Positions 1 to 64,000 of a DNA stretch of 64,000 nucleotides are shown here, one piece after another. Positions within the stretch are counted from its first letter, which is position 1. Each line of letters begins with the position of its first letter. A program made the translations under genes and the position numbers. The DNA comes from Candidatus Eiseniibacteriota bacterium (GTDB lineage Bacteria; Eisenbacteria; RBG-16-71-46; JABDJR01), in assembly GCA_963728475.1 (NCBI GenBank), contig CAVSKL010000001.1, positions 714,523 through 778,522 on the forward strand, read 5' to 3'. The notes beneath the pieces were generated by a model that was given only the letters and a program-made list of their open reading frames with translations, did no database searches and was not told the origin of the DNA.

Positions 1-79
1 ACCGCCACCGTCGATCGCAAGGTCACCTCCCGGGCGTTGCCCCGGCCACGGGGCCGCGCGACCGGAACCCCTCGCCGGA

Positions 80-1771
80 TCACGGTTCGATCCCGGGGCC
101 CGGTTCGAGGCCGGGACTCGGGCCGGGGGCGTATCCCTCGACCGCGTCGCGCTCCACCAGGGCCGGATCGCGCTCCGGCGGCGGCCCGTAGCCTCCGCCC
201 CCCGGAAGCTCCAGGGTAACCCGCCGGCCCTCGCGGAGAAGGTACTTCCTCTTGGGATGAGGCTCGGTGCCGTCGTCCACGTGGACCCGCCCCGGCGCGC
301 CGTCCATCCCTCCGGCCAGGCCTCGGGCGGGATGGCGGGTTCGCTCGTAGATGCACGAATGCACCGCGTCCCCCCCGCGCACGCTCAAGGTGAGCCGCTG
401 CCCGAGCCCGCCGCGATACCTGCCCGTCCCCCCCGAGCCCTCGCGGAGCGCGCGCTCGTGCACGAAGAGCGGGGTGGTGGACTCGATGATCTCGGCGGGG
501 ATGTTCTGCACCCCGCTCGGAAACGACGTCGCCGAGAGCCCGTCCTTGGCCGGCCGCGCCCCGGTGCCCCCGTTGGTGAAGAGCGTGAACACGAAGTGCC
601 GTCCGTCGCGGCGGCGCCCCTCGAACTGGCTCGCCCAGAGCCCGAAGGCGCCGTCGGCGGGCACCCGGCCGGGGAGGATCCCGTGAAGCGCCGCGAACAC
701 CGCCCCCGGGAGGAAGTGCCCCACGATGTGCCGCGCCGCCACCGGGGCGGGGGGAAGCGCGTTCAGGATGCTCCCCTCCGGCGCGGTCACGGTGATGGGG
801 CGGAACGACCCGGCGTTGTGGGGCACGTCGGGGCTGAGCACGCAGGCCAGGGGATAGGTGGTGTAGGCGTGGGTGTAGGTGAGGACCACGTTGATCCCCT
901 CCCGGACCTGGGGGGTGGTGCCGGCGAAGTCCACGCTCAGCGCGTCGCCGGCCACGCGCACGGTGGCGCGCAGGACGATCGGCTCGTCGAACCCGTCCAG
1001 CACCACCTCGCCCGAGGCCTCGCCGTCGGGAAGCCGGGCGATACGGTCGCGCAGCGCCCGCTCCGACCGGTCGCAGATGTCGTCCGAGATCGCCTCCAGG
1101 CCGGGGAGGCCGGCGTCGGCGAGGACCGCGCGGAGGCGCTCCTCGGCCCGGTGGTTGGCCGCGGCCATGGCTTGCAGGTCCCCCAGCACCATCTCCGGCG
1201 CGCGCACGTTGGCCGCGATGATCTCCTCCCACAGGGGGTCGAGAGCGCCATGGTGGACGAGCCGGGTGATGGGGATGCGGAGCCCTTCCTCGTAGACGTC
1301 CAGCGCTTCCGCCCCCAGGGTGCGGCCGCCGATGTCGGCCATGTGGCAGGTGTTGGCGCACCAGCCCACCGCGGCGCCGCCCACGAAGAGCGGCGTGACC
1401 ACGGTCACGTCGTGGAGATGGCCGCTGGTGAGCCAGGGATCGTTCGAGGCCAGGGAGTCGCCGGGTTGCAACGTGTCCAGCGGGAACCGCTCGGCGAACC
1501 GGGCCACCGCGGTGGCCATAGTGTTGATGTGGCCGGGGGTGCCGGTCACCGCCTGCACCACCATCCGCCCGCGCCGGTCGAAGATCCCCGCGCTCAGGTC
1601 CCCCGCCTCGCGCACCACCGGCGTGAACGAGGTGTTGAGGAGCACGGTGGCCACCTCCTCCACCACGCTGGTGAGCCGCGTCCACACCATGCCGGCGAGG
1701 ACCGGATCCAGGGCCGCGGTTCCGGCCCGATCCCGCGGCCCGCCGCCCCCCGGCGTCCGCGGTGCGCTCAC
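80..1771 (-). CDS. hyuB: Hydantoinase B / 5-oxoprolinase family protein (N-methylhydantoinase B-like)
   Basis: A 563-aa ORF with hydantoinase_B-like conservation across its length (GGTGRYRGG, TNGG, HFLPGAVF). It is followed by hyuA on the same strand with a 4-bp overlap. TGA stop. Confidence 0.8.
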   Translation of the reverse strand: MSAPRTPGGGGPRDRAGTAALDPVLAGMVWTRLTSVVEEVATVLLNTSFTPVVREAGDLSAGIFDRRGRMVVQAVTGTPGHINTMATAVARFAERFPLDTLQPGDSLASNDPWLTSGHLHDVTVVTPLFVGGAAVGWCANTCHMADIGGRTLGAEALDVYEEGLRIPITRLVHHGALDPLWEEIIAANVRAPEMVLGDLQAMAAANHRAEERLRAVLADAGLPGLEAISDDICDRSERALRDRIARLPDGEASGEVVLDGFDEPIVLRATVRVAGDALSVDFAGTTPQVREGINVVLTYTHAYTTYPLACVLSPDVPHNAGSFRPITVTAPEGSILNALPPAPVAARHIVGHFLPGAVFAALHGILPGRVPADGAFGLWASQFEGRRRDGRHFVFTLFTNGGTGARPAKDGLSATSFPSGVQNIPAEIIESTTPLFVHERALREGSGGTGRYRGGLGQRLTLSVRGGDAVHSCIYERTRHPARGLAGGMDGAPGRVHVDDGTEPHPKRKYLLREGRRVTLELPGGGGYGPPPERDPALVERDAVEGYAPGPSPGLEPGPGIEP

Positions 1772-3846
1772 GGCGCCGCCTCCGCGAGGAGCGTTCCCCC
1801 GGCCAGGACCCGCGCCGAGCCGCGGCCCACCACCACCGTGGACTGCGCCTCCTCGACGAGCGCCGGCCCCGCCACCGTCATCCCCGGCTCCAGCCGCTCC
1901 CGGCGGAAGACCGGGATCTCGGCGGGTTGCGGGAGATCCGGGAGCCAGGCGCGGCGCCGCGACACCGGTTCGGCGGGACCGCGATCGGGAACCTCATCCC
2001 CGGCCCGGTCGAACACCGCCACCGCGGGGGCGGGCCGGCGGGCCCGCACCCGCCAGGTCACCGTCTCCACCGGCACTCCGGCCACCGTCCGGCCGTAGAG
2101 GCCGGCATAGGCGGTCTCGAACGCGGCCCGGAGGGTTTCGGGATCCGGGGCGAGCGACTCGAGGGGGACGCGCACCTCCGCCCCCTGACCCTGGTAGCGC
2201 ATGTCCACCGAGGCCTCGGCGACGACCTCGCCCGAGCCCGCGGAGGCGGCCACCGCGCGCGCTTCCCCCGCCAGCGATTCCAGCAACGTGCGCGCCGCGG
2301 CGGGGTCGAGGGCGGCCAGGCGTGCGGGGCGGGAGCGGGTGACCTCGAAGGCCGGTGGCGCGGCCAGGAATCCCAGCGCCGACTCCACCCCGGCGTGGGC
2401 GGGGAAGAGCACGCGGGCCATGCGGAGCTGGCGGGCCACGCTCCAGGCGTGGACCGGACCCGCCCCCCCGAACGCGACCAGGGTGTGGGCGGCCACGTCC
2501 AGTCCCCGCTCGGCGGCATGGACGCGGGCGGCCTCGGCCATGTTGCTCCCCACCAGCACGTGGACGCCGTGGGCGGCGGCCATCAGGTCCAGACCCAAAG
2601 GCCGGGCCACGTCGCGATCCAGCGCCGCCCGCGCGGCGCCGGCGTCGAGCCGCATGGTCCCGCCCAGGAAGTAGTCCGGATCGAGGAGCCCCAGCACCAG
2701 GTCGGCGTCGGTCACGGCGGCGTGGGTGCCGCCCCGGCCGTAGCACGCCGGGCCGGGGTCGGCGCCCGCGCTCTCCGGACCCACCACCAGCGTGCCCAGG
2801 GGGCCGCGCGCGGCCAGACTCCCGCCCCCGGCCCCGATCTCCACCAGGTCCAGGGCCGGCACCAGGAGCGGCAGCCCGCTCCCGCGCTTGTAGAAGCGGC
2901 GGCGGTCGACCTCGAAGGTGGAGCGGGTGCGCGGTCCGCGCGCGTCCAGGAACGCGATCTTGGCGGTGGTGCCGCCCATGTCCAGGGAGAGAAGGCGCGC
3001 TTCGCGGAGCCCGTCGCCGATCCGCCCCGCCGCCATCACCCCCCCGGCGGGACCGGATTCGACGATGCGGATCGGGAACTCCGCCGCCACCCGCGGGGTG
3101 GTGACGCCGCCGTCGCTCAGCATGATGTGGAGAGCGGGCGTAGCGGCGCCGCCGGCGTCTCCGCCGGGGCCGGCCAGGCCGGCGGCGAGCCGGGTGAGGT
3201 ACCCCTCGGCGACGGGTCGCACGTAGGCGTTGGCCACGGTGGTGCTGGTGCGCTCGTACTCACGGATCTCCGGGGCGACCTCGCTCGAGATCGAGACCGG
3301 CACCCCGGGGAAGCGCGCACGCAGGATCTCCGCCGCCCGCCGCTCGTGGGCGCCGTCGGCGTAGGCGTGCAGGAAGGCCACCGCCCACGACTCGACGCCG
3401 GCGTGGCCGGCCCCATCCAGCAGCCGCTCCAGCGCGGCCTCGTCGAGGGGGACGACCACTGCGCCGGTCTCGTCGCGGCGCTCGACGGCCTCGTAGCGGC
3501 GACGGCGCGGGACCAGCGGCTCGGGAAACTCGAGGTCCAGGTCGTAGAGGTCGTAGCGCCCCTCGCGGCGGATCTCCAGCACGTCGCGGAACCCGCGGGT
3601 GGTGAGGAGCGCGGTGACCGCGCCCTTCCGCTCCACCACCGCGTTGGTCACCAGCGTGGTGCCGTGGACGATGCGGTCCACCGGCCGGCCGCTCCGGGCG
3701 AGGAGCGCCCGCGCCCCGGCCAGCACCGCCTCCACCGGGTCGCGCGGGGTGGTCAGGAGCTTGTGGGTGGCCAGCTCGCCGGTCGCGGTGTCGAGAAGCG
3801 CGAGGTCGGTGAAGGTGCCGCCGATGTCGATGCCGAGTGCGCGCAC
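1768..3846 (-). CDS. hyuA: Hydantoinase A / oxoprolinase family protein (N-methylhydantoinase A-like)
   Basis: A 692-aa ORF. The N-terminus MRALGIDIGGTFTDLALLD is the typical hydantoinase/oxoprolinase N-terminal ATPase motif. Operon partner of hyuB. Confidence 0.8.
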   Translation of the reverse strand: MRALGIDIGGTFTDLALLDTATGELATHKLLTTPRDPVEAVLAGARALLARSGRPVDRIVHGTTLVTNAVVERKGAVTALLTTRGFRDVLEIRREGRYDLYDLDLEFPEPLVPRRRRYEAVERRDETGAVVVPLDEAALERLLDGAGHAGVESWAVAFLHAYADGAHERRAAEILRARFPGVPVSISSEVAPEIREYERTSTTVANAYVRPVAEGYLTRLAAGLAGPGGDAGGAATPALHIMLSDGGVTTPRVAAEFPIRIVESGPAGGVMAAGRIGDGLREARLLSLDMGGTTAKIAFLDARGPRTRSTFEVDRRRFYKRGSGLPLLVPALDLVEIGAGGGSLAARGPLGTLVVGPESAGADPGPACYGRGGTHAAVTDADLVLGLLDPDYFLGGTMRLDAGAARAALDRDVARPLGLDLMAAAHGVHVLVGSNMAEAARVHAAERGLDVAAHTLVAFGGAGPVHAWSVARQLRMARVLFPAHAGVESALGFLAAPPAFEVTRSRPARLAALDPAAARTLLESLAGEARAVAASAGSGEVVAEASVDMRYQGQGAEVRVPLESLAPDPETLRAAFETAYAGLYGRTVAGVPVETVTWRVRARRPAPAVAVFDRAGDEVPDRGPAEPVSRRRAWLPDLPQPAEIPVFRRERLEPGMTVAGPALVEEAQSTVVVGRGSARVLAGGTLLAEAAP

Positions 3847-4072
3847 GAGGGCTCCGGGGTGTGGGAGGGAAGGCTCCCGCCATTATGGGAGAGGCGCGCG
3901 CGGGGAGCAACGCGGTCCGCTCCCGGCCCCGAGGGGGCCCGGGATCGCGGGCGCGGTTCCGGTACCGGCTTCGGCTGGGCCTCGGACGCGGACGCGGATG
4001 CGGCCGGACGGGGCGGGACCGGGCGATCTGTCCGCCGGCGCGACTTCGCCGCGGGGTTGCCTCGCCCCCGGG

Positions 4073-5149
4073 TTACCTCGCCCCCGGGCGATCCCGCTCC
4101 GAGGCCTCGGTCCGCGCCTCCGGCCCGGCCCCGATGTCCGCGAGGCGGCCGTCCCGCTCCCCGTTCAAGGACTCGATCCCGGTGGGCGAGAAATGGAGCA
4201 GCTCCATGGCCCGGAGCGCCTTCTTGTATCCGTCCAGGTTCCGGTCCACCCGCGCCACCGCGTCCGGCGACAGGTTGGCCGCGGCCTGGGCCAGCTTGGC
4301 CACGCCGTTCTCGTAGAACCGCCAGGCCACGTGGGCGAGGTCGTTCATCATCTCGTGGAACTCGCGTGGGGCCTGGCTCAGCCGGCGCATGCCCAGGAGC
4401 GGCTCCACTCCCAGCCGGTGCCGCCCCAGCACGTCCTCGGGAAGGCTGGTTCGCCGGGGAGTCCACCAGTCGAGCTCGCGGAACACGTCCAGGAGCTTGC
4501 GCACGATGAACGCGAACACCCCGGGGTCGTGGGCCAGCTCCTCCACGTTGAGGTCGTCGGGGACGCAGTAGCGGCGCGCCCCGGTCCGCGCCACCAGCAC
4601 CCGGAGGAAGATCCAGGCCTGCGCCCCGCCCAGGAGCCGCGCCCGGGTCACGAAGGCGGCGAGATCGGGCACCGGTTCCCCGAGCGCGATGGCGCGAAGG
4701 CCCTCTTCCAGCCGGAGCCACGGGGTCATGGGAAGGCCGAAACGGGCCATGGCGTCGGCGAGGGCGGTCTGTTCGGGGTCCCGGGGGTCGGGCTGGCCCA
4801 GGTGGCAGAGGCGCGCGCGGTCCCGCCAGTCGCGCAAGAGGTAGCGGGATTGCTCGGATGAGGACGCGGCTCCCACCGGGGCGGGGAGGCAGGCCGGCCC
4901 GCGCATCCGCACCGAGAGGTAGGCGGCGCAGAAGGCCCGGCGGCGGTGCGGATCATCAAGGCGCCGGGCGGCATTCAGGAAGGGCGTGCGCAACCCGGCC
5001 AGCCGCTCCTCGCAGGCGTGATAGGCGGACTCCACCTCGGGCGTGAACTCCAGGCGTGGCGTCACGTCACGACCCTCCCCCCGGCAGCCCGTTGAAGGAC
5101 CGGATCCGGCCGGGACCGGATTTTCCACGCGTCGCTCGTCCGGCCGCAT
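4073..5149 (-). CDS. Squalene/phytoene synthase family protein (putative, Asp-rich motif not evident)
   Basis: ARTGARRYCVPDDLNVEEL resembles the GRvYLPxDEL block of the CrtB/HpnD family, and a RRRAFCAAY block resembles the N-terminal RxAxYAfcR block. The canonical DDxxD motif was not seen. Confidence 0.4.
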   Translation of the reverse strand: MRPDERRVENPVPAGSGPSTGCRGEGRDVTPRLEFTPEVESAYHACEERLAGLRTPFLNAARRLDDPHRRRAFCAAYLSVRMRGPACLPAPVGAASSSEQSRYLLRDWRDRARLCHLGQPDPRDPEQTALADAMARFGLPMTPWLRLEEGLRAIALGEPVPDLAAFVTRARLLGGAQAWIFLRVLVARTGARRYCVPDDLNVEELAHDPGVFAFIVRKLLDVFRELDWWTPRRTSLPEDVLGRHRLGVEPLLGMRRLSQAPREFHEMMNDLAHVAWRFYENGVAKLAQAAANLSPDAVARVDRNLDGYKKALRAMELLHFSPTGIESLNGERDGRLADIGAGPEARTEASERDRPGAR

Positions 5150-5221
5150 TATGGAGCAGGGACCGGCCGGGCGCAACGACGCCGGTCAACCCGGAGCCGG
5201 CCGGTCGGAAATCGACCGCGC

Positions 5222-5842
5222 CTATTGGAAGGGGGCGGGGTCGCCCTTGCCCACCCGGAGCACCGCCGGGACCGGGCCGGTGAGATCCACCACCGTGGTC
5301 GGCACCGATTCGCCGGGGCCGCCGTCGATGATCAGGTCCACCACCGCGTCCAGGGCGTTGGCGATGGCCACCGGATCGGTCATGGGACCCTCGCCGCCGG
5401 GAAGGATCAGCGAAGAGGTCATCATCGGCGCGTCCAGCTCCGCCAGGAGCGCCAGCGCGATGGGGTGATCGGGCACCCGCATCCCCACCGTCTTGCGTTT
5501 GGGATCGAGGAGCCGCCGCGGCACTTCCTTGGTGGCGGGGAGGACGAACGCATAGGGCCCGGGGGTGTGGGCCTTGAGCAACCGGAAGACCGGGGTGTCG
5601 AAGCGGGCGTAGGTGGCGGATTCCGAGAGATCGCGGCAGACCAGGGTGAAGCGGTGTTCGGGCGGAATCCCCCGGATCCGCGAAACCCGTTCCATGGCGC
5701 TCTTCTCCCCCACTGCGCACCCCAGGGCGTAGCAGGTATCGGTCGGGTAGACGATCACCCCCCCTTCCCGCACCGCCTCCGCGGCCCGGCGGATGAGCCG
5801 CGGTTGGGGGCTCCGGGGATGGATCTCCAGGTATTCGGCCAT
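5222..5842 (-). CDS. tsaC: L-threonylcarbamoyladenylate synthase, YrdC/Sua5 domain
   Basis: 206 aa with YPTDTCYALGC, FTLVCRDLSE and VVDLTGP motifs typical of the YrdC fold. Confidence 0.75.
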   Translation of the reverse strand: MAEYLEIHPRSPQPRLIRRAAEAVREGGVIVYPTDTCYALGCAVGEKSAMERVSRIRGIPPEHRFTLVCRDLSESATYARFDTPVFRLLKAHTPGPYAFVLPATKEVPRRLLDPKRKTVGMRVPDHPIALALLAELDAPMMTSSLILPGGEGPMTDPVAIANALDAVVDLIIDGGPGESVPTTVVDLTGPVPAVLRVGKGDPAPFQ

Positions 5843-5859
5843 GGTTCGCGCGCGCTCCG

Positions 5860-6906
5860 TCAGCCCTTGCCCGCCCGGAAGAGCAGCACCCAGGTCACGT
5901 CCACCGCGGCGTGGGTGAGGGCGGAAACCGTGATTCTACGGCTTCGTCGCCACACCCAGCCATAGGCCAGCCCCGCCCCCAAAGCCAGGATCGCGTAGCG
6001 CCAGTTGGGGAAGGGGCCGTTGTCCAGGTGGCTGAGGCCGAAGATCGCCGCCGAGATCCCCAGCGACCATGCGTCCGCCCGGGGCCCCGGCCAGCGCTTC
6101 TCGACCGCGTTCTGGATGAGCCCCCGATAGAGAAGCTCTTCCGGCACCGCCACCAGGAAATAGATGCTGAGCAGGCTCTGGAACCAGGCCGACGGCTCGA
6201 ACGGGCGCGGTCCGTACCGCAGGAAACCGAGGGCGAGCCCCGCCGGCACCGCCGCCGCGGCGAAGACCGCGTAGGCGAGCCCGGCCCGGGCGAGATCGGC
6301 GCGGTGGAAGCGGAAGGTGAACCCCAGGTCCCGGACCGGGGCGATGACCACGAAGAGCGCCAGCGCCAGGTCCAGGACCAGGAGCCGGGTCACGTCGAGC
6401 CCGCCCGGGCCCGCGGGGAGGTTCAGGCCGCGGATCCAGCCGAACTCCAGGGGAAGCCAGAGGAGCGCCAAGGTGAGGGCCAGCCGCTTTCCCGCGAGGA
6501 GCGGATCGCCCCGGCGGTTCCAGATCGCGAGCGGGAGGAGGCCGTAGACCACCGTCCGTGCCGCTCCCGCGGCGGGGAGGGCCCCCCGGGACGCGGCATA
6601 GGCCGCGTAGAGCCCAACCGCTACAATCCAGGCCGCGCCGGCGCGGATGAAGACGCGCGGGCCGGCCGCGGCGGAGAGCGCCTCGGTCCACCGCGTCACG
6701 CTGAACCCGGGATAGAGGATGAAGAAGAGCGCGAACAAAGCGGACGGGACGGCCAACCCCCAGCCCGAGGCTCCCCGCCCCGACGCGAAGGCGGCGAAGG
6801 CCGCCGTCGCCAGCGCGGAGAGGGCGGCGGCGATCGCGGCCTCGCGCCCCTGGAGGCGGTTCTTCCTCCTCCACCCCTGGGTCTCGCCGGCGGTGTTCGC
6901 GGCCAT
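5860..6906 (-). CDS. CPBP family intramembrane metalloprotease (CAAX protease-like)
   Basis: Polytopic membrane protein with the EELLYRG and FGLSHL motifs of the Abi/CPBP family. Confidence 0.6.
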   Translation of the reverse strand: MAANTAGETQGWRRKNRLQGREAAIAAALSALATAAFAAFASGRGASGWGLAVPSALFALFFILYPGFSVTRWTEALSAAAGPRVFIRAGAAWIVAVGLYAAYAASRGALPAAGAARTVVYGLLPLAIWNRRGDPLLAGKRLALTLALLWLPLEFGWIRGLNLPAGPGGLDVTRLLVLDLALALFVVIAPVRDLGFTFRFHRADLARAGLAYAVFAAAAVPAGLALGFLRYGPRPFEPSAWFQSLLSIYFLVAVPEELLYRGLIQNAVEKRWPGPRADAWSLGISAAIFGLSHLDNGPFPNWRYAILALGAGLAYGWVWRRSRRITVSALTHAAVDVTWVLLFRAGKG

Positions 6907-7495
6907 GGTCTTCCTCTACCTCTGGGTGGTGGCGCCCGTCTACTCGGTGCCCCTCTCGGCGGCGTGGCTCCTCCCCACCATCGCGATCCCGTTCCTCTCC
7001 ACCGCCGTCCACAAGGATACCCCCCGCGCGATCGGCCTCCGCCTGGACACGCTTCCGCGGAGCGCGGTGGAGGTGGGGATCGCCACCCTGGTGGGATTCG
7101 GGCTGGTGCTCGGGCTGAGCGCGGCCTCGGGCCACGGCTTCCGGCTCTCCGGGCGGTTCTTCGAGCGCGCGGCGACCTACCCTTTCTGGGGGCTCGTCCA
7201 GGAGTACGCGCTCCAGGCGTTCGTCTTCCGCCGGCTCCTCGAGAGCTGGGGGCGGCCGGGGTGGGCGGCGCTGGGGGCCTCGGCGCTCTTCGCGGCGCTC
7301 CACCTCCCCAACCCGGTGCTCTCGATCGCGACGCTGGGGGGCGGGTACGTCTGGTGCCGGCTCTACCACCGGCATCCGAACCTGCTCACCCTGGCGGTCT
7401 CGCACGGATGGCTGGCGGTCCTGATCCAGACCGCGCTCCCCGGCGCGTGGCACCACGGGCTCCGGGTGGGGATGGGATTCTACAACTGGCGGTGA
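6719..7495 (+). CDS. CPBP family intramembrane metalloprotease (second, divergent copy)
   Basis: QEYALQAFVFRRLL and FAALHLPN motifs. The start is uncertain. An ATG at 6905 would give a 196-aa protein with no N-terminal overlap with the minus-strand CPBP gene. Confidence 0.5.
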   Translation: MKKSANKADGTANPQPEAPRPDAKAAKAAVASAERAAAIAASRPWRRFFLLHPWVSPAVFAAMVFLYLWVVAPVYSVPLSAAWLLPTIAIPFLSTAVHKDTPRAIGLRLDTLPRSAVEVGIATLVGFGLVLGLSAASGHGFRLSGRFFERAATYPFWGLVQEYALQAFVFRRLLESWGRPGWAALGASALFAALHLPNPVLSIATLGGGYVWCRLYHRHPNLLTLAVSHGWLAVLIQTALPGAWHHGLRVGMGFYNWR

Positions 7496-7544
7496 TCCGG
7501 GAGCGGGGGGCGGCGCGCTCACCGCACTGCAACGGTCCGCGGGG

Positions 7545-8327
7545 TCAGTGCGAGGCGCAGGTCCGCCCCGGCTCGAACCGGGTGAACGCCTCCACCGCCA
7601 CCGCCAGGCTGTCGGAGCCGGGTTCGGGGCGGGGCCGGGGCACGAAGCGCCCCCGGACCGAGGCCCAGAGAGGCTCCCCCGGGGCGGAGATGGCGCGGGC
7701 GTAGGCGCGCTCCATCCCCCGGAGGGCGCCGCCCCCCACCACCGGGAACTCCCGCCCGGTCACGCACTCGGTGAACCAGCCGCGGTCCCCGGCGTAGGCG
7801 TACATGCCGGTGAGGCTCACCGCATGCCGGATGGGCGCGGCGCGGCCGGTGCGGACCAGGCCGGGCCCAAGCCGCGAGGGAATGGGGTTCCCCTCCCCGT
7901 CGAGCATGCGGAGCGAATCCGGCGCCGGCCATGCGAACCGGCGTGCGGTCCCGGTCCCGGGATGGAGAGCCAGGGTGCGCCCGATGCGCTCCCACCCCCC
8001 GAAGTCCACGGTGGTGTCGTTCACGCCGTCCCGGGCCTCCAGGTACACCCAGCGGAAGAGGTAGGTGCCGTCCCGGCGCAGGGTGAGGGTGGCCTCGATT
8101 CCGGGGCAGTCGGCGCAGGGGAGCCGGCCGGCGAAGGTCCCCGGCTCCCGCGCGGCCCCCTCCGAGGCCTCGGAGACGGCGGCGGTGGTGGAGTCGGCGG
8201 GCACGGCCCGCTCCGAACCGGTCCGGTCGGCGCATCCGGAGGCGGCCAGCGCCAGGAGCGCGGCAACCCCCAAAGCGGCGGCGCGCAGGCCGGCGGCGAG
8301 GCGCGCGCCGCCCGGGAGGAAGGTCAT
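7545..8327 (-). CDS. NlpE-like lipoprotein (copper-resistance/envelope-stress NlpE N-domain)
   Basis: Signal peptide with a lipobox (LLALAASGC) and a CADCPGIEATLTLRRDGTY block typical of the NlpE N-terminal domain. The ATG at 8327 was confirmed in the sequence. Confidence 0.55.
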   Translation of the reverse strand: MTFLPGGARLAAGLRAAALGVAALLALAASGCADRTGSERAVPADSTTAAVSEASEGAAREPGTFAGRLPCADCPGIEATLTLRRDGTYLFRWVYLEARDGVNDTTVDFGGWERIGRTLALHPGTGTARRFAWPAPDSLRMLDGEGNPIPSRLGPGLVRTGRAAPIRHAVSLTGMYAYAGDRGWFTECVTGREFPVVGGGALRGMERAYARAISAPGEPLWASVRGRFVPRPRPEPGSDSLAVAVEAFTRFEPGRTCASH

Positions 8328-9103
8328 CGCGGGAAGGGTCCGAGATGGCCGCCGGCCACCTGGAAGTCGCGGGCCAGGTCGTGGTCCCAGTAGTAGGGGG
8401 CGCCGGGGATGGAGTCGGGATCGGCCCCGCTCAGGAGCTTCCGGATCACCTCCAGGTCGCGGCCGGCCCCGCGGTCGATGGGGAGCGCGGTGCCGTCGCT
8501 GGCGATGATGAGGAGTTCCGGAGGGGGCTTCCACCCGGCCAGCCCCTCGAGCATGCTCCGGAATCCGGCGAGCTGGGGCGGCGGGGGCATGGGCCGGTTG
8601 AGCTGCTCCACCATGCGCGGGAAGTCCAGGTAGACCCCGGCCTGGTTGGCGCCGGTCCAGATGAGCGAGCAGGTCTGGCTCCCCCTGCGGATCACCGTGT
8701 CCACCAGGGCGGAGCGGCGAAGGGTCTCGATGCAGGCGTCGATCCCCACGTCGTGGTACTGGAGAAGCACGGCATGGATCAGGCTGTCCCGGGCCGCCAG
8801 GACCGGCGGGACCTCGGGCGGGTCGCGCAGGTCGGTGGGGCGGAACCGCGGCGGCCCGGCCCCGCGGTAGATGAACGCCCCCTGGGCCGCGTATTTCTTG
8901 AAGAGCGGATAGCCGTTCAGGAGCACCGAGTCGCCGGCGGCCTCGACCACCAGGCTGTCGCCGGGGAACCGGTGTCCGGCGATCCAGATGCTCTTGGCGT
9001 GGACGACCACCGTGTCCGGGCGGGCCGGGGCGGCGGAGACCCACGGCGCCGCACTCGCCGCCAGAAGCCCTCCCGCCACCAGAAGTCGTCTCACTGCGCG
9101 CAT
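8324..9103 (-). CDS. Secreted hypothetical protein
   Basis: Start chosen at MRAVRRLLVAGGLLAASAAPWVSA (signal peptide). Upstream in-frame sequence is Arg-rich repeat translation. 4-bp overlap with the downstream NlpE-like gene. Confidence 0.45.
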   Translation of the reverse strand: MRAVRRLLVAGGLLAASAAPWVSAAPARPDTVVVHAKSIWIAGHRFPGDSLVVEAAGDSVLLNGYPLFKKYAAQGAFIYRGAGPPRFRPTDLRDPPEVPPVLAARDSLIHAVLLQYHDVGIDACIETLRRSALVDTVIRRGSQTCSLIWTGANQAGVYLDFPRMVEQLNRPMPPPPQLAGFRSMLEGLAGWKPPPELLIIASDGTALPIDRGAGRDLEVIRKLLSGADPDSIPGAPYYWDHDLARDFQVAGGHLGPFPR

Positions 9104-9149
9104 GATGCCCGTCCCTCCCGGCCGGCCCCGGCGCCGGCTGCGGGCGAGT

Positions 9150-9290
9150 ATACGCGCCCGGCGGCGCTCCTGGACCCGCGCCCGGCGGCGCTCCTGGACC
9201 CGGGTCCGGCGGCGGCTCCTGGACCCGGTCCGGCAACGGCTCCTGAGCCCCGGTCCGGCGGCGGCCCCGAGCCCGGGGCTATTTCGGCGC
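9150..9290. repeat. Tandem GC-rich direct repeats (about 24-bp unit, CGCCCGGCGGCGCTCCTGGACCCG and degenerate copies)
   Basis: Two perfect copies followed by diverged copies are directly visible between the two secreted-protein genes. Confidence 0.6.
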
Positions 9291-11024
9291 GATCCCGCTC
9301 GAGAAGACGAACATGCGCCCGGAGTGGAACCCGTGGACCCCACTCCAGGCCGAGGTGACGAGGAGGTCCAGGGTACCGTCGCCGTCCACGTCCCCCATCC
9401 CCACCGCGTCGAACCCGAAGGTGTCGCCGGGAACCCGGCAGGTATAGGTCTTGAGCAGGCGGCCGTCGCGGCCTGAGTAGAGATACGCGCGTCCGCCCGA
9501 GACCGCCGCCCCCGCGTACTGCCACGCTCCGATGATGAGATCGGGGGTGCCGTCCCCGTCCACGTCGCCGGCGGCGGCGGGGCCGATCCCGAACCCCTCG
9601 CCCGCGGTCTCGCCGGTCAGCGCGTAGAGGAGCTTGCCCGTCCGGCCCGACAGCAGGTACACGCGCCCGGTGGAGCGCCCCAGGGCCGCGTTCGACCAGT
9701 CCGAGGCATAGACGTCGGGCACGCCGTCCCCGTCCAGGTCGCCGGGCACCGAGAGGAACATGCCGCCCAGGGCGTTACCGGTGGAGTCGGCGTCGAGGGT
9801 GAACGCGGGTCGGCCGGTGAGGCCGTCGTAGACGTAGACCCGCCCGGCGTGGCGCGGGCCCGCCGCCGGAGCGCCCACCACCAGGAAGGCGTGGCCGGGG
9901 TCGGCGTAGCCGGTGACCGCGCTCCCGAACCCGTCGCCGGGCGCCTCGCCGGTCAACGTGAGGAGCACGCTTCCGTCCTTGCCGGAGTAGACGTAGGCGC
10001 GCCCCGCGCCCTTGCCGCCGGCGTCGTTGGCGGGGGCGCCCACCACCACGTCGTCGTAGCCGTCCCGATTCTGGTCTCCGGCGTGCGAGGCATGGCGGCC
10101 GAACTCGTCGGTGGAGTCCTCGGCGGTGAGGGTCAGGAGCACGTGGCCGTCGGTCCCCGAGTAGACGTAGGCATGACCCGAGCCGGGGGCGCTCGCGATC
10201 ACGTCGGGAACGCCGTCCCTGTCGGTATCGCCCGCGCCCTCGACCCCGGTCCCCAGCTCGTCGCCGGGCTTCCCGTCCACGGACCAGAGCAGCGCGCCGG
10301 TGCGGGTGGAGTACACGAACACGCTCCCGGCCTTCAGCCCGCCCACGTCCTCGCTGGGAGCGGAGGTCACCACGTCGGGCACGCCGTCCCCGTCCACGTC
10401 GCCCGCGTCGCGGGCGATCCATCCGAACTGCCCGCCCAGGGAGTCGCCCTGCCACTCGCGAAGGATCTTCACCGGTTCCACGAAGGGATCGGCGAAGCTC
10501 TCGGGGGCGGGGAGGAGCGCGGCGAACCGGGGATCGCCCGCGAGCCCCTTGAGGTCGGGGTCGGTCTGGATCTGGGTCATGTCCAGCTTGCCGGTCTCCC
10601 GGGCCCGGCCGAGCCAGAGGAAGGCCTGGTTCGGCTCCCCCTTGATCGCGTAAAGGCAGCCGATGTTGTAGAGGACCGGCGCGGAGCCCGGCTCCAGCTC
10701 CAGCGACCGCTCTTGGGCGGCCAGCGCGCGATCGTAGTGCTTGGTGCGCTGGGCGGCGATCCCGAGGATCCGCCAGGCGCGGGCGTTGTCGGGCTCGCGA
10801 TTCACCACCTGCTCCAGGATCCGCTCGGCGGCGGCGGGGTCGCCGTTCATGAGCTTCCCGACCGCGGCCCCCACCGTGGCCGAATCGGGACCGGCCTGGG
10901 CATAGGCGGTCCCGCCGGCCGGGGCCAGGACGGGGGCGGCGGCCAGGGCGGCGCCGGCGAGCAGCGCTGCCACCAGGCCGGCCGCGAGAGGACCGGGGAC
11001 GGACATTGCTCTGCGCACGAACAT
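9279..11024 (-). CDS. Secreted TPR-repeat plus FG-GAP (integrin-alpha-like) repeat protein
   Basis: Signal peptide, an N-terminal TPR region, then at least six repeats of GDVDGDGxPDxxxxA...YVYSG (the FG-GAP/calcium-binding pattern). Confidence 0.65.
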   Translation of the reverse strand: MFVRRAMSVPGPLAAGLVAALLAGAALAAAPVLAPAGGTAYAQAGPDSATVGAAVGKLMNGDPAAAERILEQVVNREPDNARAWRILGIAAQRTKHYDRALAAQERSLELEPGSAPVLYNIGCLYAIKGEPNQAFLWLGRARETGKLDMTQIQTDPDLKGLAGDPRFAALLPAPESFADPFVEPVKILREWQGDSLGGQFGWIARDAGDVDGDGVPDVVTSAPSEDVGGLKAGSVFVYSTRTGALLWSVDGKPGDELGTGVEGAGDTDRDGVPDVIASAPGSGHAYVYSGTDGHVLLTLTAEDSTDEFGRHASHAGDQNRDGYDDVVVGAPANDAGGKGAGRAYVYSGKDGSVLLTLTGEAPGDGFGSAVTGYADPGHAFLVVGAPAAGPRHAGRVYVYDGLTGRPAFTLDADSTGNALGGMFLSVPGDLDGDGVPDVYASDWSNAALGRSTGRVYLLSGRTGKLLYALTGETAGEGFGIGPAAAGDVDGDGTPDLIIGAWQYAGAAVSGGRAYLYSGRDGRLLKTYTCRVPGDTFGFDAVGMGDVDGDGTLDLLVTSAWSGVHGFHSGRMFVFSSGIAPK

Positions 11025-11244
11025 GGTGTTCCTCCGGGCGCGAACGGCGTGCCCTCGCCGGGCGCTCGCTCGCGTATGGGGCTTGTCACAAGGAGGCCTG
11101 TCGCTACCGGACCGAGGGAGTTGCCGGCGAACGAACCGAGGAGGCTGAGGGGTGACGGCGAACGCGGGATGCTCGACCGGCCCCGGGTCCGCGAGGACCG
11201 GCCCGAGGCCTCGGCAGATCCTAGCACACGGCGGCGGGCCAGGA

Positions 11245-12450
11245 TCAGCCCCCGCAGTTCTCGCGCCAACCGGAAAGCCGCGACCAGCGCCGCTTGGTCA
11301 TGGGGTCGGCGGACGCCGCCGCTTCTTCCCGCCAGATCGCTTCCAACCGTTCGGGGGGGACGTCGCGTTCGTCGGTGAAGGGGTTCCTCGCGGCGACCGC
11401 GGCCCGGGACGTGGAGTCGGGGGCGTACTCGGCGAGCGGAATCAAGTCCACCAGCCGGAGGCTTTCCACCGGTCCGGTCCAGACGTAGCCGTCGGTATAG
11501 CCGGCGAAGCGGAGCCCGGGGTGGCCGTGGACGTAATAGCACGAGTCGGAGAAGGCCAGGTCCGCGAAGGGGGAGCCCACCACGTCGAAACCTACGGGTC
11601 TTCCGCCCGCGGCCGTCGCGGCGCAATCCACCGCCCCCGCGAGCGGCAGGCAGTAGTCCGGGGTCTCGGTCGAGCCGCACCAGAGCGGCTTGTGGAGAGC
11701 GACCAGGAACACGCGATCCCCCAGGCGCCGGCAGAGCCGGTTCCCCATCCGGTCCACGTAGTCCATGGCGTTGCCCCGGAGGTCCAGCTCGGCCTGGTAG
11801 TAGCGGGTGAACGCGTGGTGCATGCCGCAGTAGACCAGGACGCGGGAGCGCTCGGCCAGCCGGGCCAGCACCCGGTCGGCCATGAAGGCGTCGTAATCGA
11901 TCCCTCGCGCGCGGAAGTCGAGGGGCGGCCCCAGGGCGAGCACGCGCACCCTCTTCTTGCCGGTCGCGTCGCGGTTGAACCGCCATGCCGCGTGCAAGAG
12001 GTCGCGGTACTGCACGTAGGGCCACTCCATGGCTCGCATCATTCGGGTGGCGGCGGCCGCGTCCCACTCCCGAGCGGCGACCAGGCTGTCGATCGCGTCC
12101 TGTTCGGAGGCGGGGAGGATCTCCATGGCCAGGGTCGCGCCGCGGGCGCCGAGCGCGGGGACGAGCGACGCCACCAGCTCGGCGTCCTGGGCGATCCAGT
12201 GGGCTTCGCCCAGGATCACCACCGGATGGGCGTCGAGCTTCGACGCCACGTAGGCCGCGGGGTCCCGGCCCTGGTCCCGGAGATACGCTTCCGGGGGCTC
12301 GGAGGCGGGGGCCGGACCCGGAGCGAAGAGAAGCGCGGCGACCGCCGCCACGGGAAGCGTCCCTGCGGCGAGACGCGAACCCGGAAAGGGGCGCGCCGGG
12401 CCCGCGAGACGGCGCTTGCGGGATGCGCGGGTCGAAGTCGGCGGCTTCAA
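11245..12450 (-). CDS. ChaN/Tiki-like (haem-binding uptake family) putative secreted protein
   Basis: VVILGEAHW and a later HH motif resemble the ChaN/Tiki GxxH pattern. The upstream ORF extension is Arg-rich and probably not translated. A TTG at 12450 gives a signal-like N-terminus. Confidence 0.35.
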   Translation of the reverse strand: MKPPTSTRASRKRRLAGPARPFPGSRLAAGTLPVAAVAALLFAPGPAPASEPPEAYLRDQGRDPAAYVASKLDAHPVVILGEAHWIAQDAELVASLVPALGARGATLAMEILPASEQDAIDSLVAAREWDAAAATRMMRAMEWPYVQYRDLLHAAWRFNRDATGKKRVRVLALGPPLDFRARGIDYDAFMADRVLARLAERSRVLVYCGMHHAFTRYYQAELDLRGNAMDYVDRMGNRLCRRLGDRVFLVALHKPLWCGSTETPDYCLPLAGAVDCAATAAGGRPVGFDVVGSPFADLAFSDSCYYVHGHPGLRFAGYTDGYVWTGPVESLRLVDLIPLAEYAPDSTSRAAVAARNPFTDERDVPPERLEAIWREEAAASADPMTKRRWSRLSGWRENCGG

Positions 12451-12935
12451 CCGCGGCGCGCCGCCTCGATTGCGGCGATGTCGATCTTCTTCATCTCCAT
12501 CATCGCATCGAACGCCCGCTTGGCGACGGCGGGATCGGGATCGGTTACCCCTTGGGTCAGAGCGATCGGGGTGATCTGCCAGGACAAGCCCCATCTATCC
12601 TTGCACCACCCGCACGCGCTCTCCTCGCCGCCGTTGCCGACGATTGCGTTCCAGTAACGATCGGTTTCGGCCTGGTCGACGGTGGCGACTTGAAACGAGA
12701 ATGCCTGGTTGTGCTTGAACTCGGGCCCGCCATTGAGCCCAAGGCAGGGAATTCCCATCACCGTGAACTCGACCGTCAACACGTCCCCCTTCTTCCCGGA
12801 CGGATAGTCTCCTGGCGCGAGATGCACCGCGCCCACGGACGAATCGGGAAAGGTCTCGGCATAAAACCGCGCGGCGTCCAGGGCGTCGCGATCGTACCAA
12901 AGGCAAATCGTATTCTTTGCTTGCTGATCCATGTT
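12447..12935 (-). CDS. VOC superfamily protein (PhnB / 3-demethylubiquinone-9 3-methyltransferase-like domain)
   Basis: 162 aa from MDQQAKNTICLWYD. The PhnB-like pattern is ICLWY...GDVLTVEF...SWQI. Confidence 0.55.
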   Translation of the reverse strand, partial: NMDQQAKNTICLWYDRDALDAARFYAETFPDSSVGAVHLAPGDYPSGKKGDVLTVEFTVMGIPCLGLNGGPEFKHNQAFSFQVATVDQAETDRYWNAIVGNGGEESACGWCKDRWGLSWQITPIALTQGVTDPDPAVAKRAFDAMMEMKKIDIAAIEAARRG

Positions 12936-13212
12936 CCATCTCCATCGTGATGAGCCGCCCGAGGCGCCGCAAGACGACGCGCTCACGGTCCGCGGGCATC
13001 GGCCCGGCCGGCACTTTCACCCGGTGGCTCCGCTCCAACCATACCCTCGAGCCGGGCCGGAAGCCCAGGCCGGCCCCGCCGCCCCGCCGCCGGCACGTCG
13101 AGGGCTCCGGCGGTTTATCAACCATGTATCTTATTGCTATTAAATGAAATGCGCTGCTTCCAAGACGTTCCAAAGACGACCCCGGAGCGCCGGTGCTCCC
13201 CTCGGGCCGGGC

Positions 13213-13677
13213 TCAGGGGAGGCGCTCGAGCTGATAACGATGGCGCATGGGATGCAGAACGGCGTGCTCGAGCATGGACTCCACGCTGAGGTCCACCCCC
13301 GCGCTGGTGGGATGGGCGGGCCGGAAGAAGCGCTCCTCCTCCACTCCGGCGAGCGGCGTCTTCCAGCGCTCGAGGAGCGTCTCCAGATAGGCTTCCGCCC
13401 GCGCGGCGAGGGCGGCGGCCTCGGGCGGCTCCGCAAGGCCCGGGTCGGGCAGCTCCAACGAGCGGCACATCCAGCGCAGATAGCCGCGGGCGGCGCCGAG
13501 AACGTGCCGGAGGAGGAGCTCATACGAGACGTAGTCGGGATCTTGGGTGGCGGGAAGGGCCGCGCCGCGTCCGCGGGCGTCCTCCCACTCGGCCAGGAAT
13601 GCACGCATCTCGCGTTCGTGAAGCGCCACCATGGCCGCCGCGCCGGCGTACCGATAGGTCTCCATCGCCGCCTCCAC
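13213..13677 (-). CDS. DinB/YfiT-like metal-dependent hydrolase superfamily protein (putative)
   Basis: 154 aa ending HAVLHPMRHRYQLERL. The His spacing resembles the DinB_2 family. Confidence 0.4.
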   Translation of the reverse strand: MEAAMETYRYAGAAAMVALHEREMRAFLAEWEDARGRGAALPATQDPDYVSYELLLRHVLGAARGYLRWMCRSLELPDPGLAEPPEAAALAARAEAYLETLLERWKTPLAGVEEERFFRPAHPTSAGVDLSVESMLEHAVLHPMRHRYQLERLP

Positions 13678-13749
13678 TGGTCCTGAGTACCACCAACCCC
13701 GGAGCGGCCCTCGCTCCGGGGGGATTCACCCGGCCGCCGGCCGCTCCCG

Positions 13750-13800
13750 CGGGTCGTGGGCGAAGGGCGAAGGGCGACGGGCGAAGGGCGAAGGGCGACC
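13750..13800. repeat. (GGGCGAA)n-type tandem heptamer repeat
   Basis: gtgggcgaagggcgaagggcgacgggcgaagggcgaagggcga, seen directly. Confidence 0.7.
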
Positions 13801-13869
13801 TCGACGCTACCAGATCCCCGCGCCGGAGGGGAGCGGGTTCGCGCGGCGGTGGGGCCCCGGAAGGGGCCG

Positions 13870-13980
13870 CCGCGCGGCCGGTCTGGTATCCTCGCGCGCT
13901 CCGCGCCGCATCCGGCTCCGCATGATGCGCTCCGCACCACATCCGGTGCGACGCGGCGCGCTCCGCGCCGCATGGAGGGA
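13870..13980. promoter_or_regulatory. Three direct repeats of about 20 bp (GCGCTCCGCRCCRCATCCGG) upstream of the EamA transporter gene
   Basis: Seen in the sequence. Position suggests a regulatory binding array. Function unknown. Confidence 0.3.
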
Positions 13981-13988
13981 CGACCGCG

Positions 13989-14909
13989 TTGACCAAGACC
14001 ACCACCCGGCCGCGCCTCTCCGCCGGCCTCCGCTACATGGTGCTGGCGGCGTTCTTCTTCAGCCTCATGAGCCTTACCGTGAAGCTGGCCGGCCGCCGGC
14101 TTCCCGCCACCGAGATCGTGTTCGCCCGGGCGCTGGTCAGCCTGGTTGCGACCTGGATCTTGCTCCGCCGGGCGCGGGTGCCGCTGTGGGGACATCGCAA
14201 GGGGCTCCTGGCCTTCCGCGGCCTGGCCGGGTTCGGCGGGCTCATCTGCTTCTTCTGGGCGGTGACGAAACTGCCCCTGGCCGACGTCACCGTGATTCAC
14301 TTCACCAACCCGGTCTTCACCGCGATCTTCGCCGCGCTGTTCCTCGAGGAGCGCATCGGACGCGCCGAGACCGCCGGGCTGGCCCTGAGCCTGGCCGGGC
14401 TGGTGCTGGTCGCCCAGCCGTCGTTCCTGTTCGGGGGCGCTTCTTCGGGACTGGACCTCGTCGCGGTGGGGGTGGCGCTTCTGGGCGCGCTCTTCGCCGC
14501 CGCCGCCTACACGGTGGTGCGGAAGCTCGGCGAGACCGAGCATCACCTGATGGTCGTCTTCTATTTTCCGCTGGTGGCCACGCCGGCCTCGGTGCCGCTC
14601 CTCTGGCATCACGCGCTGGTCCCGACCCCGGCCGAACTCCTGTTGCTCCTGGCGGTGGGGCTCTGCACCCAGATCGCGCAGGTGTACCTCACCAAGGGCC
14701 TCCACGCCGAGCGCGCGGGGAAGGCGATGTCCATGAGCTACGTCCAGATCGTGTTCGCGGCGGCGTGGGGATTCCTGTTCTTCCACGAGGTGCCGGGCCT
14801 GCTCAGCGCGGCCGGGGCGCTCCTCATCGTGGCCGGAACCCTGGTGGTGAGCCGGGCGCGGACGGACGCGGGAGCGGCCCCCACCGGCGGCCCCGAGGCG
14901 CGGGAGTAG
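13989..14909 (+). CDS. EamA/DMT family transporter
   Basis: 306 aa with 10 TM segments and duplicated EamA-like halves. TAG stop. Confidence 0.7.
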   Translation: MTKTTTRPRLSAGLRYMVLAAFFFSLMSLTVKLAGRRLPATEIVFARALVSLVATWILLRRARVPLWGHRKGLLAFRGLAGFGGLICFFWAVTKLPLADVTVIHFTNPVFTAIFAALFLEERIGRAETAGLALSLAGLVLVAQPSFLFGGASSGLDLVAVGVALLGALFAAAAYTVVRKLGETEHHLMVVFYFPLVATPASVPLLWHHALVPTPAELLLLLAVGLCTQIAQVYLTKGLHAERAGKAMSMSYVQIVFAAAWGFLFFHEVPGLLSAAGALLIVAGTLVVSRARTDAGAAPTGGPEARE

Positions 14910-15067
14910 CGGCCCGAGGCCTCGGAGGAGGGGCGCCGGCCGGCGGGTTTGGTGGGGCGGCGCGCTCTCTGCTATTCTCTTCCGTTCGCCGGGGAGGGGC
15001 GAATCCGCCGGCCCCGCGATGTCCTCTCGTCCGCATCCCGTCCTCGAAGCACCTGGAGGAGGCCCCC

Positions 15068-18013
15068 TTGGATCTCGACCGGCACCCCTACGCGTCGTTC
15101 CTCCACCGGGTCGCCAAGCCCGCCCGCTACACCGGGGGCGAGGTGAACGAGCGGGTGAAGGACCCGGGGTCGGTGGACGTGCGGATGGCCCTGGGTTTCC
15201 CCGACGTCTACGACATCGGGATGAGCCACCTGGGGACCAAGATTCTCTACAAGCTCCTCAACGACCACCCCCGGATCGCGGCCGAGCGCGCGTTCTGCCC
15301 GTGGGTGGACATGGAGGCCGAGCTGCGCGCGCGCGGGCTGCCGCTGGTCTCGCTCGAGACCGCCACGCCGCTCGCGGACTTCGACGTGGTGGGGTTCTCG
15401 CTCCAGTACGAACTCACCTTCACCAACGTGCTCACCATGCTCGACCTGGCGGGCATACCGCTCCGGGCCGCCGACCGGGGCGAGGGCGCCCCGCTGGTGA
15501 TCGCGGGGGGCCCGGTGGCCACCCAGCCGGAACCGGTGGCGCCGTTTCTGGACGCGCTCCTGATCGGCGACGCCGAGGAGCGGCTGCCGGAGATGCTCTT
15601 GAAGGTGGCGGAGCGGAAACGAGCCGGCGCCTCGCGCGGGGACCTCTTGCGCGCGATCGCGGCCGTGGAGGGCTTCTACGTGCCCGCCCTCTACGCGACC
15701 GGGCTCGACGAGCGGACCGGGTTCGTGGTGGTGGGCGAGCCCCTCGACCCGGCCGCGCCTCCCCGCGTGAAGCGGGCGGTGGTGGAGGACCTCAACCGCT
15801 ACCCCTTCCCCGACGACGCCCCGGTGGCGGCGGCGGAGGCGATCTTCGACCGCATGGCCATCGAGATCGCGCGCGGTTGCACCGAGGGCTGCCGATTCTG
15901 CCAGGCGGGCATGATCTACCGTCCGGTCCGCGAGCGCGATCCCGAGGAGATCGTGGACACGGTGGTGCGCGCGGTGAAGAAGGGGGGCTACGACGAGGTC
16001 GGCCTCACCACCCTCTCCACCGCCGACTACTCCTGCATCTCGCCCCTCATCAAGAAGGTGATGGAGCGGCTCCGGGCGGAGAAGGTCTCGCTCTCGGTGG
16101 CGTCGCTCCGCGCCTACGGGCTGGACGAGGACCTCTTCGACGAGATCAAGTCGGTGCGCGCGACCGGGCTCACCTTCGCCCCGGAGGCCGGCACCCAGCG
16201 CATGCGGAACGTGATCAGCAAGAACATCACCGACGAGGACCTGGACCGCACCGCCCACCGCGTGTTCAGCCGCGGCTGGCGGCGGATGAAGCTCTACTTC
16301 ATGATCGGGCTGCCCACCGAGACCGACGAGGACGTGGCCGGAATCATGGAGACCGGCCGCCGCATGCGCGAAGTGGGAACCGAATACCACCCGCGCGGCG
16401 CGGTGGGGGTCACGGTGTCGGTGTCGAGCCACGTGCCAAAACCGCACACCCCCTTCCAGTGGTGCGCCATGGATACGATCGAGGAGATCGAGCGCAAGCA
16501 GGACACGCTCCGCGACCTGGCCCGCCGGCACCGCCTGGAGTTCCGCCGCCACGACCCGCGCACCACCTTCCTGGAATGCCTCCTGGGCCGCGGCGACCGC
16601 CGGATGGCGGACGTGGTGGAGGACGTCTGGCGCCGGGGGGCGCGGTTCGACTCCTGGGACGAGCAGTTGCGCTGGAGCGCCTGGACCGAGGCCCTGGCCG
16701 CCCATCCCGACATCCCCTACGAGCTGTTCCTGGGCACGCTTCCGGTGGACGGGAGGCTCCCCTGGGACCACCTGGACATCGGGCTGGAGCCGAAGTTCCT
16801 GGCCACCGAGTACCGGCGCGCCTTGAGGTCCAAGGCGTCCCCCCCATGCGGGAAGCCGGTGGGGGCGCAGGTCCACCACACCAATCTGGCCGGCCACGAG
16901 GCCGACGAGCGGGTCCTGGTCTGCTACCACTGCGGGGTGGAGTGCGACATGACGCGGATGCGCGAGGAGCGCGGCGCGTTCCTGCGCAAGCTCGGCGCCT
17001 ACGCGCCGCCGGCCTTGCGCGCCTACGTGGAGACCACCGAGGTTCCGTCCCCGGTGTCGAAGGGCCTGGTGGCCGGCGTGGAGGTGCCGCCCTCGGTGTC
17101 TGAGCCCGCCGCCGCCGGGAGCGGGCCGGCGGCGCCGGCGGGACGCCGGACCGAGAACGGCGGGCGCGAGGAGCTTCCCCGGGGAAACCGGATCCGCCGC
17201 AAGCACGACCCTCAGCGCGACGGCGCCGCCCCCCACGACTTCCGGCAAGGCGAACCGCGCCGGTACCGCATCCGCTTCGCCAAGACCGGGGTGGCCGCGC
17301 TGACCGGGCACCTCGATCTGGTGCGCGCGCTCCCGCGGATCCTGCGCCGCGCCGGCGTCGACCCGTACTACAGCGAGGGGTACCACCCCAAGCCGGTGAT
17401 GGAGTTCTCGCCGCCGTTGCCGCTGGGGGTGCGGAGCCTGGACGAGCTGGTGGACCTTTCGCTGGCCGAGGAACTCGACCCGCGCGAACTGCTGGACCGG
17501 CTCCGCGCCCACGCCCCGGACGGAATGGACTTCGTGGCGGCGGCGCGGCTGGCCGGAGGCGCGCGCAAGCTCTCGCGCGAGCTGGCGGCGGCGGAGTACG
17601 TGGTGCGCCTCGACCGGGAGCTTCTGGACCGCGGCGGTCTGGACGCGCCGGCCCTCGACCGCGCCCCGGGCGATTTCCTGGCCCGCGCGGAGGCCCCCTG
17701 GCCGGTGACCCGGAAGCGCGTCGAGAAGACGGTGGACCTCCGCCCGGAGGTGATCGCGGTGGAGTGGATCGCCGGGTCCGCGCTCCCCGGGGATCTCCGG
17801 AGCTTTGCCCGGCCCCGCGCCCGGTATCTGAGGACCGTGCTCCACCTGGACACCCCCGGCCACGCCCGGCCGGAGGAGGTGGCGGCGGCGCTCCTCGGAA
17901 ACGACCCCGGGATCGAGACCCTGCACCTGGCCCGCACCGGGTTGTTGAAGCGCGCCGGCGACGGTCTCGCGCCTGTCCTTCCCGTCGCCGAGGCCTCGGC
18001 GGTGGGCGCTTAG
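15068..18013 (+). CDS. Radical SAM protein with B12-binding-like N-domain fused to a DUF2344-like C-terminal domain
   Basis: HPYASFLHRVAKPARYTGGE N-terminus, a CxxxCxxC-type cluster (CTEGCRFCQAG), then a DUF2344-like block (RYRIRFAKTGVAALTGHLDL). TTG start at 15068 preceded by GGAGGA. The long ATG-started ORF from 13922 overlaps EamA out of frame. Confidence 0.7.
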   Translation: MDLDRHPYASFLHRVAKPARYTGGEVNERVKDPGSVDVRMALGFPDVYDIGMSHLGTKILYKLLNDHPRIAAERAFCPWVDMEAELRARGLPLVSLETATPLADFDVVGFSLQYELTFTNVLTMLDLAGIPLRAADRGEGAPLVIAGGPVATQPEPVAPFLDALLIGDAEERLPEMLLKVAERKRAGASRGDLLRAIAAVEGFYVPALYATGLDERTGFVVVGEPLDPAAPPRVKRAVVEDLNRYPFPDDAPVAAAEAIFDRMAIEIARGCTEGCRFCQAGMIYRPVRERDPEEIVDTVVRAVKKGGYDEVGLTTLSTADYSCISPLIKKVMERLRAEKVSLSVASLRAYGLDEDLFDEIKSVRATGLTFAPEAGTQRMRNVISKNITDEDLDRTAHRVFSRGWRRMKLYFMIGLPTETDEDVAGIMETGRRMREVGTEYHPRGAVGVTVSVSSHVPKPHTPFQWCAMDTIEEIERKQDTLRDLARRHRLEFRRHDPRTTFLECLLGRGDRRMADVVEDVWRRGARFDSWDEQLRWSAWTEALAAHPDIPYELFLGTLPVDGRLPWDHLDIGLEPKFLATEYRRALRSKASPPCGKPVGAQVHHTNLAGHEADERVLVCYHCGVECDMTRMREERGAFLRKLGAYAPPALRAYVETTEVPSPVSKGLVAGVEVPPSVSEPAAAGSGPAAPAGRRTENGGREELPRGNRIRRKHDPQRDGAAPHDFRQGEPRRYRIRFAKTGVAALTGHLDLVRALPRILRRAGVDPYYSEGYHPKPVMEFSPPLPLGVRSLDELVDLSLAEELDPRELLDRLRAHAPDGMDFVAAARLAGGARKLSRELAAAEYVVRLDRELLDRGGLDAPALDRAPGDFLARAEAPWPVTRKRVEKTVDLRPEVIAVEWIAGSALPGDLRSFARPRARYLRTVLHLDTPGHARPEEVAAALLGNDPGIETLHLARTGLLKRAGDGLAPVLPVAEASAVGA

Positions 18014-18104
18014 AATCTCCCCTCACCGGCGGAACCGAGCACGCGCGGAGCGGCCCGAGGGGGGGGCGTCCGAACGCGGCCGGACCCGGTACCGCGACGC
18101 GCGG

Positions 18105-19100
18105 CTAGCTCACGTCCATCAGCTTGACCCGGTTCATCCCGCCGTTCTTGGCCGACTCCACCGCGCTCTCAGCGGCGTGGAGGATGGCCTCCATGTCGAA
18201 CTCGTTCCCCCCGGCCACCGTCACCAGGCCCACCGAGATGGTGACCCCGAACTCGCCGGCGTCGCTCTCGAACGACAATTCGGCCACCCGGCGGCGGAGA
18301 CGCTCGGCCAGGAACTGCGCGTTGGCGCGGTCGGTGTGCGGGCAAAGAACCAGGAACGCCTCCCCCTCGTAGCGCGCCGCCAGGTCCGAGGTCCGGGTCT
18401 GGTCGCCGACGGTCTCGGCCACCCGGCGGATGACCTCGTCCCCCTTCTCCTGCCCGTACTCCTCGTTCACCAGGGTCATGTGGTCGATGTCGAAGAGGAG
18501 GAGCGTGAGCGGCTCGTCGTAGCGGATGGCCCGCGCCACCTCCCCTTCGGCCCGCTCCAGCACCGCCCTCCGGTTGAGGAGTCCGGTGAGCTCGTCCCTC
18601 GAGGCCTGGCTCTCGATCTGCTCGCGGAGCCGCGCGATCTCCTTGGCCCGCCGGTCGGTGTCCTGGCTGGCCCGCTCCAGTGCCGCCCGGAGCCGGCTCA
18701 CCTCCTCGCCCGAGGAGGGCGCCGCCTCGGCGGCCGATTCGCGGCCGATCCCCACGAACGCGCGGCAGGTTCCGGCCTCGTCCATGCAGGCGACCCACGA
18801 ATAGGTCACGCTGACCGCCTCGCCGTCGGTCCGATGATGGAAGATGTCCAGCCGGCGATGCTCGCCGTCTCCCTGGCGGAGCGCCTCGAACACCTCGCGA
18901 GCCTTCGAAAGCGAAAACCGCTCGATGGTGTCCAGGAACGAGACGTGCTTGTCCGGCTCGAACCCCACGGTGCGGCGAAAGGTCTCGCCCGCGATCTTCA
19001 CCCGCAGTTCGGGGTCGAGCACCACGAAGTATTCGGGCGCGTCGCGGAAGATGCTTTCGAGGATCTGGCCCAAGGGCGGAAGCGGTTGCGGTTCGGTCAT
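18105..19100 (-). CDS. PAS domain-containing diguanylate cyclase (GGDEF)
   Basis: RDELTGLLNRR, DIDHMTLVNEEYGQEKGDEVI and RYEGEAFLVL are the canonical GGDEF blocks (the GGDEF signature itself reads YEGEAF). An N-terminal PAS-like region is present. Confidence 0.75.
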   Translation of the reverse strand: MTEPQPLPPLGQILESIFRDAPEYFVVLDPELRVKIAGETFRRTVGFEPDKHVSFLDTIERFSLSKAREVFEALRQGDGEHRRLDIFHHRTDGEAVSVTYSWVACMDEAGTCRAFVGIGRESAAEAAPSSGEEVSRLRAALERASQDTDRRAKEIARLREQIESQASRDELTGLLNRRAVLERAEGEVARAIRYDEPLTLLLFDIDHMTLVNEEYGQEKGDEVIRRVAETVGDQTRTSDLAARYEGEAFLVLCPHTDRANAQFLAERLRRRVAELSFESDAGEFGVTISVGLVTVAGGNEFDMEAILHAAESAVESAKNGGMNRVKLMDVS

Positions 19101-19476
19101 CGGGATCCCCCTCATGGTAACTCCGGTCCGGTCATCCGGTTATCGGCCGATCCGGCTTGGGGTTGAGGTTCGTTTCACCCGCCGGGGAAAGGGGCCCCAA
19201 GCCCCCCCCGGCGGGGCCTCGGGGCCGGGTCCGAGGCCCCGCCGGGTTTCCGCCGCGCCCCGCCCCCCCGGACCGCCAATTTCGATTGAATTTGTCCCGA
19301 ATAGAGAATAATCTGCGGCTCGATCCGCGGGGGGCCGTCCGACCCCCTGCCCGTTTCGACAGGTCGCAGACCTGCCGCCGCCTCCCTGGGCCGGCACTCG
19401 TCCCCCATGCGACTTGCTCCGCGCGGACACGCGGCCGACGAGCGTCCGGACCTCGACCTCCGTGAAAGGACCCGTC

Positions 19477-22083
19477 ATGCTGAGGTTCGCGCGACTCCTG
19501 TGCCTGGTCTTACCCGCATCCCTGCTTCTCACCGCGGCCACCTTCCAGGACCGCTCGGCCAAGTCCGCCACCGGCGCCGCCCCCATCGCCGGGAACGGCC
19601 TCATCACCGGCAGCGGCACCTTCCGGTTCGACGGGCGGGTGGTGACCCCGCTCCTCGAGAAACTTCCGCCCGCCCCGGAGCGGGAGGCCTGTCCGGAGTG
19701 CCTGGAACAGGAGGCAGAGACGATCCCCATCGGCCCCGGCTACCGGCCCGAGCTGGCCGGCCCGAGGGTCCCCCAGACCTTCCTGTCCTCCGCCTTGAAA
19801 CCCCAGACCGCCCTGGCCCCCCAGGACTTCACCCTCTTCCGGAACATCGAGAACGTGGTGGGGGCCGCGCCCGGCGTGCCCGCGAATCAGGTCTCGGGCA
19901 CCGACGAGCCCAGCCTGGCCTCGGACCGGAGCATCCTCTTCCTCACCGGCAACTGGTGGGCGGCGATCTCCCGGGACTCGGGGCTGAACTGGAGCTACAT
20001 CGACCCCTACGGCTACCTGCCCCCGCCCCCCGGAGCGGACTCCACCACCTTCTGCTGCGACCAGGTCGCCTGGTACGACACCAACACGGACCTTCTGTTC
20101 TGGCTCCGCCAGTACCGGGTGCGCGGGGCGGGGGACCGGAACATCCAGCGCATCGCGGTCGCGAAACACGTCCACGAGGCTCTGAACAACAACGCCATCA
20201 CCTGGGACGTCTACACCACGTCCGCCGACAATTTCGGGCTCCCCGCCACCGGGTACCAGGTCGACTTTCCGGATCTGGCGGCAACAGGGTCCATGCTCTA
20301 CGCGAGCACCAACATCTACGACCTCAACACCAACTCGCGGGTGGGAAGCGTGATCTACCGCACCGCGTTCGCGGATTTCGCCGACGGCACGCCCATCCAC
20401 TACGACTACATGCGCACCGGCACCGAGGTGTCCACGCTACGCCTCTGCCAGGGCGCGACCGACATCATGTACTTCGCCGGGCACCGGAACAACACCACCC
20501 TCCGCGCCTATCTATGGGGCGACGTCCAGACCCCGGGTCAGATCGTGTGGGGCGACATCACCCATACCGGTTTCCCCAACGGCGGCTGGAACGCCGCCGG
20601 CCCCGACGGGCGGAATTTCGCCCAGGGCTGCGACAACCGGATCCTGGGCGCGTATGTGCTCCATCCCACTTCCGGCGACCCCGACACCTTCCTGGGATTC
20701 ATGTGGAGCGTGGGCCTGGGAAACGGCTATGCCTATCCGTGGGTGCAGATCGTGGGAAGCCGGTCCGACGCCATCGTGGTCTCGGGGAGCGCGGGGGCCA
20801 CGCTCGAGTCCGGCATCTGGAACAACGACTACGCCTGGATCTATCCCGCGGTGACTCCCAACCCGCGCGGCGACCTGGGGGGAACGGTCTGCGCCGGCGG
20901 CGGCGCCTTTCAGCCGGAAGCCCGGGTGTACATCGCCGACGGCGGGGACTGGAACGCCTGGGAGAGCCGGCTCATGGCCGCCAGCACCAGCGGCCCCCCC
21001 ATCCCCGACGCCACCCACCCCTATCGCTGGGGCGACTTCTATACCGTGCGCCGCGCCAGCTGCGGCGCCCAGACCTGGATCGCCGCCAACTACGTGCAGA
21101 CCGGCCCCAACCCGGGGGACGGTCATCCGGTGGTCACCTGGTTCGGGCGCGAGGCCGACACCCCGCCCGCGGACATCGCCGCCACCATGGCCGTGGGGCC
21201 CACCGGCACCCTGGCCCCGGGGGCGGCGGTCAACGTCGACGTCAAGGTGACCAACGTCGGTATCGGCAACTCCACCCTGTTCACGGTGAAGTTCTACGCC
21301 TCGCCCGACTCGATCATCAATTACGAGGACTACTCGCTGGGTACGGAGAATCTGGGGCCGATCCCGGGCGGGACCTCGGTGGTCCTGCACCACGCCGCCA
21401 ACCTTCCCCCGAACATTCCCGACGGCTTCTATCACGTCATCGTCTCGGCCACCAACCCCGGGGACTGCACCATCACCAACGACGTCTCCATCGCCCCGGA
21501 CTCGTTCGAAGTGGAGTCTCCGGTCCCGGTGGAGCTGGCATCGTTCGAGGTGGAGTCGGCCGCGGGCGGACTCCGCGTGACGTGGGCCTTCACGCCGGAA
21601 TCCGACCTGGTGGCGGCGTCGGTGGAACGGGCGCCGGCGTCCGACGGACCCTGGAGTCCGGTGGCGGGGACGCCGGAGCGCGACGGCGAGGGGTACGCGC
21701 TCCTGGATCCGGCGGTCGAGCCAGGAACCGGCTACTGGTACCGGCTTCGCGCCGAGGATCGGGCGGGGGTGGCGAGGGTGTTCGGCCCGGTGGCCGCCCA
21801 GACCCCCCCGGGCGAGGCGGTCCTCCTCCGGGCGCGGCCGAACCCCTCCGACGGCGCGGTGGTGATCGACTTCACCCTCCCCGCCGACGGCCGGGTGAGC
21901 CTGCGGGTGTTCGACGTCCAGGGGAAGCAGGTGGCGCTACTCGCCGACGGACCCTTCCCCCGCGGTTCGCACACCCTGCGCTGGAAGGGAGCGCTCGATC
22001 CCGGCGCCGCGCGCGGGATCTACTTCGTGCGGCTGGCCACCGCGTCGGGGGTGGTCACCCGGAGCGTGACCCTGCTCCGCTGA
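19477..22083 (+). CDS. Large secreted protein with CARDB-like domain and C-terminal T9SS/FlgD-Ig-like sorting domain
   Basis: Signal peptide MLRFARLLCLVLPASLLLTAA. The C-terminal block RARPNPSDGAVVIDFTLPADGRVSLRVFDVQGKQVALL...GIYFVRL has the pattern of type-IX secretion C-terminal sorting domains. Confidence 0.6.
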   Translation: MLRFARLLCLVLPASLLLTAATFQDRSAKSATGAAPIAGNGLITGSGTFRFDGRVVTPLLEKLPPAPEREACPECLEQEAETIPIGPGYRPELAGPRVPQTFLSSALKPQTALAPQDFTLFRNIENVVGAAPGVPANQVSGTDEPSLASDRSILFLTGNWWAAISRDSGLNWSYIDPYGYLPPPPGADSTTFCCDQVAWYDTNTDLLFWLRQYRVRGAGDRNIQRIAVAKHVHEALNNNAITWDVYTTSADNFGLPATGYQVDFPDLAATGSMLYASTNIYDLNTNSRVGSVIYRTAFADFADGTPIHYDYMRTGTEVSTLRLCQGATDIMYFAGHRNNTTLRAYLWGDVQTPGQIVWGDITHTGFPNGGWNAAGPDGRNFAQGCDNRILGAYVLHPTSGDPDTFLGFMWSVGLGNGYAYPWVQIVGSRSDAIVVSGSAGATLESGIWNNDYAWIYPAVTPNPRGDLGGTVCAGGGAFQPEARVYIADGGDWNAWESRLMAASTSGPPIPDATHPYRWGDFYTVRRASCGAQTWIAANYVQTGPNPGDGHPVVTWFGREADTPPADIAATMAVGPTGTLAPGAAVNVDVKVTNVGIGNSTLFTVKFYASPDSIINYEDYSLGTENLGPIPGGTSVVLHHAANLPPNIPDGFYHVIVSATNPGDCTITNDVSIAPDSFEVESPVPVELASFEVESAAGGLRVTWAFTPESDLVAASVERAPASDGPWSPVAGTPERDGEGYALLDPAVEPGTGYWYRLRAEDRAGVARVFGPVAAQTPPGEAVLLRARPNPSDGAVVIDFTLPADGRVSLRVFDVQGKQVALLADGPFPRGSHTLRWKGALDPGAARGIYFVRLATASGVVTRSVTLLR

Positions 22084-22179
22084 AGGCGGCCCGGGCGGGG
22101 GACCGGCCGTCCCCCGCCCGCTTCGCCGTCGCGCGAAGTGACTCCGGCGCCGGAGTCAGCTATCGGAGTCGGGGCTCTA

Positions 22180-22656
22180 CTATTGCCCGTTCTGCATGCC
22201 CATTCCGGGCATGAGGTCCTTCTTGGCGGCGTTGATCCCCTGGCTCAGATGGTCCATGGAGGCGTGCATGTTCGACTGCATCTCGTCCCACGCCGAGGAA
22301 TTGGAACCCATCATCTGCATCATGTTCTGATGCATATTCTGGGCCTGTGTCCGGAGGTCGGCGAGCTGCTTCTGGAGAAGATCGATCCTTCCCTGGGCCT
22401 CGTCCTTGGCCTGGCCGGAGAGGGTGGCGACCTGGGCCTGAAGCGCCTGGACATCCTTGTCCATGGCGTCGAGCTGGGTCTGCATGTTGGCCTGGAATTG
22501 TTGCATGCTCTGCTGGGTCTCGTCGGAGAGCTGGTTGTTCATGCCGGTCTGGCCGGTGTCGTTCTTGGAGGCGTCCTTGGAGGAACATCCGGCGAACACC
22601 AGGCCCAGACCAAGAACTCCGGCGGCGAGCAGGCGAAGAGTGCGTCCTGACATGGG
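22180..22656 (-). CDS. Gln/Met-rich coiled-coil lipoprotein (hypothetical)
   Basis: Lipobox LVFAGCSS and local GC distinctly lower than the surroundings. Start placed at MSGRTLRLLAAG. Confidence 0.45.
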   Translation of the reverse strand, partial: PMSGRTLRLLAAGVLGLGLVFAGCSSKDASKNDTGQTGMNNQLSDETQQSMQQFQANMQTQLDAMDKDVQALQAQVATLSGQAKDEAQGRIDLLQKQLADLRTQAQNMHQNMMQMMGSNSSAWDEMQSNMHASMDHLSQGINAAKKDLMPGMGMQNGQ

Positions 22657-22887
22657 AGAGTCTCCTTCATATTGAATAGCGGTGCGCGGCCCTCTGAAAA
22701 CGATGCGCGAACGGTTCCGCCCGGCGTTCCCCGCGCCGCGCCGGGCGGACGACAAACCGTTTCTCAAAGTCCCAATCTTTCATAAAACCACCCCCGGTCG
22801 AGGTTGTCAAGCGCGGCCCCTGCCCGGGGGGCCCGGAACCCGGGCCGGCCCCTCCCCGCGCTCGCCGGAATCCGGGGCGGCGGCCCT

Positions 22888-23868
22888 TCACTCGACGGTG
22901 AGCACGATCTTGCCCGCGTTCCGGTTCTCCGCCATGTAGCGGTGGGCGGCGGGAGCCTCGGCGAGCGGGAAGGCGCGATCCACCGGAACGCGGAGGCGCT
23001 CGCCGGCGAATCGCGGGAACGCGAAGGCGGCCAGATCGCGCGCGATCTTCGCCTTCAGGTCCGGCGGACTTCCGCGGAGGGTGGTGCCGGTCACGGTGAG
23101 GTTCTTCCTCATGACTGGGCCCAGGTCCACCTCGCCCTGGGATCCCCCCAGGAAACCGATCAGGACCAGCCGGCCGCCCCGGGCGAGCGCAGTCAGATTC
23201 CGCTCCCAGTACGGCACCCCCACGAAATCCAGGATGAGGTCCACCCCACGGCCGCCGGTGGCGGCGCGGACGACCTCGGTGAAGTCGTCCCGGTGGCGGT
23301 TGCTCACGATCTCCGCCCCCAGCGCGCGGCAGAACTCGAGCTTCTCCGCGCTTCCCGCGGTCACCGCGACCCGCGCCCCCATCTCGCGCGCGAGCTGGAC
23401 GGCGGCCGAGCCGACTCCGCTCGCCCCGGCATGGATGAGCACGGTCTCGCCCGCGGCCAGCCGCCCCAGCTCCACCAGGTTCATCCAGGCGGTGAGGAAC
23501 GCCTCGGGGACGGCGGCGGCTTCGCTCCAGCCCAGGGGATCCGGGATCGGAAGCACGGTGCCGGCGGGCGCGACGGAGAGCGAGGCATAGGCGCCTCCTG
23601 GAACCAGCGCCATCACCCGGTCGCCTTCCGCGAACCCGTGCGTGTCCGGCCCGAGCGCGGCCACCTCACCCGAAAGCTCCATGCCCAGGATCTCCGAGGC
23701 CCCGTCGGGCGGTGGATAGCGGCCCATGCGCTGGAGGAGGTCGGCGCGATTGACCCCGGCGGCGCGGACCCGGATCAGCACCTCCCCGGAACCGGGGACG
23801 GGGTCCGGGGCCTCGGCCAGATGCAGGACGTCCGGGCCTCCGGGGGCGTCCTGCACCACCGCCTTCAC
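22888..23868 (-). CDS. qor: NAD(P)H:quinone oxidoreductase, Zn-ADH/MDR superfamily (Qor-like)
   Basis: KAVVQDAPGGPDVLHLAE N-terminus and the AGASGVGSAAVQLA Rossmann motif. GTG start at 23868. Confidence 0.7.
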   Translation of the reverse strand: MKAVVQDAPGGPDVLHLAEAPDPVPGSGEVLIRVRAAGVNRADLLQRMGRYPPPDGASEILGMELSGEVAALGPDTHGFAEGDRVMALVPGGAYASLSVAPAGTVLPIPDPLGWSEAAAVPEAFLTAWMNLVELGRLAAGETVLIHAGASGVGSAAVQLAREMGARVAVTAGSAEKLEFCRALGAEIVSNRHRDDFTEVVRAATGGRGVDLILDFVGVPYWERNLTALARGGRLVLIGFLGGSQGEVDLGPVMRKNLTVTGTTLRGSPPDLKAKIARDLAAFAFPRFAGERLRVPVDRAFPLAEAPAAHRYMAENRNAGKIVLTVE

Positions 23869-24338
23869 GCGACGATCCCCCCGGTGTGGGCGATCTCGTG
23901 GGCGGTGAGGAAGCGGGCGGCGATCTCGGTCAGGACCTCGTCGCGGAAGGAGCGCCACTCCCCGAGCACGCCCCCGGCTCCGGCCGCCTCCAGGAACCGC
24001 CGACCGGGCTGGTTCGCGCGCAACGCCGCGTTGAGGGCGTCGCGCAGGGCGGGGTCCTCGGCGCTCCGCGCGAACTCCGCCATCACCGCGGGCTCGTCGA
24101 ATTCGTAGCGGTCGGGGAGCGGGAGAAAGTCCTCGGAATCGGCGATCTCGCGCAGCTTGGCCGGGCTCAGGGTGAGGCGTCCCTGGGCGGCGCCTTCGTC
24201 GTCGACGGCGTCCAGGAACTCCTGGTCCTCGGGGGAGAGCCGCACCGTTTCCCCGGTCTGCCGGTGAATGTAGGCCGCCCAACCCTCATCCACGTCCATC
24301 GCCGCCACCACGTCGCTCACCTTGACCGTCACCGACAT
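23865..24338 (-). CDS. Hypothetical protein
   Basis: 158 aa from MSVTVKV. Overlaps qor by 4 bp. No recognisable motif. Confidence 0.35.
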   Translation of the reverse strand: MSVTVKVSDVVAAMDVDEGWAAYIHRQTGETVRLSPEDQEFLDAVDDEGAAQGRLTLSPAKLREIADSEDFLPLPDRYEFDEPAVMAEFARSAEDPALRDALNAALRANQPGRRFLEAAGAGGVLGEWRSFRDEVLTEIAARFLTAHEIAHTGGIVA

Positions 24339-24865
24339 GCTCCGGGTTCCCCGCGAACGCAACCGCGCGCCGCATCTCCTTTCCACTGGGATCATTGAGG
24401 AAAAGCTGCGGGCGGGTCAACTTCGGGCGCCCGGGGCGGACTTGGCGGGGCCGGGGCGGAAAAAGGTCGCCTGCGGGGCGGCAGTGGGTGACTTCTTGGG
24501 GCCCGCCGGAGTTGGGCATCTTGTCCGCCCCGCAGGCATCTTCTCCGGCTCATTGACGTCCGACAAGATGTTACATAGCAATGTGCATGCCAGATGTGAC
24601 CAATCCCTGAAGCGACGGCCCTCACGCCGGTTGGCGGATTCGGGAGACCCGGCTTCGGCCCGCGGCACCCTCATTTAGAAGGGTCGGTGCGATCAATTCG
24701 GGGGGCGTGAATCGGGAAGGGCGGGCGCCGGGGCCGGGCTCTTGCTCCGGGGCCGGACCGGGGGCGCGGTATAATTCCCGGACAACCGTAGGGCTTCGCG
24801 ACCCGGAGGGCGGTTTCGCGACGCGCTTCGCAACCACGCTCATCTCCTCGATCAGGGGGTCCCCC

Positions 24866-25408
24866 ATGAGCTTGCGCCGCTGCCTGCCCGATCTGGTCCC
24901 GATCGCCGCCGTTTCGGCACTCGCCCTCACGGCCGCTTCGCTTCCGGTCTTCGCCCTTTCCGCCGCCGCCCAGGATACGGTGACGCTCGCGCCCACCCTG
25001 ACCGATCCCGCAAGCGGGGGGGCGCTCGGCGCCAGCTTCATGGTGGCCTACACCCTCCCCGAGGCCGCCGCGTCCGGCACCGTGACCCTGCGGTTCCTGA
25101 ACACCGGCGGGGTGGCGTCGGTGACCCAGCTCCTGACCCTGGCGCCGTCGCAGGAGTCGGCCGGCGTGCACGCGTTCATCCTCGACGGCACCAACTTGGG
25201 GGCCGCCCCCGAGGTCGCGCAGGTGAGCGGGGGCACCGGCGCCTTGACCGACAACTCGGTCTACCAGGTGACGCTGGCGTACCGGGACGCGCTCCTCAAC
25301 CCGGCGGCGTCGGCCTCCAGCTACAGCGTGATCTACGAGCCGTCGCCGGTGCCGGCCCGCGCCTCGACCTGGGGCGCGCTCAAGCTCCGCTACGCCCCGC
25401 CGGCATAG
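24866..25408 (+). CDS. Secreted hypothetical protein
   Basis: The ATG at 24866 gives a signal peptide (MSLRRCLPDLVPIAAVSALALTAASLPVFA). Ser/Thr/Ala-rich and Ig-like in composition. Confidence 0.4.
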   Translation: MSLRRCLPDLVPIAAVSALALTAASLPVFALSAAAQDTVTLAPTLTDPASGGALGASFMVAYTLPEAAASGTVTLRFLNTGGVASVTQLLTLAPSQESAGVHAFILDGTNLGAAPEVAQVSGGTGALTDNSVYQVTLAYRDALLNPAASASSYSVIYEPSPVPARASTWGALKLRYAPPA

Positions 25409-25524
25409 GCGGCCATCGTGGGTGGACCGGCGGGGCCTGTGTTCCCGGGGTAACCGCAGCAGTCCGGGGCCACTGGCAGCCACGCCCAGCCTCGCCTAAG
25501 CTACCTTCCCGATCGCGGTACTCG

Positions 25525-25590
25525 ACGCAGGCCCCGGTCGAAGTACCGGATCGCGGTACCTGATCGCGGTACCTGATCGCGGTACCCGAC
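25525..25590. promoter_or_regulatory. Four direct repeats of GATCGCGGTACC upstream of the AEC transporter gene
   Basis: Seen directly. Each unit contains a KpnI-like GGTACC and a GATC. Confidence 0.3.
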
Positions 25591-25609
25591 GCAGACCCCG
25601 GAACCCGGC

Positions 25610-26515
25610 ATGCTCAAACTGTTCAGCGACAACCTCCTCCCGGTGCTCCTGGCCGCCGCGGTCGGCTACGTCCTGCGCGCGCGGGTGGAGGTGAGCCCGC
25701 GCTCGCTCTCGAGGGTGGCGTTCATCGTGTTCGCGCCGTGCCTGGTCTACCAGGTGATCGTCGACAACCGTCCCACCGGCGGCGACATGCTCCGGATGGC
25801 GGCATTCGCCACCCTGGCCCTGGTCACGGTGGGCGCCCTCGCGGGGCTCATCGCCTGGCGGTTCCGCTGGCCGCGGCCGCTCGCGGCCGGCCTCGTGCTG
25901 GCGGTGCTGCTTCCCAATGCCGGCAACTTCGGCCTCTCCGCCAACCTGTTCGCGTTCGGGAACCCGGGGCTGGCCCAGGCCAGCCTCTTCTTCGTGACCA
26001 GCTCGGTGATCTCGTACACGCTGGGGGTGTTCGTGGCGTCGCTCGGCCGCGAGCCGGTGGGAAAGGCGCTGGCCGGCCTCCCCCGCATCCCCACGGTGTG
26101 GGCGGTGGCGCTGGCCTTCGCCATGGTGGAGGCCCACCGCACGCTGCCGCTCCCGGTCGCCCGCACGGTGAAGCTCCTGGCCGACGCCACCATCCCGGTC
26201 TTCCTGATCATCCTGGGGATGCAGCTCCACGGGGTGCGGCTGGCCGGGCGCGCGCGCGCGATCGCGCTGGGCTCGGGGCTGAGGCTGCTCGGAGGCGCGG
26301 CGGCGGGCATCCTGTTCTCGCGGGCGCTGGGCCTTGCCGGCCCCGCCCACCAAGCCGCCGTCCTCGAAGCCTCGATGCCCACCGCGGTGATCAGCATCAT
26401 CCTCGCCACCGAGTACGACGTCGAGCCCGAGTACGTCACCAGCGTCGTCTTCGTCACCACCGTCCTCTGTCCGTTCACCCTCACCCCGCTTCTCTCCTGG
26501 TTGCGGGCGGGTTGA
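25610..26515 (+). CDS. AEC family transporter (auxin efflux carrier / malate permease-like)
   Basis: 301 aa with 10 TM segments. MLKLFSDNLLPVLL N-terminus typical of the family. Confidence 0.7.
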   Translation: MLKLFSDNLLPVLLAAAVGYVLRARVEVSPRSLSRVAFIVFAPCLVYQVIVDNRPTGGDMLRMAAFATLALVTVGALAGLIAWRFRWPRPLAAGLVLAVLLPNAGNFGLSANLFAFGNPGLAQASLFFVTSSVISYTLGVFVASLGREPVGKALAGLPRIPTVWAVALAFAMVEAHRTLPLPVARTVKLLADATIPVFLIILGMQLHGVRLAGRARAIALGSGLRLLGGAAAGILFSRALGLAGPAHQAAVLEASMPTAVISIILATEYDVEPEYVTSVVFVTTVLCPFTLTPLLSWLRAG

Positions 26516-26605
26516 GGGCGCGGGCGCCGGGTTCGATGCGCCGTCGCCCCGGACGCGGCTTGCGGCGGCGCGCGCCCGCTTCCGGGGGCGTAGAATGCGG
26601 GCGCC

Positions 26606-27202
26606 ATGAGCCCGCGCGTCTTCGTCTATCCCTACTGGGTCGTCTTCTGGATCCTGTTCATCACCGTATTCCTGGTGATCGAGTCGCGGATTCTCCGGAG
26701 CCTCCGCCGGCAGATGGCGGCCGCGGATCGGAGCCAGGACGCGGGCTCGCTCCAGGTGCTGGTCGCCGCCAACCAGCTCGGCGTTCTGACCGCGATCGCG
26801 ATCGCGCTCTACGCGCCTCGGTTCGCGATCGGGCAAGGCGACCTCGCCTTCTGGGTGGGGGCGGCGATGCTGGCGGCGGGGGGCGCGCTCCGCGTTCATT
26901 GTTTCCGCATGCTGGGAGCGAGCTTCTCCGGGGTAGTCCGGGTGCATCCCGGGCAGGCGGTGCTGGATCGGGGAGCGTACCGGTGGGTGCGGCATCCTTC
27001 CTATACGGCGGCGTTCCTGGCGTTCGCCGGGGTGGGGTTGTGCTTGACCAACTGGCTCAGCCTGGGGTTGATCGTGACGGTGAGCGCGGCGGCGTACGTC
27101 TACCGCGCGTCGGTGGAGGAGCGGGCGCTGGTCCGCGTCCTCGGCGACGCCTACCGGAGCTACCAATCGAGGACCCGGCGGTTCATCCCGTTCGTGTACT
27201 GA
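26606..27202 (+). CDS. Isoprenylcysteine carboxyl methyltransferase (ICMT)/phospholipid methyltransferase family protein
   Basis: RHPSYT and EE..L...G..Y..Y...RFIPF C-terminal signature. Confidence 0.65.
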   Translation: MSPRVFVYPYWVVFWILFITVFLVIESRILRSLRRQMAAADRSQDAGSLQVLVAANQLGVLTAIAIALYAPRFAIGQGDLAFWVGAAMLAAGGALRVHCFRMLGASFSGVVRVHPGQAVLDRGAYRWVRHPSYTAAFLAFAGVGLCLTNWLSLGLIVTVSAAAYVYRASVEERALVRVLGDAYRSYQSRTRRFIPFVY

Positions 27203-27459
27203 CCGGGCCGGGATCCCAGGCGCGCCCTCGCTCGCCGGGCGCGGCGGCCCGGGATACCGGACCGCGCCGGGCTCAGCCTCCCTGATCCCCCGCGAGACGC
27301 GCCCCCTTTCCTTGTCCCGTCCGACCTCGTTTGATATTCTTCCGATCGGGCTGGTTCTTGCGGCTCGGACCCCCCCTCCGATCCCCCCGGGAAACCCGCC
27401 TTCTTCTCGCGGACCGGTTCGCGCCCAGGCTCAGATTCCCGGAAGAATAGGACGCCGGC

Positions 27460-28374
27460 ATGGCCGCCAACCCGCGACAATTCAAGACGCCGGATTCGGC
27501 GGAAGGGGGAACCGCGTCCCCGGCGGACCCCCTCCCCTTCGTCGGCGAGCCGGAGGCGGCCGCGCGCCCGCCGGGGAACCCCACCGGGACGGGGCTGACG
27601 GGCGTGGCAGGTGAACCGGCGGGGGGGACCGGGCCCGATGACGGTCCGGACCCGGATCGCGGGGCCGACGGGGAGGATCCGGTGGTGGAGCCCGCGGGGG
27701 CGCGGGGCCCGGAACGCTTCGCCGTCGCCGGCGACCCCTTGGCGGCGCTGGCCGCGTCTTGCTCCGGCGGGGCCTCGGACGGGGCGGCTCTGAGCGTCCT
27801 CTTCACGCCGTCCCGCTTCGAAAAGCGGGCCGAGGCGGCCTGCGCGAGCCTGGAGATCCCGGTCCACCTGCCCCTTCGCGCCGGGCGGGCGTCGAAGGCC
27901 GGGGTGCGCGCCGCGCTTCCCCTCTTTCCCGGATATCTCTTCGCGGTTCTCACCGCGGGCTCGCGGCGCCGGCTGGTGGAGCGCGCGCGGATCGCGCGAG
28001 TGATTCCGGTATCTCGTCCCGAGTTGCTCCTGACGGAACTCCGTCAGATTCACCGGGCGCTCACGGTGAAACCGGATCTGGAGGCGGCTCCCGCGCTGGC
28101 GCGCGGCCGTTGGGTCCGGGTGGCGAGCGGGCCGTTCTTTGGGCTCACGGGCGTGATCGCCGACCGGCGAATGGGCCAAGGCCGGCTCCGCCTGGTCCTG
28201 AACCTGTCGGAACTCGGCCGGGGGGTCCCGGTCGAGATCGATGCCGGCGCGGTGGAGCCGGCGACGACGCCGGCGGGATGGCGCGCGCCGGATGATTCGC
28301 GTGCGGGCCGGCGTCCGCGTGTCCGCCGCCGGCCCTGGATGTATGAAGGAGAGCGCCCGGCCGACCCGGCCTGA
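27460..28374 (+). CDS. NusG-family paralogue (NGN + KOW domains, UpxY/LoaP/RfaH-like specialised antiterminator)
   Basis: ALPLFPGYLFAVL (NGN hallmark) and GRWVRVASGPFFGLTGVIA (KOW). Long low-complexity N-terminal extension, so the real start may be later. Directly upstream of intI on the same strand. Confidence 0.55.
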   Translation: MAANPRQFKTPDSAEGGTASPADPLPFVGEPEAAARPPGNPTGTGLTGVAGEPAGGTGPDDGPDPDRGADGEDPVVEPAGARGPERFAVAGDPLAALAASCSGGASDGAALSVLFTPSRFEKRAEAACASLEIPVHLPLRAGRASKAGVRAALPLFPGYLFAVLTAGSRRRLVERARIARVIPVSRPELLLTELRQIHRALTVKPDLEAAPALARGRWVRVASGPFFGLTGVIADRRMGQGRLRLVLNLSELGRGVPVEIDAGAVEPATTPAGWRAPDDSRAGRRPRVRRRPWMYEGERPADPA

Positions 28375-28522
28375 GGTACCGCGGGGGCCGCCCCGCGACG
28401 CGCTCGGCCGCTCCTTCGGGCCTCGGAGGCTCCCGGTAACCGGCTTCCCGCCGGCGAAGGGGGCGAAGCCCGCCCGGCTCCCGGGCGGCGAACCCACCCC
28501 GTCCGGAGGCGCGGTTCCCTTG

Positions 28523-29554
28523 AACGGTTGGACGGATGCGGAGTTCGGGGTCGGTTCCGGCGGCGCGGGCCTGGCGCGGGAGCGCGGCGTGTGCCCGGCG
28601 CGGCCGCCCCGGTTGCTGGACCGGTTGAGTTCGCTGATCCGGGCGCGGCACTACAGCCCCAGCACCGAGAAGGCCTACGTGGGCTGGGTGAGGCGGTTCG
28701 TGCTCTTTCACGGCAAGCGCCACCCGGACGCGATGGGCGAGGCGGAGGTGACCGCGTTCCTGTCGGACCTGGCGGCGCGGCGGAAGGTGAGCGCCTCGAC
28801 CCAGAACCAGGCCCTGAGCGCGATCCTGTTCCTGTACCGCGAGGTGCTGGGCCGCGACCTGGCCGGGGCGGACGGGATCGTCCGCGCCAAGCGCCCGGTG
28901 CGGGTCCCGGTGGTGCTGACCCGGGACGAGGTTTAGGCGATCCTGGGCCACATCCACGGGACGCCGTGGTTGATGGCGTCGCTCCTCTACGGGGCGGGGT
29001 TGCGGCTCATGGAGTGCTGCCGGCTCCGGGTCAAGGATGTGGACTTCGGCCGGGGCGAGATCCGGGTGCGCGACGGCAAAGGGCAGAAGGACCGGGTGAC
29101 GTTGTTGCCGCGCGCGGTCCGGGGCCCTTTGGCCGCCCACCTGGACCGGGTGCGGCGGATGCACCGGGACGACCTGCGGGCGGGCCGGGGCGGGGTGGAG
29201 CTGCCGAGGGCGCTGGCCCGTAAGTACACCGGGGCGTCGCGGGAGTGGGCCTGGCAGTGGGTGTTCCCGGCCACGCGGCCGTACGTCGATCAAGGGACCG
29301 GCGAGGAGCGCCGGCACCACCTGCACGAGTCGGTGGTGCAGCGGGCGGTGAAGGAGGCGGTGCGCCGGGCCGGGGTGCCCAAGCCGGCGACGTCGCATAG
29401 CTTGCGGCACTCCTTCGCCACCCATCTGCTGGAGGCGGGCTACGACATCCGGACCATCCAGGAGCTGTTGGGTCATAGCGACGTGAGCACGACCATGATC
29501 TACACGCACGTTCTCAACCGAGGCGGCCGCGGGGTGCGGAGCCCGCTGGATTGA
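28523..29554 (+). pseudogene. intI: Integron integrase intI (tyrosine recombinase with IntI-specific insertion), interrupted by an in-frame TAG at 28934-28936
   Basis: HYSPSTEKAYVGWVRRFVLFHGKRHP...[44 protein letters not shown]...[23 protein letters not shown]...[42 protein letters not shown]...GVRSPLD matches IntI1 blocks, including the IntI-only ALERKYP...WxWVF segment. The two ORFs 28241..28936 and 28970..29554 are in the same frame. The start is uncertain (TTG 28523, GTG 28589 or ATG 28343). Confidence 0.8.
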
Positions 29555-29590
29555 CCCGCCGGGCGACGTGAATAGGGACCCGGGTCCCAC

Positions 29591-29621
29591 CGGCCCGGGC
29601 CGGGCCGGGCCGGGCCGGGCC
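29591..29621. repeat. (GGGCC)6 pentanucleotide repeat immediately downstream of intI
   Basis: Seen directly. Confidence 0.8.
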
Positions 29622-29699
29622 GTTCGACTCTCGCACGGATCCAGGCAGGTTCGGTTCGGGCGCGATTCTTCCCGGCCCGGCCGTCGCACCGCCCCGCCT

Positions 29700-29917
29700 C
29701 GCTCGCTCGGCTATCTGGGCTATCCGCCCCCGAGGCTAACCGACATGTGTATCCGCCTATCCGGTGTCAACCCGCGGCCTATCCCGTCGCCCTCTCCGGC
29801 GCGATCTCGCGTATCATGGGGCGGGCTCGCGGGTTCGGCGCCGGCCACCGGCGGAGCTACACCGCCGCCAGCCACCACGGCCCGCGGCCTATTCCGGTCA
29901 GATACTTCCTGTTAGCC
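29700..29917 (+). other. Putative attI site with direct repeats and GTTAGCC crossover box
   Basis: About five GCTATCC/CCTATCC direct repeats, two of them in a 15-bp CCCGCGGCCTATYCC form (29773-29787 and 29882-29896). GTTAGCC at 29911-29917 lies 22 bp before the RBS (GGAGG) of the first cassette ORF. Confidence 0.5.
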
Positions 29918-29939
29918 CGAGCGTGGAAGGAGGCAAGAG

Positions 29940-30257
29940 ATGAAAGGCAGGGTAGTTGTTGCTAGCCTGCTTGCGTGCCCTTTGCTGTTGGGCTGTGGGA
30001 ACAACCCCGTGTCATCCTCTACATCTGCCGACATCGTCAATCACACGGGCACAGTGCGACAGATCGGCAGCGTCGGCTATGCCATCGACGATGACGCCGA
30101 GTCCAGTGAGCGATTCGCACCGAGCAACCTGCCTGACTCGTTCAAGAGGGACGGGGTAAGAGTCCTGTTCAGCGGCAGGAGAGGCGAGATACCTCCCAAC
30201 GTGCGCATGTGGGGAACGCCGCTGGAGTTGACGTCGATTCAGGCAGATATCCGCTAG
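29940..30257 (+). CDS. Cassette ORF: small lipoprotein (hypothetical)
   Basis: 105 aa with lipobox LLLGCG and a strong RBS. The stop lies just before the GGCTAAC of the following attC. Confidence 0.5.
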   Translation: MKGRVVVASLLACPLLLGCGNNPVSSSTSADIVNHTGTVRQIGSVGYAIDDDAESSERFAPSNLPDSFKRDGVRVLFSGRRGEIPPNVRMWGTPLELTSIQADIR

Positions 30258-30262
30258 CGCCG

Positions 30263-30364
30263 GGCTAACCGGCCGCTACAGCCGCCGCCCGCTCCTGGGG
30301 AGTAGGATAGGGCTTTGAAGGACGTCGGTCGTCGCGGGCGCGGCTGACCGGCAGCACGTTAGCC
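30263..30364 (+). other. attC recombination site (cassette 1)
   Basis: GGCTAAC...(imperfect stems CAGCCGCCGCCCGC/CGGGCGCGGCTG)...GTTAGCC. The ends are complementary and there are extrahelical mismatches in the stems. Confidence 0.6.
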
Positions 30365-30403
30365 CGATAGACTTCACAAACTGCTACCTTCTGTGGTAAC
30401 GTC

Positions 30404-30604
30404 TTGGTCATGGGGAAGATCCGCCGGGGGAACTACGTGTTCGTGTTCTGGACCGGGGATCACTCGCCCAGACATGTACACGTGTACCGCAATTCCCGAC
30501 TTGTAGTTAAGTGGGATCTGGATAGTGACTTAGAGATGCAAGGCAAAGCGACCCGCCAGATCAGGCGCCTCATTGCGGAGCTGAAAGCCGAGGGCAAGCT
30601 GTGA
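30404..30604 (+). CDS. DUF4160 family protein
   Basis: 66 aa, GNYVFVFWTGDHSPRHVHV motif. 4-bp overlap with the next ORF, the usual DUF4160/DUF2442 pair. Confidence 0.6.
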   Translation: MVMGKIRRGNYVFVFWTGDHSPRHVHVYRNSRLVVKWDLDSDLEMQGKATRQIRRLIAELKAEGKL

Positions 30605-31071
30605 AGATCACCCGAGTTACCGCAAACAACCGAAAGAAGGTCTTTGAAGTGGCCACGCGGAGTGGTCTGTTCCTTTTTCCCTACGTGGAGGCGGATCCTT
30701 CTCCTTCGCCTTCCGACCGCGTGCAAGAGGTCAGCCCAGACAAGGAGATTGCCCGGGAAGGCTTCACCTACACCCTTGAATCCGGTCGTGAAGGCACCGT
30801 CCACATCGATCACGTGCTCGAGTACAACCAGGACCCCAACTATCTCGCGGACATGCTCCTTTACAACCTGACGGTTGAAGCCCGGAAGCGGGTCGAGCAA
30901 TCCGAGCTAAGCACACGAGAGATCATTCGGAGGCTAGGGACTTCAGCCACCCAGTTCTACCGCCTCCTAGACCAGACGAACTACTCCAAGTCCCTGAAGC
31001 AGTTGGTGGCGTTACTGACCATCCTCGGCTGTGAGGTGGATCTGGTCGTTAGGCAGAAGCGCACTGCATGA
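30601..31071 (+). CDS. DUF2442-like protein with C-terminal HTH-like region
   Basis: 156 aa. Partner position to DUF4160. The TREIIRRLGTSATQFYRLL segment looks like an HTH. Confidence 0.45.
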   Translation: MKITRVTANNRKKVFEVATRSGLFLFPYVEADPSPSPSDRVQEVSPDKEIAREGFTYTLESGREGTVHIDHVLEYNQDPNYLADMLLYNLTVEARKRVEQSELSTREIIRRLGTSATQFYRLLDQTNYSKSLKQLVALLTILGCEVDLVVRQKRTA

Positions 31072-31078
31072 CAGTGCG

Positions 31079-31210
31079 GGCTAACATGGGGTTGAACCTG
31101 ACAAGCCAACCTGTCACGGGCTTGGCTGTGCGGTGCTTCGGCAGAATCCGGATGGCGGCGCGGGCCAAGCCCGCGCCAGCTTGCTTTGCAGGTTAACCTG
31201 ATCGTTGGCC
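31079..31210 (+). other. attC recombination site (long, about 132 bp; family A)
   Basis: GGCTAAC...GGTTGAACCTGACAAGCCAAC...GGCCAAGCCCGCGCC...TTGCAGGTTAACCTG...GTTGGCC. Near-identical in its ends to the attC at 35094-35226. Confidence 0.7.
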
Positions 31211-31545
31211 AGTAGGACGGTCCCTTTTCTCGCTCTTGTCTGGTGCTGACCTAGAAGCGGTTTGTTGGCCTTGGACGCTTTCACCTTCGGTTCGCCGGGG
31301 TCGCTTCGAGCGCGGCTGATCCACAGGCGCCCCGCAGGTGCTTTCCAGGGACCAGTTGCTCTAGAATACCGAGTCGCTGTCTCGTCGGATCGTCGGCCCT
31401 GCTCCGCTGAGACGCCGTGCCTGCCGCTGGGATGCTAACGGGCGCTTCGACACGATCCGGGCGGGCGGCTTCGTCCGCTCGGTTGCGGCGGTCGCTTCCT
31501 GTGGCTACGGTCGGCACCGAATGTGCCGGTCCTGCCATTGGCCTC

Positions 31546-31637
31546 AGCCCAACAGTGGCGGTGTAGCCGACGCCATTGGGGCGGCTCAGCCCGGTCGGCG
31601 GCTTTTCAACACGGCGCGGCTAACCGCCAGCGTTGGG
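31546..31637 (+). other. attC recombination site bounding an ORF-less cassette (31205-31631)
   Basis: GCCCAAC + GTGGCGGTGTAGCCGACGCC ... GGCGCGGCTAACCGCCAGC + GTTGGGC. The outer boxes are perfectly complementary and the inner stems match in 18 of 20 positions. Confidence 0.6.
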
Positions 31638-31666
31638 CACCGAACGACGGGTAGGGAGGTCTGCCC

Positions 31667-32470
31667 ATGGAAAACAGACAAGTTTCCGATACCTGGGAGC
31701 GTGGGAACCCCTATGAACGGTATGTCGGCCGGTGGAGCCGTCAGGTTGCGCCGCCGTTCCTCTCGTGGTTGAGCATTCCGGCCAGTCGGAGGTGGCTCGA
31801 CGTGGGGTGCGGCACGGGAGCGCTATGCGCGGCCATCGCGGACCGCTGCTCGCCTGCCTCGGTCGCCGGCGTCGAGCCTTCCGAGGAATTTCTCAAGACC
31901 GCGAGGGAAAATCTCGCCGACCGGGTGGCGCTTCACCAAGGCAGCGCAACGGCAATCCCGCTTGGTGAGGCGTCAGTCGACGTGGTGGTCTCGGGACTGG
32001 TCCTGAACTTCGTTCCGGATCAGCAGGCCGCCCTGACCGAGATGGCCCGGGTAACCGGCAAGGGGGGCACGATTGCAGCCTACGTCTGGGATTACGCCGG
32101 AAAGATGGAGCTAATGCGATACTTCTGGGACGCGGCAGTCGAGCTCGATCCGAGCGCCGCGAAGCTGGACGAGGGTCCCCGTTTCCCATTGTGTCGCCCG
32201 GAGGCACTCGAGAAGCTCTTCACCAATGCCGGCCTGAAAGGCGTGGAGGTGAAACCCATCGACATACCAACTCGGTTTACGAGTTTCGATGACTACTGGC
32301 AGCCCTTCCTCGGCGGCCAGGGTCCGGCCCCCGCCTACGCCATGTCGCTTGATGAATCCGTGAGAGCGGGCCTTCGCGATCGCATTCGCAAGTTCCTGCC
32401 GACAGCGGCAGATGGCTCGATCTCATTGATTGCGCGTGCTTGGGCGGCTCGCGCAACCGTTGCAATGTAA
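31667..32470 (+). CDS. Class I SAM-dependent methyltransferase
   Basis: LDVGCGTGA motif I and DVVVSGLVLNFV motif II. RBS GGGAGG. Confidence 0.65.
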   Translation: MENRQVSDTWERGNPYERYVGRWSRQVAPPFLSWLSIPASRRWLDVGCGTGALCAAIADRCSPASVAGVEPSEEFLKTARENLADRVALHQGSATAIPLGEASVDVVVSGLVLNFVPDQQAALTEMARVTGKGGTIAAYVWDYAGKMELMRYFWDAAVELDPSAAKLDEGPRFPLCRPEALEKLFTNAGLKGVEVKPIDIPTRFTSFDDYWQPFLGGQGPAPAYAMSLDESVRAGLRDRIRKFLPTAADGSISLIARAWAARATVAM

Positions 32471-32475
32471 GCAGT

Positions 32476-32562
32476 GCCCAACCCTTTGTTGCTGCGGACG
32501 GGCTGCCAGCGTCGTGCCAGTGTGACCGTCATCGTGGCCCGCCGCAGAACGACACGTTATGC
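32476..32562 (+). other. attC recombination site (short)
   Basis: GCCCAAC ... TTGTTGCTGCGGACGGGC / GCCCGCCGCAGAACGACAC ... GTTATGC. Confidence 0.5.
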
Positions 32563-32612
32563 CGCCCAGGCTGCCTGATGCTCGAGGTGGCGAGTTGATG
32601 GGAGGCTACCTG

Positions 32613-33719
32613 ATGAAGCCGATTCTATTGACCGCCGTGGCCCTTGCAGCGGCGGTAATCGGAACGATCACTGGGGAGAGCGCCCACTCGGTCTCATTGC
32701 GAGTCGTGCGGATCGGTGAGATGTCAGTGGATCGGGCCGCCCACCAAGCCACGCTCCTGGACAACGGCCAAGTTCTGATCACTGGCGGTTGTGCCGGGCG
32801 CGGCTGCGATCGCATCCTCGACTCGGTGGAGCTCTACGACCCTGAGGCCCGATCCTTTACGTCCGTAGCTCCGATGACGATCCCGCGAGCCAGCCACGCG
32901 GCGGTAGCCCTCCCGGATGGCCGGGTCCTCGTATCAGGCGGTTGGACGGGTCAGCGTGTGACCGCCAGTGCGGAAATCTACGATCCAAGGGCCGACCGCT
33001 GGACGGTGGTGGGGGACATGACGCAGGCACGGGCGAGCCATATCGCGGTGCCTCTGGGCAGCGGGAAGGTACTCATGGTGGGTGGCGGCGAGGGCGGGCT
33101 GGGTGATCTAGCGTCTGTAGAGGTGTTTGATCCCGCCACATCCCACTTCTCTGCTATGGGCAGGATGCGGACCAATCACTACCTGGCAACTCGGTTGACG
33201 GACGGTCGGGTTCTGATGACCGGAGGGCAGAACGCTCAAGGCGAGGTCCTGGCGTCGGCGGAGATCTTTGATCCCGTCACCGGCAAGTCAGAGCCCACGG
33301 GCAGCATGGCCGTGGCGCGTGTCAAGCATGCGGCGGCGCTACTTCCCGATGGAAGGGTCCTGATCATTGGTGGGTCCGACACCCGCGGTTACGCCGCGCG
33401 ATTTGCGAGCACAGAGATCTATGACCCTGCTACCGGCAAGTTCTCGCTCGGGCCTGACATGCAGTGGGGCCGTCACAAGATCCGTGACGCGGTCGCCGGA
33501 CTATCCTCCGGTGGTGTTGTCGTTGCGGGCGGCGCGTCTCGGCCGGAGCTGTACGATTCCGCCGAGAGCGTGTTCATTCCGGTCGAAGGCCAATTGAGCG
33601 GACCGCTGATGTTCGCAACCGCGACCCACCTCACTAGTGGAGAGGTGCTGGTCCTTGGCGGGTATGACGATCGCACGCAGTCGTCTGCCGGTGCTTGGCT
33701 GGTCGGGCCGCTGCGCTGA
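32613..33719 (+). CDS. Secreted Kelch-repeat beta-propeller protein
   Basis: Signal peptide MKPILLTAVALAAAVIG. Six or more repeats of RxxHxAxxLxDGRVLxxGG. Confidence 0.6.
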   Translation: MKPILLTAVALAAAVIGTITGESAHSVSLRVVRIGEMSVDRAAHQATLLDNGQVLITGGCAGRGCDRILDSVELYDPEARSFTSVAPMTIPRASHAAVALPDGRVLVSGGWTGQRVTASAEIYDPRADRWTVVGDMTQARASHIAVPLGSGKVLMVGGGEGGLGDLASVEVFDPATSHFSAMGRMRTNHYLATRLTDGRVLMTGGQNAQGEVLASAEIFDPVTGKSEPTGSMAVARVKHAAALLPDGRVLIIGGSDTRGYAARFASTEIYDPATGKFSLGPDMQWGRHKIRDAVAGLSSGGVVVAGGASRPELYDSAESVFIPVEGQLSGPLMFATATHLTSGEVLVLGGYDDRTQSSAGAWLVGPLR

Positions 33720-33768
33720 GGTGCCTTCGCGCTCCGCAAACCTGGATTCAGCCGCCCAGTTCGGGGGC

Positions 33769-33835
33769 GGCATAACAGGCCGATGAAGCTGCCGATCGCC
33801 TGCGGCGCCCGCAGCTTATCGGCGGGGCGTTATCC
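33769..33835 (+). other. attC recombination site (short)
   Basis: GGCATAACAGGCCGATGAAGCTGCC ... GCAGCTTATCGGCGGGGCGTTATCC inverted repeat. Confidence 0.5.
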
Positions 33836-33902
33836 GGACCGAGTCAGAAGCAACGTCAGATTGAGCAAGCGATAACCGACCGCAACCGTCACAGGAGCAA
33901 CC

Positions 33903-34313
33903 ATGAGCGAGCAGTTCACGAAGTACGAACGAATCTGGATCGACGGCTTGAATCGAGGCGATGTCTCTATTGTTGATGATGTCTTCGAGCCAAATTGCGT
34001 CATTCACATCGCGGGAAGCCCGGAGCCGAATCTCCCCGTAAGTGGTTTCAAACAGATGATGGCCGGCCTTCTTGCGGCGTTTCCGGACATTCAGCTGACG
34101 ATCGAGGATCAGGTCGTTACGGCGGACAAGGTAGCCACGCGGTGGACGGGCGCTGGCACTCATACTGGACCGCTCGGCGACATCAAGCCAACGGGGCGAC
34201 GAATACGGATCGGCGGTCTGATCCTCGACCACGTGTCTGGGGGGCGCGTGGTCGAGCGTTGGGAGCAGTGGGACCAAGCTGGCATGTTGCAGCAGCTAGG
34301 TGTGCTCGGGTAA
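33903..34313 (+). CDS. SnoaL-like / NTF2-like predicted ester cyclase
   Basis: 136 aa with the typical ERIWIDGLNRGD...VIHIAG...RWTGAGTHTGPLG pattern. Confidence 0.55.
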   Translation: MSEQFTKYERIWIDGLNRGDVSIVDDVFEPNCVIHIAGSPEPNLPVSGFKQMMAGLLAAFPDIQLTIEDQVVTADKVATRWTGAGTHTGPLGDIKPTGRRIRIGGLILDHVSGGRVVERWEQWDQAGMLQQLGVLG

Positions 34314-34349
34314 ACGGGCAGCCGGATGCCGCTCCAAACAAAAATCGGA

Positions 34350-34443
34350 AGGGCCGGTCAACACCGCGCTGGGGCCGATGCCCTTGGCCGGCTCGCGTTG
34401 ACCGGCGGGTCCGCGCGCAGCGCGGCTCGGGGCGGTCGTTAGC
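34350..34443 (+). other. attC-like inverted repeat (boundaries uncertain)
   Basis: GCCGGTCAACACCGCG ... CGCGTTGACCGGC perfect inverted repeat, then GTTAGCT at 34437. Confidence 0.35.
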
Positions 34444-34465
34444 TGAACTCGGGTCTTTGTTCTCG

Positions 34466-34497
34466 CTTGACTGAGAGTATAACCTAGGTTATACTCT
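34466..34497 (+). promoter_or_regulatory. Sigma70-like promoter (TTGACT-17-TATACT) overlapping a perfect 26-bp palindrome (GAGAGTATAACCTAGGTTATACTCTC): probable autoregulated TA operator, near-leaderless antitoxin mRNA
   Basis: Seen directly. The -10 box ends 9 bp before the antitoxin ATG at 34504. Confidence 0.45.
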
Positions 34498-34503
34498 CAT
34501 TTC

Positions 34504-34746
34504 ATGAAGACAGCCATCTCCATTCCAGACCCTCTTTTCAAGGCTGCAGAGCACCTTGCTAGGCGCCTTGGAGTCTCTCGAAGCGAGCTGTATCAGCTCG
34601 CCGTTTCCCGGCTCCTGGACGACCATGATGACGAGGCGACAACGGACGCTCTAAACAAGCTCTACGGAGAGCACCCCGAACTCGCCAAGGTTGATCCAGT
34701 GCTCGATCAACTCCAGCTTGCTGCCTTGCCTAAGGACGACTGGTAG
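34504..34746 (+). CDS. Type II antitoxin (RHH/MazE-like)
   Basis: 80 aa, MKTAISIPDPLFKAAEHLARRLGVSRSELYQLAV. 1-bp overlap with the toxin gene. Confidence 0.6.
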   Translation: MKTAISIPDPLFKAAEHLARRLGVSRSELYQLAVSRLLDDHDDEATTDALNKLYGEHPELAKVDPVLDQLQLAALPKDDW

Positions 34747-35099
34747 TGCTCCGCGGGGAAGTCTGGTGGGCCAATCCGCCTGTCCCCGGGGGATCCGAAC
34801 CGGGCTATCGCCGGCCCGTTCTCGTCGTCTCCTCGGACAACTACAACCGTAGCTCCATCGCCACGGTGGTGGTAGCGGCCATTACTTCGAATGAAATCCT
34901 CGCCGGCGCTCCCGGGAACGTACGGATAACCAAACGACAGAGCGGTCTGCCCAAGGCGTCGGTAGTAAACGTGTCACAGCTCCTCACGGTCAGCAAGGAT
35001 GCGCTCGTTGAGCACGCCGGTATTCTCTCCGATTCGGTCATGAGCAACGTCAGCGCTGGTTTGGTACGCGTGCTTGGATTGCCGAGCATCCGCGGCTAA
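34746..35099 (+). CDS. mazF: Type II toxin, MazF/PemK family endoribonuclease
   Basis: GEVWWANP...RPVLVVS...TVVVAAITS is the PemK/MazF signature. The TAA stop is embedded in the attC R'' box GGCTAAC. Confidence 0.7.
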   Translation: MLRGEVWWANPPVPGGSEPGYRRPVLVVSSDNYNRSSIATVVVAAITSNEILAGAPGNVRITKRQSGLPKASVVNVSQLLTVSKDALVEHAGILSDSVMSNVSAGLVRVLGLPSIRG

Positions 35100-35226
35100 C
35101 AGCAGGTTGAACCTGACAAGCCAAGCTGCCACGGTCTTGGCCGTAGGGTGCCTCGAATAGATCCGGCAAGTTTTCTCGGGCCAAGCCCGCGCCAAGTTGC
35201 CTTGCAAGTTATCCTGGGTGTTAGCC
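35094..35226 (+). other. attC recombination site (long; family A, paralogue of the site at 31079-31210)
   Basis: GGCTAAC...GGTTGAACCTGACAAGCCAAG...GGCCAAGCCCGCGCC...GTTAGCC. Confidence 0.7.
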
Positions 35227-35255
35227 GGCCACAGCCCATGACAGGAGGACGAGGA

Positions 35256-36323
35256 ATGGTGAGGGAATACCGGACCATGAAGGCGGCGGTCTTCGTAGAG
35301 CCCGGCCGTATTGCTTTAGAAGACAGGCCTATTCCCGAGGTGGGGCCCCGCGACGCCCTACTTCGGGTAACGACCACGACGATCTGCGGAACTGACGTAC
35401 ACATCCTCAAGGGCGAGTATCCGGTTGCGCCAGGGCTGATCGTCGGTCATGAGCCCGTGGGCGTCATAGAGGAACTCGGCGCAGCGGTCTCGGGTTACAA
35501 GGTAGGTCAGCGCGTGATCGCGGGCGCCATCACTCCCTGCGGTCAGTGCTACCCGTGCCTCGGCGGGGACCAGGCTCAGTGCGGGGGCAGGGCCATGGGC
35601 GGCTGGCGGCTTGGCAACACCATCAACGGCTGTCAGGCCGAGTACGTCCTGATTCCCGATGCTACGGCAAACCTGGCGCCGATCCCCGACGGCCTGACCG
35701 ACGAGCAAGTGCTCATGTGCCCCGACATCATGAGCACCGGCTTTGGCGGCGCAGAAAGCGGCCGGATTAGGATCGGAGACACGGTCGCAGTGTTTGCGCA
35801 GGGGCCGATCGGGCTCTGCGCCACAGTGGGCGCGAGACTTTCCGGCGCGACCATGATCGTCGCCGTGGATGCCGTGCCCGAACGACTCGCCATGTCCAAG
35901 GCGCTGGGCGCTGACCTCACGATCAATTACAAGGAGCGCGATCCGTTCGAGGCGATACAAGAGGCCACGGGTGGGCGGGGCGTGGACGTGGCCATCGAGG
36001 CCCTCGGCACGCAGGCGACGTTCGAGAACTGCCTGCGCGTGCTGCGGCCGGGCGGCACGCTCTCGAGCCTGGGGGTCTACTCGGGTAAGCTCACGTTGCC
36101 CCTAGACGCCTTTGCCGCGGGGCTTGGCGATCACACAGTCGTGACGACGCTGTGTCCAGGCGGGAAAGAGCGGATGCGCAGGCTGATGAACGTCCTGGCT
36201 TCTAAGCGCGCCGACCTGCGACCGCTCGTGACCCACCGGTTCCCGCTCGACCGGATCGAGGACGCATACGACCTGTTTGCGAGCCAGCGTGATGCGGTGC
36301 TCAAGATCGCCATCACACCATGA
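35256..36323 (+). CDS. Zn-dependent alcohol dehydrogenase family oxidoreductase
   Basis: ICGTDVH, GHEPVG and the GxGxxG Rossmann motif (VFAQGPIGL). RBS AGGAGGA. Confidence 0.7.
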   Translation: MVREYRTMKAAVFVEPGRIALEDRPIPEVGPRDALLRVTTTTICGTDVHILKGEYPVAPGLIVGHEPVGVIEELGAAVSGYKVGQRVIAGAITPCGQCYPCLGGDQAQCGGRAMGGWRLGNTINGCQAEYVLIPDATANLAPIPDGLTDEQVLMCPDIMSTGFGGAESGRIRIGDTVAVFAQGPIGLCATVGARLSGATMIVAVDAVPERLAMSKALGADLTINYKERDPFEAIQEATGGRGVDVAIEALGTQATFENCLRVLRPGGTLSSLGVYSGKLTLPLDAFAAGLGDHTVVTTLCPGGKERMRRLMNVLASKRADLRPLVTHRFPLDRIEDAYDLFASQRDAVLKIAITP

Positions 36324-36376
36324 CCAATGAAGCTATCACCAACCCTTGCTCAGTTCGCGCTGTTCTATGAGGAGCC

Positions 36377-36440
36377 GGCTAACCACAGCATGCGTCTGCC
36401 GGCGCTTCGCGCCGCCCCTGATGCTGGGCATCAGACCCCG
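36377..36440 (+). other. attC-like site, short family B, apparently degenerate R' box
   Basis: GGCTAAC CACAGCATGCG ... CCGGCGCTTCGCGCCGCC ... CTGATGCTGGGCATC. Shares its core with the sites at 40626 and 41319. Confidence 0.4.
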
Positions 36441-36458
36441 CAAGACGAGAGGCCGACC

Positions 36459-37325
36459 ATGACTCACTTGGACAGGGCAAGACAATACCTTGATGCGTGG
36501 AACGCCCGCGATGCCGGCGCGATTGTCAGGACGTTTGCCGCTGAAGGTACCTACCGCGACCCAACAACCGGCGCGCTCTCTGGCGATGCCATCGGCGCGA
36601 ATGCCCAGCGCTTGTGGAGCGCCTTTCCCGACCTCGCGTTCGACATCGCGAACGTAGTGGAGGTCGGCGCCGGCCGGGTGATAGCCGAGTGGATCATGAG
36701 GGGCACGAATACCGGGGTGTTCCAGGGCCTGCCAGCGACCGGCCGGCCGATTTCGGTCCCGGGCGTCGACGTGATCGAGCTCGGGGCAGACGGGATTACT
36801 ACCGTCACCGGGTACTTCGATAGCCGCGCCATTCCAGAGCGGTTGGGTCTTCAAGTGCTGATCCAGCCGTTCTCGGTTGGACCGTTTGCCTTCGGCAATT
36901 CGACGGCGGTGCAATCTGGCAAGAAAACGAAGCCCGGGGCGTTCGCCATCACGACGATCTGGAACCGCGACGTCCAGACAGAGGACGTCCGCGCTTTGAC
37001 TCGGTCGACGGCAACGGAGATGCTGAAGATGGATGGCTTCATCGGCGCGTCCTTCTTTCGGATCGGTGGTCGCGGCGTCACGATTTCGGCCTGGGAAGAG
37101 CCTGAGCAGGTGAAGCAGCTGCGGAGAGGAGGCACGCATTCCGAGGCAATGCGCAGATTCTGGACGGAGTTGGGTGATGCGGCCTTTACGAGCGTGTGGA
37201 TTCCGGATCACGTCAATCCGTTGTGGGTGCGTTGCGCTGTGTGCCGCAAGATGAAGGACTATAAGGTGCAGGCGGGTGTATGCAGCTGCGGCGAACCACT
37301 ACCCGATGCACCCGCTTATTTTTGA
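36459..37325 (+). CDS. SnoaL-like domain protein fused to a C-terminal domain of unknown function
   Basis: N-terminal DRARQYLDAWNARD...TYRDPTTG is the SnoaL/ester-cyclase pattern. The C-terminal 150 aa are unassigned, with a Cys pair CAVC...CSCG. Confidence 0.45.
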   Translation: MTHLDRARQYLDAWNARDAGAIVRTFAAEGTYRDPTTGALSGDAIGANAQRLWSAFPDLAFDIANVVEVGAGRVIAEWIMRGTNTGVFQGLPATGRPISVPGVDVIELGADGITTVTGYFDSRAIPERLGLQVLIQPFSVGPFAFGNSTAVQSGKKTKPGAFAITTIWNRDVQTEDVRALTRSTATEMLKMDGFIGASFFRIGGRGVTISAWEEPEQVKQLRRGGTHSEAMRRFWTELGDAAFTSVWIPDHVNPLWVRCAVCRKMKDYKVQAGVCSCGEPLPDAPAYF

Positions 37326-37410
37326 TGTTGGCTCAGCGAGGTGTAGCAGCCGGTTCCCGCGGACGGTCCGCCGCGCGGCCCCTTCGCGGAACCGGGAACA
37401 TTGGCCTGCG
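37325..37410 (+). other. attC-like inverted repeat
   Basis: CAGCCGGTTCCCGCGG / CCGCGGAACCGGG stems, GTTGGCT ... ATTGGCC ends. Confidence 0.35.
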
Positions 37411-37723
37411 CCGAAAGGAGCAAGGAGCTGAACTGGGAAGCCGCCGGAGCGCTCGGACAAACCGATCGCAGCGGCAGTGCGCGCTTAGTCGCTGAAAGAC
37501 GCCTTGGATCCCGATGCGTGGCGCGCTTGGGAACATCGACTGCTGAAGCACGCCCCGGCGCGAAGGAACCGATCAGGAGCGTCGACGGCTGCCTAACATG
37601 CGCATGATGCTGGCGAGCGCTGTCGCTGGCCGTTGATTTGTTCGCTTGGCATTGAGACGAGAGGGAGTAGAGGGTACGCGCGCCTGTCCAAGTAGAGCGC
37701 TCCCAGCATATCTTCTGTTCATA

Positions 37724-37999
37724 ATGGCCGGTTTCCTGGGTACCGGTTGTACAGCTTCTCGCGAACGACCGCCCTCGTTCTGGGGCGACCCGGCCGTGGC
37801 GACAATTCCAAAGGAACTCCTCGGGCGCTGGGTCCGCTCGTCCGAGGAAAGACATCGGCGATGTCATGGTGTATCGCCCTTGGGCTACCCGTTACCCCCG
37901 TCCCGGTGGCGCGATAGCTTCGAGATTCTTACCGACGGTCGCGTAACTCTGACGACCCTGGGTTCGTTCGATGGACCCGAAGCTATGACGATGCAATAG
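37724..37999 (+). CDS. Small lipoprotein-like ORF, with an in-frame TAG then about 40 more codons to 38119
   Basis: MAGFLGTGCTAS lipobox-like start in a lower-GC segment. Possibly a pseudogene. Confidence 0.3.
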   Translation: MAGFLGTGCTASRERPPSFWGDPAVATIPKELLGRWVRSSEERHRRCHGVSPLGYPLPPSRWRDSFEILTDGRVTLTTLGSFDGPEAMTMQ

Positions 38000-38178
38000 G
38001 AACTTCTTCCCGGGGACGCCATGCGGTTTGCCACATCTGATGGGGCCGAATACCAGAGATTCAGGATTGTCGCGCTGAGCCGCGATCGCCTCACGGTCAC
38101 CCAGATTCGCGTCGGATAAGGCCGGAGTTCAACCTGGCCCACTGCCAGTGTCTCACGACCATAGGGAGAGAGTTCGCC

Positions 38179-38928
38179 ATGGACATTCCAAGGATCTTCA
38201 ACATCACCGAGAGTGCTCATCGCATTCACAACCCGTTCACACCCGAAGCACTCGCTACTCTCGGCGCGGCGTTGCGCCTGGAGCCGGGGACCCGTGTCCT
38301 CGACCTCGGCAGCGGCTCGGGCGAGATGCTGTGCACCTGGGCACGGGATTACGGAATCATTGGCACTGGTATCGACATGAGCCAATTGTTCTCCGATCAA
38401 GCGCAGCGCCGCGCTGAGGAACTCAGTGTCCCCGGCCACGTCGAGTTCATCCACGGCGACGCTGCCGGCTACATAGCCACCGAAAGGGTCGGTGTGGCTG
38501 CCTGTCTCGGCGCCACGTGGATCGGCGGGGGAGTCGCCGGCACCATCGAACTTCTGGCGAAGAGCCTCCGCAGGGGAGGGATCATCCTTATCGGCGAGCC
38601 CTACTGGTTGCATTTACCACCGACAGAAGACGTTGCCAAAGGTTGCCATGCCGGTTCGATAGCCGAATTTCTTGTGCTTTCAGAATTGCTCGCCTCTTTC
38701 GGAAGACTCGACTACGACGTCGTGGAAATGGTTCTCGCAGACCAAGCGGGCTGGGACAGGTACGAGGCAGCCAAGTGGCTCACTATGCGCCGATGGCTCG
38801 AAGTCAATCTTGACGACGAGTTAGCCAAAGATGTTCGAGCCAACCTGACCTCGGAACCCGTCCGCTACGCCACGTACACGCGTGAGTATTTGGGCTGGGG
38901 GGTATTCGCGTTGATGGCGCGGTATTGA
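38179..38928 (+). CDS. Class I SAM-dependent methyltransferase
   Basis: VLDLGSGSGEM motif I and GGIILIGEPYW motif. Confidence 0.65.
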   Translation: MDIPRIFNITESAHRIHNPFTPEALATLGAALRLEPGTRVLDLGSGSGEMLCTWARDYGIIGTGIDMSQLFSDQAQRRAEELSVPGHVEFIHGDAAGYIATERVGVAACLGATWIGGGVAGTIELLAKSLRRGGIILIGEPYWLHLPPTEDVAKGCHAGSIAEFLVLSELLASFGRLDYDVVEMVLADQAGWDRYEAAKWLTMRRWLEVNLDDELAKDVRANLTSEPVRYATYTREYLGWGVFALMARY

Positions 38929-39116
38929 AACGATTGCCGAACGACTCGGAACGTGGTGAACCAATCATGTCTGACAGACCGTCGGAGCAGACGGCTCGGC
39001 GTTGTCACGCCGCCGGCAGAAGCCGGGGCCACGCCAAGACCGCCCGCTGCTCAACCCTGACGTGAGGCACACCTCTTGAAATGTCGATGGTTGACCCGGG
39101 TGCTATTCTTTCCGGG

Positions 39117-39203
39117 TGAAGGTCCGGGACGTGATCAAGCTGCTTGAGCGGGATGGCTGGAAGTTGCCCGCTCCCGCCGCCGGGCGGAGAACGGGACTTT
39201 AAA
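39117..39203 (+). pseudogene. HicA-like toxin N-terminal remnant (28 codons)
   Basis: Translation VKVRDVIKLLERDGWKL matches the conserved N-terminus of YcfA/HicA mRNA interferases. Stop after 28 codons, no partner hicB. Confidence 0.45.
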
Positions 39204-39248
39204 ATAGTGCTGCCGCTCGTGGTCGCGGCTGAGCGGCAATCGTTAGGC
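39150..39248 (+). other. attC-like site ending in a perfect GTTAGGC core
   Basis: GCCGCTCGTGGTCGCGGCTGAGCGGC palindrome followed by GTTAGGC at 39242-39248. Confidence 0.4.
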
Positions 39249-39324
39249 TTCACGACCGCTGCCGAACGTGACCGGGCCGCCCCTTCGGGGCCCAGAAGCC
39301 CATCGAAACCCGAAGGGAGATGAC

Positions 39325-39765
39325 ATGAAGGGCGAGAAGATCTACGGGTACGACGTCGACATTACGGGATTGACGGACTACGGCATTACCCTGGACGCAA
39401 TCCTCTCCGGGCAACGACAGGTCCCACCGCAGGGGGCTAGGATCGATGTAGCGTTCGATGGCCAAGCCATTGGCCGGCTGGCCGGGCGGGTCCGAGGGGT
39501 CGATTACCTCCGCATTCGCCAGGACGGGCGCATCGACCTTGATATTCGGGCGACGATCGAAACGGAGGCTGGGCATCGAATCGCGCTGTCAGCCGGCGGC
39601 GTGGCGGTGCTGCGTCCGACAGAGCCGATCGCTGACCTTTCGGAGAACGTCAGTTTGAATACCGCCGCCGAAGAGTACGCATGGGTCCGAGCGAACCAGA
39701 TCTGGGGCGTGGGTACCGTGAACCTGGCTGCCGGCAAGGTCCACATCGACGGATTCATGCAATAG
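39325..39765 (+). CDS. DUF3237-like protein
   Basis: 146 aa. The Gly/Asp-rich beta-rich pattern (RIDVAFDGQAIGRLAGRVRGVDYLRIRQDGRIDLDIRATIETEAGHRI) resembles DUF3237. Confidence 0.45.
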   Translation: MKGEKIYGYDVDITGLTDYGITLDAILSGQRQVPPQGARIDVAFDGQAIGRLAGRVRGVDYLRIRQDGRIDLDIRATIETEAGHRIALSAGGVAVLRPTEPIADLSENVSLNTAAEEYAWVRANQIWGVGTVNLAAGKVHIDGFMQ

Positions 39766-40189
39766 ACGCTATTCACTGCTGGTTCTGACTGCACGGCTTG
39801 CGTTCGCGCTGGAGCCGTCGGCGCGGTTAGGATCGAGAGCGCTGCGGCTCAGCGCGCACGTTGAGTGCGTCTTTGGAGGACCGGTGGAATTCGACTTCCA
39901 GCCATGGGCAGCTCGCCCGCGAAATCCCCGGCCCCGCCCTGAACCTAGCCTTCTTTCTGGGCGCACTCGTGGCCTGGATGACATCGATGCTACCCGAAGT
40001 CGTGGAGCGGACGCATGTGCGGTGCCGTCGAGAACCGAATCACCGCCGCTGCCGGGGTGGGATTCTCGCTCGTTTTGACTTGGATAGCGCCGGCATTCCG
40101 TGGCAGTGCCCTCTCTGCAGAGCCGACGGGCGCAACTCCGGCCGGGAGGTGCTCACCGGAAACGCCAGGCGAACTTAAGGAGGGACGTC

Positions 40190-40621
40190 TTGACAGACGA
40201 CAGATGGTCAGCGTCGCCAGTTCTCGGCGTCCGACAGGTGCGCCAAGCCGCCGAGTACTACCGCGACGTCCTTGGATTCAGTCTCGATCCGGTTGATGGC
40301 GTCTTTCAGCCTTCGCCGGACGAGCCTGACGGCGTCTACGCAGTAGTGAAGCGTCCGGGCGCATCGATCCACTTCCAAATACGTCGCGACCAAACTCAGC
40401 AACGGCAGCGACCGGCGTTTGAGCCCGACGCCTATGTGTATGTAAACGACGTGAACAGGCTGCATGCGGAGCTTAAGCGCCGTGGTGCGAAGTTCCAGGC
40501 GCCTCCGCGAATGGCGCCTCATGGGATTCGCGAGATGGTCGTCGAGGACTTGAACGGGTACCGGCTCGCGTTCGGCGAACTTCGGCCGGAGGCCAAGGGT
40601 GCAAACAGGCCGGGCGGCTGA
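40190..40621 (+). CDS. VOC family protein (glyoxalase/bleomycin-resistance fold)
   Basis: TTG start after AAGGAGGG. SPVLGVRQVRQAAEYYRDVLGF is the typical VOC N-terminal beta-alpha-beta motif. Confidence 0.55.
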   Translation: MTDDRWSASPVLGVRQVRQAAEYYRDVLGFSLDPVDGVFQPSPDEPDGVYAVVKRPGASIHFQIRRDQTQQRQRPAFEPDAYVYVNDVNRLHAELKRRGAKFQAPPRMAPHGIREMVVEDLNGYRLAFGELRPEAKGANRPGG

Positions 40622-40625
40622 TAGC

Positions 40626-40666
40626 GGCGTGCAACCCGCCGGCGCTTCGCGCCGCAGCTGGGTCGC
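40626..40666 (+). other. Degenerate attC-like remnant (family B core CCGGCGCTTCGCGCCGC)
   Basis: Shares an 18-bp core with the site at 36377. Confidence 0.3.
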
Positions 40667-40758
40667 CTCAGGACCGACCGGAAAGCGGCACCGCCTGGAC
40701 GCTACGCGAAAGGAGTGCGACGCCGCGCCAGATGCGGCGACGAAGGAGGACTGAACAC

Positions 40759-41097
40759 ATGTTCACCAAGAAGGGCGACGCGGCCGTCCTCGCCAAGCTC
40801 CGCGATGCCCCCGCCGAGTATCGGGAGATTGGAGAACGCCTGCATCGAATCATCCGGGAGAGCGTGCCGTCGCTCGAACCAATTGTACGATGGGGACTGT
40901 TCTTTTACGCTAAGGACGGCAAGGACATCTGCTACATCAAACTAGACAAGGATTTCATTGCATTCGGCTTCGGCGAAGTTGTGAACCCCGTTCGCGAGGT
41001 GGGCGCCAACATGCATCCGGTCGCGTGGACCCTGACCGCTCTGGACGCCGCAACGGAAGCCAGGATTAGTGCGCTCGTCAAGAAGGCCGTGGCCTGA
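40759..41097 (+). CDS. DUF1801-like small protein
   Basis: 112 aa. RBS GAAGGAGG. Confidence 0.35.
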   Translation: MFTKKGDAAVLAKLRDAPAEYREIGERLHRIIRESVPSLEPIVRWGLFFYAKDGKDICYIKLDKDFIAFGFGEVVNPVREVGANMHPVAWTLTALDAATEARISALVKKAVA

Positions 41098-41318
41098 GCA
41101 GATGAAGACCAGGAGGAGCGAGAACAAGGCGAAGGTACCGAACCCCCTTTCGGCCAAGTAGGCACCCGTCGCGACGGACAGCCACCCGGCCACTGAGGAA
41201 AGGAGTCGGCGCGTGAGGCCGGATCTGCAGTAACGGATACCGCTCGGATGATCAGGCTGGCCAAGGGAGAATGACCATAGCTGGGGCCGGTCCACCCAGG
41301 ATGTCCGATAGAGAAGCT

Positions 41319-41378
41319 GGCCAACAACAGCATGCGGCCGCCGGCGCAGCGCCCCGCCGCTGATGCTGAATGTTGGGC
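41319..41378 (+). other. attC recombination site (short, 60 bp, family B, canonical)
   Basis: GGCCAAC AACAGCATGCGG ... CTGATGCTGAAT GTTGGGC. R''/R' are perfectly complementary and L''/L' are complementary, immediately before an RBS and ATG. Confidence 0.65.
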
Positions 41379-41392
41379 GCCAGGGAGACATC

Positions 41393-41845
41393 ATGACGGT
41401 CAAGCGTATGGACAACGTCGGAATCGTGGTGGAAGACATCGATACCGCCATTGAGTTCTTCTCCGAACTTGGTCTCGACCTCGAGGGACGTGCCGCAGTT
41501 GAAGGAGACTGGGCGGATGGCGTCACCGGATTGCGCGACATGCGCGTCCCGATTGCGATGATGCGTACGCCGGACGGTCACGGCCGTCTGGAGTTGTCCC
41601 GCTTCCTCGCGCCGCCAGTGGTAGCGGATCACCGCGTTGCCCCAGTGAACGCTCTCGGCTACCTACGCGTCATGTTTACCGTGGAGGACATCGACGATAC
41701 GCTCGCACGGCTCACCAAACGCGGCGCGACGCTCGCCGGCGACGTGGTCCAGTACGGGGACACGTATCGGCTCTGCTACATCCGGGGTCCCGAAGGAATC
41801 CTCATCGGGCTTGCCCAAGAGCTCGGGCAAGAGACTTCCCGATGA
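41393..41845 (+). CDS. VOC family protein (glyoxalase I-like)
   Basis: MTVKRMDNVGIVVEDIDTAIEFFSELG is the canonical VOC start. Confidence 0.65.
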   Translation: MTVKRMDNVGIVVEDIDTAIEFFSELGLDLEGRAAVEGDWADGVTGLRDMRVPIAMMRTPDGHGRLELSRFLAPPVVADHRVAPVNALGYLRVMFTVEDIDDTLARLTKRGATLAGDVVQYGDTYRLCYIRGPEGILIGLAQELGQETSR

Positions 41846-42264
41846 ACAGCTTCGTCTCCTACCAGACCCTTATCGACCTGTGTCTCCGGGAATGTGCGGC
41901 GTCTGGACGCAAGTTGGCGATGAATTGGAACTCTGAGTCCCCCCAAGTCCCGTCGTGCATCTTGGCCACGGAAGCGGCACTCGACTTGATCGAGCACGCT
42001 GCAACGCAGCGGTGGTCGACTCGTTCATTTTGTTACATTACATTAGGGAACGACGCCTCCGTCAGGGTCGCCCTCACTGCTGGTATGTCGTTTTCAGGTG
42101 CGGGCATGGCCAGGCCGGGCGCCATGGCGGGGGTTGCTGACTCAGGCACGTCTGCTGTTGCCGTGCGGGTGAAGGAAGCGAATGGTTCGCTGCGCGCGCC
42201 CGTCGCAGTTACTCTGGCGCGTCCGCAGCCGGACGCTGCGGCGTCGGGGCCTCCTTTCCCATGA
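41842..42264 (+). CDS. Hypothetical protein
   Basis: ATGA overlaps at both ends (coupled to VOC and TspO). Low-GC 5' half. Confidence 0.3.
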   Translation: MNSFVSYQTLIDLCLRECAASGRKLAMNWNSESPQVPSCILATEAALDLIEHAATQRWSTRSFCYITLGNDASVRVALTAGMSFSGAGMARPGAMAGVADSGTSAVAVRVKEANGSLRAPVAVTLARPQPDAAASGPPFP

Positions 42265-42749
42265 CGCCGCGCTCCCTGCCATCGCAGTGGGTCGGCTTGC
42301 TCGGCTGGTTGCTGGTGGCGTTCGCCGCCGCCGCGGTCGGAGCAATCGGCTCCGTTGATGCTGCATCCTTCTATGCCGAGTTGAGCAAGCCATCGTGGGC
42401 TCCCCCAGGATGGGTGTTCGGCCCTGTATGGTCGACGCTGTATTCGCTCATGGGAGTCTCCGCGTGGTTGGTTTGGCGATCTGCAGGCTCCAAGAAGCTC
42501 GCCTTGACCTTGTTCGGCGCGCAGCTTGCGGCGAATGCGCTTTGGTCCTGGTTGTTTTTCGCCTGGCATCGGGGAGCGCTTGCCGCAGTGGAGGTTCTCA
42601 TTCTGCTGGCGCTCATCGTGTGCGCGACCGCCGCGTTCTGGCGCAGCAGCCGCGTGGCCGCGGCGCTGTTGGTCCCGTACTTGTTGTGGGTGAGCTTCGC
42701 ATCGTTGCTCACATGGTCGGTGTGGCAACGCAACCCGAGGCTTCTGTGA
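42261..42749 (+). CDS. tspO: TspO/MBR family tryptophan-rich sensory protein
   Basis: 162 aa with 5 TM segments and Trp-rich motifs (WAPPGWVFGPVWSTLY, LWSWLFF). Confidence 0.7.
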   Translation: MTPRSLPSQWVGLLGWLLVAFAAAAVGAIGSVDAASFYAELSKPSWAPPGWVFGPVWSTLYSLMGVSAWLVWRSAGSKKLALTLFGAQLAANALWSWLFFAWHRGALAAVEVLILLALIVCATAAFWRSSRVAAALLVPYLLWVSFASLLTWSVWQRNPRLL

Positions 42750-43043
42750 GGTGCGCTTTGGCCGCCCCCCCTATCCTCCCCGCCCTACCTAGCGGGGACG
42801 CACCGGTCGGAGCTCGTGCTCGTCGCGAACGCTGCACGCCACAACACATTCCAGGGCGCAGGTTCCTTCATGACTGAAGACATCTCTCTGCGGGACGTGG
42901 TCGAGTGGCTATTCCGACGAAGGCGCCCACCTGGTCCGAAGGAAGGCGCCCACCCGTTCCGAGCGAAGACGCCCGCCGGTTCCGAAGGATTCCGGCCACC
43001 GTCGGAGCGTAGCGACGCGGGGATTGTGTCGTTGGGTTCCTCG

Positions 43044-43982
43044 TCAGGGTCGTGGGTCGCATCTTACCGGGTCGGTCCCGGGTTGGTAGCCTGATTTTCC
43101 GGTCTCGGGTCCAGGCACCGGGATCCGACCTCGAGAGAAGCTCCAGGAGCGACGATCTCGGCCCGGCCGGGACCTGGGGTACCCCCCCCGGATCACGGGG
43201 TTCTGGATTGGGGTCTTCTTCTTCTTCTTCTTCTTCTTCTCCGTGGCCGGGGTCAGGGGTTCGGTCTGGCGCATCGAGGCTCCTTTGAGCGGGATGCGGT
43301 GCGAGCGGTGCAGGAGCCGGTCCACGATCCCGTCGGCCAGGGTGGGTTCCCCGATCGCCTCGTGCCAGGCGGTGATGGGCAGCTGGGAGGCGATGAGGGT
43401 GGAGGCCCGCTCGTGGCGATCCTCCAGGACCTCGAGCAGGTCGCGCCGCTCGGCGTCGCGCAGCGGAGCCACGAGCCAGTCGTCGATGGCCAGCAGCTCC
43501 ACCTTGAGGAGCCGGGCCAGGAGCCGTTCGTAGGAGCCATCGCCGCGGGCGACGGCGAGTTCGTGAAGGATCCGGGGAGTCCGGACATAGGTGGCGGTGA
43601 ACCCGCGCCGGCAAGCCCGCTCCGCGAACGCGCAGGCGAGGAAGCTCTTGCCGGTGCCGGTGGGTCCGGTCAGCACGAGGTTCTGGTGCTCCTGGATCCA
43701 GCCGCAGGTGCCGAGGGAGAGGACGACCTGGCGGTCGAGCCCCCGGGAGGCGCGGAAGTCGACGTCCTCGAGACAGGCCGGGTAGCGGAGCTTGGCTCCC
43801 TTGAGCCGGCGGGCGAGCTTGCGCTGTTCGCGGTGGGTCCACTCGGCGTCGACCAGGAGGCCGAGGCGCTCGTCGAAGCTCAGGCCGGCGGCCTGGCGGG
43901 AGGCGGTCTGCTGCTCGAAGGCCTCGATCATGGCCGAGAGCTTCATGGCCTGCATCTTGTCCAGGGTGGCTTGGTTCAGCAT
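43044..43982 (-). CDS. istB: IS21-family transposition helper ATPase IstB (no stop at the expected C-terminus, reads through a (GAA)8 tract)
   Basis: Walker A (GPTGTGKS) and the IstB C-terminal IVDRLLHRSHRIPLKGASMR. The expected end is about 43250. The ORF continues to 43044. Confidence 0.75.
   Translation of the reverse strand: MLNQATLDKMQAMKLSAMIEAFEQQTASRQAAGLSFDERLGLLVDAEWTHREQRKLARRLKGAKLRYPACLEDVDFRASRGLDRQVVLSLGTCGWIQEHQNLVLTGPTGTGKSFLACAFAERACRRGFTATYVRTPRILHELAVARGDGSYERLLARLLKVELLAIDDWLVAPLRDAERRDLLEVLEDRHERASTLIASQLPITAWHEAIGEPTLADGIVDRLLHRSHRIPLKGASMRQTEPLTPATEKKKKKKKKTPIQNPVIRGGYPRSRPGRDRRSWSFSRGRIPVPGPETGKSGYQPGTDPVRCDPRP
43218..43241. repeat. (TTC)8 / (GAA)8 trinucleotide microsatellite
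   Basis: Seen directly. Encodes the K8 run in the istB read-through. Confidence 0.85.
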
Positions 43983-45538
43983 GGGATCTCCTTTGGGGCG
44001 GCGTAGTAGGCGGCGCCGCGGATGTTCTCGTGGGAGGGTGCGGCCGGGGCGGGCGACTCGGTCTCCAGCGGGAGCCGGTCGGTTCCGGCGGAGAGGATGT
44101 TCTTGACGGTGCGGTAGCTGTAGGAACGCAGGTGGAGCGCCCGCCGGGAGGCGGCTTCGAGACGCGCCTCACCGTACTTCTTGCCCAGGCGCATGAGGCC
44201 GAGACAGGAGCGGTAGCCCTGCTCGGGGTGGGGCCGGGTGTCGAGGATGTGGGTCACAAGTTCGGCGGCGTGGGGGCCGGTCTTCTCGGCCCAGCGAACG
44301 AGCCGGGAGGGGGTCCACTCGAGGTGGGCCCGGTGGGAGGCGGGCATGTGGTCGCGGTGAGTGGAGTGGCGTCCCCGGCCGCGTAGCCGCCGATGGGAGG
44401 CGACGCGCTTGGAGTGGAAGATGATCTCGACGGTGGTGGCGGTGGTCCGTGCCTCCACCACTTCCTTCAGGAGCTGGTAGGGGACGCTGTAGTAGTTGTT
44501 CTCGACCTCGACGTGGTAGTCGATGTTGACTCGGGGGTAGCTCCAGATGCCCTTCTCGTAGCGGCCGAGGGGGAGGGGCCGCAGGGCGGGGCGATCGAGT
44601 GCTTCGAAGAGCTGGCGGCGGCTCACCTTGAGCTTCTGCATAGGACGGTCGTTGAGGCGGTCGAGCTCGTCGCGGATGGCGGCGTTGAGCTCTTCGAGCG
44701 AGAAGAAGGTGCGGTTGCGGAGCACGGCGAGGATCCAGCGCTGGGCGAGCAGCACGGACAACTCGACCTTCGCCTTATCCTTGGGGCGCCGGACCCGGGC
44801 GGGGATGACCACCGCGCCGTAGTGGGCGGCGAGTTCCTCGTAGGTCCGGTTCACCCCCGGCTCGTAGCGACAGGGGGTGGTGATCCCGCTCTTCAGATTG
44901 TCCGGGACCCAGATCGCCGTGGAACCGCCGAGGTAGGCCGCCATGTTCTGGTGGGCGGTGATCCAGGAGTCCAGATCCTGGCTGGGGGTGGCCTCGGCGT
45001 AGACGTAGCCGCTGGCCCCCAGGGCGGCCACGAACAGCTCGACCTCGGTCACCTCCCCCGTCTTCGGATCCACGATGGCGGGCCTATTGCCCGAGAAGTC
45101 CACGAAGGTCTTCTCGCCGGCCACATGGACCTGGCGCATCGAGGGGGAGAGCTTCCCGGCGAAGCGGTGGTAGAGGTCACAGAAGCGGCTGTACTGGTAC
45201 CCGTCCCGCGGATGACCGGCCCGGTACTCCTGCCACAGCAACGAGAGCGTGACCCCGGGACGGCGCAGCTCCTGGTGGACCCACGCCCAGTCGGGCCGGG
45301 GCCGCCCTCGCTCCGGGAAGGGGTGGGCGGCGGGGAACAGGAGCTGCTCCAGGTCCGTCTCGCTCCGGTCCTCGGCCACCGGCCAGGCCAGCCCGGCCCG
45401 CTGGGCCCGGGCCAGGTACTCTCGGACCGTGGTCCGCCCCAGCCCCAGGCTGCGGGCGATCTGGCGGTGGCTGAGTCCGGCGGCGCGAAGCCGCAGCACA
45501 TCTTGGATCTTGCGCATGGGTAACCTCTTAGCTGGCAC
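43976..45538 (-). CDS. istA: IS21-family transposase IstA
   Basis: 520 aa with an N-terminal HTH (LSHRQIARSLGLGRTTV) and an IS21 DDE core. Overlaps the istB start. Confidence 0.75.
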   Translation of the reverse strand: MPAKRLPMRKIQDVLRLRAAGLSHRQIARSLGLGRTTVREYLARAQRAGLAWPVAEDRSETDLEQLLFPAAHPFPERGRPRPDWAWVHQELRRPGVTLSLLWQEYRAGHPRDGYQYSRFCDLYHRFAGKLSPSMRQVHVAGEKTFVDFSGNRPAIVDPKTGEVTEVELFVAALGASGYVYAEATPSQDLDSWITAHQNMAAYLGGSTAIWVPDNLKSGITTPCRYEPGVNRTYEELAAHYGAVVIPARVRRPKDKAKVELSVLLAQRWILAVLRNRTFFSLEELNAAIRDELDRLNDRPMQKLKVSRRQLFEALDRPALRPLPLGRYEKGIWSYPRVNIDYHVEVENNYYSVPYQLLKEVVEARTTATTVEIIFHSKRVASHRRLRGRGRHSTHRDHMPASHRAHLEWTPSRLVRWAEKTGPHAAELVTHILDTRPHPEQGYRSCLGLMRLGKKYGEARLEAASRRALHLRSYSYRTVKNILSAGTDRLPLETESPAPAAPSHENIRGAAYYAAPKEIPC

Positions 45539-46258
45539 GCGGGGTCCTCCTCTGGGATGAGAGAAAGGCTCAGCGTAGCCCGGTTACCCCGCGCCGCCAC
45601 CCCCGAACCGGGGTGGGCGGCTTCGTTCGGAACGGTGGGCGCCTTCCCTCGGAACGGTGGGCGCCTTCCCTCGGAACGGTGGCCGGCTTCGCTCGGAATC
45701 AGCGGGCGCGATCAGTCGGAAGGGTGGGCGTCTTCGCTCGGAATCGGGGGGCGGAATCGCTCGGAATAGTCAACCTGATTCCGCTCAAGGACTCCTTCAG
45801 GGTGTCGATGGCGATCAGGGAGTCGGAGCGCTCGGCGCTACTTGGGGCTGGCCACATGGCAAACTACGGAAGCCTGCTCGCTTCCGCCCGCAAGTTCGCG
45901 GAGGGGTTCTCGGTGGTCTTCGATGTCACAACGCACTCCTCCTACGATCACTGCAGCCGCTTCGTTTCCTGGATCATTGCGGCGCGCCGCTAGCTGCTTG
46001 GAGGACTTTGCGGCCCCCCCCGCCTCGCCCTTGAGCGGTGAGGACGCCAGAGACACACGCCCGACCCGGGACTCTTGCTTTCCGAACCCCGGCACGGCGG
46101 GCGGTGGCGCCAGGGAACCGGAAGATGAAGGCGGCAGACTTGGTAGAGCCTGCCCGTATCGCCTTGGGCGCGTTGCCGCGGGACGCATGGCTGGCGGAGG
46201 GCATCCTGGAACTCGTATGCACCATCGGCGGTCCTGGCGGTGGAGAGAGGAGAGTACG

Positions 46259-46603
46259 ATGAGTAGCGAACATTTGCCGCCCGAGACGAGAGGGGTCACG
46301 GTGAAGCTGCTGGCAACGGTCGACCTTGGCCCTGAGATCGAGGGCATGGCCGGGCGCCGGCTTCGAATGCGGATGGTGACCATCGATCCCGGCGGGGTTT
46401 TCGGCCCGGTTCACGACCACAAGGGCAGACCGGGCATCGTCTACATCCTGCAAGGAACGATCACCGACCATCAAAACGGAGCCGCTACCGACTATGGGCC
46501 GGGGGTGGGCTGGCCCGAGGACAGGAACACGACCCACTGGCTCGAGAACCGGGGACAGGTTCCGGCGGTGGAGATCTCGGTCGATATAGTCGGGCATGAT
46601 TAG
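46259..46603 (+). CDS. Cupin domain protein
   Basis: 114 aa. RBS GAGAGGAG. G(X)5HxH-like FGPVHDHKG cupin motif. Confidence 0.5.
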   Translation: MSSEHLPPETRGVTVKLLATVDLGPEIEGMAGRRLRMRMVTIDPGGVFGPVHDHKGRPGIVYILQGTITDHQNGAATDYGPGVGWPEDRNTTHWLENRGQVPAVEISVDIVGHD

Positions 46604-46897
46604 GCTCAGGCTGGCTATCAGAACCGGCCGAGGCCGGCGTGCGGCCGATTTGGCCGCCCGCCCGCCGGACTTCACCTTCCTATCGCGCGACGGTCAGAGA
46701 CACTGGACGCCGCGCACCACCAGCTTCTTCGGCCATCTCGGCCCGAAGAAGGTGAAATGGCTGGTCACGAGAAAGGTGGATCTGTAACCGAAGCGCCGCG
46801 CGCTCTTGATAGACTTGGGATGCGGTCCGACTCTCCCTTGGCCGCCGCTTCCTGCGGCAGATGCATTTTCCGTCGGGCGCCCCACACCGGAGGTCAC

Positions 46898-47266
46898 ATG
46901 ACGCTCAGCCGTCTTGTCCCCATGCAGCCGGTCACCAGCATGCCGGCCAGCGTGAACTTCTACCAGAAGCTCGGCTTCGTTGTTGAAGACCGAAATGAGA
47001 AATGGGGTTGGGCCATGCTGCGTTGCGGCAGCTGCCAGATCATGCTCGACCAGTCCATCAATCTTCACCCCGGTGTCCCCAGAACCTCGGTTCTCTACCT
47101 CTATCCGGAGGACCTGGTTGACTTTCACCGTCGTGCCCGGGACAACGGACTCCCCGTTCCCGAACTGGAGGTCACGTTCTACGGCATGAACGGGTTTCGT
47201 GTGGAGGACCCGGACGGCAATCCATTGTGGATCGGCCAAGCAGTGGGGACGCCGGAACATGCCTGA
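46898..47266 (+). CDS. VOC family protein (bleomycin-resistance/glyoxalase-like)
   Basis: 122 aa. Typical NFYQKLGF start and a C-terminal FRVEDPDGN motif. Confidence 0.55.
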   Translation: MTLSRLVPMQPVTSMPASVNFYQKLGFVVEDRNEKWGWAMLRCGSCQIMLDQSINLHPGVPRTSVLYLYPEDLVDFHRRARDNGLPVPELEVTFYGMNGFRVEDPDGNPLWIGQAVGTPEHA

Positions 47267-47367
47267 CAACTTCTGCGAGGCTCCGCCTCGCGCCGTGGGT
47301 GACCGGGGCCGCGGCCAACGCGATCGATAGAGAGGGTAGCCCGCAGCCGGACAGCGGGAGGAGCGAG

Positions 47368-47787
47368 GCGATGGCATCCGTCGACGACCCGGGCTCGCAA
47401 CGCTTCTACCATGGGACGAAGGCCGACCTCAGGCCGGGGGACCTGATCGGGCCCGGCTATGGTTCCAACTACGGCAAGAGGAAGCGGGCGGCCTACGTCT
47501 ATCTGACCGCCACCTTGGACGCGGCCGCATGGGGGGCCGAGCTGGCCCTCGGTGAAGGACCAGGCAGAATCTACATCTCGGAGCCGACCGGCCCGATAGA
47601 AGATGATCCCAATCTGACGGACAAGAAGTACCCGGGCAATCCGACGAAATCGTACCGCTCCCGCGACCCGCTTCGGATCACGGGCGAGATCACGGATTGG
47701 CGGGGGCACTTCTCCGAAGAGCTCAAAGCCATGAAGGACAACCGGGAGCGACTCAAGCGTCTTGGAATTGAGGCGATCGAGGACTGA
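47368..47787 (+). CDS. arr: Arr-family NAD+--rifampin ADP-ribosyltransferase
   Basis: 139 aa. FYHGTKADLRPGDLI, AAWGAELA, YISEPTGPIEDDPNLTDKKYPGNPTKSYRSRDPLRITGEITDWRGH and RLKRLGIEAIED match recalled Arr-2/Arr-ms blocks almost position for position. Confidence 0.75.
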   Translation, partial: AMASVDDPGSQRFYHGTKADLRPGDLIGPGYGSNYGKRKRAAYVYLTATLDAAAWGAELALGEGPGRIYISEPTGPIEDDPNLTDKKYPGNPTKSYRSRDPLRITGEITDWRGHFSEELKAMKDNRERLKRLGIEAIED

Positions 47788-48147
47788 GGAGCGGCCGGGT
47801 ACCTAGAGTCAATCCCGGCGACCGACCTTCGTCGAACTTGAGCATGTCGCCGGTCGCCTTGCCGGCAAAGCCGGGAGTCTCGTGCTCCAGCGGACAGGGG
47901 TCCTCGAGGACGGGCAGGCGAAGGAATCGTACGCCGAGATTCCGGGATCCGGCACGGGGGAGCTGGACGGTCTCGCCGGGCATGGGGAGTCCGCAGTCGA
48001 GCATGGGATGGAGCATCCGTTCTCGCCCGACTACGACTTACCGTAGCCCACGAGTGGCGTCCGCCCCGGAACCTCGTTTTGCGAACTCGGCTGAATGCGG
48101 GTCAGCGCGAAGAGGCGTTTGACGAGGTGTTCCGCCCCTGGCGAGGG

Positions 48148-48579
48148 CTACTCGCAGAAGATGCGGACCTTCTCGCCGTCCTCGGCGGAGACGTCGACGT
48201 GAAGCGCGGAAAGCTCCGCGGTCAGCGCCTCGTCGTCGAGCTTGCCCAGGTGGGAGAGGTCGATGCCCCGCTCGGACAGGCGGCGGCTGACCTTCCCCGG
48301 CATCAGGGTCGAGAGCTTGAGACCGGTGCGGACGAGGCCCAGCGGCACCCGGATGTTGACGTTGTCGCGCTTGGGCGAGTCCACCACGATACGCAGGAAG
48401 CGCAAGCCCCGCCGGTGGCGGCCGCTCTCCCCGCCTCCGACTCCGGCCGCGGCGCCCTCGGCGGCGGCCTCCGGCGCGCCGGGCGAAGCCAGGCGATCGA
48501 GAAGCTTCTCCGCGTCCTCGGGGGTGATTCTCCCGGCCGCGAGCATATCCAGCACCTTGCGTCGCTCCGCCGTCATCAT
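48148..48579 (-). CDS. SHOCT/DUF4097-related small protein (YvlB-like)
   Basis: RKVLDMLAAGRITPEDAEKLLDRL motif. Operon with the DUF2089 gene. Confidence 0.4.
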   Translation of the reverse strand: MMTAERRKVLDMLAAGRITPEDAEKLLDRLASPGAPEAAAEGAAAGVGGGESGRHRRGLRFLRIVVDSPKRDNVNIRVPLGLVRTGLKLSTLMPGKVSRRLSERGIDLSHLGKLDDEALTAELSALHVDVSAEDGEKVRIFCE

Positions 48580-48992
48580 CGTTCTCCTTTCCCGGCGCCC
48601 GTGGGCGCCTCACCGTCTTGCGATTCCCGGTCCGTCGCTCCTCCGCGAAGCTCCGCCAGCGCTTCCTCCACCGTCACTTCTCCCCGCTCCAGCCGATCGA
48701 GGACCTGGAGGTTGGAGGAAGGGGCGTCGAAGGCATGGTCGAGCTTGCCGGCGACGCCATTCAGCCGGTTCTTCACCGTCGGGTAGCTGATGTCGAAGAG
48801 CTCCTCCATGCGCTTGATCGAGCCGTGGCAGCGCACGAAGGCGGTCACGAAGAGCTGCTCCTCCAGGCTCAACCAGGCCAGCGCCGGCACCTCGAACTCC
48901 CCCTCCATGGCCACGTGGCCCTGGGGGCAGTGCAGGCGACGGATCCGCATGGGGGCCCGGCACTCGGGGCAGACCGCTTTCGAAATGTCCAT
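48576..48992 (-). CDS. DUF2089 family protein (zinc ribbon + HTH)
   Basis: CPECRAPMRIRRLHCPQGHVAMEGEF zinc ribbon and a C-terminal HTH-like region. An AT-rich promoter region lies upstream (49000-49110). Confidence 0.5.
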   Translation of the reverse strand: MDISKAVCPECRAPMRIRRLHCPQGHVAMEGEFEVPALAWLSLEEQLFVTAFVRCHGSIKRMEELFDISYPTVKNRLNGVAGKLDHAFDAPSSNLQVLDRLERGEVTVEEALAELRGGATDRESQDGEAPTGAGKGER

Positions 48993-49263
48993 GGGGCGCT
49001 CTCCTTGTTCAAGAAAAGTAGCCGATAAAATTCACAATGTCAATGAGAAGCTTAATTTTCTGAACTTCAGACACCCACTACGATCAACTATCTCAACACT
49101 CCTCAGAGTCAAATGCCCCCCGGGCCCCTAACAACCGCCATTACTTGGAGTTCCCGGGGCCGGGCCGCCCGGGGCGGGGCGCTGGAAGCCGGTGCGCCGG
49201 AGCCGAGGGTAGAATCGAGAGTCCCGTTCGTCAGAGCCCTTGGACCAGGAAAGAGATATCGAC

Positions 49264-49650
49264 ATGAACAAGGCAGGCGCGCAGAAGGACAGGTCTCCTG
49301 CACAACTCATCGACGCGAGGATCGCCGAGCTGGCCGACTGGAGGGGCGAGATGCTCGCCCGGCTCCGCGTCCTGATCAAGGAGGCCGACCCCGAGGTGAC
49401 CGAGGAGTGGAAGTGGGAGACGCCGGTCTGGTCGCACGACGGGCTGATCTGCACCGGCGAGACCTACAAGGACAAGGTGAAGATGACCTTCGCCAAAGGG
49501 GCTTCGCTCGAGGACCCCTCCGGCCTTTTCAACTCGAGCCTCGGAGGCCGGGTCCGGCGCGCCATCGACTTCCGCGAAGGCGGGAAGCTGGACCGGAAGG
49601 CGTTGAAGGCGCTCATCCGGGCCGCGGTGGCCTTGAACACCCGCTCGTGA
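49264..49650 (+). CDS. DUF1801 domain protein
   Basis: EEWKWETPVWSHDGLICTGETYKDKVKMTFAKGASL matches the DUF1801 (YdhG-like) pattern. Confidence 0.5.
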   Translation: MNKAGAQKDRSPAQLIDARIAELADWRGEMLARLRVLIKEADPEVTEEWKWETPVWSHDGLICTGETYKDKVKMTFAKGASLEDPSGLFNSSLGGRVRRAIDFREGGKLDRKALKALIRAAVALNTRS

Positions 49651-49745
49651 GACACCGCGCCTAGGAGAACTCCCACCGGTTAGCTGCGCCGCCGATGAGA
49701 CACCGCGCCGAGGAGAACTCCTACCGGTGAGCTGCGCCGCCGATG
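49651..49745. repeat. Tandem 47-bp direct repeat x2 (GAGACACCGCGCCKAGGAGAACTCCYACCGGTKAGCTGCGCCGCCGAT)
   Basis: Seen directly. Contains a GGTTAGCTG motif also present at 34436. A (GGGTC)5 run follows at 49977-50005. Confidence 0.7.
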
Positions 49746-50067
49746 AGAGCAATCGCCGCCCGCCGCGCGCGCGCGACCCCATGGGCCGCACCTACCCCTA
49801 GCCGCTCGCCGGCCCCGCAGGGCTAGCAGCCCCCCCCCACCGCGCACCACCGGGGGCCAGCACGAGCAACCCGGTTCTTCCTTTTCCAGCGCCATCGCGC
49901 GTCGGCGCCCCACCCCCATCGTGTCCGTCATGGCTTGCCACGGCGGGCCGGGAACGGGCGAGACTCCCGGTATCCGTCGGGTCGGGTCGGGTCGGGTCGG
50001 GTCGGCTCGCCTCGGCCGGACCGGCCGGGCGAAGCGTCACCGGGCAAGATGAAGAGGCCGCATCCCC

Positions 50068-50364
50068 ATGGATCCGGCGGTCATGATAAGGGACGAGACC
50101 GGCGCCGATATCGGCGCCATCACCGAAGTGACGAGGGCTGCGTTCAGCACCTTGGAGGTCAGCAACCAGACCGAGCACTTCATCGTCGCGGCCCTCCGCG
50201 CCGCCGGCGCCCGCACAACCTCCCTGGTGGCCGAGTTGGACGGCCGGGTGGTGGGCCACCTCGCATTCTCTCCGGTCACGATGTCCGACGCCACCCCGTT
50301 GACGGCAGTCGCGGGTGCGGGCAGGCTTGCCGGGCGGCCGCGAAGCGACTTCCAGGAAGAATGA
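50068..50364 (+). pseudogene. GNAT N-acetyltransferase fragment (probably frameshifted or truncated)
   Basis: The N-terminal 75 aa resemble YhbS-type GNAT (VVGHLAFSPV). The ORF ends where the acetyl-CoA binding motif should be. Confidence 0.35.
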
Positions 50365-50371
50365 GGCCCCC

Positions 50372-51025
50372 ATGCCGGTACCGGACCCTTCCCCCCACCC
50401 GCGGCTCCCGCCCCCCGGGCCCCAGGACTATTCCGAGGCGGAAGACTGGCCGGGCTACTTCACGTCCGTGCTGGGGAAGCCGGCGCGCGATACCCTGCTC
50501 GCGGCCCTGGAGTCGTTTTCGAAAGAAGGCTTTGCCGGCCTCGGGGTCGACATCGCCGCGGGCGAGGGGCGGGATGCGCTGGAGTTGCTCCGGCGAGGAT
50601 GGCGGGTGGTGGCCACCGACGGCCATCCGGACGCCTTTCCCCTCCTGTGGTCCCGTGTACCGGAAGAGCAGAAGGCGCGGTTGACCACGGTGGAGGTCGA
50701 CTTCGCGGAGATGCAGGTGCCCGACTGCGACCTGGTGAACGCGAGCTTCGCGTTGCCCTCCTGCCGGCCGGAGGACTTTCCGGCTCTATGGATCCGGATC
50801 GCCGGGGCGATCCGTACCGGCGGCCGGTTCGCGGGGCAGTTTTTCGGGGACCGCGACACCTGGGCGTCGATGCCGGGGCGGACGCACCACTCCCGCGAGG
50901 AGGTCCTGGCGCTTCTGGAGGGCTTCGAGATCGAGATGATGCGCGTGGAGGAGCGGGACGACCCGCCCGGTCTCCGGAAGCCCAAGCACTGGCATATTTT
51001 TCACATGGTGGCGAGGAAGCGGTGA
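50372..51025 (+). CDS. SAM-dependent methyltransferase (TehB-like)
   Basis: 217 aa. LGVDIAAGEGRDALELLRRGWRVVATD is a motif I-like region. Confidence 0.45.
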   Translation: MPVPDPSPHPRLPPPGPQDYSEAEDWPGYFTSVLGKPARDTLLAALESFSKEGFAGLGVDIAAGEGRDALELLRRGWRVVATDGHPDAFPLLWSRVPEEQKARLTTVEVDFAEMQVPDCDLVNASFALPSCRPEDFPALWIRIAGAIRTGGRFAGQFFGDRDTWASMPGRTHHSREEVLALLEGFEIEMMRVEERDDPPGLRKPKHWHIFHMVARKR

Positions 51026-51400
51026 TCCGGCTCTACAGCGCCGACGGCCGTATCCGCGAGTTGTCGAAGAGGGCCGACCGGGCCAAGGCGAACGAGGCCC
51101 TGACCCCCTGAGCGCCGCCCGGGAGATTCACCACGGGATCGGCGCTCCTTGGGACCGGCCCCGCGTTGAATCCCGCCGGCATTGCTGTAATCTCTGCCCA
51201 CGCCCGGGGTGAACGGGTCTGCCTCCGGCCGGGGTTTTCACCCCGGCTCTGACTGCCGGCCCCGGTGCCGGTGGTCAACTTCGCACCGCTCATTTGGGCC
51301 GCGTACGCCCCGTGGTCGTCGCTGGCCGGCCAGGGGGCCTGATTCTCCGGCCCTGCAGCCCGGCGCACGCCGGCGGGCATCGAGCAATAGGAAGGCCGCC

Positions 51401-52003
51401 ATGGCCGAGGTTCTGTTGTTCCATCACGCGCAGGGAAAGACCCCGGGGATGGCGGCGTTCGCCGACACCCTCCGCCGGGCCGGGCATACCGTGCACGCGC
51501 CCGACCTCTTCGACGGCCGCACCTTCGGAAGCATTCCCGAAGGCATGGCCTTCGTGGAGGAGCTGGGCTTTGCCGAGGTGATCGCCCGGGGTGAGCGCGC
51601 CGCGGCGCCGCTCCCGGAGGCGCTGGTTTTCATCGGCTTCTCCCTGGGCGTGGTCCCGGCGCAGAAGCTGGCCCAGACCCGGCCCGGCGCGCGGGGCGCC
51701 GTCCTTTGCCATTCCTGCGTCCCCCGCAGCGAGTTCGGCGACGCCTGGCCGGAAGGCGTTCCGGTCCAGATCCACGGCATGGACGCCGATCCGATCTTCG
51801 TGGGGGAGGGCGACCTCGACGCGGCCCGGGCCCTGGTCGCCGAAACCGAGGACGCGGAGATCTTCCTCTACCCCGGCGACCGGCACTACTTCGCCGACCG
51901 CTCGCTCCCGTCCTACGACCCCCCGGCCGCCGAGCTTCTCACCCAGCGCGTGCTCGCGTTCTTGGCCGCGCCTCGCCGGGCCGGCGGGACCCAGGCGCCA
52001 TGA
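51401..52003 (+). CDS. Dienelactone hydrolase family protein
   Basis: 200 aa. GFSLG nucleophile elbow and HGMDAD/DRHYF C-terminal motifs. Confidence 0.6.
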   Translation: MAEVLLFHHAQGKTPGMAAFADTLRRAGHTVHAPDLFDGRTFGSIPEGMAFVEELGFAEVIARGERAAAPLPEALVFIGFSLGVVPAQKLAQTRPGARGAVLCHSCVPRSEFGDAWPEGVPVQIHGMDADPIFVGEGDLDAARALVAETEDAEIFLYPGDRHYFADRSLPSYDPPAAELLTQRVLAFLAAPRRAGGTQAP

Positions 52004-52989
52004 CGTCCCGGCCGCCGGCCGATCCTACCCGCGCCGCGGTGCTGGGGTGGCTCCTGGACGGCGATCCCGCGATCCGGATCCGGTGGCAGGCCCTGCGCGA
52101 CCTCACCGGCGCGCCCGCGGCCGACGTCTCCGCCACGCGATCGCGGGTCGCCGTCGAGGGCGTGGGGGCCCGGCTCCTGGCCTCCCAGCGGCCCGACGGC
52201 AACTGGGGGGAGCCGCCGTACTGGCGGCCCAACCTCTTCACCATGCTGTACCTCAGGGACCTCGGGATCGACCCCGCGAGCGGCCCCGCGCGGCGGGCGG
52301 CGGCGCTCCTCCGGGAACGGGTGACCTGGGGCGAGGAGTTCGGCGACCTGCAGTTCTTCGAGGGCGAGGTCGAGCCCTGCATCAACGGGAACGTGCTGGC
52401 GGTGGGGAGCTACTTCGGCGAGCCCAGCGACCGGCTGGCCGAGCGGCTCCTGGGGGAGCAACTCGCCGACGGCGGCTGGAACTGCGAGGCGGAGCGGGGC
52501 TCGGTGCGGTCCTCGTTCCATACCACGATCTGCGTCCTGGGCGGGCTCCTGGAATACGAAAAGGCCGCGGGGGCCTCGGGGCAGGTCGCCCGCGCCCGGG
52601 CCCGCGCCGAGGAGTACCTGCTGGAGCGGGGGCTCTTCCGGCGGCTCTCCACCGGCGAGGTGATCGACCCCAAGTTCGCGGAGTTCAGCTTCCCCACCAT
52701 CTGGCGGTTCGATGTGCTGCGGGGGCTGGAGTATCTGCGGAATGCGGGCATCCCGCCCGGCGAGCGAATGGCCGAGGCCGCGGCGCTGGTGGCCGGGGCG
52801 CGGCGGACGGACGGGCGGTGGCTCCTGGGCGAGCCCCACCGCGACTCGATCTACCGCGACGTGGAGGACGGCGCGGGGCGGCCCAGCCGATGGATCACGC
52901 TGCGCGCCCGGCGTGTCCTGGACTGGTACCGGGGGCCGTGGATAGGGACCGGCTCTCCGTGCCGGCCACCTTCATCGGAGACCCCATGA
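52000..52989 (+). CDS. Prenyltransferase/squalene-oxidase repeat (alpha-alpha toroid) protein
   Basis: Repeated QxxDGxW motifs (QRPDGNWGE, QLADGGWNCE, RRTDGRW). ATGA start overlap with the preceding gene. Confidence 0.4.
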   Translation: MTSRPPADPTRAAVLGWLLDGDPAIRIRWQALRDLTGAPAADVSATRSRVAVEGVGARLLASQRPDGNWGEPPYWRPNLFTMLYLRDLGIDPASGPARRAAALLRERVTWGEEFGDLQFFEGEVEPCINGNVLAVGSYFGEPSDRLAERLLGEQLADGGWNCEAERGSVRSSFHTTICVLGGLLEYEKAAGASGQVARARARAEEYLLERGLFRRLSTGEVIDPKFAEFSFPTIWRFDVLRGLEYLRNAGIPPGERMAEAAALVAGARRTDGRWLLGEPHRDSIYRDVEDGAGRPSRWITLRARRVLDWYRGPWIGTGSPCRPPSSETP

Positions 52990-53585
52990 TCCGCCTCACT
53001 TCCGACTTCGCCATCTATCCGGTGCACCTGGCCTTCTGGGCCTCGTTCGGGATCACCCAGCGGTTCCGGGGCGCGGGGACCGCCGCCTCCGGATCCGCGC
53101 CCGCCGCCTCGGTCCCCGCCGCGGCGCGCTTCTCGCGACTGGTGTTCGCCGTCCACATCCTGGCTTTCGCGGTGATGTACGCCGGGATCGGCGGGGCGGT
53201 GTTCACCGGCACCGTGCCCCACTGGCTCCCCGGCCAGGGCATCCTGGGCACCCTCGTCATGGCCGCCGGGGCGTGGATCATGTGCTGGTCCCTGCTCTAC
53301 TTCCGCTCCTGGCGGTTCCGGGCCGCCCTCGACGCCGGCCACCAGCTGGCCACCGGCGGCCCCTACGCCCTCGTGCGCCATCCCATCTACGCCGGCATGA
53401 ACCTCCTCGCCCTGGGCACCGCGATATGGATTCCCGGCGTGCTCACCGTGGCGGCGTTGATCCTGATGGTCCTGGGGAGCGATCTGCGGGGGCGTGCCGA
53501 GGAGAAGCTCCTGCTCGTGGCCTTCGGCGAGGAGTACCGGAGCTACCGTGCCCGCACCAAGCGCTTTCTCCCCGGGATCTACTGA
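52986..53585 (+). CDS. ICMT/phospholipid methyltransferase family protein (second copy in the window)
   Basis: RHPIYAG and EE..L...FG..Y..Y...TKRFLPGIY. Confidence 0.6.
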   Translation: MIRLTSDFAIYPVHLAFWASFGITQRFRGAGTAASGSAPAASVPAAARFSRLVFAVHILAFAVMYAGIGGAVFTGTVPHWLPGQGILGTLVMAAGAWIMCWSLLYFRSWRFRAALDAGHQLATGGPYALVRHPIYAGMNLLALGTAIWIPGVLTVAALILMVLGSDLRGRAEEKLLLVAFGEEYRSYRARTKRFLPGIY

Positions 53586-53762
53586 CACTCCCTTGGAAGA
53601 GCCGCATCCGGCCGCGCCCGGACCCCGGCTTCCCGTCCCGCCCCCCCCGGGGGTATCCTCGCCCCCGTCCGGCATCCGGCACCCCGCCGCGCGGGGCGGA
53701 GCGGTGCCCGGCCGCCCAGGGCCCGGACCCCGGATGCGAGCGGACCTGAGCGGAGGCGCGAG

Positions 53763-54416
53763 TTGACCGACGGATTTCTCCACAAGTACTTCCTCAACAA
53801 CGCCCACAAGCGCCTGCACAAGTGGGTCCACTACTTCGACATCTACGAACGCCACCTCGAACGCTTCCGGAACCGGTCGCCGGTGATGATCGAGATCGGA
53901 GTCATGGGGGGCGGGTCGCTGGCCATGTGGAAGGAGTACTTCGGCCCGGGAAGCCGGATCGTCGGCATCGACGTCGATTCCGCCTGCAAGGCGCACGAAG
54001 GGGACGGCATCGAGGTCGTGGTCGGAAGCCAGGACGACCCCGCCGTGATCGAGTCCATCTTCGCCAGGCATCCCCGGGTGGATATCGTCCTCGACGACGG
54101 CAGCCACCGGATGAACCACATGATCGCCTCCTTCAATCTCATGTACGAACGGGTGCACCCCGACGGCGTCTACCTGGTCGAGGACACGCACACCTGCTAT
54201 TGGAAGGAGTACGGCGGCGGCCTGGAGCGGGAGGGAAGCTTCATGGAGTTCGTGAAGCACAAGCTCGACGAGATCAACGCCGTGCATACCAAGGGGGCGC
54301 TGCCGGTTTCGGAATTCACCCGGTCCACCGCCTGCGTCGCCTGCTACGACAGCGTCGTCGTGTTCGAGCGCCGGCGGCAAGGGGCGAGGCAGGCCCCGGT
54401 CACCCAGGGCATGTGA
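53763..54416 (+). CDS. CmcI-family (cephalosporin-hydroxylase-like) class I SAM methyltransferase
   Basis: HKWVHYFDIYERHLERFRNRSPVMIEIGVMGGGSLAMWKEYFG is the characteristic CmcI/O-methyltransferase N-terminus. TTG start. GC about 60%. Confidence 0.55.
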   Translation: MTDGFLHKYFLNNAHKRLHKWVHYFDIYERHLERFRNRSPVMIEIGVMGGGSLAMWKEYFGPGSRIVGIDVDSACKAHEGDGIEVVVGSQDDPAVIESIFARHPRVDIVLDDGSHRMNHMIASFNLMYERVHPDGVYLVEDTHTCYWKEYGGGLEREGSFMEFVKHKLDEINAVHTKGALPVSEFTRSTACVACYDSVVVFERRRQGARQAPVTQGM

Positions 54417-54543
54417 CCGGCAGTCCGTCTTCCGGCGGGCTTCCATCTTCTCCTCGACGGAAGCCCCATCCGTCGCTACAGACCCGCTATGCTTGCCCTC
54501 AAGGGGCCCCGCAACGTCCGCGCGCCCATCGGGGAGGAAACCC

Positions 54544-55212
54544 ATGTCCCTCTTTCGCGTCTCGACCTTCGCGGTCTCGCTGGACGGCTTCGGCGCCGGC
54601 CCCGGCCAGGACCTGCAAAACCCGCTCGGTGTCCGCGGCTCCGAGCTCATGGAGTGGTTCTTCGCCACCCGGGCCTGGAGGAGCATGCAGGGCCAGCCCG
54701 GCGGCGAGACCGGGGTGGATCACCGGATGGCCGAGGCCGGGCTGTCGGGGATCGGGGCGTGGATCCTGGGGCGGAACATGTTCGGTCCGGTGCGGGGACC
54801 GTGGCCCGACCTGACCTGGCGCGGCTGGTGGGGCGAGGAGCCGCCCTATCACGTTCCCGTGTTCGTCCTCACCCACCACGCCCGGGAGTCCCTGGAGATG
54901 GCGGGCGGCACCGTCTTCCACTTTGTCACCGGAGGCATCGGCGAGGCGCTGGACCGGGCCCGGGCCGCCGCCGGCGACCGCGACGTGCGGCTGGGCGGGG
55001 GCGTGGCCGTCATTCGCCAATACCTGGAGGCGGGCCTCCTGGACGAGCTTCACCTCGTGCTGCGGCCGGTGCTCCTGGGTTCGGGGGAGGCGCTGTTTGC
55101 CGGGCTCGACCTCCGCGCCCTGGGCTATACCTGCGCCGAGCAGCTCCCGGGCGAGCGCGGTCTGCACACGTTCCTTCGCCGGCAGGCCCCTGCGCGGGTT
55201 CCTCCGGGCTGA
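54544..55212 (+). CDS. Dihydrofolate reductase family protein (RibD C-terminal domain-like)
   Basis: MSLFRVSTFAVSLDGFGAG is the typical start of YwjB/RibD_C-family reductases. Confidence 0.6.
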   Translation: MSLFRVSTFAVSLDGFGAGPGQDLQNPLGVRGSELMEWFFATRAWRSMQGQPGGETGVDHRMAEAGLSGIGAWILGRNMFGPVRGPWPDLTWRGWWGEEPPYHVPVFVLTHHARESLEMAGGTVFHFVTGGIGEALDRARAAAGDRDVRLGGGVAVIRQYLEAGLLDELHLVLRPVLLGSGEALFAGLDLRALGYTCAEQLPGERGLHTFLRRQAPARVPPG

Positions 55213-55290
55213 GCTGCCGCGGTGTGATCGTCCACGACGCCTGGGCCTACCGGCGGGTCCGGCAACTGCTCGAGCACCAAGGCGCGGTCG

Positions 55291-56127
55291 CTACGGCCCC
55301 AGCGGGATGAACCGGGAGTGCGGAAGCGAAGACCGGTAGAGGACCACCGTCACCGCCACCACCAGGGCGGTGGCGGCCAGCAGGCTCCCGCGCCGGAGCC
55401 GCCGGTCGGCCGGGTTCCGCAGGCTGGGATAGAAAAGGTACCCCAGCGCCACCCCGCACACGAATCCGCCCAGGTGCGCGACCAGGTCCACGTTCATTTT
55501 CCGCCCGCCGACCAGGTTGAAGAACGCGAAGAAAAGGATCGGCGGGAGGAGCGCGCGCTTCATCGCCCGGGTGGGGAGCGGCGTGGTGAGCACGGCCAGG
55601 AACATCCCGCAGAGCCCCATGATCGCGCCCGAGGCCCCCACCGCGGCCGCGGCCCGGTGCCAGTGGAGGCTGGCCACGCTGGCGGCCAGCCCGGACAGGA
55701 AATAGACCGCGGTGAACCGCTCCCACCCCGCCCACGGCTCCAGGAGGATCCCCAGGTAGAGGAGCGCGAACATGTTGAAGCCCAGGTGGAGAATGCCGGC
55801 GTGGAGGAAGGTCGAGGTGATGAGCCGCCACCACTGGCCGCCCAGGGTGAGCGGCCCGTAGTTGGCGCCCCAGTCGATCAGCCGCTCCGCGTCGGGGCTG
55901 AAGAAGTCCATCCCGCGCAGCACCATCAGTGCGAAGATCGCCGCGTTGAGGTAGATGAGGACCGGGGTGACCACCACCCGCTTCTGCTCGAAGCGGAAGA
56001 CCGAGGCGAAGAGCCGGAGCGTACGATGCCCCCCGCTCCGCGGCCCCGCCGGACCCGGCTGCTCCTGGTTCTTCTCGATACCCAAACCGGGTCTCCTCGC
56101 CGTTCGTCCGGAGCGGGCCGGCGGCAT
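55291..56127 (-). CDS. Rhomboid family intramembrane serine protease
   Basis: GASGAIMGL (catalytic Ser) and AHLGGF (catalytic His) motifs. The N-terminal start is uncertain. Confidence 0.6.
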   Translation of the reverse strand: MPPARSGRTARRPGLGIEKNQEQPGPAGPRSGGHRTLRLFASVFRFEQKRVVVTPVLIYLNAAIFALMVLRGMDFFSPDAERLIDWGANYGPLTLGGQWWRLITSTFLHAGILHLGFNMFALLYLGILLEPWAGWERFTAVYFLSGLAASVASLHWHRAAAAVGASGAIMGLCGMFLAVLTTPLPTRAMKRALLPPILFFAFFNLVGGRKMNVDLVAHLGGFVCGVALGYLFYPSLRNPADRRLRRGSLLAATALVVAVTVVLYRSSLPHSRFIPLGP

Positions 56128-56406
56128 CCCCGGCGGCCCCGGGGCCGGACCCGAGGCGATGGTACCGGATCGGGAGGCCGGTAGGGGCCCCGGGCGGCGT
56201 GGGAAGCGCGCCCGGGCGGCGGAGACGGCGGGGGCCTTCCCGGGGCGGAGCGATACACGGGGGGCGGTTCGAGTGACGGGGCCCGGCGGGCCGCACCCGT
56301 TCCCCCGGCAAGAAAACGGCCCCGGCCCCTCCGCCCGCGCGGAGAGGGCCGGCGCCGCCGCGATTCCGGCCGGGGCCACGGCGGGCGGGCCCGCCGGGTT
56401 CCCCGA

Positions 56407-58716
56407 CTAGCCCACCGGGACCGGCGTTCGATCGGGCACCGTTACCGCGCGGCCGTCGCTCGCCTGCCGCCGTGCCGCTTCCGCCGCCGCGATGGCGGAC
56501 ATGTTCACCACGTCCGAGGGCCCGAAGCCGGGGTGCTGCACGATCAGGACCGGCTTGGCCATCCCGACCAGGATGGGGCCCAGGGCCTCGACATTGCCCA
56601 GGCGCTGGACCAGCTTGTACGCGATGTTCCCCGCCTCCAGGTTGGGGAAGATGAGCACGTTGGCCCCGCCCTGGAGCACCGAGAACGGGAAGTCGGAGGC
56701 CAGCACGTCGGGGCGCACCGCCACGTCGGCCTGGACCTCGCCGTCCACCGCGATCTCGGGATGCCGCTCCGCGAGCAGCCGGGCCGCCCGCGCCATCTTC
56801 TCGGTCAGCGGATGCTTCATGCTCCCGAAGTTCGAGAACGACAGCATGGCCACCTTGGGATCCATGTCGAACATCCGCGCCTCTTCCGCCACCAGGGCCG
56901 CGATCTCGGCCAGGTCCTCGGCGGAGGGATCGATGTTCACGGTGGTGTCCGCGAACACGTAGGCGCGGTCCCGGGTGAGCATCACGAACATCCCCGCGAT
57001 GTGCTTCACCCCCGGCCGGGTCCCGATGATCTGCAGCGACGGCCGGAGCGCCTCGGGATAGGTGAGGGTGACCCCGTTGACCAGCGCGTCCGCGTCGCCC
57101 CGCCGCACCATCATCGGCCCGAAGTACTGGGGCCTGAGCATGATCCGGCGGGAGTGGTAGGGGGTGGCCCCCTTGCGCTGGCGAAGGTCGTAGAACGCCT
57201 TGACGTAGGAGTCCAGTAGCGGCGACTCCGCGGGGTCGATCACGGTGATCCCGTCGAGCGGGATCTCCTCGGCGGCGGCCGTCTCCTGGATCACCCGGCG
57301 CCGGCCGAGCAGGATCGGCTCCGCGATCTCCTGGTCCACCACCATGCGGGCGGCCCGGATGAGGGTGGGGTGCTCGCCCTCCGGATAGACCAGGCGCTCC
57401 TTGGCCGAGCGCGCCTTGGAGATCATGACCCGCACCACCGCCTTGGCCCGGCCGAGCCGGCTCTCCAGCTTCTCCTTGTACTCCTCGATGTCCAGCGGCC
57501 GCCGCGCCACCCCGTCCTTCATCGCCTGTTCCGCCACCGCCGCCGCTTCCCAGATGAGCACGCGATGGTCGAATGGTTTGGGGATGATGTAGTCGGGTCC
57601 GAAGTGGATCCGCTCGCCGCTGTATGCGCGCGAGACCTCGTCGGGAACGTCCTCCCGGGTCAGCCGGGCCAGGGCGTGGCTCGCCGCCACCTTCATGTTC
57701 TCGGTGATGCGGCGGGCGCGCACGTCGAGCGCCCCGCGGAAGATGAACGGGAATCCGAGGACGTTGTTCACCTGGTTCGGATAGTCGGAGCGCCCGGTGG
57801 CCACCAGCGCGTCCTCGCGCGCGGCCTTGGCGTCCTCGTAGGTGATCTCGGGGTCGGGATTGGCGAGCGCGAAGATGATCGGCCGCGCCCCCATCGAGCG
57901 CACCATGTCCTGGGTGAGCGCCCCCTTCACCGAGCAACCCAGGAACACGTCGGCGCCCCGGATCGCCTCGGCCAGGGTGCGGGCGCCGGTCTCCGCCGCC
58001 CAGCGCTCCTTGTAGGGATTCATCCCCTCGGTGCGCCCCCGGTAGATCACCCCCTTGGTGTCGCAGAGGATGATGTTTTCCTTCCGCGCGCCCAAAGCCA
58101 CGTAGTGGGTGGCGCAGGCGATGCCGCTCGCCCCCGCCCCGTTCACCACGATCCGCGCGTCCTCCATCTTCCGCTTGGTGATGAAGCAGGCGTTGAGGAG
58201 CGCCGCCCCCGAGATGATGGCGGTGCCGTGCTGATCGTCGTGGAAGACGGGAATGTCCAGGCGCTCGCGCAGGGTCTCCTCGATGTAGAAGCACTCCGGC
58301 GCCTTGATGTCCTCGAGGTTGATTCCCCCGAAGGTGGGCTCGAGCAGGGTCACCGCCTCGATGATCTTGTCGGAGTCGAGGGTGTTGAGCTCGAGGTCGA
58401 AGGTGTCGATGTCGGCGAACCGCTTGAAGAGGACGCCCTTCCCCTCCATCACCGGTTTCCCGGCGAGGGCGCCGATGTTGCCCAGACCCAGGACCGCGGT
58501 GCCGTTCGAGACCACCGCCACCAGGTTCCCCTTGGCGGTGTATTCGTAGGCCAGCTCCGGGGACTTCTCGATCTCCAGACAGGGGATCGCCACCCCCGGG
58601 GTGTAGGCCAGGGAAAGCTCGTGGGCGGTGCTGCAAGGCTTGGTGGGGACGACCTCGATCTTCCCCTTGCGGCCGCGCTGGTGATACTCGAGGGCTTCTT
58701 GCTTGGAAATGCTCAT
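56407..58716 (-). CDS. maeB: NADP-dependent malic enzyme (malic enzyme + phosphotransacetylase-like domain)
   Basis: 769 aa from [13 protein letters not shown]. Malic-enzyme NAD-binding GAGASG motif and a PTA-like C-terminal domain. Confidence 0.8.
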
Positions 58717-58948
58717 ATCTGGGCCTCTTGGTCGGGATGCTGGAGGACCATCCGCGAGCATAGGCCCCCGCGGGGGGCCTGGACCGTTCGTTTTATGAAT
58801 TCGGAAGTTACACGAGACCGGGCCGCGGGCGGCGGGGGCGGCGCGCTCCGGGGCCTCGGCAACATTCGCGCCGCCATGGGGTTCACACCGCCCGCCCGCC
58901 CTTCTATCATGCACGCCGATCCTCTTCTCCGTGAAAGGAGGGAGCGCC

Positions 58949-59947
58949 ATGACCAACGGCGGCTTCCATCCCCAGTCCAACCTCCAGGTCCCCCGGCTGC
59001 CGGGGGGGGTCATCAAGGGACTCATTCTGGCGGCCCTGGGTCTGATTCTCGTCTTCTCCAGCTTCTACACCCTGGGGCCCGAGCAGGCGGGCATCGTGCT
59101 CCGCTTCGGTAAGTTCGTGCGCACCACCGAGCCCGGCCTCCATTTCAAGCTGCCGTTCGGGGTGGAGCAGGTGACCAAGGTCCCCATCCAGCGGCAGCTC
59201 AAGGAGGAGTTCGGGTTCCGGACCACGACCCCCGGCGTGCGCACCCAGTACTCCACCAGTTCCTTCGTGTCGGAGTCCGGCATGCTCACCGGAGACCTCA
59301 ACGCGGCCCAGGTGGAGTGGGTGGTCCAGTTCCGGATCACCGACCCCTACAAGTATCTCTTCCGCGTGCGCAACGTCCGCGAGACCTTCCGGGCCATGAG
59401 CGAGGCGGTCATGCGGAAGGTGGTGGGCGACCGCACCGTGAACGAGGTACTCACGGTGGGGCGCCAGGCCGTCGCCGACCAGGCCCAGACCCAGCTCCAG
59501 GATCTCTGCGATCAGTACGAGACCGGGATCAAGGTGGAGCAGGTGGTGCTCCAGGACGTGAACCCGCCCGACCCGGTGAAACCCTCGTTCAACGAGGTGA
59601 ACCAGGCCGAGCAGGAGAAGGACAAGCTCATCAACGAGGCCCAGTCCGACTACAACCGCATCATTCCCAAGGCCAAGGGGCAGGCGCTCCAGACCATCCA
59701 GGAGGCCGAGGGATACGCGGTGGACCGGGTGAACCGCGCCAGCGGCGACTCCGCCCGCTTCGTGGCCCTGTACCGGGCCTACGAAAAGGCTCCGGACGTC
59801 ACCCGCAAGCGCATCTACCTGGAGACCATGAACACCGTGCTTCCCAAGGTGGAGCACAAGGTGGTGGTGGACGACAACCTGCGCGGCATCCTTCCGCTCC
59901 TCAACCTGGACGCGGGCTCCGCCTCCGGAAAGAAGAGTGGCCAATGA
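58949..59947 (+). CDS. hflK: FtsH protease modulator HflK (SPFH/band-7)
   Basis: N-terminal TM and SPFH domain. Followed by hflC with a start/stop overlap. Confidence 0.75.
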
Positions 59948-60882
59948 TGCGCATCGGACTGGTCGTCCTCGCCGTCCTCGCGCTGATCGCGCTCCTCAAC
60001 ACGTTCTACGTGGTGAACGAGTACGAGCAGGTCATCATCACCCAGTTCGGGGAACCGATCGGCGGCCCCATCGAAACCCCCGGCCTCAAGTTCAAGGCTC
60101 CCTTCATCCAGCAGGTCCACCGGTTCGACAAGCGCTTCCTGGAGTGGGACGGCAACTCCAACCAGCTCCCCACCAAGGACAAGCGCTTCATCTACGTGGA
60201 TACCTACGCCCGCTGGCGGATCAGCGACCCGCTCCTCTTCTTCCAGCGGCTCCAGAACGAGCGCGGGGCCCAGACCCGGCTCGACGACATCCTGGACGGC
60301 GAAACCCGCAACTCCATCGCCAACCACGATCTGGTGGAGCTGATCCGGAGCACCAACCGCGTTCCCGAGCAGAGCGAGCTTCTGCCCGAGGACTCCAGCG
60401 GACTGGACTCCATCCGGTACGGGCGCGAGGAGATCCGCGCCGAGATCCTCCAGAACTCCCAGAGCCGCACCTCGGACCTGGGGATCCAGATCCTGGATCT
60501 CCAGTTCAAGCGCATCAACTACGTGGAGGAGGTGCGGAAGAAGGTCTACGAGCGGATGATCTCGGAGCGGCAGCGGATCGCGGAGCGGTTCCGCTCCGAG
60601 GGCGCCGGCGAGGCCGCTCGGATCCAGGGCGAGAAGGAGCGCGAGCTCAAACGCATCCAGTCCGAGGCTTACCGCACCGCGCAGGAGATCGTGGGCACCT
60701 CCGACGCCCGCGCCACCGACATCTACGCCCAGGCCTACAACCGGTCCGCGGATTCGCGATCGTTCTACGGGTTCCTGAAGACCATGGAAACCTACAAGAA
60801 CACTCTCGATCCGCAGACCACCCTCATCCTCTCGACCGGCGGCGACCTCTACCGCCTGTTGAAGGACACCCAGGCCCAGTAG
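59944..60882 (+). CDS. hflC: FtsH protease modulator HflC (SPFH/band-7)
   Basis: [29 protein letters not shown] typical HflC start. Confidence 0.75.
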   Translation: MMRIGLVVLAVLALIALLNTFYVVNEYEQVIITQFGEPIGGPIETPGLKFKAPFIQQVHRFDKRFLEWDGNSNQLPTKDKRFIYVDTYARWRISDPLLFFQRLQNERGAQTRLDDILDGETRNSIANHDLVELIRSTNRVPEQSELLPEDSSGLDSIRYGREEIRAEILQNSQSRTSDLGIQILDLQFKRINYVEEVRKKVYERMISERQRIAERFRSEGAGEAARIQGEKERELKRIQSEAYRTAQEIVGTSDARATDIYAQAYNRSADSRSFYGFLKTMETYKNTLDPQTTLILSTGGDLYRLLKDTQAQ

Positions 60883-61022
60883 CGACCCGGCGCCGGACCC
60901 GGCGGTGGAGGCGCTCCCGGCGAGCGGCGGGCAGCGTTCGTGTCGGCTTTCCCCCGGACGGCGGGGGCGGCTCTGGCGGCCGCCCCCGTCTCTTTGCCCT
61001 CCCGAAAACGCGTCGCCGCCGG

Positions 61023-63518
61023 CTAGGTCGGCCGCTCGACCGGCGGCCGCGCCCCCAGCCGCGCCCCGAACTCCTCCACCAGGTCCGCCAGGGTGGAACC
61101 CACCAGCCCGCCCACCAGCCGCGGGCCCAGGTCCGGCAGGTAGGCCCGCGCCACCGCCAGGGCGAGCCTTCCCAGCTCCGCGTTCCGCTCGTACACGAAG
61201 TAGATGCTCCGCCACTCCGGATTGAACTTGTCCTTGTAGTCGTAGAGCGACTTGAAGTGATAGAAGGCGTCACCGTGCTGGTAGACCAGGGCGAGCACGG
61301 TCTGGAGCAGCGATTCGTCGCGGGCCTGGGACCGGTCGGCCAGAGGCGCGGTGGCGAGGGAGGCCGCGCGATACCCCCGGTCCCGGAAGGCCAGGAGCGA
61401 GGAGGCGATCAGAAACTCCATGACCCCCGCCATGGCGTCCTCGCGGCGGCGCATGAGATCCAGCACCCAGCCTCGCTCCGCGTAGACCGGGAGCCAGTCC
61501 GCGAACGCCTGCACCCGCCCGCCGGCCTCCACGGCCAGGGCCACGGTCACGTTGGGATCGTCCACGTCCCCGATCCGGCCCAGCGTGAAGTCGAGCGGAG
61601 GCAGCTTGCGGGCCGCGAGCCACGTGTCCGAGATCCCGGTGAGCTGGTGCCGCTCCGCGGCGGGGATCGAGCCCCCCTCGACCATCCGGAAGACGATCCC
61701 CTCGCGCGCCGCCTTGTTGAGGGCGGTGCGGGCGTTCTGCCAGCTCTTGCCCCGGAACGCGAGCCCCTCGAGCGGCACCACCGCCTCCTCGCCCACCTTG
61801 AGCACCCGGTAGTCCAGGCGGCGGTAGGCCTCGATCGACTCCGGCGAGACGGCGTAGAACGCATGCCCCCACCCCCGGCTCCGGCAGAACCGGGCGAAGG
61901 CGACGGCGGTCCGGACGCGGGCGTTGGGGCGGCCGATGGGGTCGCCCAGGGCCAGGGCGACGTCGCCGGAGAGCCGGTAGCCCACGTAGCAGGTCCGGCG
62001 GTCGTTGAAGAAGAGATGGTTCCCGTCCCAGAGAGTCATGTAACTGGTGCCGCTCCGGCCGTACCCGGCGACCAGGGCCCGCGCCTCCTCCACCTCCGGC
62101 GGGGTGCGCCGCGGCGCCACCATCCGGCGGAGGAAGAGGCTCAGCGCGTAAAGGATCCCGCTCCAGCCCAGGATCGAGATCGAGGTCAGGAACCACGTCC
62201 CCCGCCGGGTGGCCGCGGACACCCCGGGGGCGTCGGTGAAGCCGAGCCGGAAGACGCTTTCGGCCAGGCCCCCCGGCACGTCGAGCCCGCCGGTCAGGTG
62301 ATACCGGAAGAGATGGAGGCCCAGCAGCGTGTAGAGCGGAAGCAGCACCGCGATGGTGGCCAGGGCCAGGTAGGCCTGCCGAAGCCCGGGGGGATCGGTG
62401 GGGGCGGGAAAGGATCTCCGCCACGCGACCAGCAGGACCACCAGGGCCAGACCCAGGAGCGCCTCGGGCCAATCGGGCCCCTTGAGGAGATGCAACACCA
62501 CCGACGCCCCCAGCGCCGCCAGCGCCAGCCCCCACGCCTGCCGCCTTCCCCGGCTGAGCCCGCGGGCCAGGATGAGGAGCGCGAACCCCAGGACCAGGGT
62601 CAGGTGGCGGCTTCCGTGGCGTACCGGGAGCGGGATCCCGTGGGCGAGCCACGAGAGGAGGGGATACCGGGGCGCCACCACCGACGAGAGCACCGTCACC
62701 AGCCCCATCACCCCCGCCATCCACCCCGCCACCAGCGGCCGGTCCCGCCGCCCCAGCCGGAGCCGGGGGATGGGCGGGGCCCACACCTCTCCCCGGCGGC
62801 GAAGGAAGTAGGCGCCCCAGGCGAAGCCGGCGAGGGAGGCCACCACGTGGTTCACGTCCCACACCCGGTGGTCGACCACCAGGAACAGGGCCAGAAACGT
62901 CCAGAGCGCCCAGAAGGTCAGGAGACGGACAGGTCGCGGGAGGAGCGGGATCACCGCCCCCAAGGCGCCGAATATCATGGCCGAGGCCCCGACGTCCGGG
63001 TGTGAGGTCATGGCCAGGGCCCAGCGCGCTCCCATGGCCGCGAACGGCCAGAGGAGCAGATAGGTGCCCAGGTACGCCGCCGCCATGGAGGACCAGGCCA
63101 CCACCGCCGCCCGGCGGGTGCCCAGCACGTACTCGCAGCCCCCCACTCCCAGGAGGAAGAACATGGTCACGGTGAGCACCATGTAGGGGCGGTAGACCTG
63201 GAACGGCGCCAGCAAGAGGAGGTAGAGCCGGCCGGAGGCGAGATCGCCCAGCCCGAACCCCCACTCCCGGGCCAGGTGCGGGGTGATGGGCCGGATCATG
63301 GTCCGGGTGGCCGCGGTCACCGCCAGGATCGCCGCCAGCATCACCAGGGTGAAGGGGACGCGCTTTCCCACCCCCCGGAAGTCGCCGAGGAGGGTGCGGC
63401 GGGCGAGCAGGAGATCGGGCAAGGGGCGGCTCCCTTTCCTTCCGCGGCGTGTCGAGAACCGGACCGAGGCGCCGCCGGGGTCCGATCCGAACCTGGCGGC
63501 CGGTTGAAAGGACTGCAT
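61023..63518 (-). CDS. mprF: MprF-like lysylphosphatidylglycerol synthase/flippase (DUF2156 C-domain)
   Basis: 831 aa with an N-terminal polytopic membrane domain. C-terminal LDYRVLKVGEEAVV...GISDTWL...DAFYHFKSLYDYKDKF matches the aminoacyl-PG synthase domain. Confidence 0.65.
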   Translation of the reverse strand: MQSFQPAARFGSDPGGASVRFSTRRGRKGSRPLPDLLLARRTLLGDFRGVGKRVPFTLVMLAAILAVTAATRTMIRPITPHLAREWGFGLGDLASGRLYLLLLAPFQVYRPYMVLTVTMFFLLGVGGCEYVLGTRRAAVVAWSSMAAAYLGTYLLLWPFAAMGARWALAMTSHPDVGASAMIFGALGAVIPLLPRPVRLLTFWALWTFLALFLVVDHRVWDVNHVVASLAGFAWGAYFLRRRGEVWAPPIPRLRLGRRDRPLVAGWMAGVMGLVTVLSSVVAPRYPLLSWLAHGIPLPVRHGSRHLTLVLGFALLILARGLSRGRRQAWGLALAALGASVVLHLLKGPDWPEALLGLALVVLLVAWRRSFPAPTDPPGLRQAYLALATIAVLLPLYTLLGLHLFRYHLTGGLDVPGGLAESVFRLGFTDAPGVSAATRRGTWFLTSISILGWSGILYALSLFLRRMVAPRRTPPEVEEARALVAGYGRSGTSYMTLWDGNHLFFNDRRTCYVGYRLSGDVALALGDPIGRPNARVRTAVAFARFCRSRGWGHAFYAVSPESIEAYRRLDYRVLKVGEEAVVPLEGLAFRGKSWQNARTALNKAAREGIVFRMVEGGSIPAAERHQLTGISDTWLAARKLPPLDFTLGRIGDVDDPNVTVALAVEAGGRVQAFADWLPVYAERGWVLDLMRRREDAMAGVMEFLIASSLLAFRDRGYRAASLATAPLADRSQARDESLLQTVLALVYQHGDAFYHFKSLYDYKDKFNPEWRSIYFVYERNAELGRLALAVARAYLPDLGPRLVGGLVGSTLADLVEEFGARLGARPPVERPT

Positions 63519-63553
63519 CCGGCCTCGTTCGAGACCGGACGGTGGACGGGCAG

Positions 63554-64000
63554 TTAGCGCAAGGCCTGCAGGATGTCCTGAACCACCGCGTCGTAGCCCC
63601 CCCCGATGCGGTGGCCTCCCTTCCTTTCCAGCACCCGGGCCTCGGAGGGAGCCAGGAGCGGGCAGAGGCTGCCCCCCTCGCGCTCCCCATAGACGCAGAG
63701 GACCGGGGCGCCCCGGATCGCCTGGACCTCGGGGAGCACCGGGCGCGCCCGGGGAGAGGACTCCCCCAGCCAGTCGGCCAGGTGGAAGGCGAAGTCCGCC
63801 TTCCGCCCCGGGCTCAGGAGCGCCACCAGCGCCACCCGCGACTTGAGTTCGGGGGGAAGCCGGTTGACCAAAAACGGCAACACGTCCGCCCCGAAGGAGT
63901 ACCCCACCAGCACCGCCCGGCTCTTGTGCCAGGCGTCCAGGTAGTGTCCCATCACCCGGGCCAGGTCCGCCGCCGCTCCCTCCGGAGTGCGCGGCGTCCA
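63554..64000 (-). CDS. AcvB/VirJ-like lysyl-PG hydrolase (alpha/beta hydrolase), C-terminal part; gene continues beyond window end
   Basis: VGYSFGADVLPF nucleophile elbow. Position next to mprF is typical. Confidence 0.45.
   Translation of the reverse strand, partial: WTPRTPEGAAADLARVMGHYLDAWHKSRAVLVGYSFGADVLPFLVNRLPPELKSRVALVALLSPGRKADFAFHLADWLGESSPRARPVLPEVQAIRGAPVLCVYGEREGGSLCPLLAPSEARVLERKGGHRIGGGYDAVVQDILQALR

Follow-up and report, generated by a model that had tools for sequence, protein, structure and literature searches.

A gene for a specialised NusG paralogue lies upstream of, and in the same orientation as, an integron integrase gene (intI) and its cassette array in the window (the whole 64,000-nt stretch of DNA analysed here), and this association of NusG paralogue and integron recurs in other genomes. 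The carriers are uncultured, high-GC bacteria of the Candidatus Eisenbacteria type, in which intI is transcribed toward the cassettes. On balance, we consider it probable that the paralogue and an ops-like element downstream of its gene are a module captured by integrons and passed on as part of the platform in a small lineage of them, and that this module permits transcription to run over long distances through intI and the array. A literature search found no published description of a NusG-integron link, in agreement with a sequence-only reading of this DNA that had taken the coupling to be undescribed.

The paralogue (NusG_SP; 304 aa) is encoded on the forward strand at 27460-28374, an assignment made on fold, family, and membership of an integron-linked clade, and GC3 in the frame of this ORF was 0.73-0.93 from 27460 on. 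It is a divergent NusG-family protein with NGN and KOW domains. Pfam NusG/NGN (PF02357) matched residues 113-167 of the window protein at 22.8 bits (cut-off 22.2), and KOW matched residues 215-235 at 18.1 bits, under its cut-off of 22.3; the protein of a relative, L009, scored 23.1 bits with the KOW model. AlphaFold2 modelled an alpha/beta NGN domain at residues 110-202 (pLDDT ~63-89 over the domain) and a five-stranded beta KOW domain at 218-267, while the N-terminal extension (1-105) and the basic tail (277-304) came out as disordered, and the best Foldseek matches to this model were NusG and RfaH. The same model predicts the CTD as a beta-barrel and not as an autoinhibited alpha-hairpin, a prediction rather than proof. 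When the clade profile was compared with solved structures, the best match was 8f5g ("NusG-RNA complex"; E 3e-13), presumably the LoaP-RNA complex; E. coli NusG followed at E 2.5e-10, NusG chains as a group ranged from 3e-13 to 1e-9, and the NusG CTD structures 2kvq and 1nz9 aligned at E 1e-7 to 1e-6.

These model and structure-profile matches to both domains bear out the sequence-only proposal of a NusG-family gene with NGN and KOW, and its view of the gene as a specialised paralogue also held, since the housekeeping NusG model (TIGR00922) gave the window protein 23.5 bits (cut-off 135.7). Around the gene lie an ICMT-type methyltransferase, a Mem_trans permease, and intI, with no secE-nusG-rplKA neighbourhood. 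Nor did the window protein reach the cut-offs for RfaH (TIGR01955, 23.3 bits; cut-off 144.5) or LoaP (NF033641, 16 bits; cut-off 125). The top NCBIfam model was UpxY (NF033644), which ranked first among the NusG_SP models with 29.6 bits (cut-off 100); no UpxZ-like ORF was found among the ORFs after the paralogue gene, where intI and the cassettes come next. An arginine-rich C-terminal tail (GRRPWRVRRGR), considered as an RNA-binding motif, was dropped because it is missing in relatives (L003, L099, L104, L112, P0147, and P0150) and overlaps a stretch conserved as nucleotide sequence, the 5' end of the non-coding element described below.

With an IntI-type recombinase, an attI, and attC-bounded cassettes, the locus is, on its sequence features, an integron. 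The integrase gene (28520-29554, forward strand) matched TIGR02249 with 128.6 bits for its N-terminal part and 315.8 bits for its C-terminal part (cut-off 265), and is 75-80% identical to the intact intI genes of L002, L003, and L089. Its likely start is a TTG at 28520, after GGAGG at 28505-28509, and the same-strand gap to the paralogue gene is therefore 145 nt, close to the 150 bp given in the sequence-only reading; no terminator was seen in between. That reading was right that a co-oriented integrase is present downstream, but it had missed an in-frame TAG at 28934-28936, at a residue that varies in relatives (L, E, or A), by which intI, as read, is inactivated and is a pseudogene.

The attI region (29700-29917, forward strand) contains repeated GCTATCC-type motifs, TGTGTATCCG, and a crossover of the form ATACT-N4-G|TTAGCC, whose GTTAGCC stands at 29911-29917. 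It is kept in six integrons, with and without a NusG-like gene, and in the alignment of these six, read by eye, no recognisable cassette promoter (Pc) was found. A run of ~15 co-oriented cassettes, recognised by ORFs and attC-like sites, extends over about 13 kb of the forward strand (29918-42750), and the co-orientation with intI described in the sequence-only reading was confirmed by cassette ORFs on this strand as far as ~42750. Heuristic detection of imperfect palindromes bounded by R'' RYYYAAC and R' GTTRRRY gave at least seven strong attC-like sites in 30263-41378, at 30263-30364, 31079-31210, 31547-31638, 34309-34403, 35094-35226, 38955-39096, and 41319-41378. The cassettes carry genes for DUF4160, methyltransferases, Kelch, SnoaL, an RHH/PemK toxin-antitoxin pair, Zn-ADH, glyoxalases, and TspO. 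Their GC content is 59-65% vs. 70-78% in the flanks outside ~30-50 kb, and the array is 8-15 GC points under host DNA. The cassette run is interrupted by an IS21 element on the reverse strand (43044-45538); this insertion would keep read-through from reaching the distal cassettes, a point against the favoured reading.

The order NusG-like gene, box, intI was found in the window and at L002, L003, L089, L099, L104, L106/L111, and L112; it occurs on at least eight other contigs, and the genes upstream are unrelated between loci. Since protein identities among the loci are 45-60%, these contigs do not represent one recently duplicated or mis-assembled region. The sequence-only reading had named as a refuting case a gene conserved at this locus in relatives that lack the integron; this is not so, as the gene moves together with integrons and is not tied to one site in the chromosome. 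Only ~19 representatives among 1.84 billion belong to the clade of integron-linked proteins, which is monophyletic in the tree, with a bootstrap of just 63/100, a value that counts against the reading favoured here. Its sisters (L009, L004, L005, L007, L069, and L080) head polysaccharide operons. Genomes may hold two or three paralogues, e.g., P0002, P0007, and P0148 on one contig and the L112 copy with P0155 on another, and in one MAG two of three paralogues lie at integron loci.

Several relatives lack one part of the arrangement. At L001, an intact NusG-like gene and box are joined to attI and cassettes, with attI following directly after the box and no intI between, and at the related locus L090 intI is likewise absent downstream. 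dN/dS was 0.33-0.44 among L001, L090, and L088, and 0.33-0.57 among clade members, with 0.79 for one very close pair; these sequence comparisons show the paralogue gene to be under purifying selection. L113 has the element and intI with no NusG-like gene in cis, and L114, with an equally close intI, has neither element nor NusG-like gene, which speaks against the favoured reading. A "NusG-type" integrase clade defined by intI identity was rejected, as many intI genes are equally close among the best 120 of 8000 scored; these best 120 of at least 8000 scored matches were 71-95% identical, and all 8000 lay at E <= 1e-40. Since the clade has ~19 representatives and close intI genes are many (at least 8000 scored), integrons of this type can do without the module, which also counts against the favoured reading.

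Approximately 120 nt 5' of the NusG-like start codon is a promoter-like motif (27312-27340, forward strand) with a -35 hexamer TTGTCC at 27312-27317, a 17-nt spacer, and an extended -10 (TGATATTCT) at 27332-27340. The pattern CTTG(N)C-N17-TG(R)TATCYT is kept 5' of NusG-like genes in seven loci, and in the NusG-less relative L114 the same motif stands directly 5' of intI. Since a strict sigma-70 scan at the motif returned no promoter, the promoter call is one of conservation.

Between the paralogue gene and intI we found a conserved non-coding element (28371-28480, forward strand), seen in alignments of 6-11 loci, which comprises a 5' CUGAG-GGWACC box, a variable hairpin region, a conserved hairpin (28431-28460; CCC-GGUAA-CCGGC..GCCGG-CGAAG-GGG), and a 12-nt ops-like box, GGGCGAAGCCCG, at 28461-28472 (consensus GG(G/A)CGAAG(C/U)SYG; core GCGAAGC). 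The sequence-only reading had suggested looking for an ops-like motif in 29555-29940; that stretch proved to be the attI region, common to NusG-less integrons, and the ops-like element lies at 28431-28472 instead. A covariance model, R1, detected a single copy at each integron-type locus (52-68 bits) and no second one in the window, a one-copy result that holds by construction since the same sequences trained the model. At gathering thresholds Rfam had no match anywhere in the window, and at E <= 10 the stretch 28200-28700 gave no meaningful one. A DNA scan of metagenomes for the element returned 21 matches, of which four were full copies, all four between a NusG-like gene and intI; the other 17 were set aside as chance matches in coding regions that lack the element's 5' half.

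For the large hairpin, covariation was weak (only one pair had a double change, and shuffles were not exceeded) and folding z-scores of the element were 0.49 and -0.02, i.e., stability about equal to that of shuffled sequence. The idea of a structured RNA was rejected here, and because of these two results we claim no proven RNA structure; near-zero covariation and ordinary stability in the hairpin upstream of the box also weigh against the favoured reading.

The box is the most conserved block of the intergenic region. CGAAG is unchanged in 11 of 11 aligned integron-type sequences, and the pair flanking it, G-C in six and A-U in five, is never broken in these 11, a pattern matched by 1 of 500 shuffles. 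Across loci, the box lies 87-124 nt 3' of the NusG-like stop and 33-73 nt 5' of the intI start. It also occurs 7-75 nt 3' of NusG_SP genes that head polysaccharide operons (4 observed vs. 0.19 expected), so that the box with its covarying pair is, by sequence comparison, common to the polysaccharide-type relatives. Its core GCGAAGC is identical to that of B. fragilis opsE, CTGCGAAGCATA (PMC11685472), and GCGNAGC defines a class of stable ssDNA mini-hairpins (PMC13037366). The similarity to opsX spans only 7-9 nt, a point against the favoured reading; relative to YGCGNAGCR, the core and the preceding hairpin are present, the flanking bases differ from Y/R, and the box lies 3' of the paralogue gene, which counts against that reading too, as Bacteroides opsX lies 5' of upxY. 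The E. coli-type ops (GGCGGTAGNNTG, one mismatch allowed) was tried as well and gave 4 matches vs. 5.3 expected, none near the locus. By analogy, the conservation of the box suggests a candidate loading site for the NusG paralogue, and it could be a family-wide ops common to polysaccharide-type paralogues of Planctomycetota and Acidobacteriota.

We infer loading at the box, antitermination, and the array as the target. Transcription would start at the conserved promoter-like site 5' of the paralogue gene, and RNA polymerase, once past that gene, would meet the conserved hairpin and then the box (GGRCGAAGYSYG), whose non-template strand may fold into a very stable GCGAAGC mini-hairpin. The paralogue would load on polymerase paused at the box, as RfaH does at ops and UpxY at opsX, and, occupying the NusG site, could protect polymerase from pausing and from Rho all the way through intI, attI, and promoterless cassettes. 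The cassettes are of foreign base composition. DNA of this kind is silenced by Rho/NusG and rescued by RfaH-type factors (PMC7593976), and we count the low GC of the array in favour of this mechanism. The sequence-only reading had cast the attC hairpins as the terminators to be suppressed, a role contradicted for Vibrio arrays, where attC sites are reported not to terminate transcription (bioRxiv 10.1101/2023.11.21.568050), and no terminator excess was found here; with non-terminating attC sites, there is no defined barrier for antitermination to overcome, a point against the favoured reading. Going further, it is conceivable, although we rather doubt it, that a module taken over from the start of a polysaccharide operon makes the integron a single antiterminated unit of >10 kb. 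With two or three paralogues in a genome, each array may then have its own elongation switch, in the manner of UpxY, which could decide which stockpile of captured genes is expressed, and perhaps which is made recombinogenic.

Alternatively, the paralogue and element might control the integrase only, with the hairpin and box serving as a leader in which pausing or attenuation fixes the level of intI expression, as LexA does elsewhere, and with the cassettes independent of both. The position of the box, 33-73 nt 5' of the intI start codon at every locus, would fit such a leader, as would L113, where the element stands in the intI leader with no NusG-like gene, and L114, where the paralogue's promoter-like motif is found directly 5' of intI. 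However, L001, and probably L090, keep an intact, selected paralogue and box without intI, at L001 joined to attI and cassettes, and the window paralogue is intact even though its intI is a pseudogene. These cases suggest a role that reaches beyond the integrase. Furthermore, in relatives the box precedes long polysaccharide operons, where such factors give long-range processivity. We therefore regard control of intI alone as unlikely.

Two further explanations are much less likely, and about equally so. The module might serve recombination, unbroken transcription over attI and attC exposing or folding single-stranded sites and so tuning excision or insertion. The module is always directed through attI into the array, and integron recombination uses folded single-stranded attC (PMC5737381), but the module is kept where the integrase is dead (the window) or absent (L001), and the idea is without precedent. 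The element might instead be a self-standing cis-regulatory RNA (a riboswitch, attenuator, or small RNA) with no connection to the paralogue, which would then have another target or none. An element of 100-150 nt with hairpin potential, present without a paralogue at L113, is compatible with this; the empty Rfam search, the weak covariation, and a stability not above shuffled sequence argue otherwise, as do the placement of all four full metagenome copies between a NusG-like gene and intI and the presence of the box after NusG_SP genes at integron-free loci. Coincidence, which the sequence-only reading had allowed as chance chromosomal context, is scarcely credible: an integron might have inserted next to the start of an operon, for polysaccharide or otherwise, in which a NusG paralogue was already present, as the nearest non-integron relatives do head polysaccharide operons, but the arrangement recurs beside intI on at least eight other contigs with different flanks, the proteins are monophyletic, the box-intI spacing is kept, and genomes have two or three copies, two of them at integron loci in one.

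In the standard integron model there is one platform promoter and cassette expression fades with distance, and the expression of large chromosomal arrays is debated. To our knowledge, the targets of NusG paralogues have so far been capsule, LPS, pilus, toxin, and antibiotic operons. If licensing of the array by the paralogue is true, integron regulation would gain a new layer, a dedicated elongation factor that is inherited with the platform along with its own loading site, and integrons would be a new class of target for NusG paralogues. The finding also offers testable material in a 12-nt box with a defined mini-hairpin, and natural controls are on hand in the loci without intI, without the paralogue, and without both.

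Among known systems, UpxY/opsX of Bacteroides capsule loci resembles the present arrangement in having a locus-specific paralogue, encoded in cis at the front of its target unit (here a presumed target) and present in several versions per genome (PMC11685472), and, as far as sequence goes, in a hairpin ahead of a GCGNAGC-type mini-hairpin of the non-template strand (here a candidate) near the first start codon (PMC11685472). The GCGAAGC core is also that of opsE, and the clade's nearest relatives head polysaccharide operons. However, the window protein scores 29.6 vs. 100 bits with the UpxY model, it has no UpxZ-like partner, and the phylum differs; the box here is 3' of the paralogue gene whereas opsX is in the leader 5' of upxY, and what follows is an integron with intI, attI, and cassettes, where UpxY has a biosynthetic operon. 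RfaH of Proteobacteria is a NusG paralogue that rescues long, horizontally acquired operons from Rho/NusG silencing, loading at the 12-nt ops, where the non-template strand forms the GCGGTAGC mini-hairpin at a pause. Both systems have a NusG paralogue and a 12-nt site with a mini-hairpin (here a candidate), but the RfaH gene lies away from its targets, TIGR01955 gives 23.3 vs. 144.5, no GGCGGTAGNNTG occurs near the locus, and the CTD here is a predicted beta-barrel KOW whereas RfaH has an autoinhibited alpha-hairpin. LoaP (Firmicutes) and TaA (Myxococcus) are likewise NusG paralogues encoded beside long accessory operons. In contrast to the present case, LoaP finds its target through a hairpin in the nascent RNA and works at intrinsic terminators, the targets of both factors are antibiotic gene clusters, and NF033641 gives the window protein 16 vs. 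125 bits.

Of the integrons, those of the Treponema denticola type (PMC3607928) are similar in that intI is, atypically, co-oriented with the array, attI follows intI, and the array is chromosomal and sedentary. They differ in lacking a described elongation factor or ops-like element, and in integrase clade and hosts. The classical integron model comprises a Pc promoter, distance-dependent silencing, and LexA control of intI. As in that model, the cassettes here are promoterless, orientation-specific, and reliant on upstream transcription; in contrast to it, attI has no recognisable Pc and the platform includes the gene of a trans-acting elongation factor and a candidate loading site.

The NusG-like gene at 27460-28374 (+) was called as an ORF of 304 aa, and its third-codon GC of 0.73-0.93 supports coding capacity from the first ATG onward. 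The predicted protein scored 22.8 bits against Pfam NGN (cut-off 22.2) and 18.1 bits, under the cut-off, against Pfam KOW. Its top NCBIfam match was UpxY (29.6 bits vs. a cut-off of 100), and the NCBIfam models for housekeeping NusG, RfaH, and LoaP all scored far under their cut-offs. A profile of its relatives matched the solved structures 8f5g (E 3e-13) and E. coli NusG (E 2.5e-10), and an AlphaFold2 model, with NusG and RfaH as its closest structural neighbours, placed NGN at residues 110-202 and a KOW barrel of five strands at 218-267, with disordered tails on either side. These results show that the protein is a divergent member of the NusG family and not the housekeeping NusG.

As the sequence-only reading had proposed, the gene lies upstream of, and co-oriented with, an integron integrase gene (intI) and cassette array, with a gap to intI of 145 nt. 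The window is GC-rich, with 70-78% over most of the flanking sequence and a lower block (mostly 59-65%) at ~30-50 kb. intI (28520, likely start TTG, to 29554, +) matched TIGR02249 in two parts of 128.6 and 315.8 bits. The earlier description of the locus was correct overall but missed an in-frame TAG at 28934-28936. With a stop where relatives encode L, E, or A, the window intI is probably an inactive pseudogene in a sedentary array; the TAG may also be a base-call error. The attI region, conserved between loci, spans 29700-29917 (+), with the crossover GTTAGCC at 29911-29917. The attI regions of the window and five compared loci on other contigs (L002, L003, and L112-L114) have in common repeated GCTATCC-like motifs, TGTGTATCCGGATA, and an ATACT 4-5 nt ahead of the crossover between G and TT, each a candidate site for IntI binding in this family of integrons.

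The cassettes that follow attI are bounded by attC-like sites, and every cassette ORF is on the + strand up to ~42750. Beyond this, an IS21-family element (43044-45538, -; IstA-like transposase, 43976-45538; IstB ATPase, 43044-43982) breaks the array, oriented against the cassettes and unlike them in GC3 (~0.9). Just past it, four 22-nt units (GGTGGGCGSCTTCSNTCGGAAC) are repeated in tandem (45612-45743). Distal to the insertion, a cassette-like ORF (47227-47787, +) matched Arr-ms rifampin ADP-ribosyltransferase (161 bits), a resistance-type gene within an environmental chromosomal array. The + strand cassettes at 30404-31071 (DUF4160 plus partner) and 34504-35099 (RHH antitoxin plus PemK/MazF toxin) are of toxin-antitoxin type, with two genes each; such pairs typically stabilise sedentary arrays.

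Close relatives of the NusG-like protein are few among 5.8 billion proteins (~22 after a profile-based second search). When 1.84 billion cluster representatives were searched exhaustively with an HMM, ~19 formed a distinct top group at 204 bits or more; beneath them, 194 hits reached E <= 1e-30 and 11,312 reached E <= 1e-3. In every case in which DNA context was obtained for a top-group member, the gene was at an integron platform. NusG-like gene, conserved non-coding element, and intI follow one another in this order at L002 (Candidatus Eisenbacteria MAG CAVPCR010000001.1), L003, L089, L099, L104, L106/L111, and L112; for most of the loci, identity between the intIs is 75-82%, and the upstream neighbours of the NusG-like gene differ at every locus. 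All integron-linked proteins formed one clade (neighbour-joining, bootstrap 63/100), within which pairwise dN/dS was 0.33-0.57 (0.79 for a single very close pair), showing purifying selection. The closest relatives of the clade head polysaccharide biosynthesis operons, as does the wider family in Planctomycetota, Acidobacteriota, and Kiritimatiellia. Two or three copies are present in each of at least two genomes: contig CAVPCR010000001.1 (1.54 Mb) has three integron-type paralogues (P0002, P0007, and P0148), and ERZ25039600 contig_30918 (852 kb) has two, P0155 and the copy at L112.

In alignments, conservation of the element starts just ahead of the NusG-like stop codon (CUGAG-GGWACC). A variable hairpin region comes next, then a conserved hairpin (CCC-GUAR-CCGG...CCGG-YGAA-GGG), and the element ends in a 12-nt box, GG(G/A)CGAAG(C/U)SYG, at 28461-28472 (+). 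From the NusG-like stop codon to the box is 87-124 nt, and from the box to the intI start codon 33-73 nt. Its CGAAG was invariant in all 11 aligned integron-type sequences, and the flanking pair was G-C in six, A-U in five, and broken in none, a score reached by 1 of 500 shuffles. The box also occurs 7-75 nt past NusG paralogue genes heading polysaccharide operons (4 observed vs. 0.19 expected): GGACGAAGTCTGCCCG in Planctomycetaceae (L069, 10585-10600), GGGCGAAGCCTGCCCG in Acidobacteriota (L080, 8517-8532; covariance model 26 bits, E 2e-4), and GGGCGGAGCCTGCCCG at L005/L006 (L005, Phycisphaeraceae, ~6262). The box is conserved with a covarying pair and common to the polysaccharide-type relatives, where its form, GGRCG(A/G)AGYCTGCCCG, may represent an undescribed ops of the whole paralogue family.

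We lean, with slightly better than even confidence, towards a mechanism in which the paralogue is recruited at the box and antiterminates transcription, with the array as its target. A conserved promoter-like site upstream would yield a transcript of the paralogue gene running on into the element, where polymerase would pause and the non-template strand would expose a mini-hairpin. The paralogue would bind there, displacing housekeeping NusG, and the modified polymerase would escape Rho-dependent and pause-induced loss while transcribing intI, attI, and the cassettes. Consistent with this, no terminator was found between the paralogue gene and intI, and inspection of the attI alignment revealed no recognisable cassette promoter. 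The foreign base composition of the cassettes also fits read-through; RfaH-type factors counter the silencing of xenogenes by NusG/Rho (PMC7593976). The earlier suggestion that attC hairpins act as the terminators was not supported, since attC sites in Vibrio arrays are reported not to terminate transcription (bioRxiv 10.1101/2023.11.21.568050) and those in the window have no U-tracts. The accepted problem is silencing that increases with distance from the single platform promoter, and the NusG module could address it.

The main rival, that the paralogue controls intI only, appears unlikely. L001, a second locus of the MAG that carries L002, lacks intI altogether: its NusG-like gene is intact, and the attI region comes ~75 nt past the element, with attC-bounded cassettes after it. 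intI is likewise absent downstream at L090, a related locus of another sample. The window, too, retains an intact NusG-like ORF beside a probable intI pseudogene. These loci suggest that the role of the protein extends beyond the integrase. (Directly after attI, L001 carries two copies of a ~310-bp ORF-less cassette, each with a terminal attC, at 11225-11850, and further along a group II intron RT (RVT_1 and GIIM) and several IS elements.) Two further loci argue in the opposite direction. In L113, whose intI shares 81% identity with the L002 query, the intI leader contains the element and no NusG-like gene is nearby; L114 (77%) has neither and carries a promoter-like motif, CCTTGGTC-N17-TTTGATATCCT, immediately before intI. 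This motif also precedes the NusG-like gene by ~120 nt in the window (27312-27340) and at the other loci. A near-perfect palindrome upstream of the element in L113 (CTACTGATTCAGTAG; ~7640-7660) could be an intI operator, possibly a LexA-type site. An intI search gave at least 8000 scored candidates, all at E <= 1e-40, the 120 listed being 71-95% identical. With so many equally close intIs and the L113 and L114 variants, the NusG module is optional, an insert that some members of a much larger integron family carry within the intI transcription unit.

Minor possibilities are a recombination-related role of the module and an independent cis-RNA. As to the latter, the element had zero Rfam matches, and a metagenome scan with its 3' half gave 21 matches, the full element appearing in only four, all between a NusG-like gene and intI. 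The covariance model found one element per integron-type locus, by construction, being trained on these sequences, and no further copy over the rest of the window. Pairs in the large hairpin are mostly invariant and its stability is no better than that of shuffled sequence, a weak indication of RNA structure. Coincidental context, which the sequence-only reading had allowed, is a minor possibility too. The condition set there against a functional link, conservation of the gene at this locus in integron-free relatives, does not hold: the gene moves with integrons, and the adjacency recurs across many contigs with differing upstream genes, as an inherited and not an accidental arrangement.

NusG-paralogue/ops control and integrons are each known, and intI co-oriented with its array is known from Treponema (PMC3607928). 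Full-text literature on integrons with NusG, RfaH, UpxY, LoaP, or antitermination, and on Eisenbacteria with integrons, yielded no description of the arrangement, in keeping with the earlier impression that no NusG paralogue dedicated to an integron had been described, and integrons are not among the paralogue contexts in a NusG review. The combination, with a box common to the wider paralogue family, thus appears undescribed. UpxY paralogues of B. fragilis are recruited at opsX elements of ~40 bp, consisting of a nascent-RNA pause hairpin and then a non-template DNA hairpin, 5'-YGCGNAGCR (e.g., opsE, CTGCGAAGCATA, and opsA, CCGCGTAGCGCA); the E. coli RfaH site is GCGGTAGC inside GGCGGTAGCGTG (PMC11685472). 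Unlike opsX, which is upstream of its paralogue gene, the integron box is downstream, and the window locus has no UpxZ-like gene. GCGNAGC and GCGNNAGC are the classic mini-hairpins of exceptional stability in single-strand DNA (PMC13037366). The other box subgroup has GACGAAGUC, keeping the C-GAA-G turn with the next pair changed to A-T, whereas the GCGAAGC core of the window and one subgroup is identical to that of opsE. Since the element likewise has a hairpin and then a mini-hairpin box near the first start codon, its architecture parallels that of opsX.

Follow-up and report, generated by a model that had tools for sequence, protein, structure and literature searches.

A probable sedentary chromosomal integron of the 'inverted integrase' type, decaying as sequenced, with closest relatives in Candidatus Eisenbacteria

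The window, which is the whole 64-kb stretch of DNA that was analysed, carries an integron integrase gene (intI), a candidate attI site and an array in which cassette-sized + strand ORFs alternate with attC sites, followed by a cassette-like tail that is split by an IS21 element. GC is about 72% up to 30 kb and drops to about 62% after that point, and the whole island has a GC of 62-64% vs 69-75% in its flanks, which encode housekeeping-type genes (malic enzyme/PTA, MprF-like, GGDEF).

The integrase gene and its in-frame stop codon

28604-29554, + strand: conserved region of intI, integron integrase (TIGR02249, PF13495 and PF00589), with an in-frame stop inside
28934-28936, + strand: in-frame TAG inside intI, seen in translation and sequence

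The start codon of intI lies upstream of the conserved region, somewhere within about 28343-28603. The gene product matches TIGR02249 with 463.6 bits (cut-off 265) over profile positions 1-313 of 315, whereas XerC/D models reach 146-160 bits where 330-335 are needed. It contains WAWQWVF, the IntI-specific insert, aligned with WPWFWVF of IntI1, and all catalytic residues (R, K, HxxR, H, Y) are kept in the alignment. Its identity is 80-84% to intact IntI from Candidatus Eisenbacteria MAGs and 56% to IntI1. The assignment as an integron integrase, made earlier in a sequence-only reading, is thereby confirmed, and the comparison with XerC/D that had been proposed as a check was decided in favor of IntI.

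The same reading overlooked the TAG at 28934-28936. P0001, P0003, and P0009 have Gln at this position, indicating a change from CAG to TAG, and an in-frame stop occurs in 0 of 80 related intI regions. As sequenced, intI is a pseudogene. The fact that a single nonsense codon interrupts a gene that is otherwise intact and still adjoins attI suggests that inactivation was very recent or did not happen at all; the stop depends on one base in one assembly, which may reflect an error or a variant present in a minority. Accordingly, the integron might be fully functional with an intact IntI, which is unlikely but conceivable. Apart from the stop, intI is perfectly conserved without frameshifts and with all catalytic and IntI-specific residues, a single C to T exchange would turn the Gln codon found in the closest relatives into this stop, the proximal attC sites are mostly in good condition, and the sequence probably comes from a metagenome assembly, as all relatives are MAGs. 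However, the stop is present in the sequence as given, an independent copy of the stretch was not found, the same element carries a core-mutated attC, remnant attC sites and an IS21 element (see below), and intI pseudogenes beside arrays have been documented (Cury 2016, PMC4889954). If the TAG is real, the locus would formally be an attC cluster beside an intI pseudogene, as reported near 15 of 279 CALIN (Cury 2016, PMC4889954). Unlike such CALIN, the pseudogene of the window results from a single nonsense codon in a gene that is otherwise intact and still adjoins attI.

The candidate attI site

29590-29622, no strand: (CCGGG)x6.6 tandem repeat, located in the GC-rich spacer that separates attI from the stop of intI
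29700-29917, + strand: candidate attI with repeated TATCC motifs and the core CAGATACTTCCT|GTTAGCC

Candidate attI is separated from intI by a spacer of ~150 bp, and its crossover G|TT would lie between G29911 and T29912. The assignment is inferred from conservation in three genomes, namely the window and the Candidatus Eisenbacteria MAGs L001 (CAVYIE010000006.1) and L002 (CAVPCR010000001.1), whose IntI are 80-82% identical to that of the window. A block CA(G/C)ATACT-N4-GTT lies at equal distance downstream of intI in all three, a TATCCG-N2-TA block is likewise conserved downstream of intI in L001 and L002, and the similarity among the three stops at the GTT of attI. The attI core is located about 300-360 bp past the intI stop in each case.

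The attC sites and the cassette array

Two strand-specific detectors were used for attC sites. The first is a separately coded attC grammar, which found 10 of 11 class-1 sites on the top strand and 0 of 11 on the bottom strand in a validation. The second, R2, is a home-made covariance model with shortened calibration, trained on 61 attC of other genomes and 6 class-1 attC, none of them from the window. Since the training sites from other genomes were chosen with the grammar, the two detectors are not independent. The following features were found between attI and the last detectable attC:

29940-30257, + strand: cassette 1 ORF, 105 aa, no family match
30263-30364, + strand: attC 1, R'' GGCTAAC, R' GTTAGCC; R2 27.3 bits, E 3.7e-4
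30404-31071, + strand: cassette 2, DUF4160 (30404-30604) overlapping HTH (30601-31071)
31079-31210, + strand: attC 2; R2 41.8 bits, E 1.8e-7; grammar match; z = -4.6
31547-31638, + strand: attC 3; R2 37.5 bits; grammar match; z = -4.1
31667-32470, + strand: cassette 4, SAM-dependent methyltransferase (PF08241, 3e-23)
32476-32562, + strand: attC 4; R2 37.1 bits; grammar match
32559-33719, + strand: cassette 5, Kelch-repeat protein (PF01344, 9e-42)
33770-33835, + strand: attC 5; R2 32.4 bits, R1 29.2 bits; grammar match
33903-34313, + strand: SnoaL-like gene (within 33903-35099)
34504-34746 and 34746-35099, + strand: RHH antitoxin and MazF toxin
35094-35226, + strand: attC 6; R2 23.3 bits, E 0.003; z = -5.7
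35277-36323, + strand: Zn-dependent alcohol dehydrogenase family gene
36377-36436, + strand: degenerate attC, marginal; R2 10.4 bits, E 2.7 (window) or 0.51 (array)
36459-37325, + strand: SnoaL-like protein (PF07366, 4.6e-20)
38179-38928, + strand: methyltransferase cassette
38969-39068, + strand: attC 7; R2 31.6 bits, E 3.8e-5
39268-39765, + strand: DUF3237 protein
39806-39866, + strand: partial attC, marginal; R2 15.5 bits (match at 39806-39859), E 0.19 (window) or 0.035 (array)
39861-40178, + strand: ORF, no family match (within 39861-41097)
about 40190-40621, + strand: VOC/glyoxalase gene
40732-41097, + strand: DUF1801 gene
41319-41378, + strand: attC 8, last detectable; R2 37.2 bits, R1 30.5 bits

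R2 was run over the 64 kb. Eight matches had E <= 0.003; they lie on the + strand, within 30263-41378, and neither the - strand nor the rest of the stretch gave a significant match. The covariance-model check proposed earlier thus came out in favor of attC sites. The grammar matched six times on the + strand within the array and not at all on the - strand, whereas simulations gave 0.475 matches on average and never more than 3. Across the eight attC, 93% of cells are paired, vs 21-43% in slid controls, and compensatory changes are found in 10 of 18 pairs. When sites were folded, as had also been proposed, attC 1 formed a bottom-strand hairpin with z = -3.3, and attC 2, 3, and 6 had the z values listed above. 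Other palindromes of the sequence-only reading folded no better than shuffled sequence.

R''/R'-like pairs are numerous throughout the window, and chance palindromes are abundant in high-GC genomes. An XerC/D-like or phage-type tyrosine recombinase beside unrelated palindromes (REP-like elements or terminators) could therefore be imagined in place of an integron. The probability of this is negligible, given the integrase scores and IntI-specific insert described above, the occurrence of attC matches only in the low-GC island, on one strand and at ORF ends, the compensatory pairing, and the sequence similarity of these sites to attC of other integrons.

Several sites and cassettes can be related to each other or to further loci. 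An attC of L001 is 85% identical to attC 2, of which attC 6 is a paralogue, and another match to an attC of that locus is found for attC 8 (86% identity). The cassette 4 methyltransferase has a counterpart in L005 (55% identical), and the methyltransferase at 38179-38928 is 80% identical to a cassette of L079 that is also followed by an attC. The DUF4160/HTH pair of cassette 2 resembles a toxin-antitoxin system. The cassette closed by attC 3 (31205-31632) contains no + strand ORF of at least 60 aa. Between the SnoaL-like gene and the RHH/MazF pair no attC was detected; a perfect 28-bp palindrome lies at 34472-34499 before the RHH antitoxin gene, and the stop codon of MazF is located within the R'' GGCTAAC of attC 6. 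A palindrome at 34309-34403/34445 was rejected as an attC, as it folds no better than shuffled sequence. In the degenerate site at 36377-36436, R'' GGCTAAC is intact and R' reads ATCAGAC, not GTTRRRY, while the partial site at 39806-39866 has kept its L boxes and R' GTTGAGT without a recognizable R''. The core triplets of attC 7 are mutated to GAC and GTG in place of AAC and GTT.

The distal tail and the IS21 element

41363-41845, + strand: VOC protein
41842-42264, + strand: weak GNAT-like ORF
42261-42749, + strand: TspO
42906-45772, - strand: IS21-family insertion sequence, 2.9 kb, GC 69.2%
43976-45538 and 43044-43982, - strand: istA and istB (PF01695, 1e-70; Mu-transposase C-terminal and rve domains)
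46259-46603, + strand: cupin (within 46259-47787)
46757-47266, + strand: VOC protein (within 46259-47787)
47371-47787, + strand: Arr, rifampin ADP-ribosyltransferase

The sequence-only reading had extended the array to 47790 with at least 14 cassettes. Only eight significant and two marginal attC are found, none of them past 41378, and the IS21 element at 42906-45772, bordered by terminal repeats of 22-23 bp (3-4 copies left, 7 right) and by no recognizable target-site duplication, had been missed. The proposed cargo was right at the domain level, but TspO, Arr, cupin, and two of the three VOC proteins have no bounding attC.

It is nevertheless possible, if doubtful, that the array truly extends to about 47790 and that its distal attC are too divergent for the model. 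The tail genes are small, encoded on the + strand and belong to typical cassette families (VOC, cupin, Arr, TspO). With a GC of 63-64% (63.3% for VOC/GNAT-like/TspO, 63.9% for 46259-47787) and a GC3 of 0.69-0.79 they equal the proximal cassettes, in contrast to host genes with a GC3 of 0.85-0.93. R''-like heptamers follow some stops, e.g., ATCAGAAC at 46620 and GACAAC at 47264, and the sensitivity of the published attC model is 61-88% (Cury 2016, PMC4889954). Against this extension, R2 with filters off detected no attC in the 7.8 kb from 41379 to 49200 (best E = 0.41), and the palindromes of the tail fold no better than shuffles and have no R' GTT partner. Furthermore, the reading frames of VOC, GNAT-like ORF, and TspO overlap with no spacer between them, and no tail-gene homologues (0) were found inside the arrays of 80 related loci. 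The VOC gene at 41363-41845 might be a neighboring gene and not a cassette, as a homologue lies upstream of intI in L001. The region 41379-47790 is cassette-like in composition without recognizable attC.

Orientation and comparison with other integrons

The recombined strand of an attC is the one with extrahelical bases opposite the AAC triplet (Nivina 2016, PMC5027507). In the window, the extrahelical bases share the arm with AAC on the + strand (for attC 3, T and C are extrahelical in the 3' arm of the bottom strand), so that the + strand is the top strand. As intI is also encoded on the + strand, its proposed co-orientation with the array is borne out. R'' and R' are near-palindromic partners, and orientation is unreadable from core sites alone; in principle, a canonical integron could have been misread, with an array left by a lost right-end integrase or with the - strand as top strand. 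This is highly improbable: besides the + strand-specific matches and the position of the extrahelical bases, ORFs lie upstream of their attC on the + strand, the conserved attI core is at the intI-proximal end, no integrase was found at the right end, and the closest relatives share the layout.

The name 'inverted integrase' group was reportedly introduced by Boucher et al. 2007, and Treponema denticola is its classic example. The group is an established category (PMC3575428; Cury 2016, PMC4889954; Ghaly 2021, PMC8352920) and one of two known integron structures (PMC13323075). Among the 80 nearest intI loci, 43 have detectable arrays, and 16 of these 43, including all closest relatives, are co-oriented. 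Their hosts belong to Eisenbacteria, several Acidobacteriota classes, Coriobacteriia, Nitrospiraceae, and Nannocystaceae. Their integrases form one IntI clade with that of the window; all loci of this clade that have a detectable array are co-oriented. Cassettes and attC types are common to the window and other co-oriented integrons. The locus is therefore an ordinary member of its lineage and of a type already described, and not the rare, uncharacterized instance it had been taken for.

The window very likely holds a sedentary chromosomal integron of this group, decaying as sequenced, with Candidatus Eisenbacteria as closest sequenced relatives. As in the group, intI shares its strand with the cassette ORFs and with the top strands of the attC sites, its 3' end is followed by attI and the array, and the integron appears chromosomal from its flanks and occupies a locus common to a relative. 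It differs in its host, an uncultured, Eisenbacteria-like bacterium of about 72% GC and not a spirochaete, and in the nonsense codon, the short and partly decayed array and the IS21 element in the island. L001 and L002 are likewise co-oriented, with 8 and 16 attC downstream, respectively. L001 shares attC families with the window, and in L002 a NusG-like gene lies directly upstream of intI as in the window, marking the same chromosomal locus. In contrast to the window, both have an intact intI and almost entirely different cassette content; the upstream neighborhood of L001 also differs and includes the truncated VOC homologue.

Canonical sedentary integrons (Vibrio cholerae superintegron; proteobacterial L019-L039) have attC sites built as in the window: R''/R' contain AAC/GTT, a spacer of 5-6 nt is unpaired, the L box has extrahelical bases, and the loop varies. 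Their cargo is likewise mostly uncharacterized and includes toxin-antitoxin cassettes, and attC families recur within an array, but their intI is divergent from the array. Class 1 mobile integrons (Tn402/Tn21-type) have the IntI family and the attC grammar in common with the window, which, in contrast, has a chromosomal context, an intI of opposite orientation and neither Tn402 backbone nor 3' conserved segment. While arr is a known class-1 cassette, the Arr of the window, about 60% identical to plasmid-borne arr, is not bounded by attC.

By analogy with the established integron mechanism, IntI would bind the folded attC bottom strand, here the - strand, insert cassettes beside attI via attC x attI recombination and excise them via attC x attC recombination. 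Neither a promoter nor a terminator consensus was detected around attI, so how the cassettes are expressed has to be inferred. As intI points into the array, their transcription would start either at the intI promoter, with read-through into the array, or at a promoter located in the intI-attI spacer. The two cassettes that resemble toxin-antitoxin systems probably have their own promoters and would stabilize the array. Signs of decay in the platform as sequenced are the CAG to TAG change in intI, the attC without AAC/GTT core, the two marginal remnants, and IS21. In this state, movement of cassettes would need an intact IntI from elsewhere.

The extrahelical base of the L box also differs between the two integron layouts. 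On the top strand it is mostly G or T in co-oriented arrays and C in canonical ones, with G bulged in 7 of the 8 window sites and C in 62 of 81 unique canonical sites.

The integrase gene

The window holds a real integron that belongs to a known type, and its extent was overstated in the sequence-only reading. Translation places the recombinase on the + strand in two pieces of one reading frame (28241-28936 and 28970-29554), which are separated by an in-frame TAG at 28934-28936. When the pieces are joined across this stop, the protein aligns with positions 1-313 of the 315-position family model TIGR02249 'integron integrase' with 463.6 bits (cut-off 265), and the Pfam families PF13495 and PF00589 are found on the first and the second piece, respectively. 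Aligned to IntI1 and close homologues, the protein shows all the catalytic residues R, K, HxxR, H, and Y as well as the IntI-specific insert, which reads WAWQWVF opposite WPWFWVF of IntI1. The identification of the gene as intI is confirmed by comparison with XerC and XerD: the respective scores of 159.6 bits (cut-off 335) and 145.3 bits (cut-off 330) lie under the family cut-offs, and the IntI insert contradicts an identity as either protein.

The TAG had been overlooked in the sequence-only reading, and as sequenced intI has no intact reading frame. The three most informative homologues carry a glutamine opposite the stop, so that a single change from CAG to TAG accounts for it. In-frame stops are absent from all 80 related intI regions, and exact look-ups of C-terminal fragments together with a pattern scan of JGI metagenomes returned no second, independent copy of the stop region. 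A sequencing or assembly error, or a minority allele, is considered a rather unlikely origin of the stop. As sequenced, the integrase is truncated after its N-terminal domain, and the element would be unable to move without another IntI acting in trans.

Directly upstream of intI, a NusG/KOW-like gene with a low-complexity long N-terminus and weak matches to PF02357 and PF00467 is located at 27460-28374. A homologue with 47% identity is also found directly upstream of intI in the Candidatus Eisenbacteria MAG L002 (CAVPCR010000001.1, 9054-9566). From its sequence, this gene may encode a specialised NusG paralogue.

attC sites of the array

The GC content of the window is about 70-75%, falls to about 62% over 30-42 kb, and stays under that of the flanks to about 48 kb. 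attC sites in this low-GC island were searched with a strand-specific pattern, or grammar, which begins with an R'' box that ends in AAC and, after 4-6 nt, continues with an L box made up of 3 bp, a single base bulged from the 5' arm, and another 5 bp; an R' box opening with GTT follows after 4-7 nt. For validation, this grammar was applied to class-1 attC from plasmid records, 10 of 11 of which were found on the top strand and none of 11 on the bottom strand. In the island it gave six matches on the + strand (five distinct, four of them intergenic after ORFs), and the - strand gave no match. Islands simulated with a first-order Markov model contained 0.475 matches on average and three at most.

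The covariance model R2 (70 positions, 18 pairs) was trained on 61 attC from integrons of other genomes and six class-1 sites, to which the window contributed no site; its 61 sites were chosen with the grammar, and the two detectors are therefore not mutually independent. Across the whole window with filters off, R2 reported eight sites at E ≤ 0.003, each of which follows an ORF and lies on the + strand; no match on the - strand was significant, and the E-values are rough as a result of shortened calibration. The presence of attC sites, which had been proposed from the sequence, is thereby confirmed.

attC sites found by R2 in the window
30263-30364, + strand, attC, 27.3 bits
31079-31210, + strand, attC, 41.8 bits
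31547-31638, + strand, attC, 37.5 bits
32476-32562, + strand, attC, 37.1 bits
33770-33835, + strand, attC, 32.4 bits
35094-35226, + strand, attC, 23.3 bits
36377-36436, + strand, marginal attC with R' degenerated to ATCAGAC, 10.4 bits
38969-39068, + strand, attC, 31.6 bits
39806-39859, + strand, marginal attC with L boxes and R' and no R'', 15.5 bits
41319-41378, + strand, attC, 37.2 bits

The distance between the intI stop and the first attC is 709 bp and, with the exception of one gap, the sites are spaced by 0.3-3.7 kb, so that at least two R2 sites are close to intI and to one another. In the site at 38969-39068, the AAC of R'' has become GAC and the GTT of R' has become GTG, which are complementary changes; judged from the sequence, pairing of the R box is kept and the universal crossover sequence is lost. 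A further R2 match at 13033-13230 (15.6 bits, E 0.18), far outside the island in DNA of host composition, is probably due to chance.

Other detectors were discarded. Pairing of R''/R' heptamers combined with folding energy is unspecific at 72% GC and gave matches across the whole window. The plan of a model from the 11 class-1 attC alone (A1) was dropped because the sites were too few and too similar and the long ones were misaligned. An earlier model from 'mini' attC whose centre had been removed (R1) found only the two shortest sites and was replaced by R2, which covers full-length sites. An Rfam scan of the window gave no matches and is uninformative on attC.

Folding and polarity of the sites

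Folding of the bottom strand as DNA produced the expected hairpin in six of the eight attC (z -2.0 to -5.7). Its R box is paired, it contains an internal loop, and single bases bulge out of the 3' arm of its L stem. For the sites at 32476-32562 and 38969-39068, the z values were -1.0 and -1.7. When the eight sites are aligned, 93% of cells are paired and both sides are changed in 10 of 18 pairs, as compared to 21-43% in slid controls; this alignment was fitted to R2 and is hence biased toward structure. Four of the sites are 77-86% identical to attC in the array of one Eisenbacteria MAG. Candidate degenerate attC at 34309-34403/34445, 37326-37410, 39150-39248, 40622-40700, 42747-42806, 46618-46682, and 47262-47330 showed no attC architecture in their folds and were rejected. 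Six of eight were no better than shuffled sequences (z -0.3 to -1.1), and those at 39150-39248 (z -2.4) and 46618-46682 (z -2.1) exceeded the shuffles.

Since the core sites of attC are near-palindromic, polarity has to be read from the extrahelical bases, and it is decided by which arm carries the bulge (Nivina 2016, PMC5027507). Every attC of the window carries its bulges on the + strand arm that contains AAC, which makes the + strand the top strand and thus the strand of intI and of the cassette ORFs. A reversed polarity, as read from the bulged G on the + strand, was rejected because the arm of the bulge is decisive and because the class-1 VIM-2 and dfrA17 attC share this top-strand G. The co-orientation of integrase and cassettes proposed earlier therefore holds, with attC exclusively on the + strand downstream of a + strand intI. 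If the element follows the mechanism established for integrons, the folded bottom (-) strands of the attC sites would be bound by IntI. Strand exchange between AA and C of the R box would then bring cassettes into attI or excise them between two attC, and the product would be resolved by replication.

Co-orientation in related integrons

IntI homologues with more than 70% identity number in the thousands in the databases. In a genome scan that yielded the 80 nearest intI loci, the best matches were two Candidatus Eisenbacteria MAGs, L001 (CAVYIE010000006.1) and L002, with identities of 82% and 80%, followed by Acidobacteriota, Krumholzibacteriia, and others. R2 gave 242 matches in these loci, which fall into two patterns. 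In 16 loci, attC share the strand of intI and lie downstream of it; the hosts belong to Eisenbacteria, five lineages of Acidobacteriota, Coriobacteriia, Nitrospiraceae, and Nannocystaceae, and one is unclassified. In about 27 loci, mostly from Proteobacteria, attC are located upstream of intI on the opposite strand. The grammar gave the same picture of orientation. In a neighbour-joining tree of the 80 relatives and IntI1, which is rough as it is based on BLOSUM62 distances and has no support values, the window stands beside L001 and L002 in a clade with all 16 co-oriented loci, and the other clade contains nearly all canonical loci. In two Blastocatellia MAGs (L011 and L050), attC matches flank intI on either side or occupy both strands of the region upstream; these loci may contain two arrays or a rearranged integron.

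The inverted integrase is one of two known integron structures (PMC13323075), and the name 'inverted integrase group' is already in the literature (PMC3575428). The group extends beyond Treponema, is paraphyletic in a wider sample (Cury 2016, PMC4889954), and falls within the soil/freshwater IntI clade (Ghaly 2021, PMC8352920). The window shares with it that intI is on the strand of the attC top strands and that the array is downstream of the 3' end of intI. The rarity ascribed to this layout in the sequence-only reading is thus contradicted by the 16 related loci and by the named group; the layout is a rule of the lineage and no surprise, and co-orientation of intI and cassettes outside the Proteobacteria should not be scored as unusual.

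Sedentary chromosomal integrons have been defined by presence in all genomes of a species or by more than 19 attC (Cury 2016, PMC4889954). The window has 8-10 attC and flanks of housekeeping type, and its junction of NusG-like gene and intI is common to L002, whereas the upstream context of intI differs in L001.

The two types of relatives also differ in the extrahelical base of the L box. Among 81 unique sites of canonical relatives, the top-strand L'' bulge is C in 62; among 43 unique sites of co-oriented relatives, it is G in 22, T in 11, C in eight, and A in two, a difference that is clear in this sample and confounded with host taxonomy. It is G in seven of the eight attC of the window, and the class-1 VIM-2 and dfrA17 cassettes have a top-strand G, too. 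Read on the recombined bottom strand, the co-oriented sites thus mostly have C or A. In the literature the bottom-strand base is described as 'usually a G', and a limited literature search found no statement on a difference by integron type. It is rather unlikely that integrons of the inverted-integrase clade, including that of the window, generally use C or A in place of this usual G while keeping the distal extrahelical T. If true, the shift would point to a clade-specific, co-evolved reading of attC by IntI, possibly affecting strand selection.

The candidate attI region

Downstream of the intI stop, blastn detected no similarity between the window and L001 or L002. When the three spacers were read and aligned with MAFFT, a TATCCG-N2-TA block, a repeated TATCC, and a core CA(G/C)ATACT-N4-GTT were found to be conserved, and the sequences diverge right after the GTT of the core. 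In the window, GTTAGCC at 29911-29917 forms the end of the core, and the first cassette ORF follows at a distance of 28 bp. We infer a candidate attI at 29700-29917, with a putative crossover between 29911 and 29912. We know of no general model for attI sites. With a candidate attI core in three genomes, this well-resolved Candidatus Eisenbacteria-like example of a little-studied clade offers a substrate for recombination work.

Transcription of the cassettes would depend on read-through from intI or on a promoter in the 354-bp spacer. No sigma-70 consensus is present in 28000-30400, and promoter types of the host phylum may differ from this consensus; a scan for intrinsic terminators around intI and attI gave none. 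The spacer has a GC content of 73% and contains a (CCGGG) tandem repeat of 6.6 copies (29590-29622), 36 bp past the intI stop. In place of such a repeat, L001 and L002 have a run of eight G directly after the intI stop.

Cassette cargo

The genes of the array were assigned by domain searches.

Cargo of the array in 5' to 3' order
1, 105-aa ORF without family match
2, DUF4160/HTH pair
3, cassette 31205-31632 without a + strand ORF of at least 60 aa; 85-aa ORF on the - strand
4, methyltransferase, 55% identical to a cassette of the related locus L005
5, Kelch protein
6, SnoaL-like protein
7, RHH/MazF pair with a perfect 28-bp palindrome upstream
8, Zn-dependent alcohol dehydrogenase
9, second SnoaL-like protein
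10, about 850 bp (37326-38178) between SnoaL and methyltransferase, no convincing ORF
11, second methyltransferase, 80% identical to a cassette with a downstream attC in the related locus L079
12, DUF3237 protein
13, unknown ORF and VOC protein
14, DUF1801 protein

The stretches 31205-31632 and 37326-38178 could be non-coding or decayed cassettes. Toxin-antitoxin cassettes usually stabilise sedentary arrays, and by analogy the toxin-antitoxin-like cassettes of the window would fit this role. The palindrome at 34472-34499 (TGAGAGTATAACCT/AGGTTATACTCTCA, 33% GC) is separated by 5 bp from the RHH antitoxin gene downstream of it and, from its sequence, looks like an operator for autoregulation.

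The tail and the IS21 element

The array had been thought to reach 47790. No attC was found by R2 past 41378, the best match in 41379-49200 having E = 0.41, and the low-GC, cassette-like tail that follows is split by an insertion element. The GC content of the tail stretches is 63-64%, as in the cassettes, and that of the IS21 element is 69%.

Features of the tail
41363-41845, VOC, followed by a weak GNAT-like ORF and TspO; three overlapping ORFs after the last attC (41378)
42906-45772, istA and istB on the - strand, IS21-family element, followed by cupin, VOC, and Arr
47371-47787, Arr rifampin ADP-ribosyltransferase (NF033144, 212 bits, cut-off 130), end of the low-GC island

As the tail is without R2 attC and its palindromes lack attC architecture, TspO, Arr, cupin, and the two VOC genes are unconfirmed as cassettes; they could be either cassettes that have decayed or neighbouring genes of the island. 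Arr is 77% identical to an arr of a Nostoc plasmid and about 60% identical to one of a Salmonella plasmid. The presence of Arr and typical cassette genes in an attC-less tail provides a setting that might allow the recruitment or the loss of resistance cassettes.

The IS21 element has terminal repeats of 22-23 bp, with three to four copies at the left end and seven at the right, and no target-site duplication was recognised. It may have split a small ORF (42870-42905 and 45775-45993). As sequenced, with a nonsense codon in intI, a mutated crossover triplet, attC remnants, and the IS21 insertion, the integron appears to have been caught decaying, which bears on the origin of attC clusters without integrase (CALIN).

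In L001, an internally deleted homologue of the VOC gene 41363-41845 is found at 9278-9527, directly upstream of intI and on the same strand. This position suggests a rearrangement around the integron between both genomes. A block at 13.9-19.1 kb of the window is inverted in L001. The TspO protein has an exact match on an independent Logan contig of 1.4 kb (L090, run ERR11718636) with the same order from the GNAT-like ORF to TspO, and another on a contig longer than 1 Mb.

Follow-up and report, generated by a model that had tools for sequence, protein, structure and literature searches.

The 64,000-nucleotide stretch of DNA analysed here (the window) contains an intact arr gene (47371..47787, plus strand), which encodes an NAD(+)--rifampin ADP-ribosyltransferase of 138 amino acids and was assigned by Pfam and NCBIfam scores and by matches to solved structures. 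The reading frame is uninterrupted from the ATG at 47371 to the TGA at 47785-47787. The initial annotation had given this plus-strand ORF as 47368-47787; the ORF itself is upheld, and only its start was set one in-frame codon too early. A Shine-Dalgarno-like sequence, GGGAGGAG, is read from the same strand at 47356..47363, 7 nt upstream of the start codon. No candidate sigma-70-like promoter was found in the region 45700-48300, and promoters of the sigma-70 type may not be those of the host. The gene may be expressed from a local or a read-through promoter.

Arr enzymes transfer ADP-ribose from NAD+ to a hydroxyl of the ansa chain of rifamycins, and the drug then no longer binds to the beta subunit of RNA polymerase. 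The match of the arr product to this family is far beyond chance. It scores 162.6 bits with the Pfam profile PF12120 (Arr-ms; cutoff 25), covering positions 1-99 of 99, and 213.5 bits with the NCBIfam equivalog model NF033144 (rifampin_ARR), covering positions 2-131 of 131 and exceeding the curated cutoff of 130 by 83 bits. The solved structures of Arr-ms (2HW2 and 9IAF, E-value 7e-46) and of ARR-2 (9IBA, E-value 1e-40) match the product approximately from end to end. The suggestion that the ORF is of the Arr type along its whole length is thus confirmed.

The alignment with Arr-ms of Mycobacterium smegmatis (MSMEG_1221, structure 2HW2; 138 vs 143 amino acids) has 56% identity over 128 residues and is gapless, and thus residues can be transferred one to one. 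The HGT motif is retained as FYHGTKADL. His19, Tyr49 and Asp84 of Arr-ms, which are needed for activity according to Baysarowich et al. as cited in PMC13246000, correspond to H14, Y44 and D79. The rifampin contacts in helix alpha-1 of Arr-ms are D55, A56, W59, G60 and L63 (PMC8597724), and all five are identical in the arr product (D50, A51, W54, G55, L58). Loss of the H-G-T motif or of active-site residues, or an identity below the level of the family, had been named beforehand as observations that would speak against the assignment; the motif and the catalytic trio are present, and both family cutoffs are cleared. The ORF looks functional, and its product is probably an active Arr enzyme.

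Directly 5' of arr lies a gene of the glyoxalase/bleomycin-resistance fold (46895..47266, plus strand; PF00903, 42 bits; GC3 0.74), and upstream of it a Cupin_2 gene (46262..46603, plus strand; PF07883; GC3 0.77). The 3' end of arr is overlapped by a doubtful gene on the minus strand, an 87-codon ORF (ORF87, 47753..48016), which was taken from the list of open reading frames and has no Pfam or NCBIfam match. The trio glyoxalase-arr-ORF87 occurs with 100% identity on the Logan contig L001 (1.6 kb), where ORF87 is called as a gene; this contig places the same organism in run ERR11718636. The exact Arr and MaeB sequences are also encoded on a 2.07-Mb contig in NCBI/ENA. The complete order of genes beyond an IS21-family element, described below, is cupin, glyoxalase-fold gene, arr, antisense ORF87, a minus-strand DUF2089/SHOCT pair and a DUF1801 gene.

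The cupin gene (46278-46605) is 86% identical at the nucleotide level to a cupin gene of a betaproteobacterial MAG (L065, 7686-8013). At that locus, which has no integron features, an arr homologue of opposite orientation is found at a distance of 1.3 kb from the cupin gene. The likeness of the two cupin genes suggests a recent inter-phylum transfer of small genes, and the proximity of cupin and arr in L065 indicates that such genes do travel between lineages. No known plasmid or mobile element carrying the whole arr block was found; the matches were to the arr gene only.

The nucleotide composition of arr (62.8% GC, GC3 0.79) differs from that of the flanks (72.2% GC in 1-26500 and 70.3% in 50100-64000) and of core genes such as maeB and the Mem_trans gene (GC3 0.94-0.95). 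The initial annotation had noted a GC content of about 62% and a deviating codon usage against a host background of about 70%, and both observations hold. The GC3 of the cupin, glyoxalase and arr genes (0.74-0.79) is similar to that of proven cassette genes (0.69-0.79), whereas the DUF2089 pair and the DUF1801 gene downstream of arr are nearer to the host (0.85-0.92). The cupin-glyoxalase-arr block (~2.2 kb, 45.8-48.0 kb) forms the distal end of a low-GC region of ~20 kb (29.6-49.6 kb), which runs from an attI site onwards and is unbroken except for the IS21 element. Directly after the DUF1801 gene, exactly where the GC content returns to the host level, there are 2.5 tandem copies of a 48-bp unit (CCGC..GAGACACCGCGCC.AGGAGAACTCC.ACCGGT.AGCTGCG; 49641-49736). 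A role of this repeat as an att site or as the boundary of an island was considered and not accepted; the window contains no further copy of it.

The low-GC region is preceded by an integron integrase pseudogene, intI (28598..29554, plus strand; TIGR02249, 463.9 bits, cutoff 265). The match to the model is continuous across an in-frame TAG codon at 28934-28936 and covers the full model length, including the IntI-specific additional domain. Apart from this codon the gene is intact, and the catalytic RHRY region is preserved. The corresponding alignment column of five relatives contains glutamine in three, glutamate in one and histidine in one; given glutamine (CAG) in relatives, a single CAG-to-TAG change would explain the stop codon. 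Thus intI looks like a recent pseudogene, an assembly error being less likely. With intI reduced to a pseudogene, the array by itself mobilises nothing at present.

The intI pseudogene is on the same strand as the cassettes, that is, the integron is of the "inverted" type. This arrangement is characteristic of a sub-clade of soil and freshwater IntIs (PMC8352920). The intact relatives P0243 and P0245 (79-81% identity), as well as more distant ones, have the same co-orientation. The locus shares with the described inverted-orientation chromosomal integrons (PMC8352920) the co-oriented intI, the additional domain, canonical attC sites and toxin-antitoxin cassettes. It differs in the nonsense codon in intI, in several degenerate attC sites, and in an IS21 element that truncates or interrupts the array.

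A NusG-like gene lies directly 5' of intI (27460..28374, plus strand; weak matches to the NGN and KOW domains, with 22.8 bits for Pfam NusG) and is mentioned here as context only. A homologue with 52% identity is found directly upstream of the intact intI of L086 (9104-9817); the five other relatives checked (L085, L087-L090) do not have a NusG-like gene next to intI. It is a matter of speculation whether a specialised NusG paralogue could act as an antiterminator for transcription reading into the co-oriented cassette array.

The junction of attI and the first cassette is marked by a GTTAGCC core (29911..29917, plus strand). The recognisable cassette array, defined by nine attC sites and by gene content, spans 30263..41378 on the plus strand. 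The sites are at 30263-30364, 31079-31210, 31547-31638, 32476-32562, 33770-33835, 34309-34403, 35094-35226, 38955-39096 and 41319-41378, the last recognisable one. All nine have the canonical architecture, with a 7-bp R'' box xxxxAAC, an R' box GTTxxxx and extended, imperfectly matching arms, the R''-L'' side having extra bases. Degenerate attC remnants are seen near 36377 and 37591. The locus thus comprises an integron platform, namely an IntI with the additional domain (as a pseudogene) and at least two adjacent attC sites. The proposed environmental chromosomal integron in a high-GC chromosome is indeed present, with an integrase match of 464 bits and at least nine attC sites.

The cargo of the array is typical for a chromosomal integron. 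It includes methyltransferases, Kelch, SnoaL, an RHH/MazF toxin-antitoxin pair, ADH, glyoxalases, DUF1801 and TspO. Two cassettes, 30365-31210 and 34504-35226, have nearly the same long attC (132-133 nt, 79-82% identity). Both are toxin-antitoxin-like: the first encodes a small ORF and an HTH protein, and the second RHH and MazF proteins. Toxin-antitoxin cassettes are stabilising cargo typical of sedentary chromosomal integrons. The attC sites at 31081-31197 and 35093-35227 are 85% and 77% identical, respectively, to one attC of the array of L085. In L085, non-coding DNA immediately 5' of the intact intI (9451-9683) matches fragments of the glyoxalase gene of the last cassette (in 41404-41842 of the window) with 73-83% identity, which suggests that candidate cassette remnants occur on the "wrong" side of the L085 integrase.

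A three-gene unit ending at 42749 follows the last attC (41319-41378), and after it there is an IS21-family element of 2,867 bp (42906..45772, minus strand; NCBIfam transpos_IS21 283.8 bits, Pfam IstB_IS21 238.5 bits). It contains istA (45538-43976) and istB (43982-43044), both on the minus strand. The element is complete: the ends TG[G/A]CTATTCCGA are intact, and there are subterminal repeats of 22-23 bp, three copies at one end and about six at the other. No target-site duplication was found at the element, the flanks being GGTCGAG and ACCTGAT. The stretches that the element now separates may therefore never have been neighbours, which hints that an IS-mediated rearrangement took place at the border of the array. 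A further candidate IS21 end, the third, at 50425 would make the arr block IS-bracketed; it was rejected as a chance match, since the similarity extends over 11 nt inside a methyltransferase ORF. An ORF split by the insertion was also considered and rejected, as the joined flanks give no continuous reading frame.

The arr gene is 17.5 kb 3' of attI on the same strand. It is separated from the last attC (41378) by 6 kb that include the IS21 element, so it is not part of an uninterrupted array. The attC sites were identified by a home-made scorer that combines complementarity of the R'' and R' boxes with a gapped alignment of the arms, rather than by IntegronFinder or HattCI. A covariance model of attC had been attempted and abandoned, as nothing but the 7-bp R''/R' boxes could be matched in MAFFT alignments. 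Spacers and bulges vary from site to site, which left no structurally consistent alignment, and the calibrated scorer was used instead. Host flanks (42 kb) served as the negative control, and the arrays of L085 and L086 as positive ones. In L085 the scorer found seven to eight attC sites 3' of the intact intI, and it found several in the array of L086. Seven of the nine attC sites of the window have arm-pairing scores of 14.5-21; the maximum is 14 in the 42 kb of host flank and 12 in the DNA after the IS21 element. Seven sites are thus above every pair in the flank, and two (34309 and 38955) are within the background range.

None of the candidates in the 4.3 kb after the IS21 element (best score 12) is adjacent to arr. 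Strict and relaxed scans for AAC...GTT pairs, combined with minimum free energy folding, yielded nothing near the gene either. R' cores of the form GTT[AG][GTA][CG]C number 22 in the 13.4-kb array and 17 in 43.4 kb of flank, whereas the 4.3 kb after the IS21 element contain a single one, inside the glyoxalase ORF. Folding z-scores against shuffled sequences are -4.0 and -2.5 for two true attC sites and range from -0.93 to +0.27 for the flanks of arr. No attC was found at the 3' end of arr in 47780-48100 (z -0.44 and +0.27, no match to cores or arms). No upstream R' boundary was found, as the spacer 47267-47370 is without a GTT core (z -0.93 and -0.37).

Several weaker candidates were considered and rejected. 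Firstly, a vestigial attC at 47313-47376 (GGCCAAC...GATGGCA), overlapping the ATG of arr, folds weakly (-11.7 kcal/mol vs -21.7 for a true 60-nt attC) and has no L''/L' complementarity. The R''-like GGCCAAC with which it begins (47313, 58 nt 5' of the ATG) may be what is left of an eroded attC. Secondly, an inverted repeat across the stop codon (47742-47757/47803-47818) contains no AAC or GTT cores and hence is not attC-like. Finally, a hairpin region in the gap between the cupin and glyoxalase genes (46618-46785) has degenerate cores that are not above background. An intact attC beside arr can be excluded. Since two accepted attC sites score in the background range, a badly eroded one could be missed, and such a site is possible. 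The initial annotation had described arr as a cassette of the integron. This is not borne out, with no flanking attC and with the IS21 element in the 6 kb that separate the gene from the last one.

In related genomes, identified by MaeB proteins that are 82-84% identical, the segment corresponding to 26.5-56.4 kb of the window is replaced by ~1.7 kb between the Mem_trans gene and maeB. This short segment contains Hist_deacetyl in L082 and L083, and a methyltransferase and Sua5 in L084. Thus the whole region 26.5-56.4 kb is accessory. Among named organisms, the nearest MaeB homologues are 62-66% identical and come from Acidobacteriota and KSB1. The integron of L085 is intact and ~19 kb distant, with a radical-SAM gene in between. 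The different placement of that integron, together with the replacement of 30 kb, shows that the neighbourhood is a rearrangement hotspot.

The Arr family is very large, with at least 8,000 matches. The nearest genomic relatives of the arr product are 66-83% identical and come from Cyanobacteria, Acidobacteriota, Bacteroidota, Alpha- and Betaproteobacteria, Actinomycetota and others. The closest are chromosomal Arr proteins of environmental bacteria (Floridaenema, Pyrinomonadaceae, Paraburkholderia, Rhodothermales and others), which align over the full length at 66-83% identity; none reaches 90%. Their genes stand alone and have no convincing flanking attC, whereas arr of the window is in a low-GC block adjoining an integron. 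In the immediate flanks of the best 80 arr loci there are three borderline attC-like scores of 14 or more, one downstream and two upstream, and thus members of this Arr clade are normally stand-alone chromosomal genes. The top-scoring homologues among the matches listed are fusions of ~230-242 amino acids with two tandem Arr domains, each with an HGT motif (P0001, P0005, P0032; L045 407-1155). Such fusions are common in cyanobacteria (Phormidium, Desertifilum, Trichormus) and metagenomes, and their bit scores exceed that of the self-match (386 vs 311).

Arr-ms, which shares with the arr product the gapless alignment, the catalytic trio and the alpha-1 residues, comes from another host lineage and another genomic context. 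With the NCBIfam "exception" model for Arr-ms the product scores 165.9 against a cutoff of 250, and thus it does not belong to that allele group. Arr-2 and Arr-3 of class 1 integron cassettes have the same family, fold and active site. However, they are only 50-51% identical to the arr product by tblastn (55% for Arr-2 in the HMMER alignment), and Arr-2 has an insertion of four residues relative to it. Moreover, the arr-2 and arr-3 cassettes have attC sites and are mobilised by IntI1, whereas arr of the window has no attC and the neighbouring integrase is dead. The arr-2 and arr-3 genes are found on ~1,700 plasmids; the best match to arr on an enterobacterial plasmid is 56.9% identical (H2).

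It had also been proposed that arr is a candidate progenitor or reservoir of the clinical cassettes. A progenitor was taken to require an identity of ~95% or more to the mobilised allele. As the identity to Arr-2 and Arr-3 is 50-55%, and the nearest relatives are elsewhere, arr is not their progenitor. Nor is it a mobilisable reservoir in the integron sense, given the dead integrase and no attC. Neither part of the proposal is sustained.

The reading that we prefer, with a probability of about 0.8, is that arr is a functional-looking, horizontally acquired Arr gene in a low-GC block beside an inactivated integron of the inverted type, and not a cassette that can be mobilised today. The gene would have been gained horizontally together with the cupin and glyoxalase-fold genes in the ~2.2-kb block, the route of arrival being a reconstruction from the sequence. 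The low-GC region would begin with the inverted-type integron, whose integrase was probably inactivated by the one CAG-to-TAG nonsense change. At present arr would not be mobilisable, as it has no attC, lies 6 kb past the last one, and is separated from it by an IS21 element without a target-site duplication.

How the block came to lie beside the array can be explained in two ways, both tentative. One possibility is that cupin, glyoxalase and arr are fossil cassettes from a former distal part of the array, which have lost their attC sites by erosion, the IS21 element having been inserted into the array later. Indeed, the GC3 of the block is like that of the cassettes and not like that of the host (0.94), and the low GC content is continuous from attI to ~49.6 kb apart from the IS. 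Decay of attC is seen already within the array at 36377 and 37591, and the gene families are ones that cassettes typically carry; glyoxalase and DUF1801 genes are present in the proven array as well. The R''-like GGCCAAC at 47313 also agrees with this history. On the other hand, there is no residual hairpin signal, close relatives of arr elsewhere are not cassette-borne, and, as no duplication exists at the IS21 element, its two sides perhaps never were contiguous.

The same absence of a duplication, at an element with intact ends, speaks for the other possibility, namely that the block is unrelated to the integron. It would then have been juxtaposed with it by an IS21-mediated rearrangement (an adjacent deletion or an inversion) or by the separate insertion of an island. 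The loss of synteny with relatives over 26.5-56.4 kb is consistent with this origin, as is the fact that cupin and arr are neighbours in L065 with no sign of an integron. However, there is a single copy of the IS in the window, the candidate third end at 50425 being a chance match, and the composition of the block resembles that of cassettes. Since the composition fits either origin, the two are given roughly equal weight, and each is doubtful taken singly.

It is improbable that the product, although an enzyme of the Arr fold, has a physiological substrate other than rifamycins, for example in a stress role as proposed for the mycobacterial Arr. Arr homologues are widespread in bacteria not known to meet rifamycins, and a role of Arr-ms in the DNA-damage response is ascribed to Stallings et al. 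2011 in PMC8597724. However, all catalytic and rifampin-contacting residues are kept, and the score is well above the equivalog cutoff. Furthermore, Arr-ms, Arr-1 and Arr-X all inactivate rifamycins in published tests (PMC13246000).

Finally, that arr is a bona fide cassette, currently mobilisable by its own attC, is very improbable: it is a small ORF of cassette-like composition downstream of the array and on the same strand, and Arr genes such as arr-2 and arr-3 are known cargo of class 1 integrons, but there is no attC on either side and one R' core in 4.3 kb vs 22 in 13.4 kb, intI is a pseudogene, the IS21 element intervenes, and the best 80 arr loci give only three borderline attC-like scores.

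Having no recombination site of its own and being too distant from the clinical arr genes, arr of the window is an ordinary resistance-gene homologue, a further member of a known and widespread family. By itself this matters little, as environmental Arr is already known to be widespread and the NCBI pipeline would name the gene automatically. The identity of 51-55% says nothing about the origin of the clinical arr-2 and arr-3 cassettes. The locus also calls for caution: a resistance homologue 3' of a chromosomal integron should be counted as a cassette, or as belonging to the "mobilisable resistome", only if it has an attC.

If the cupin, glyoxalase and arr genes are fossil cassettes, they would once have been carried by a sedentary chromosomal integron of the inverted type, in an uncultured lineage of high GC content, and would since have become fixed as ordinary chromosomal genes. 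The route of fixation would then have involved erosion of attC sites, a single nonsense mutation in intI and insertion of an IS21 element. The locus would be a snapshot of the domestication of an integron-borne resistance gene, and it would follow that environmental integrons of the inverted type have carried Arr.
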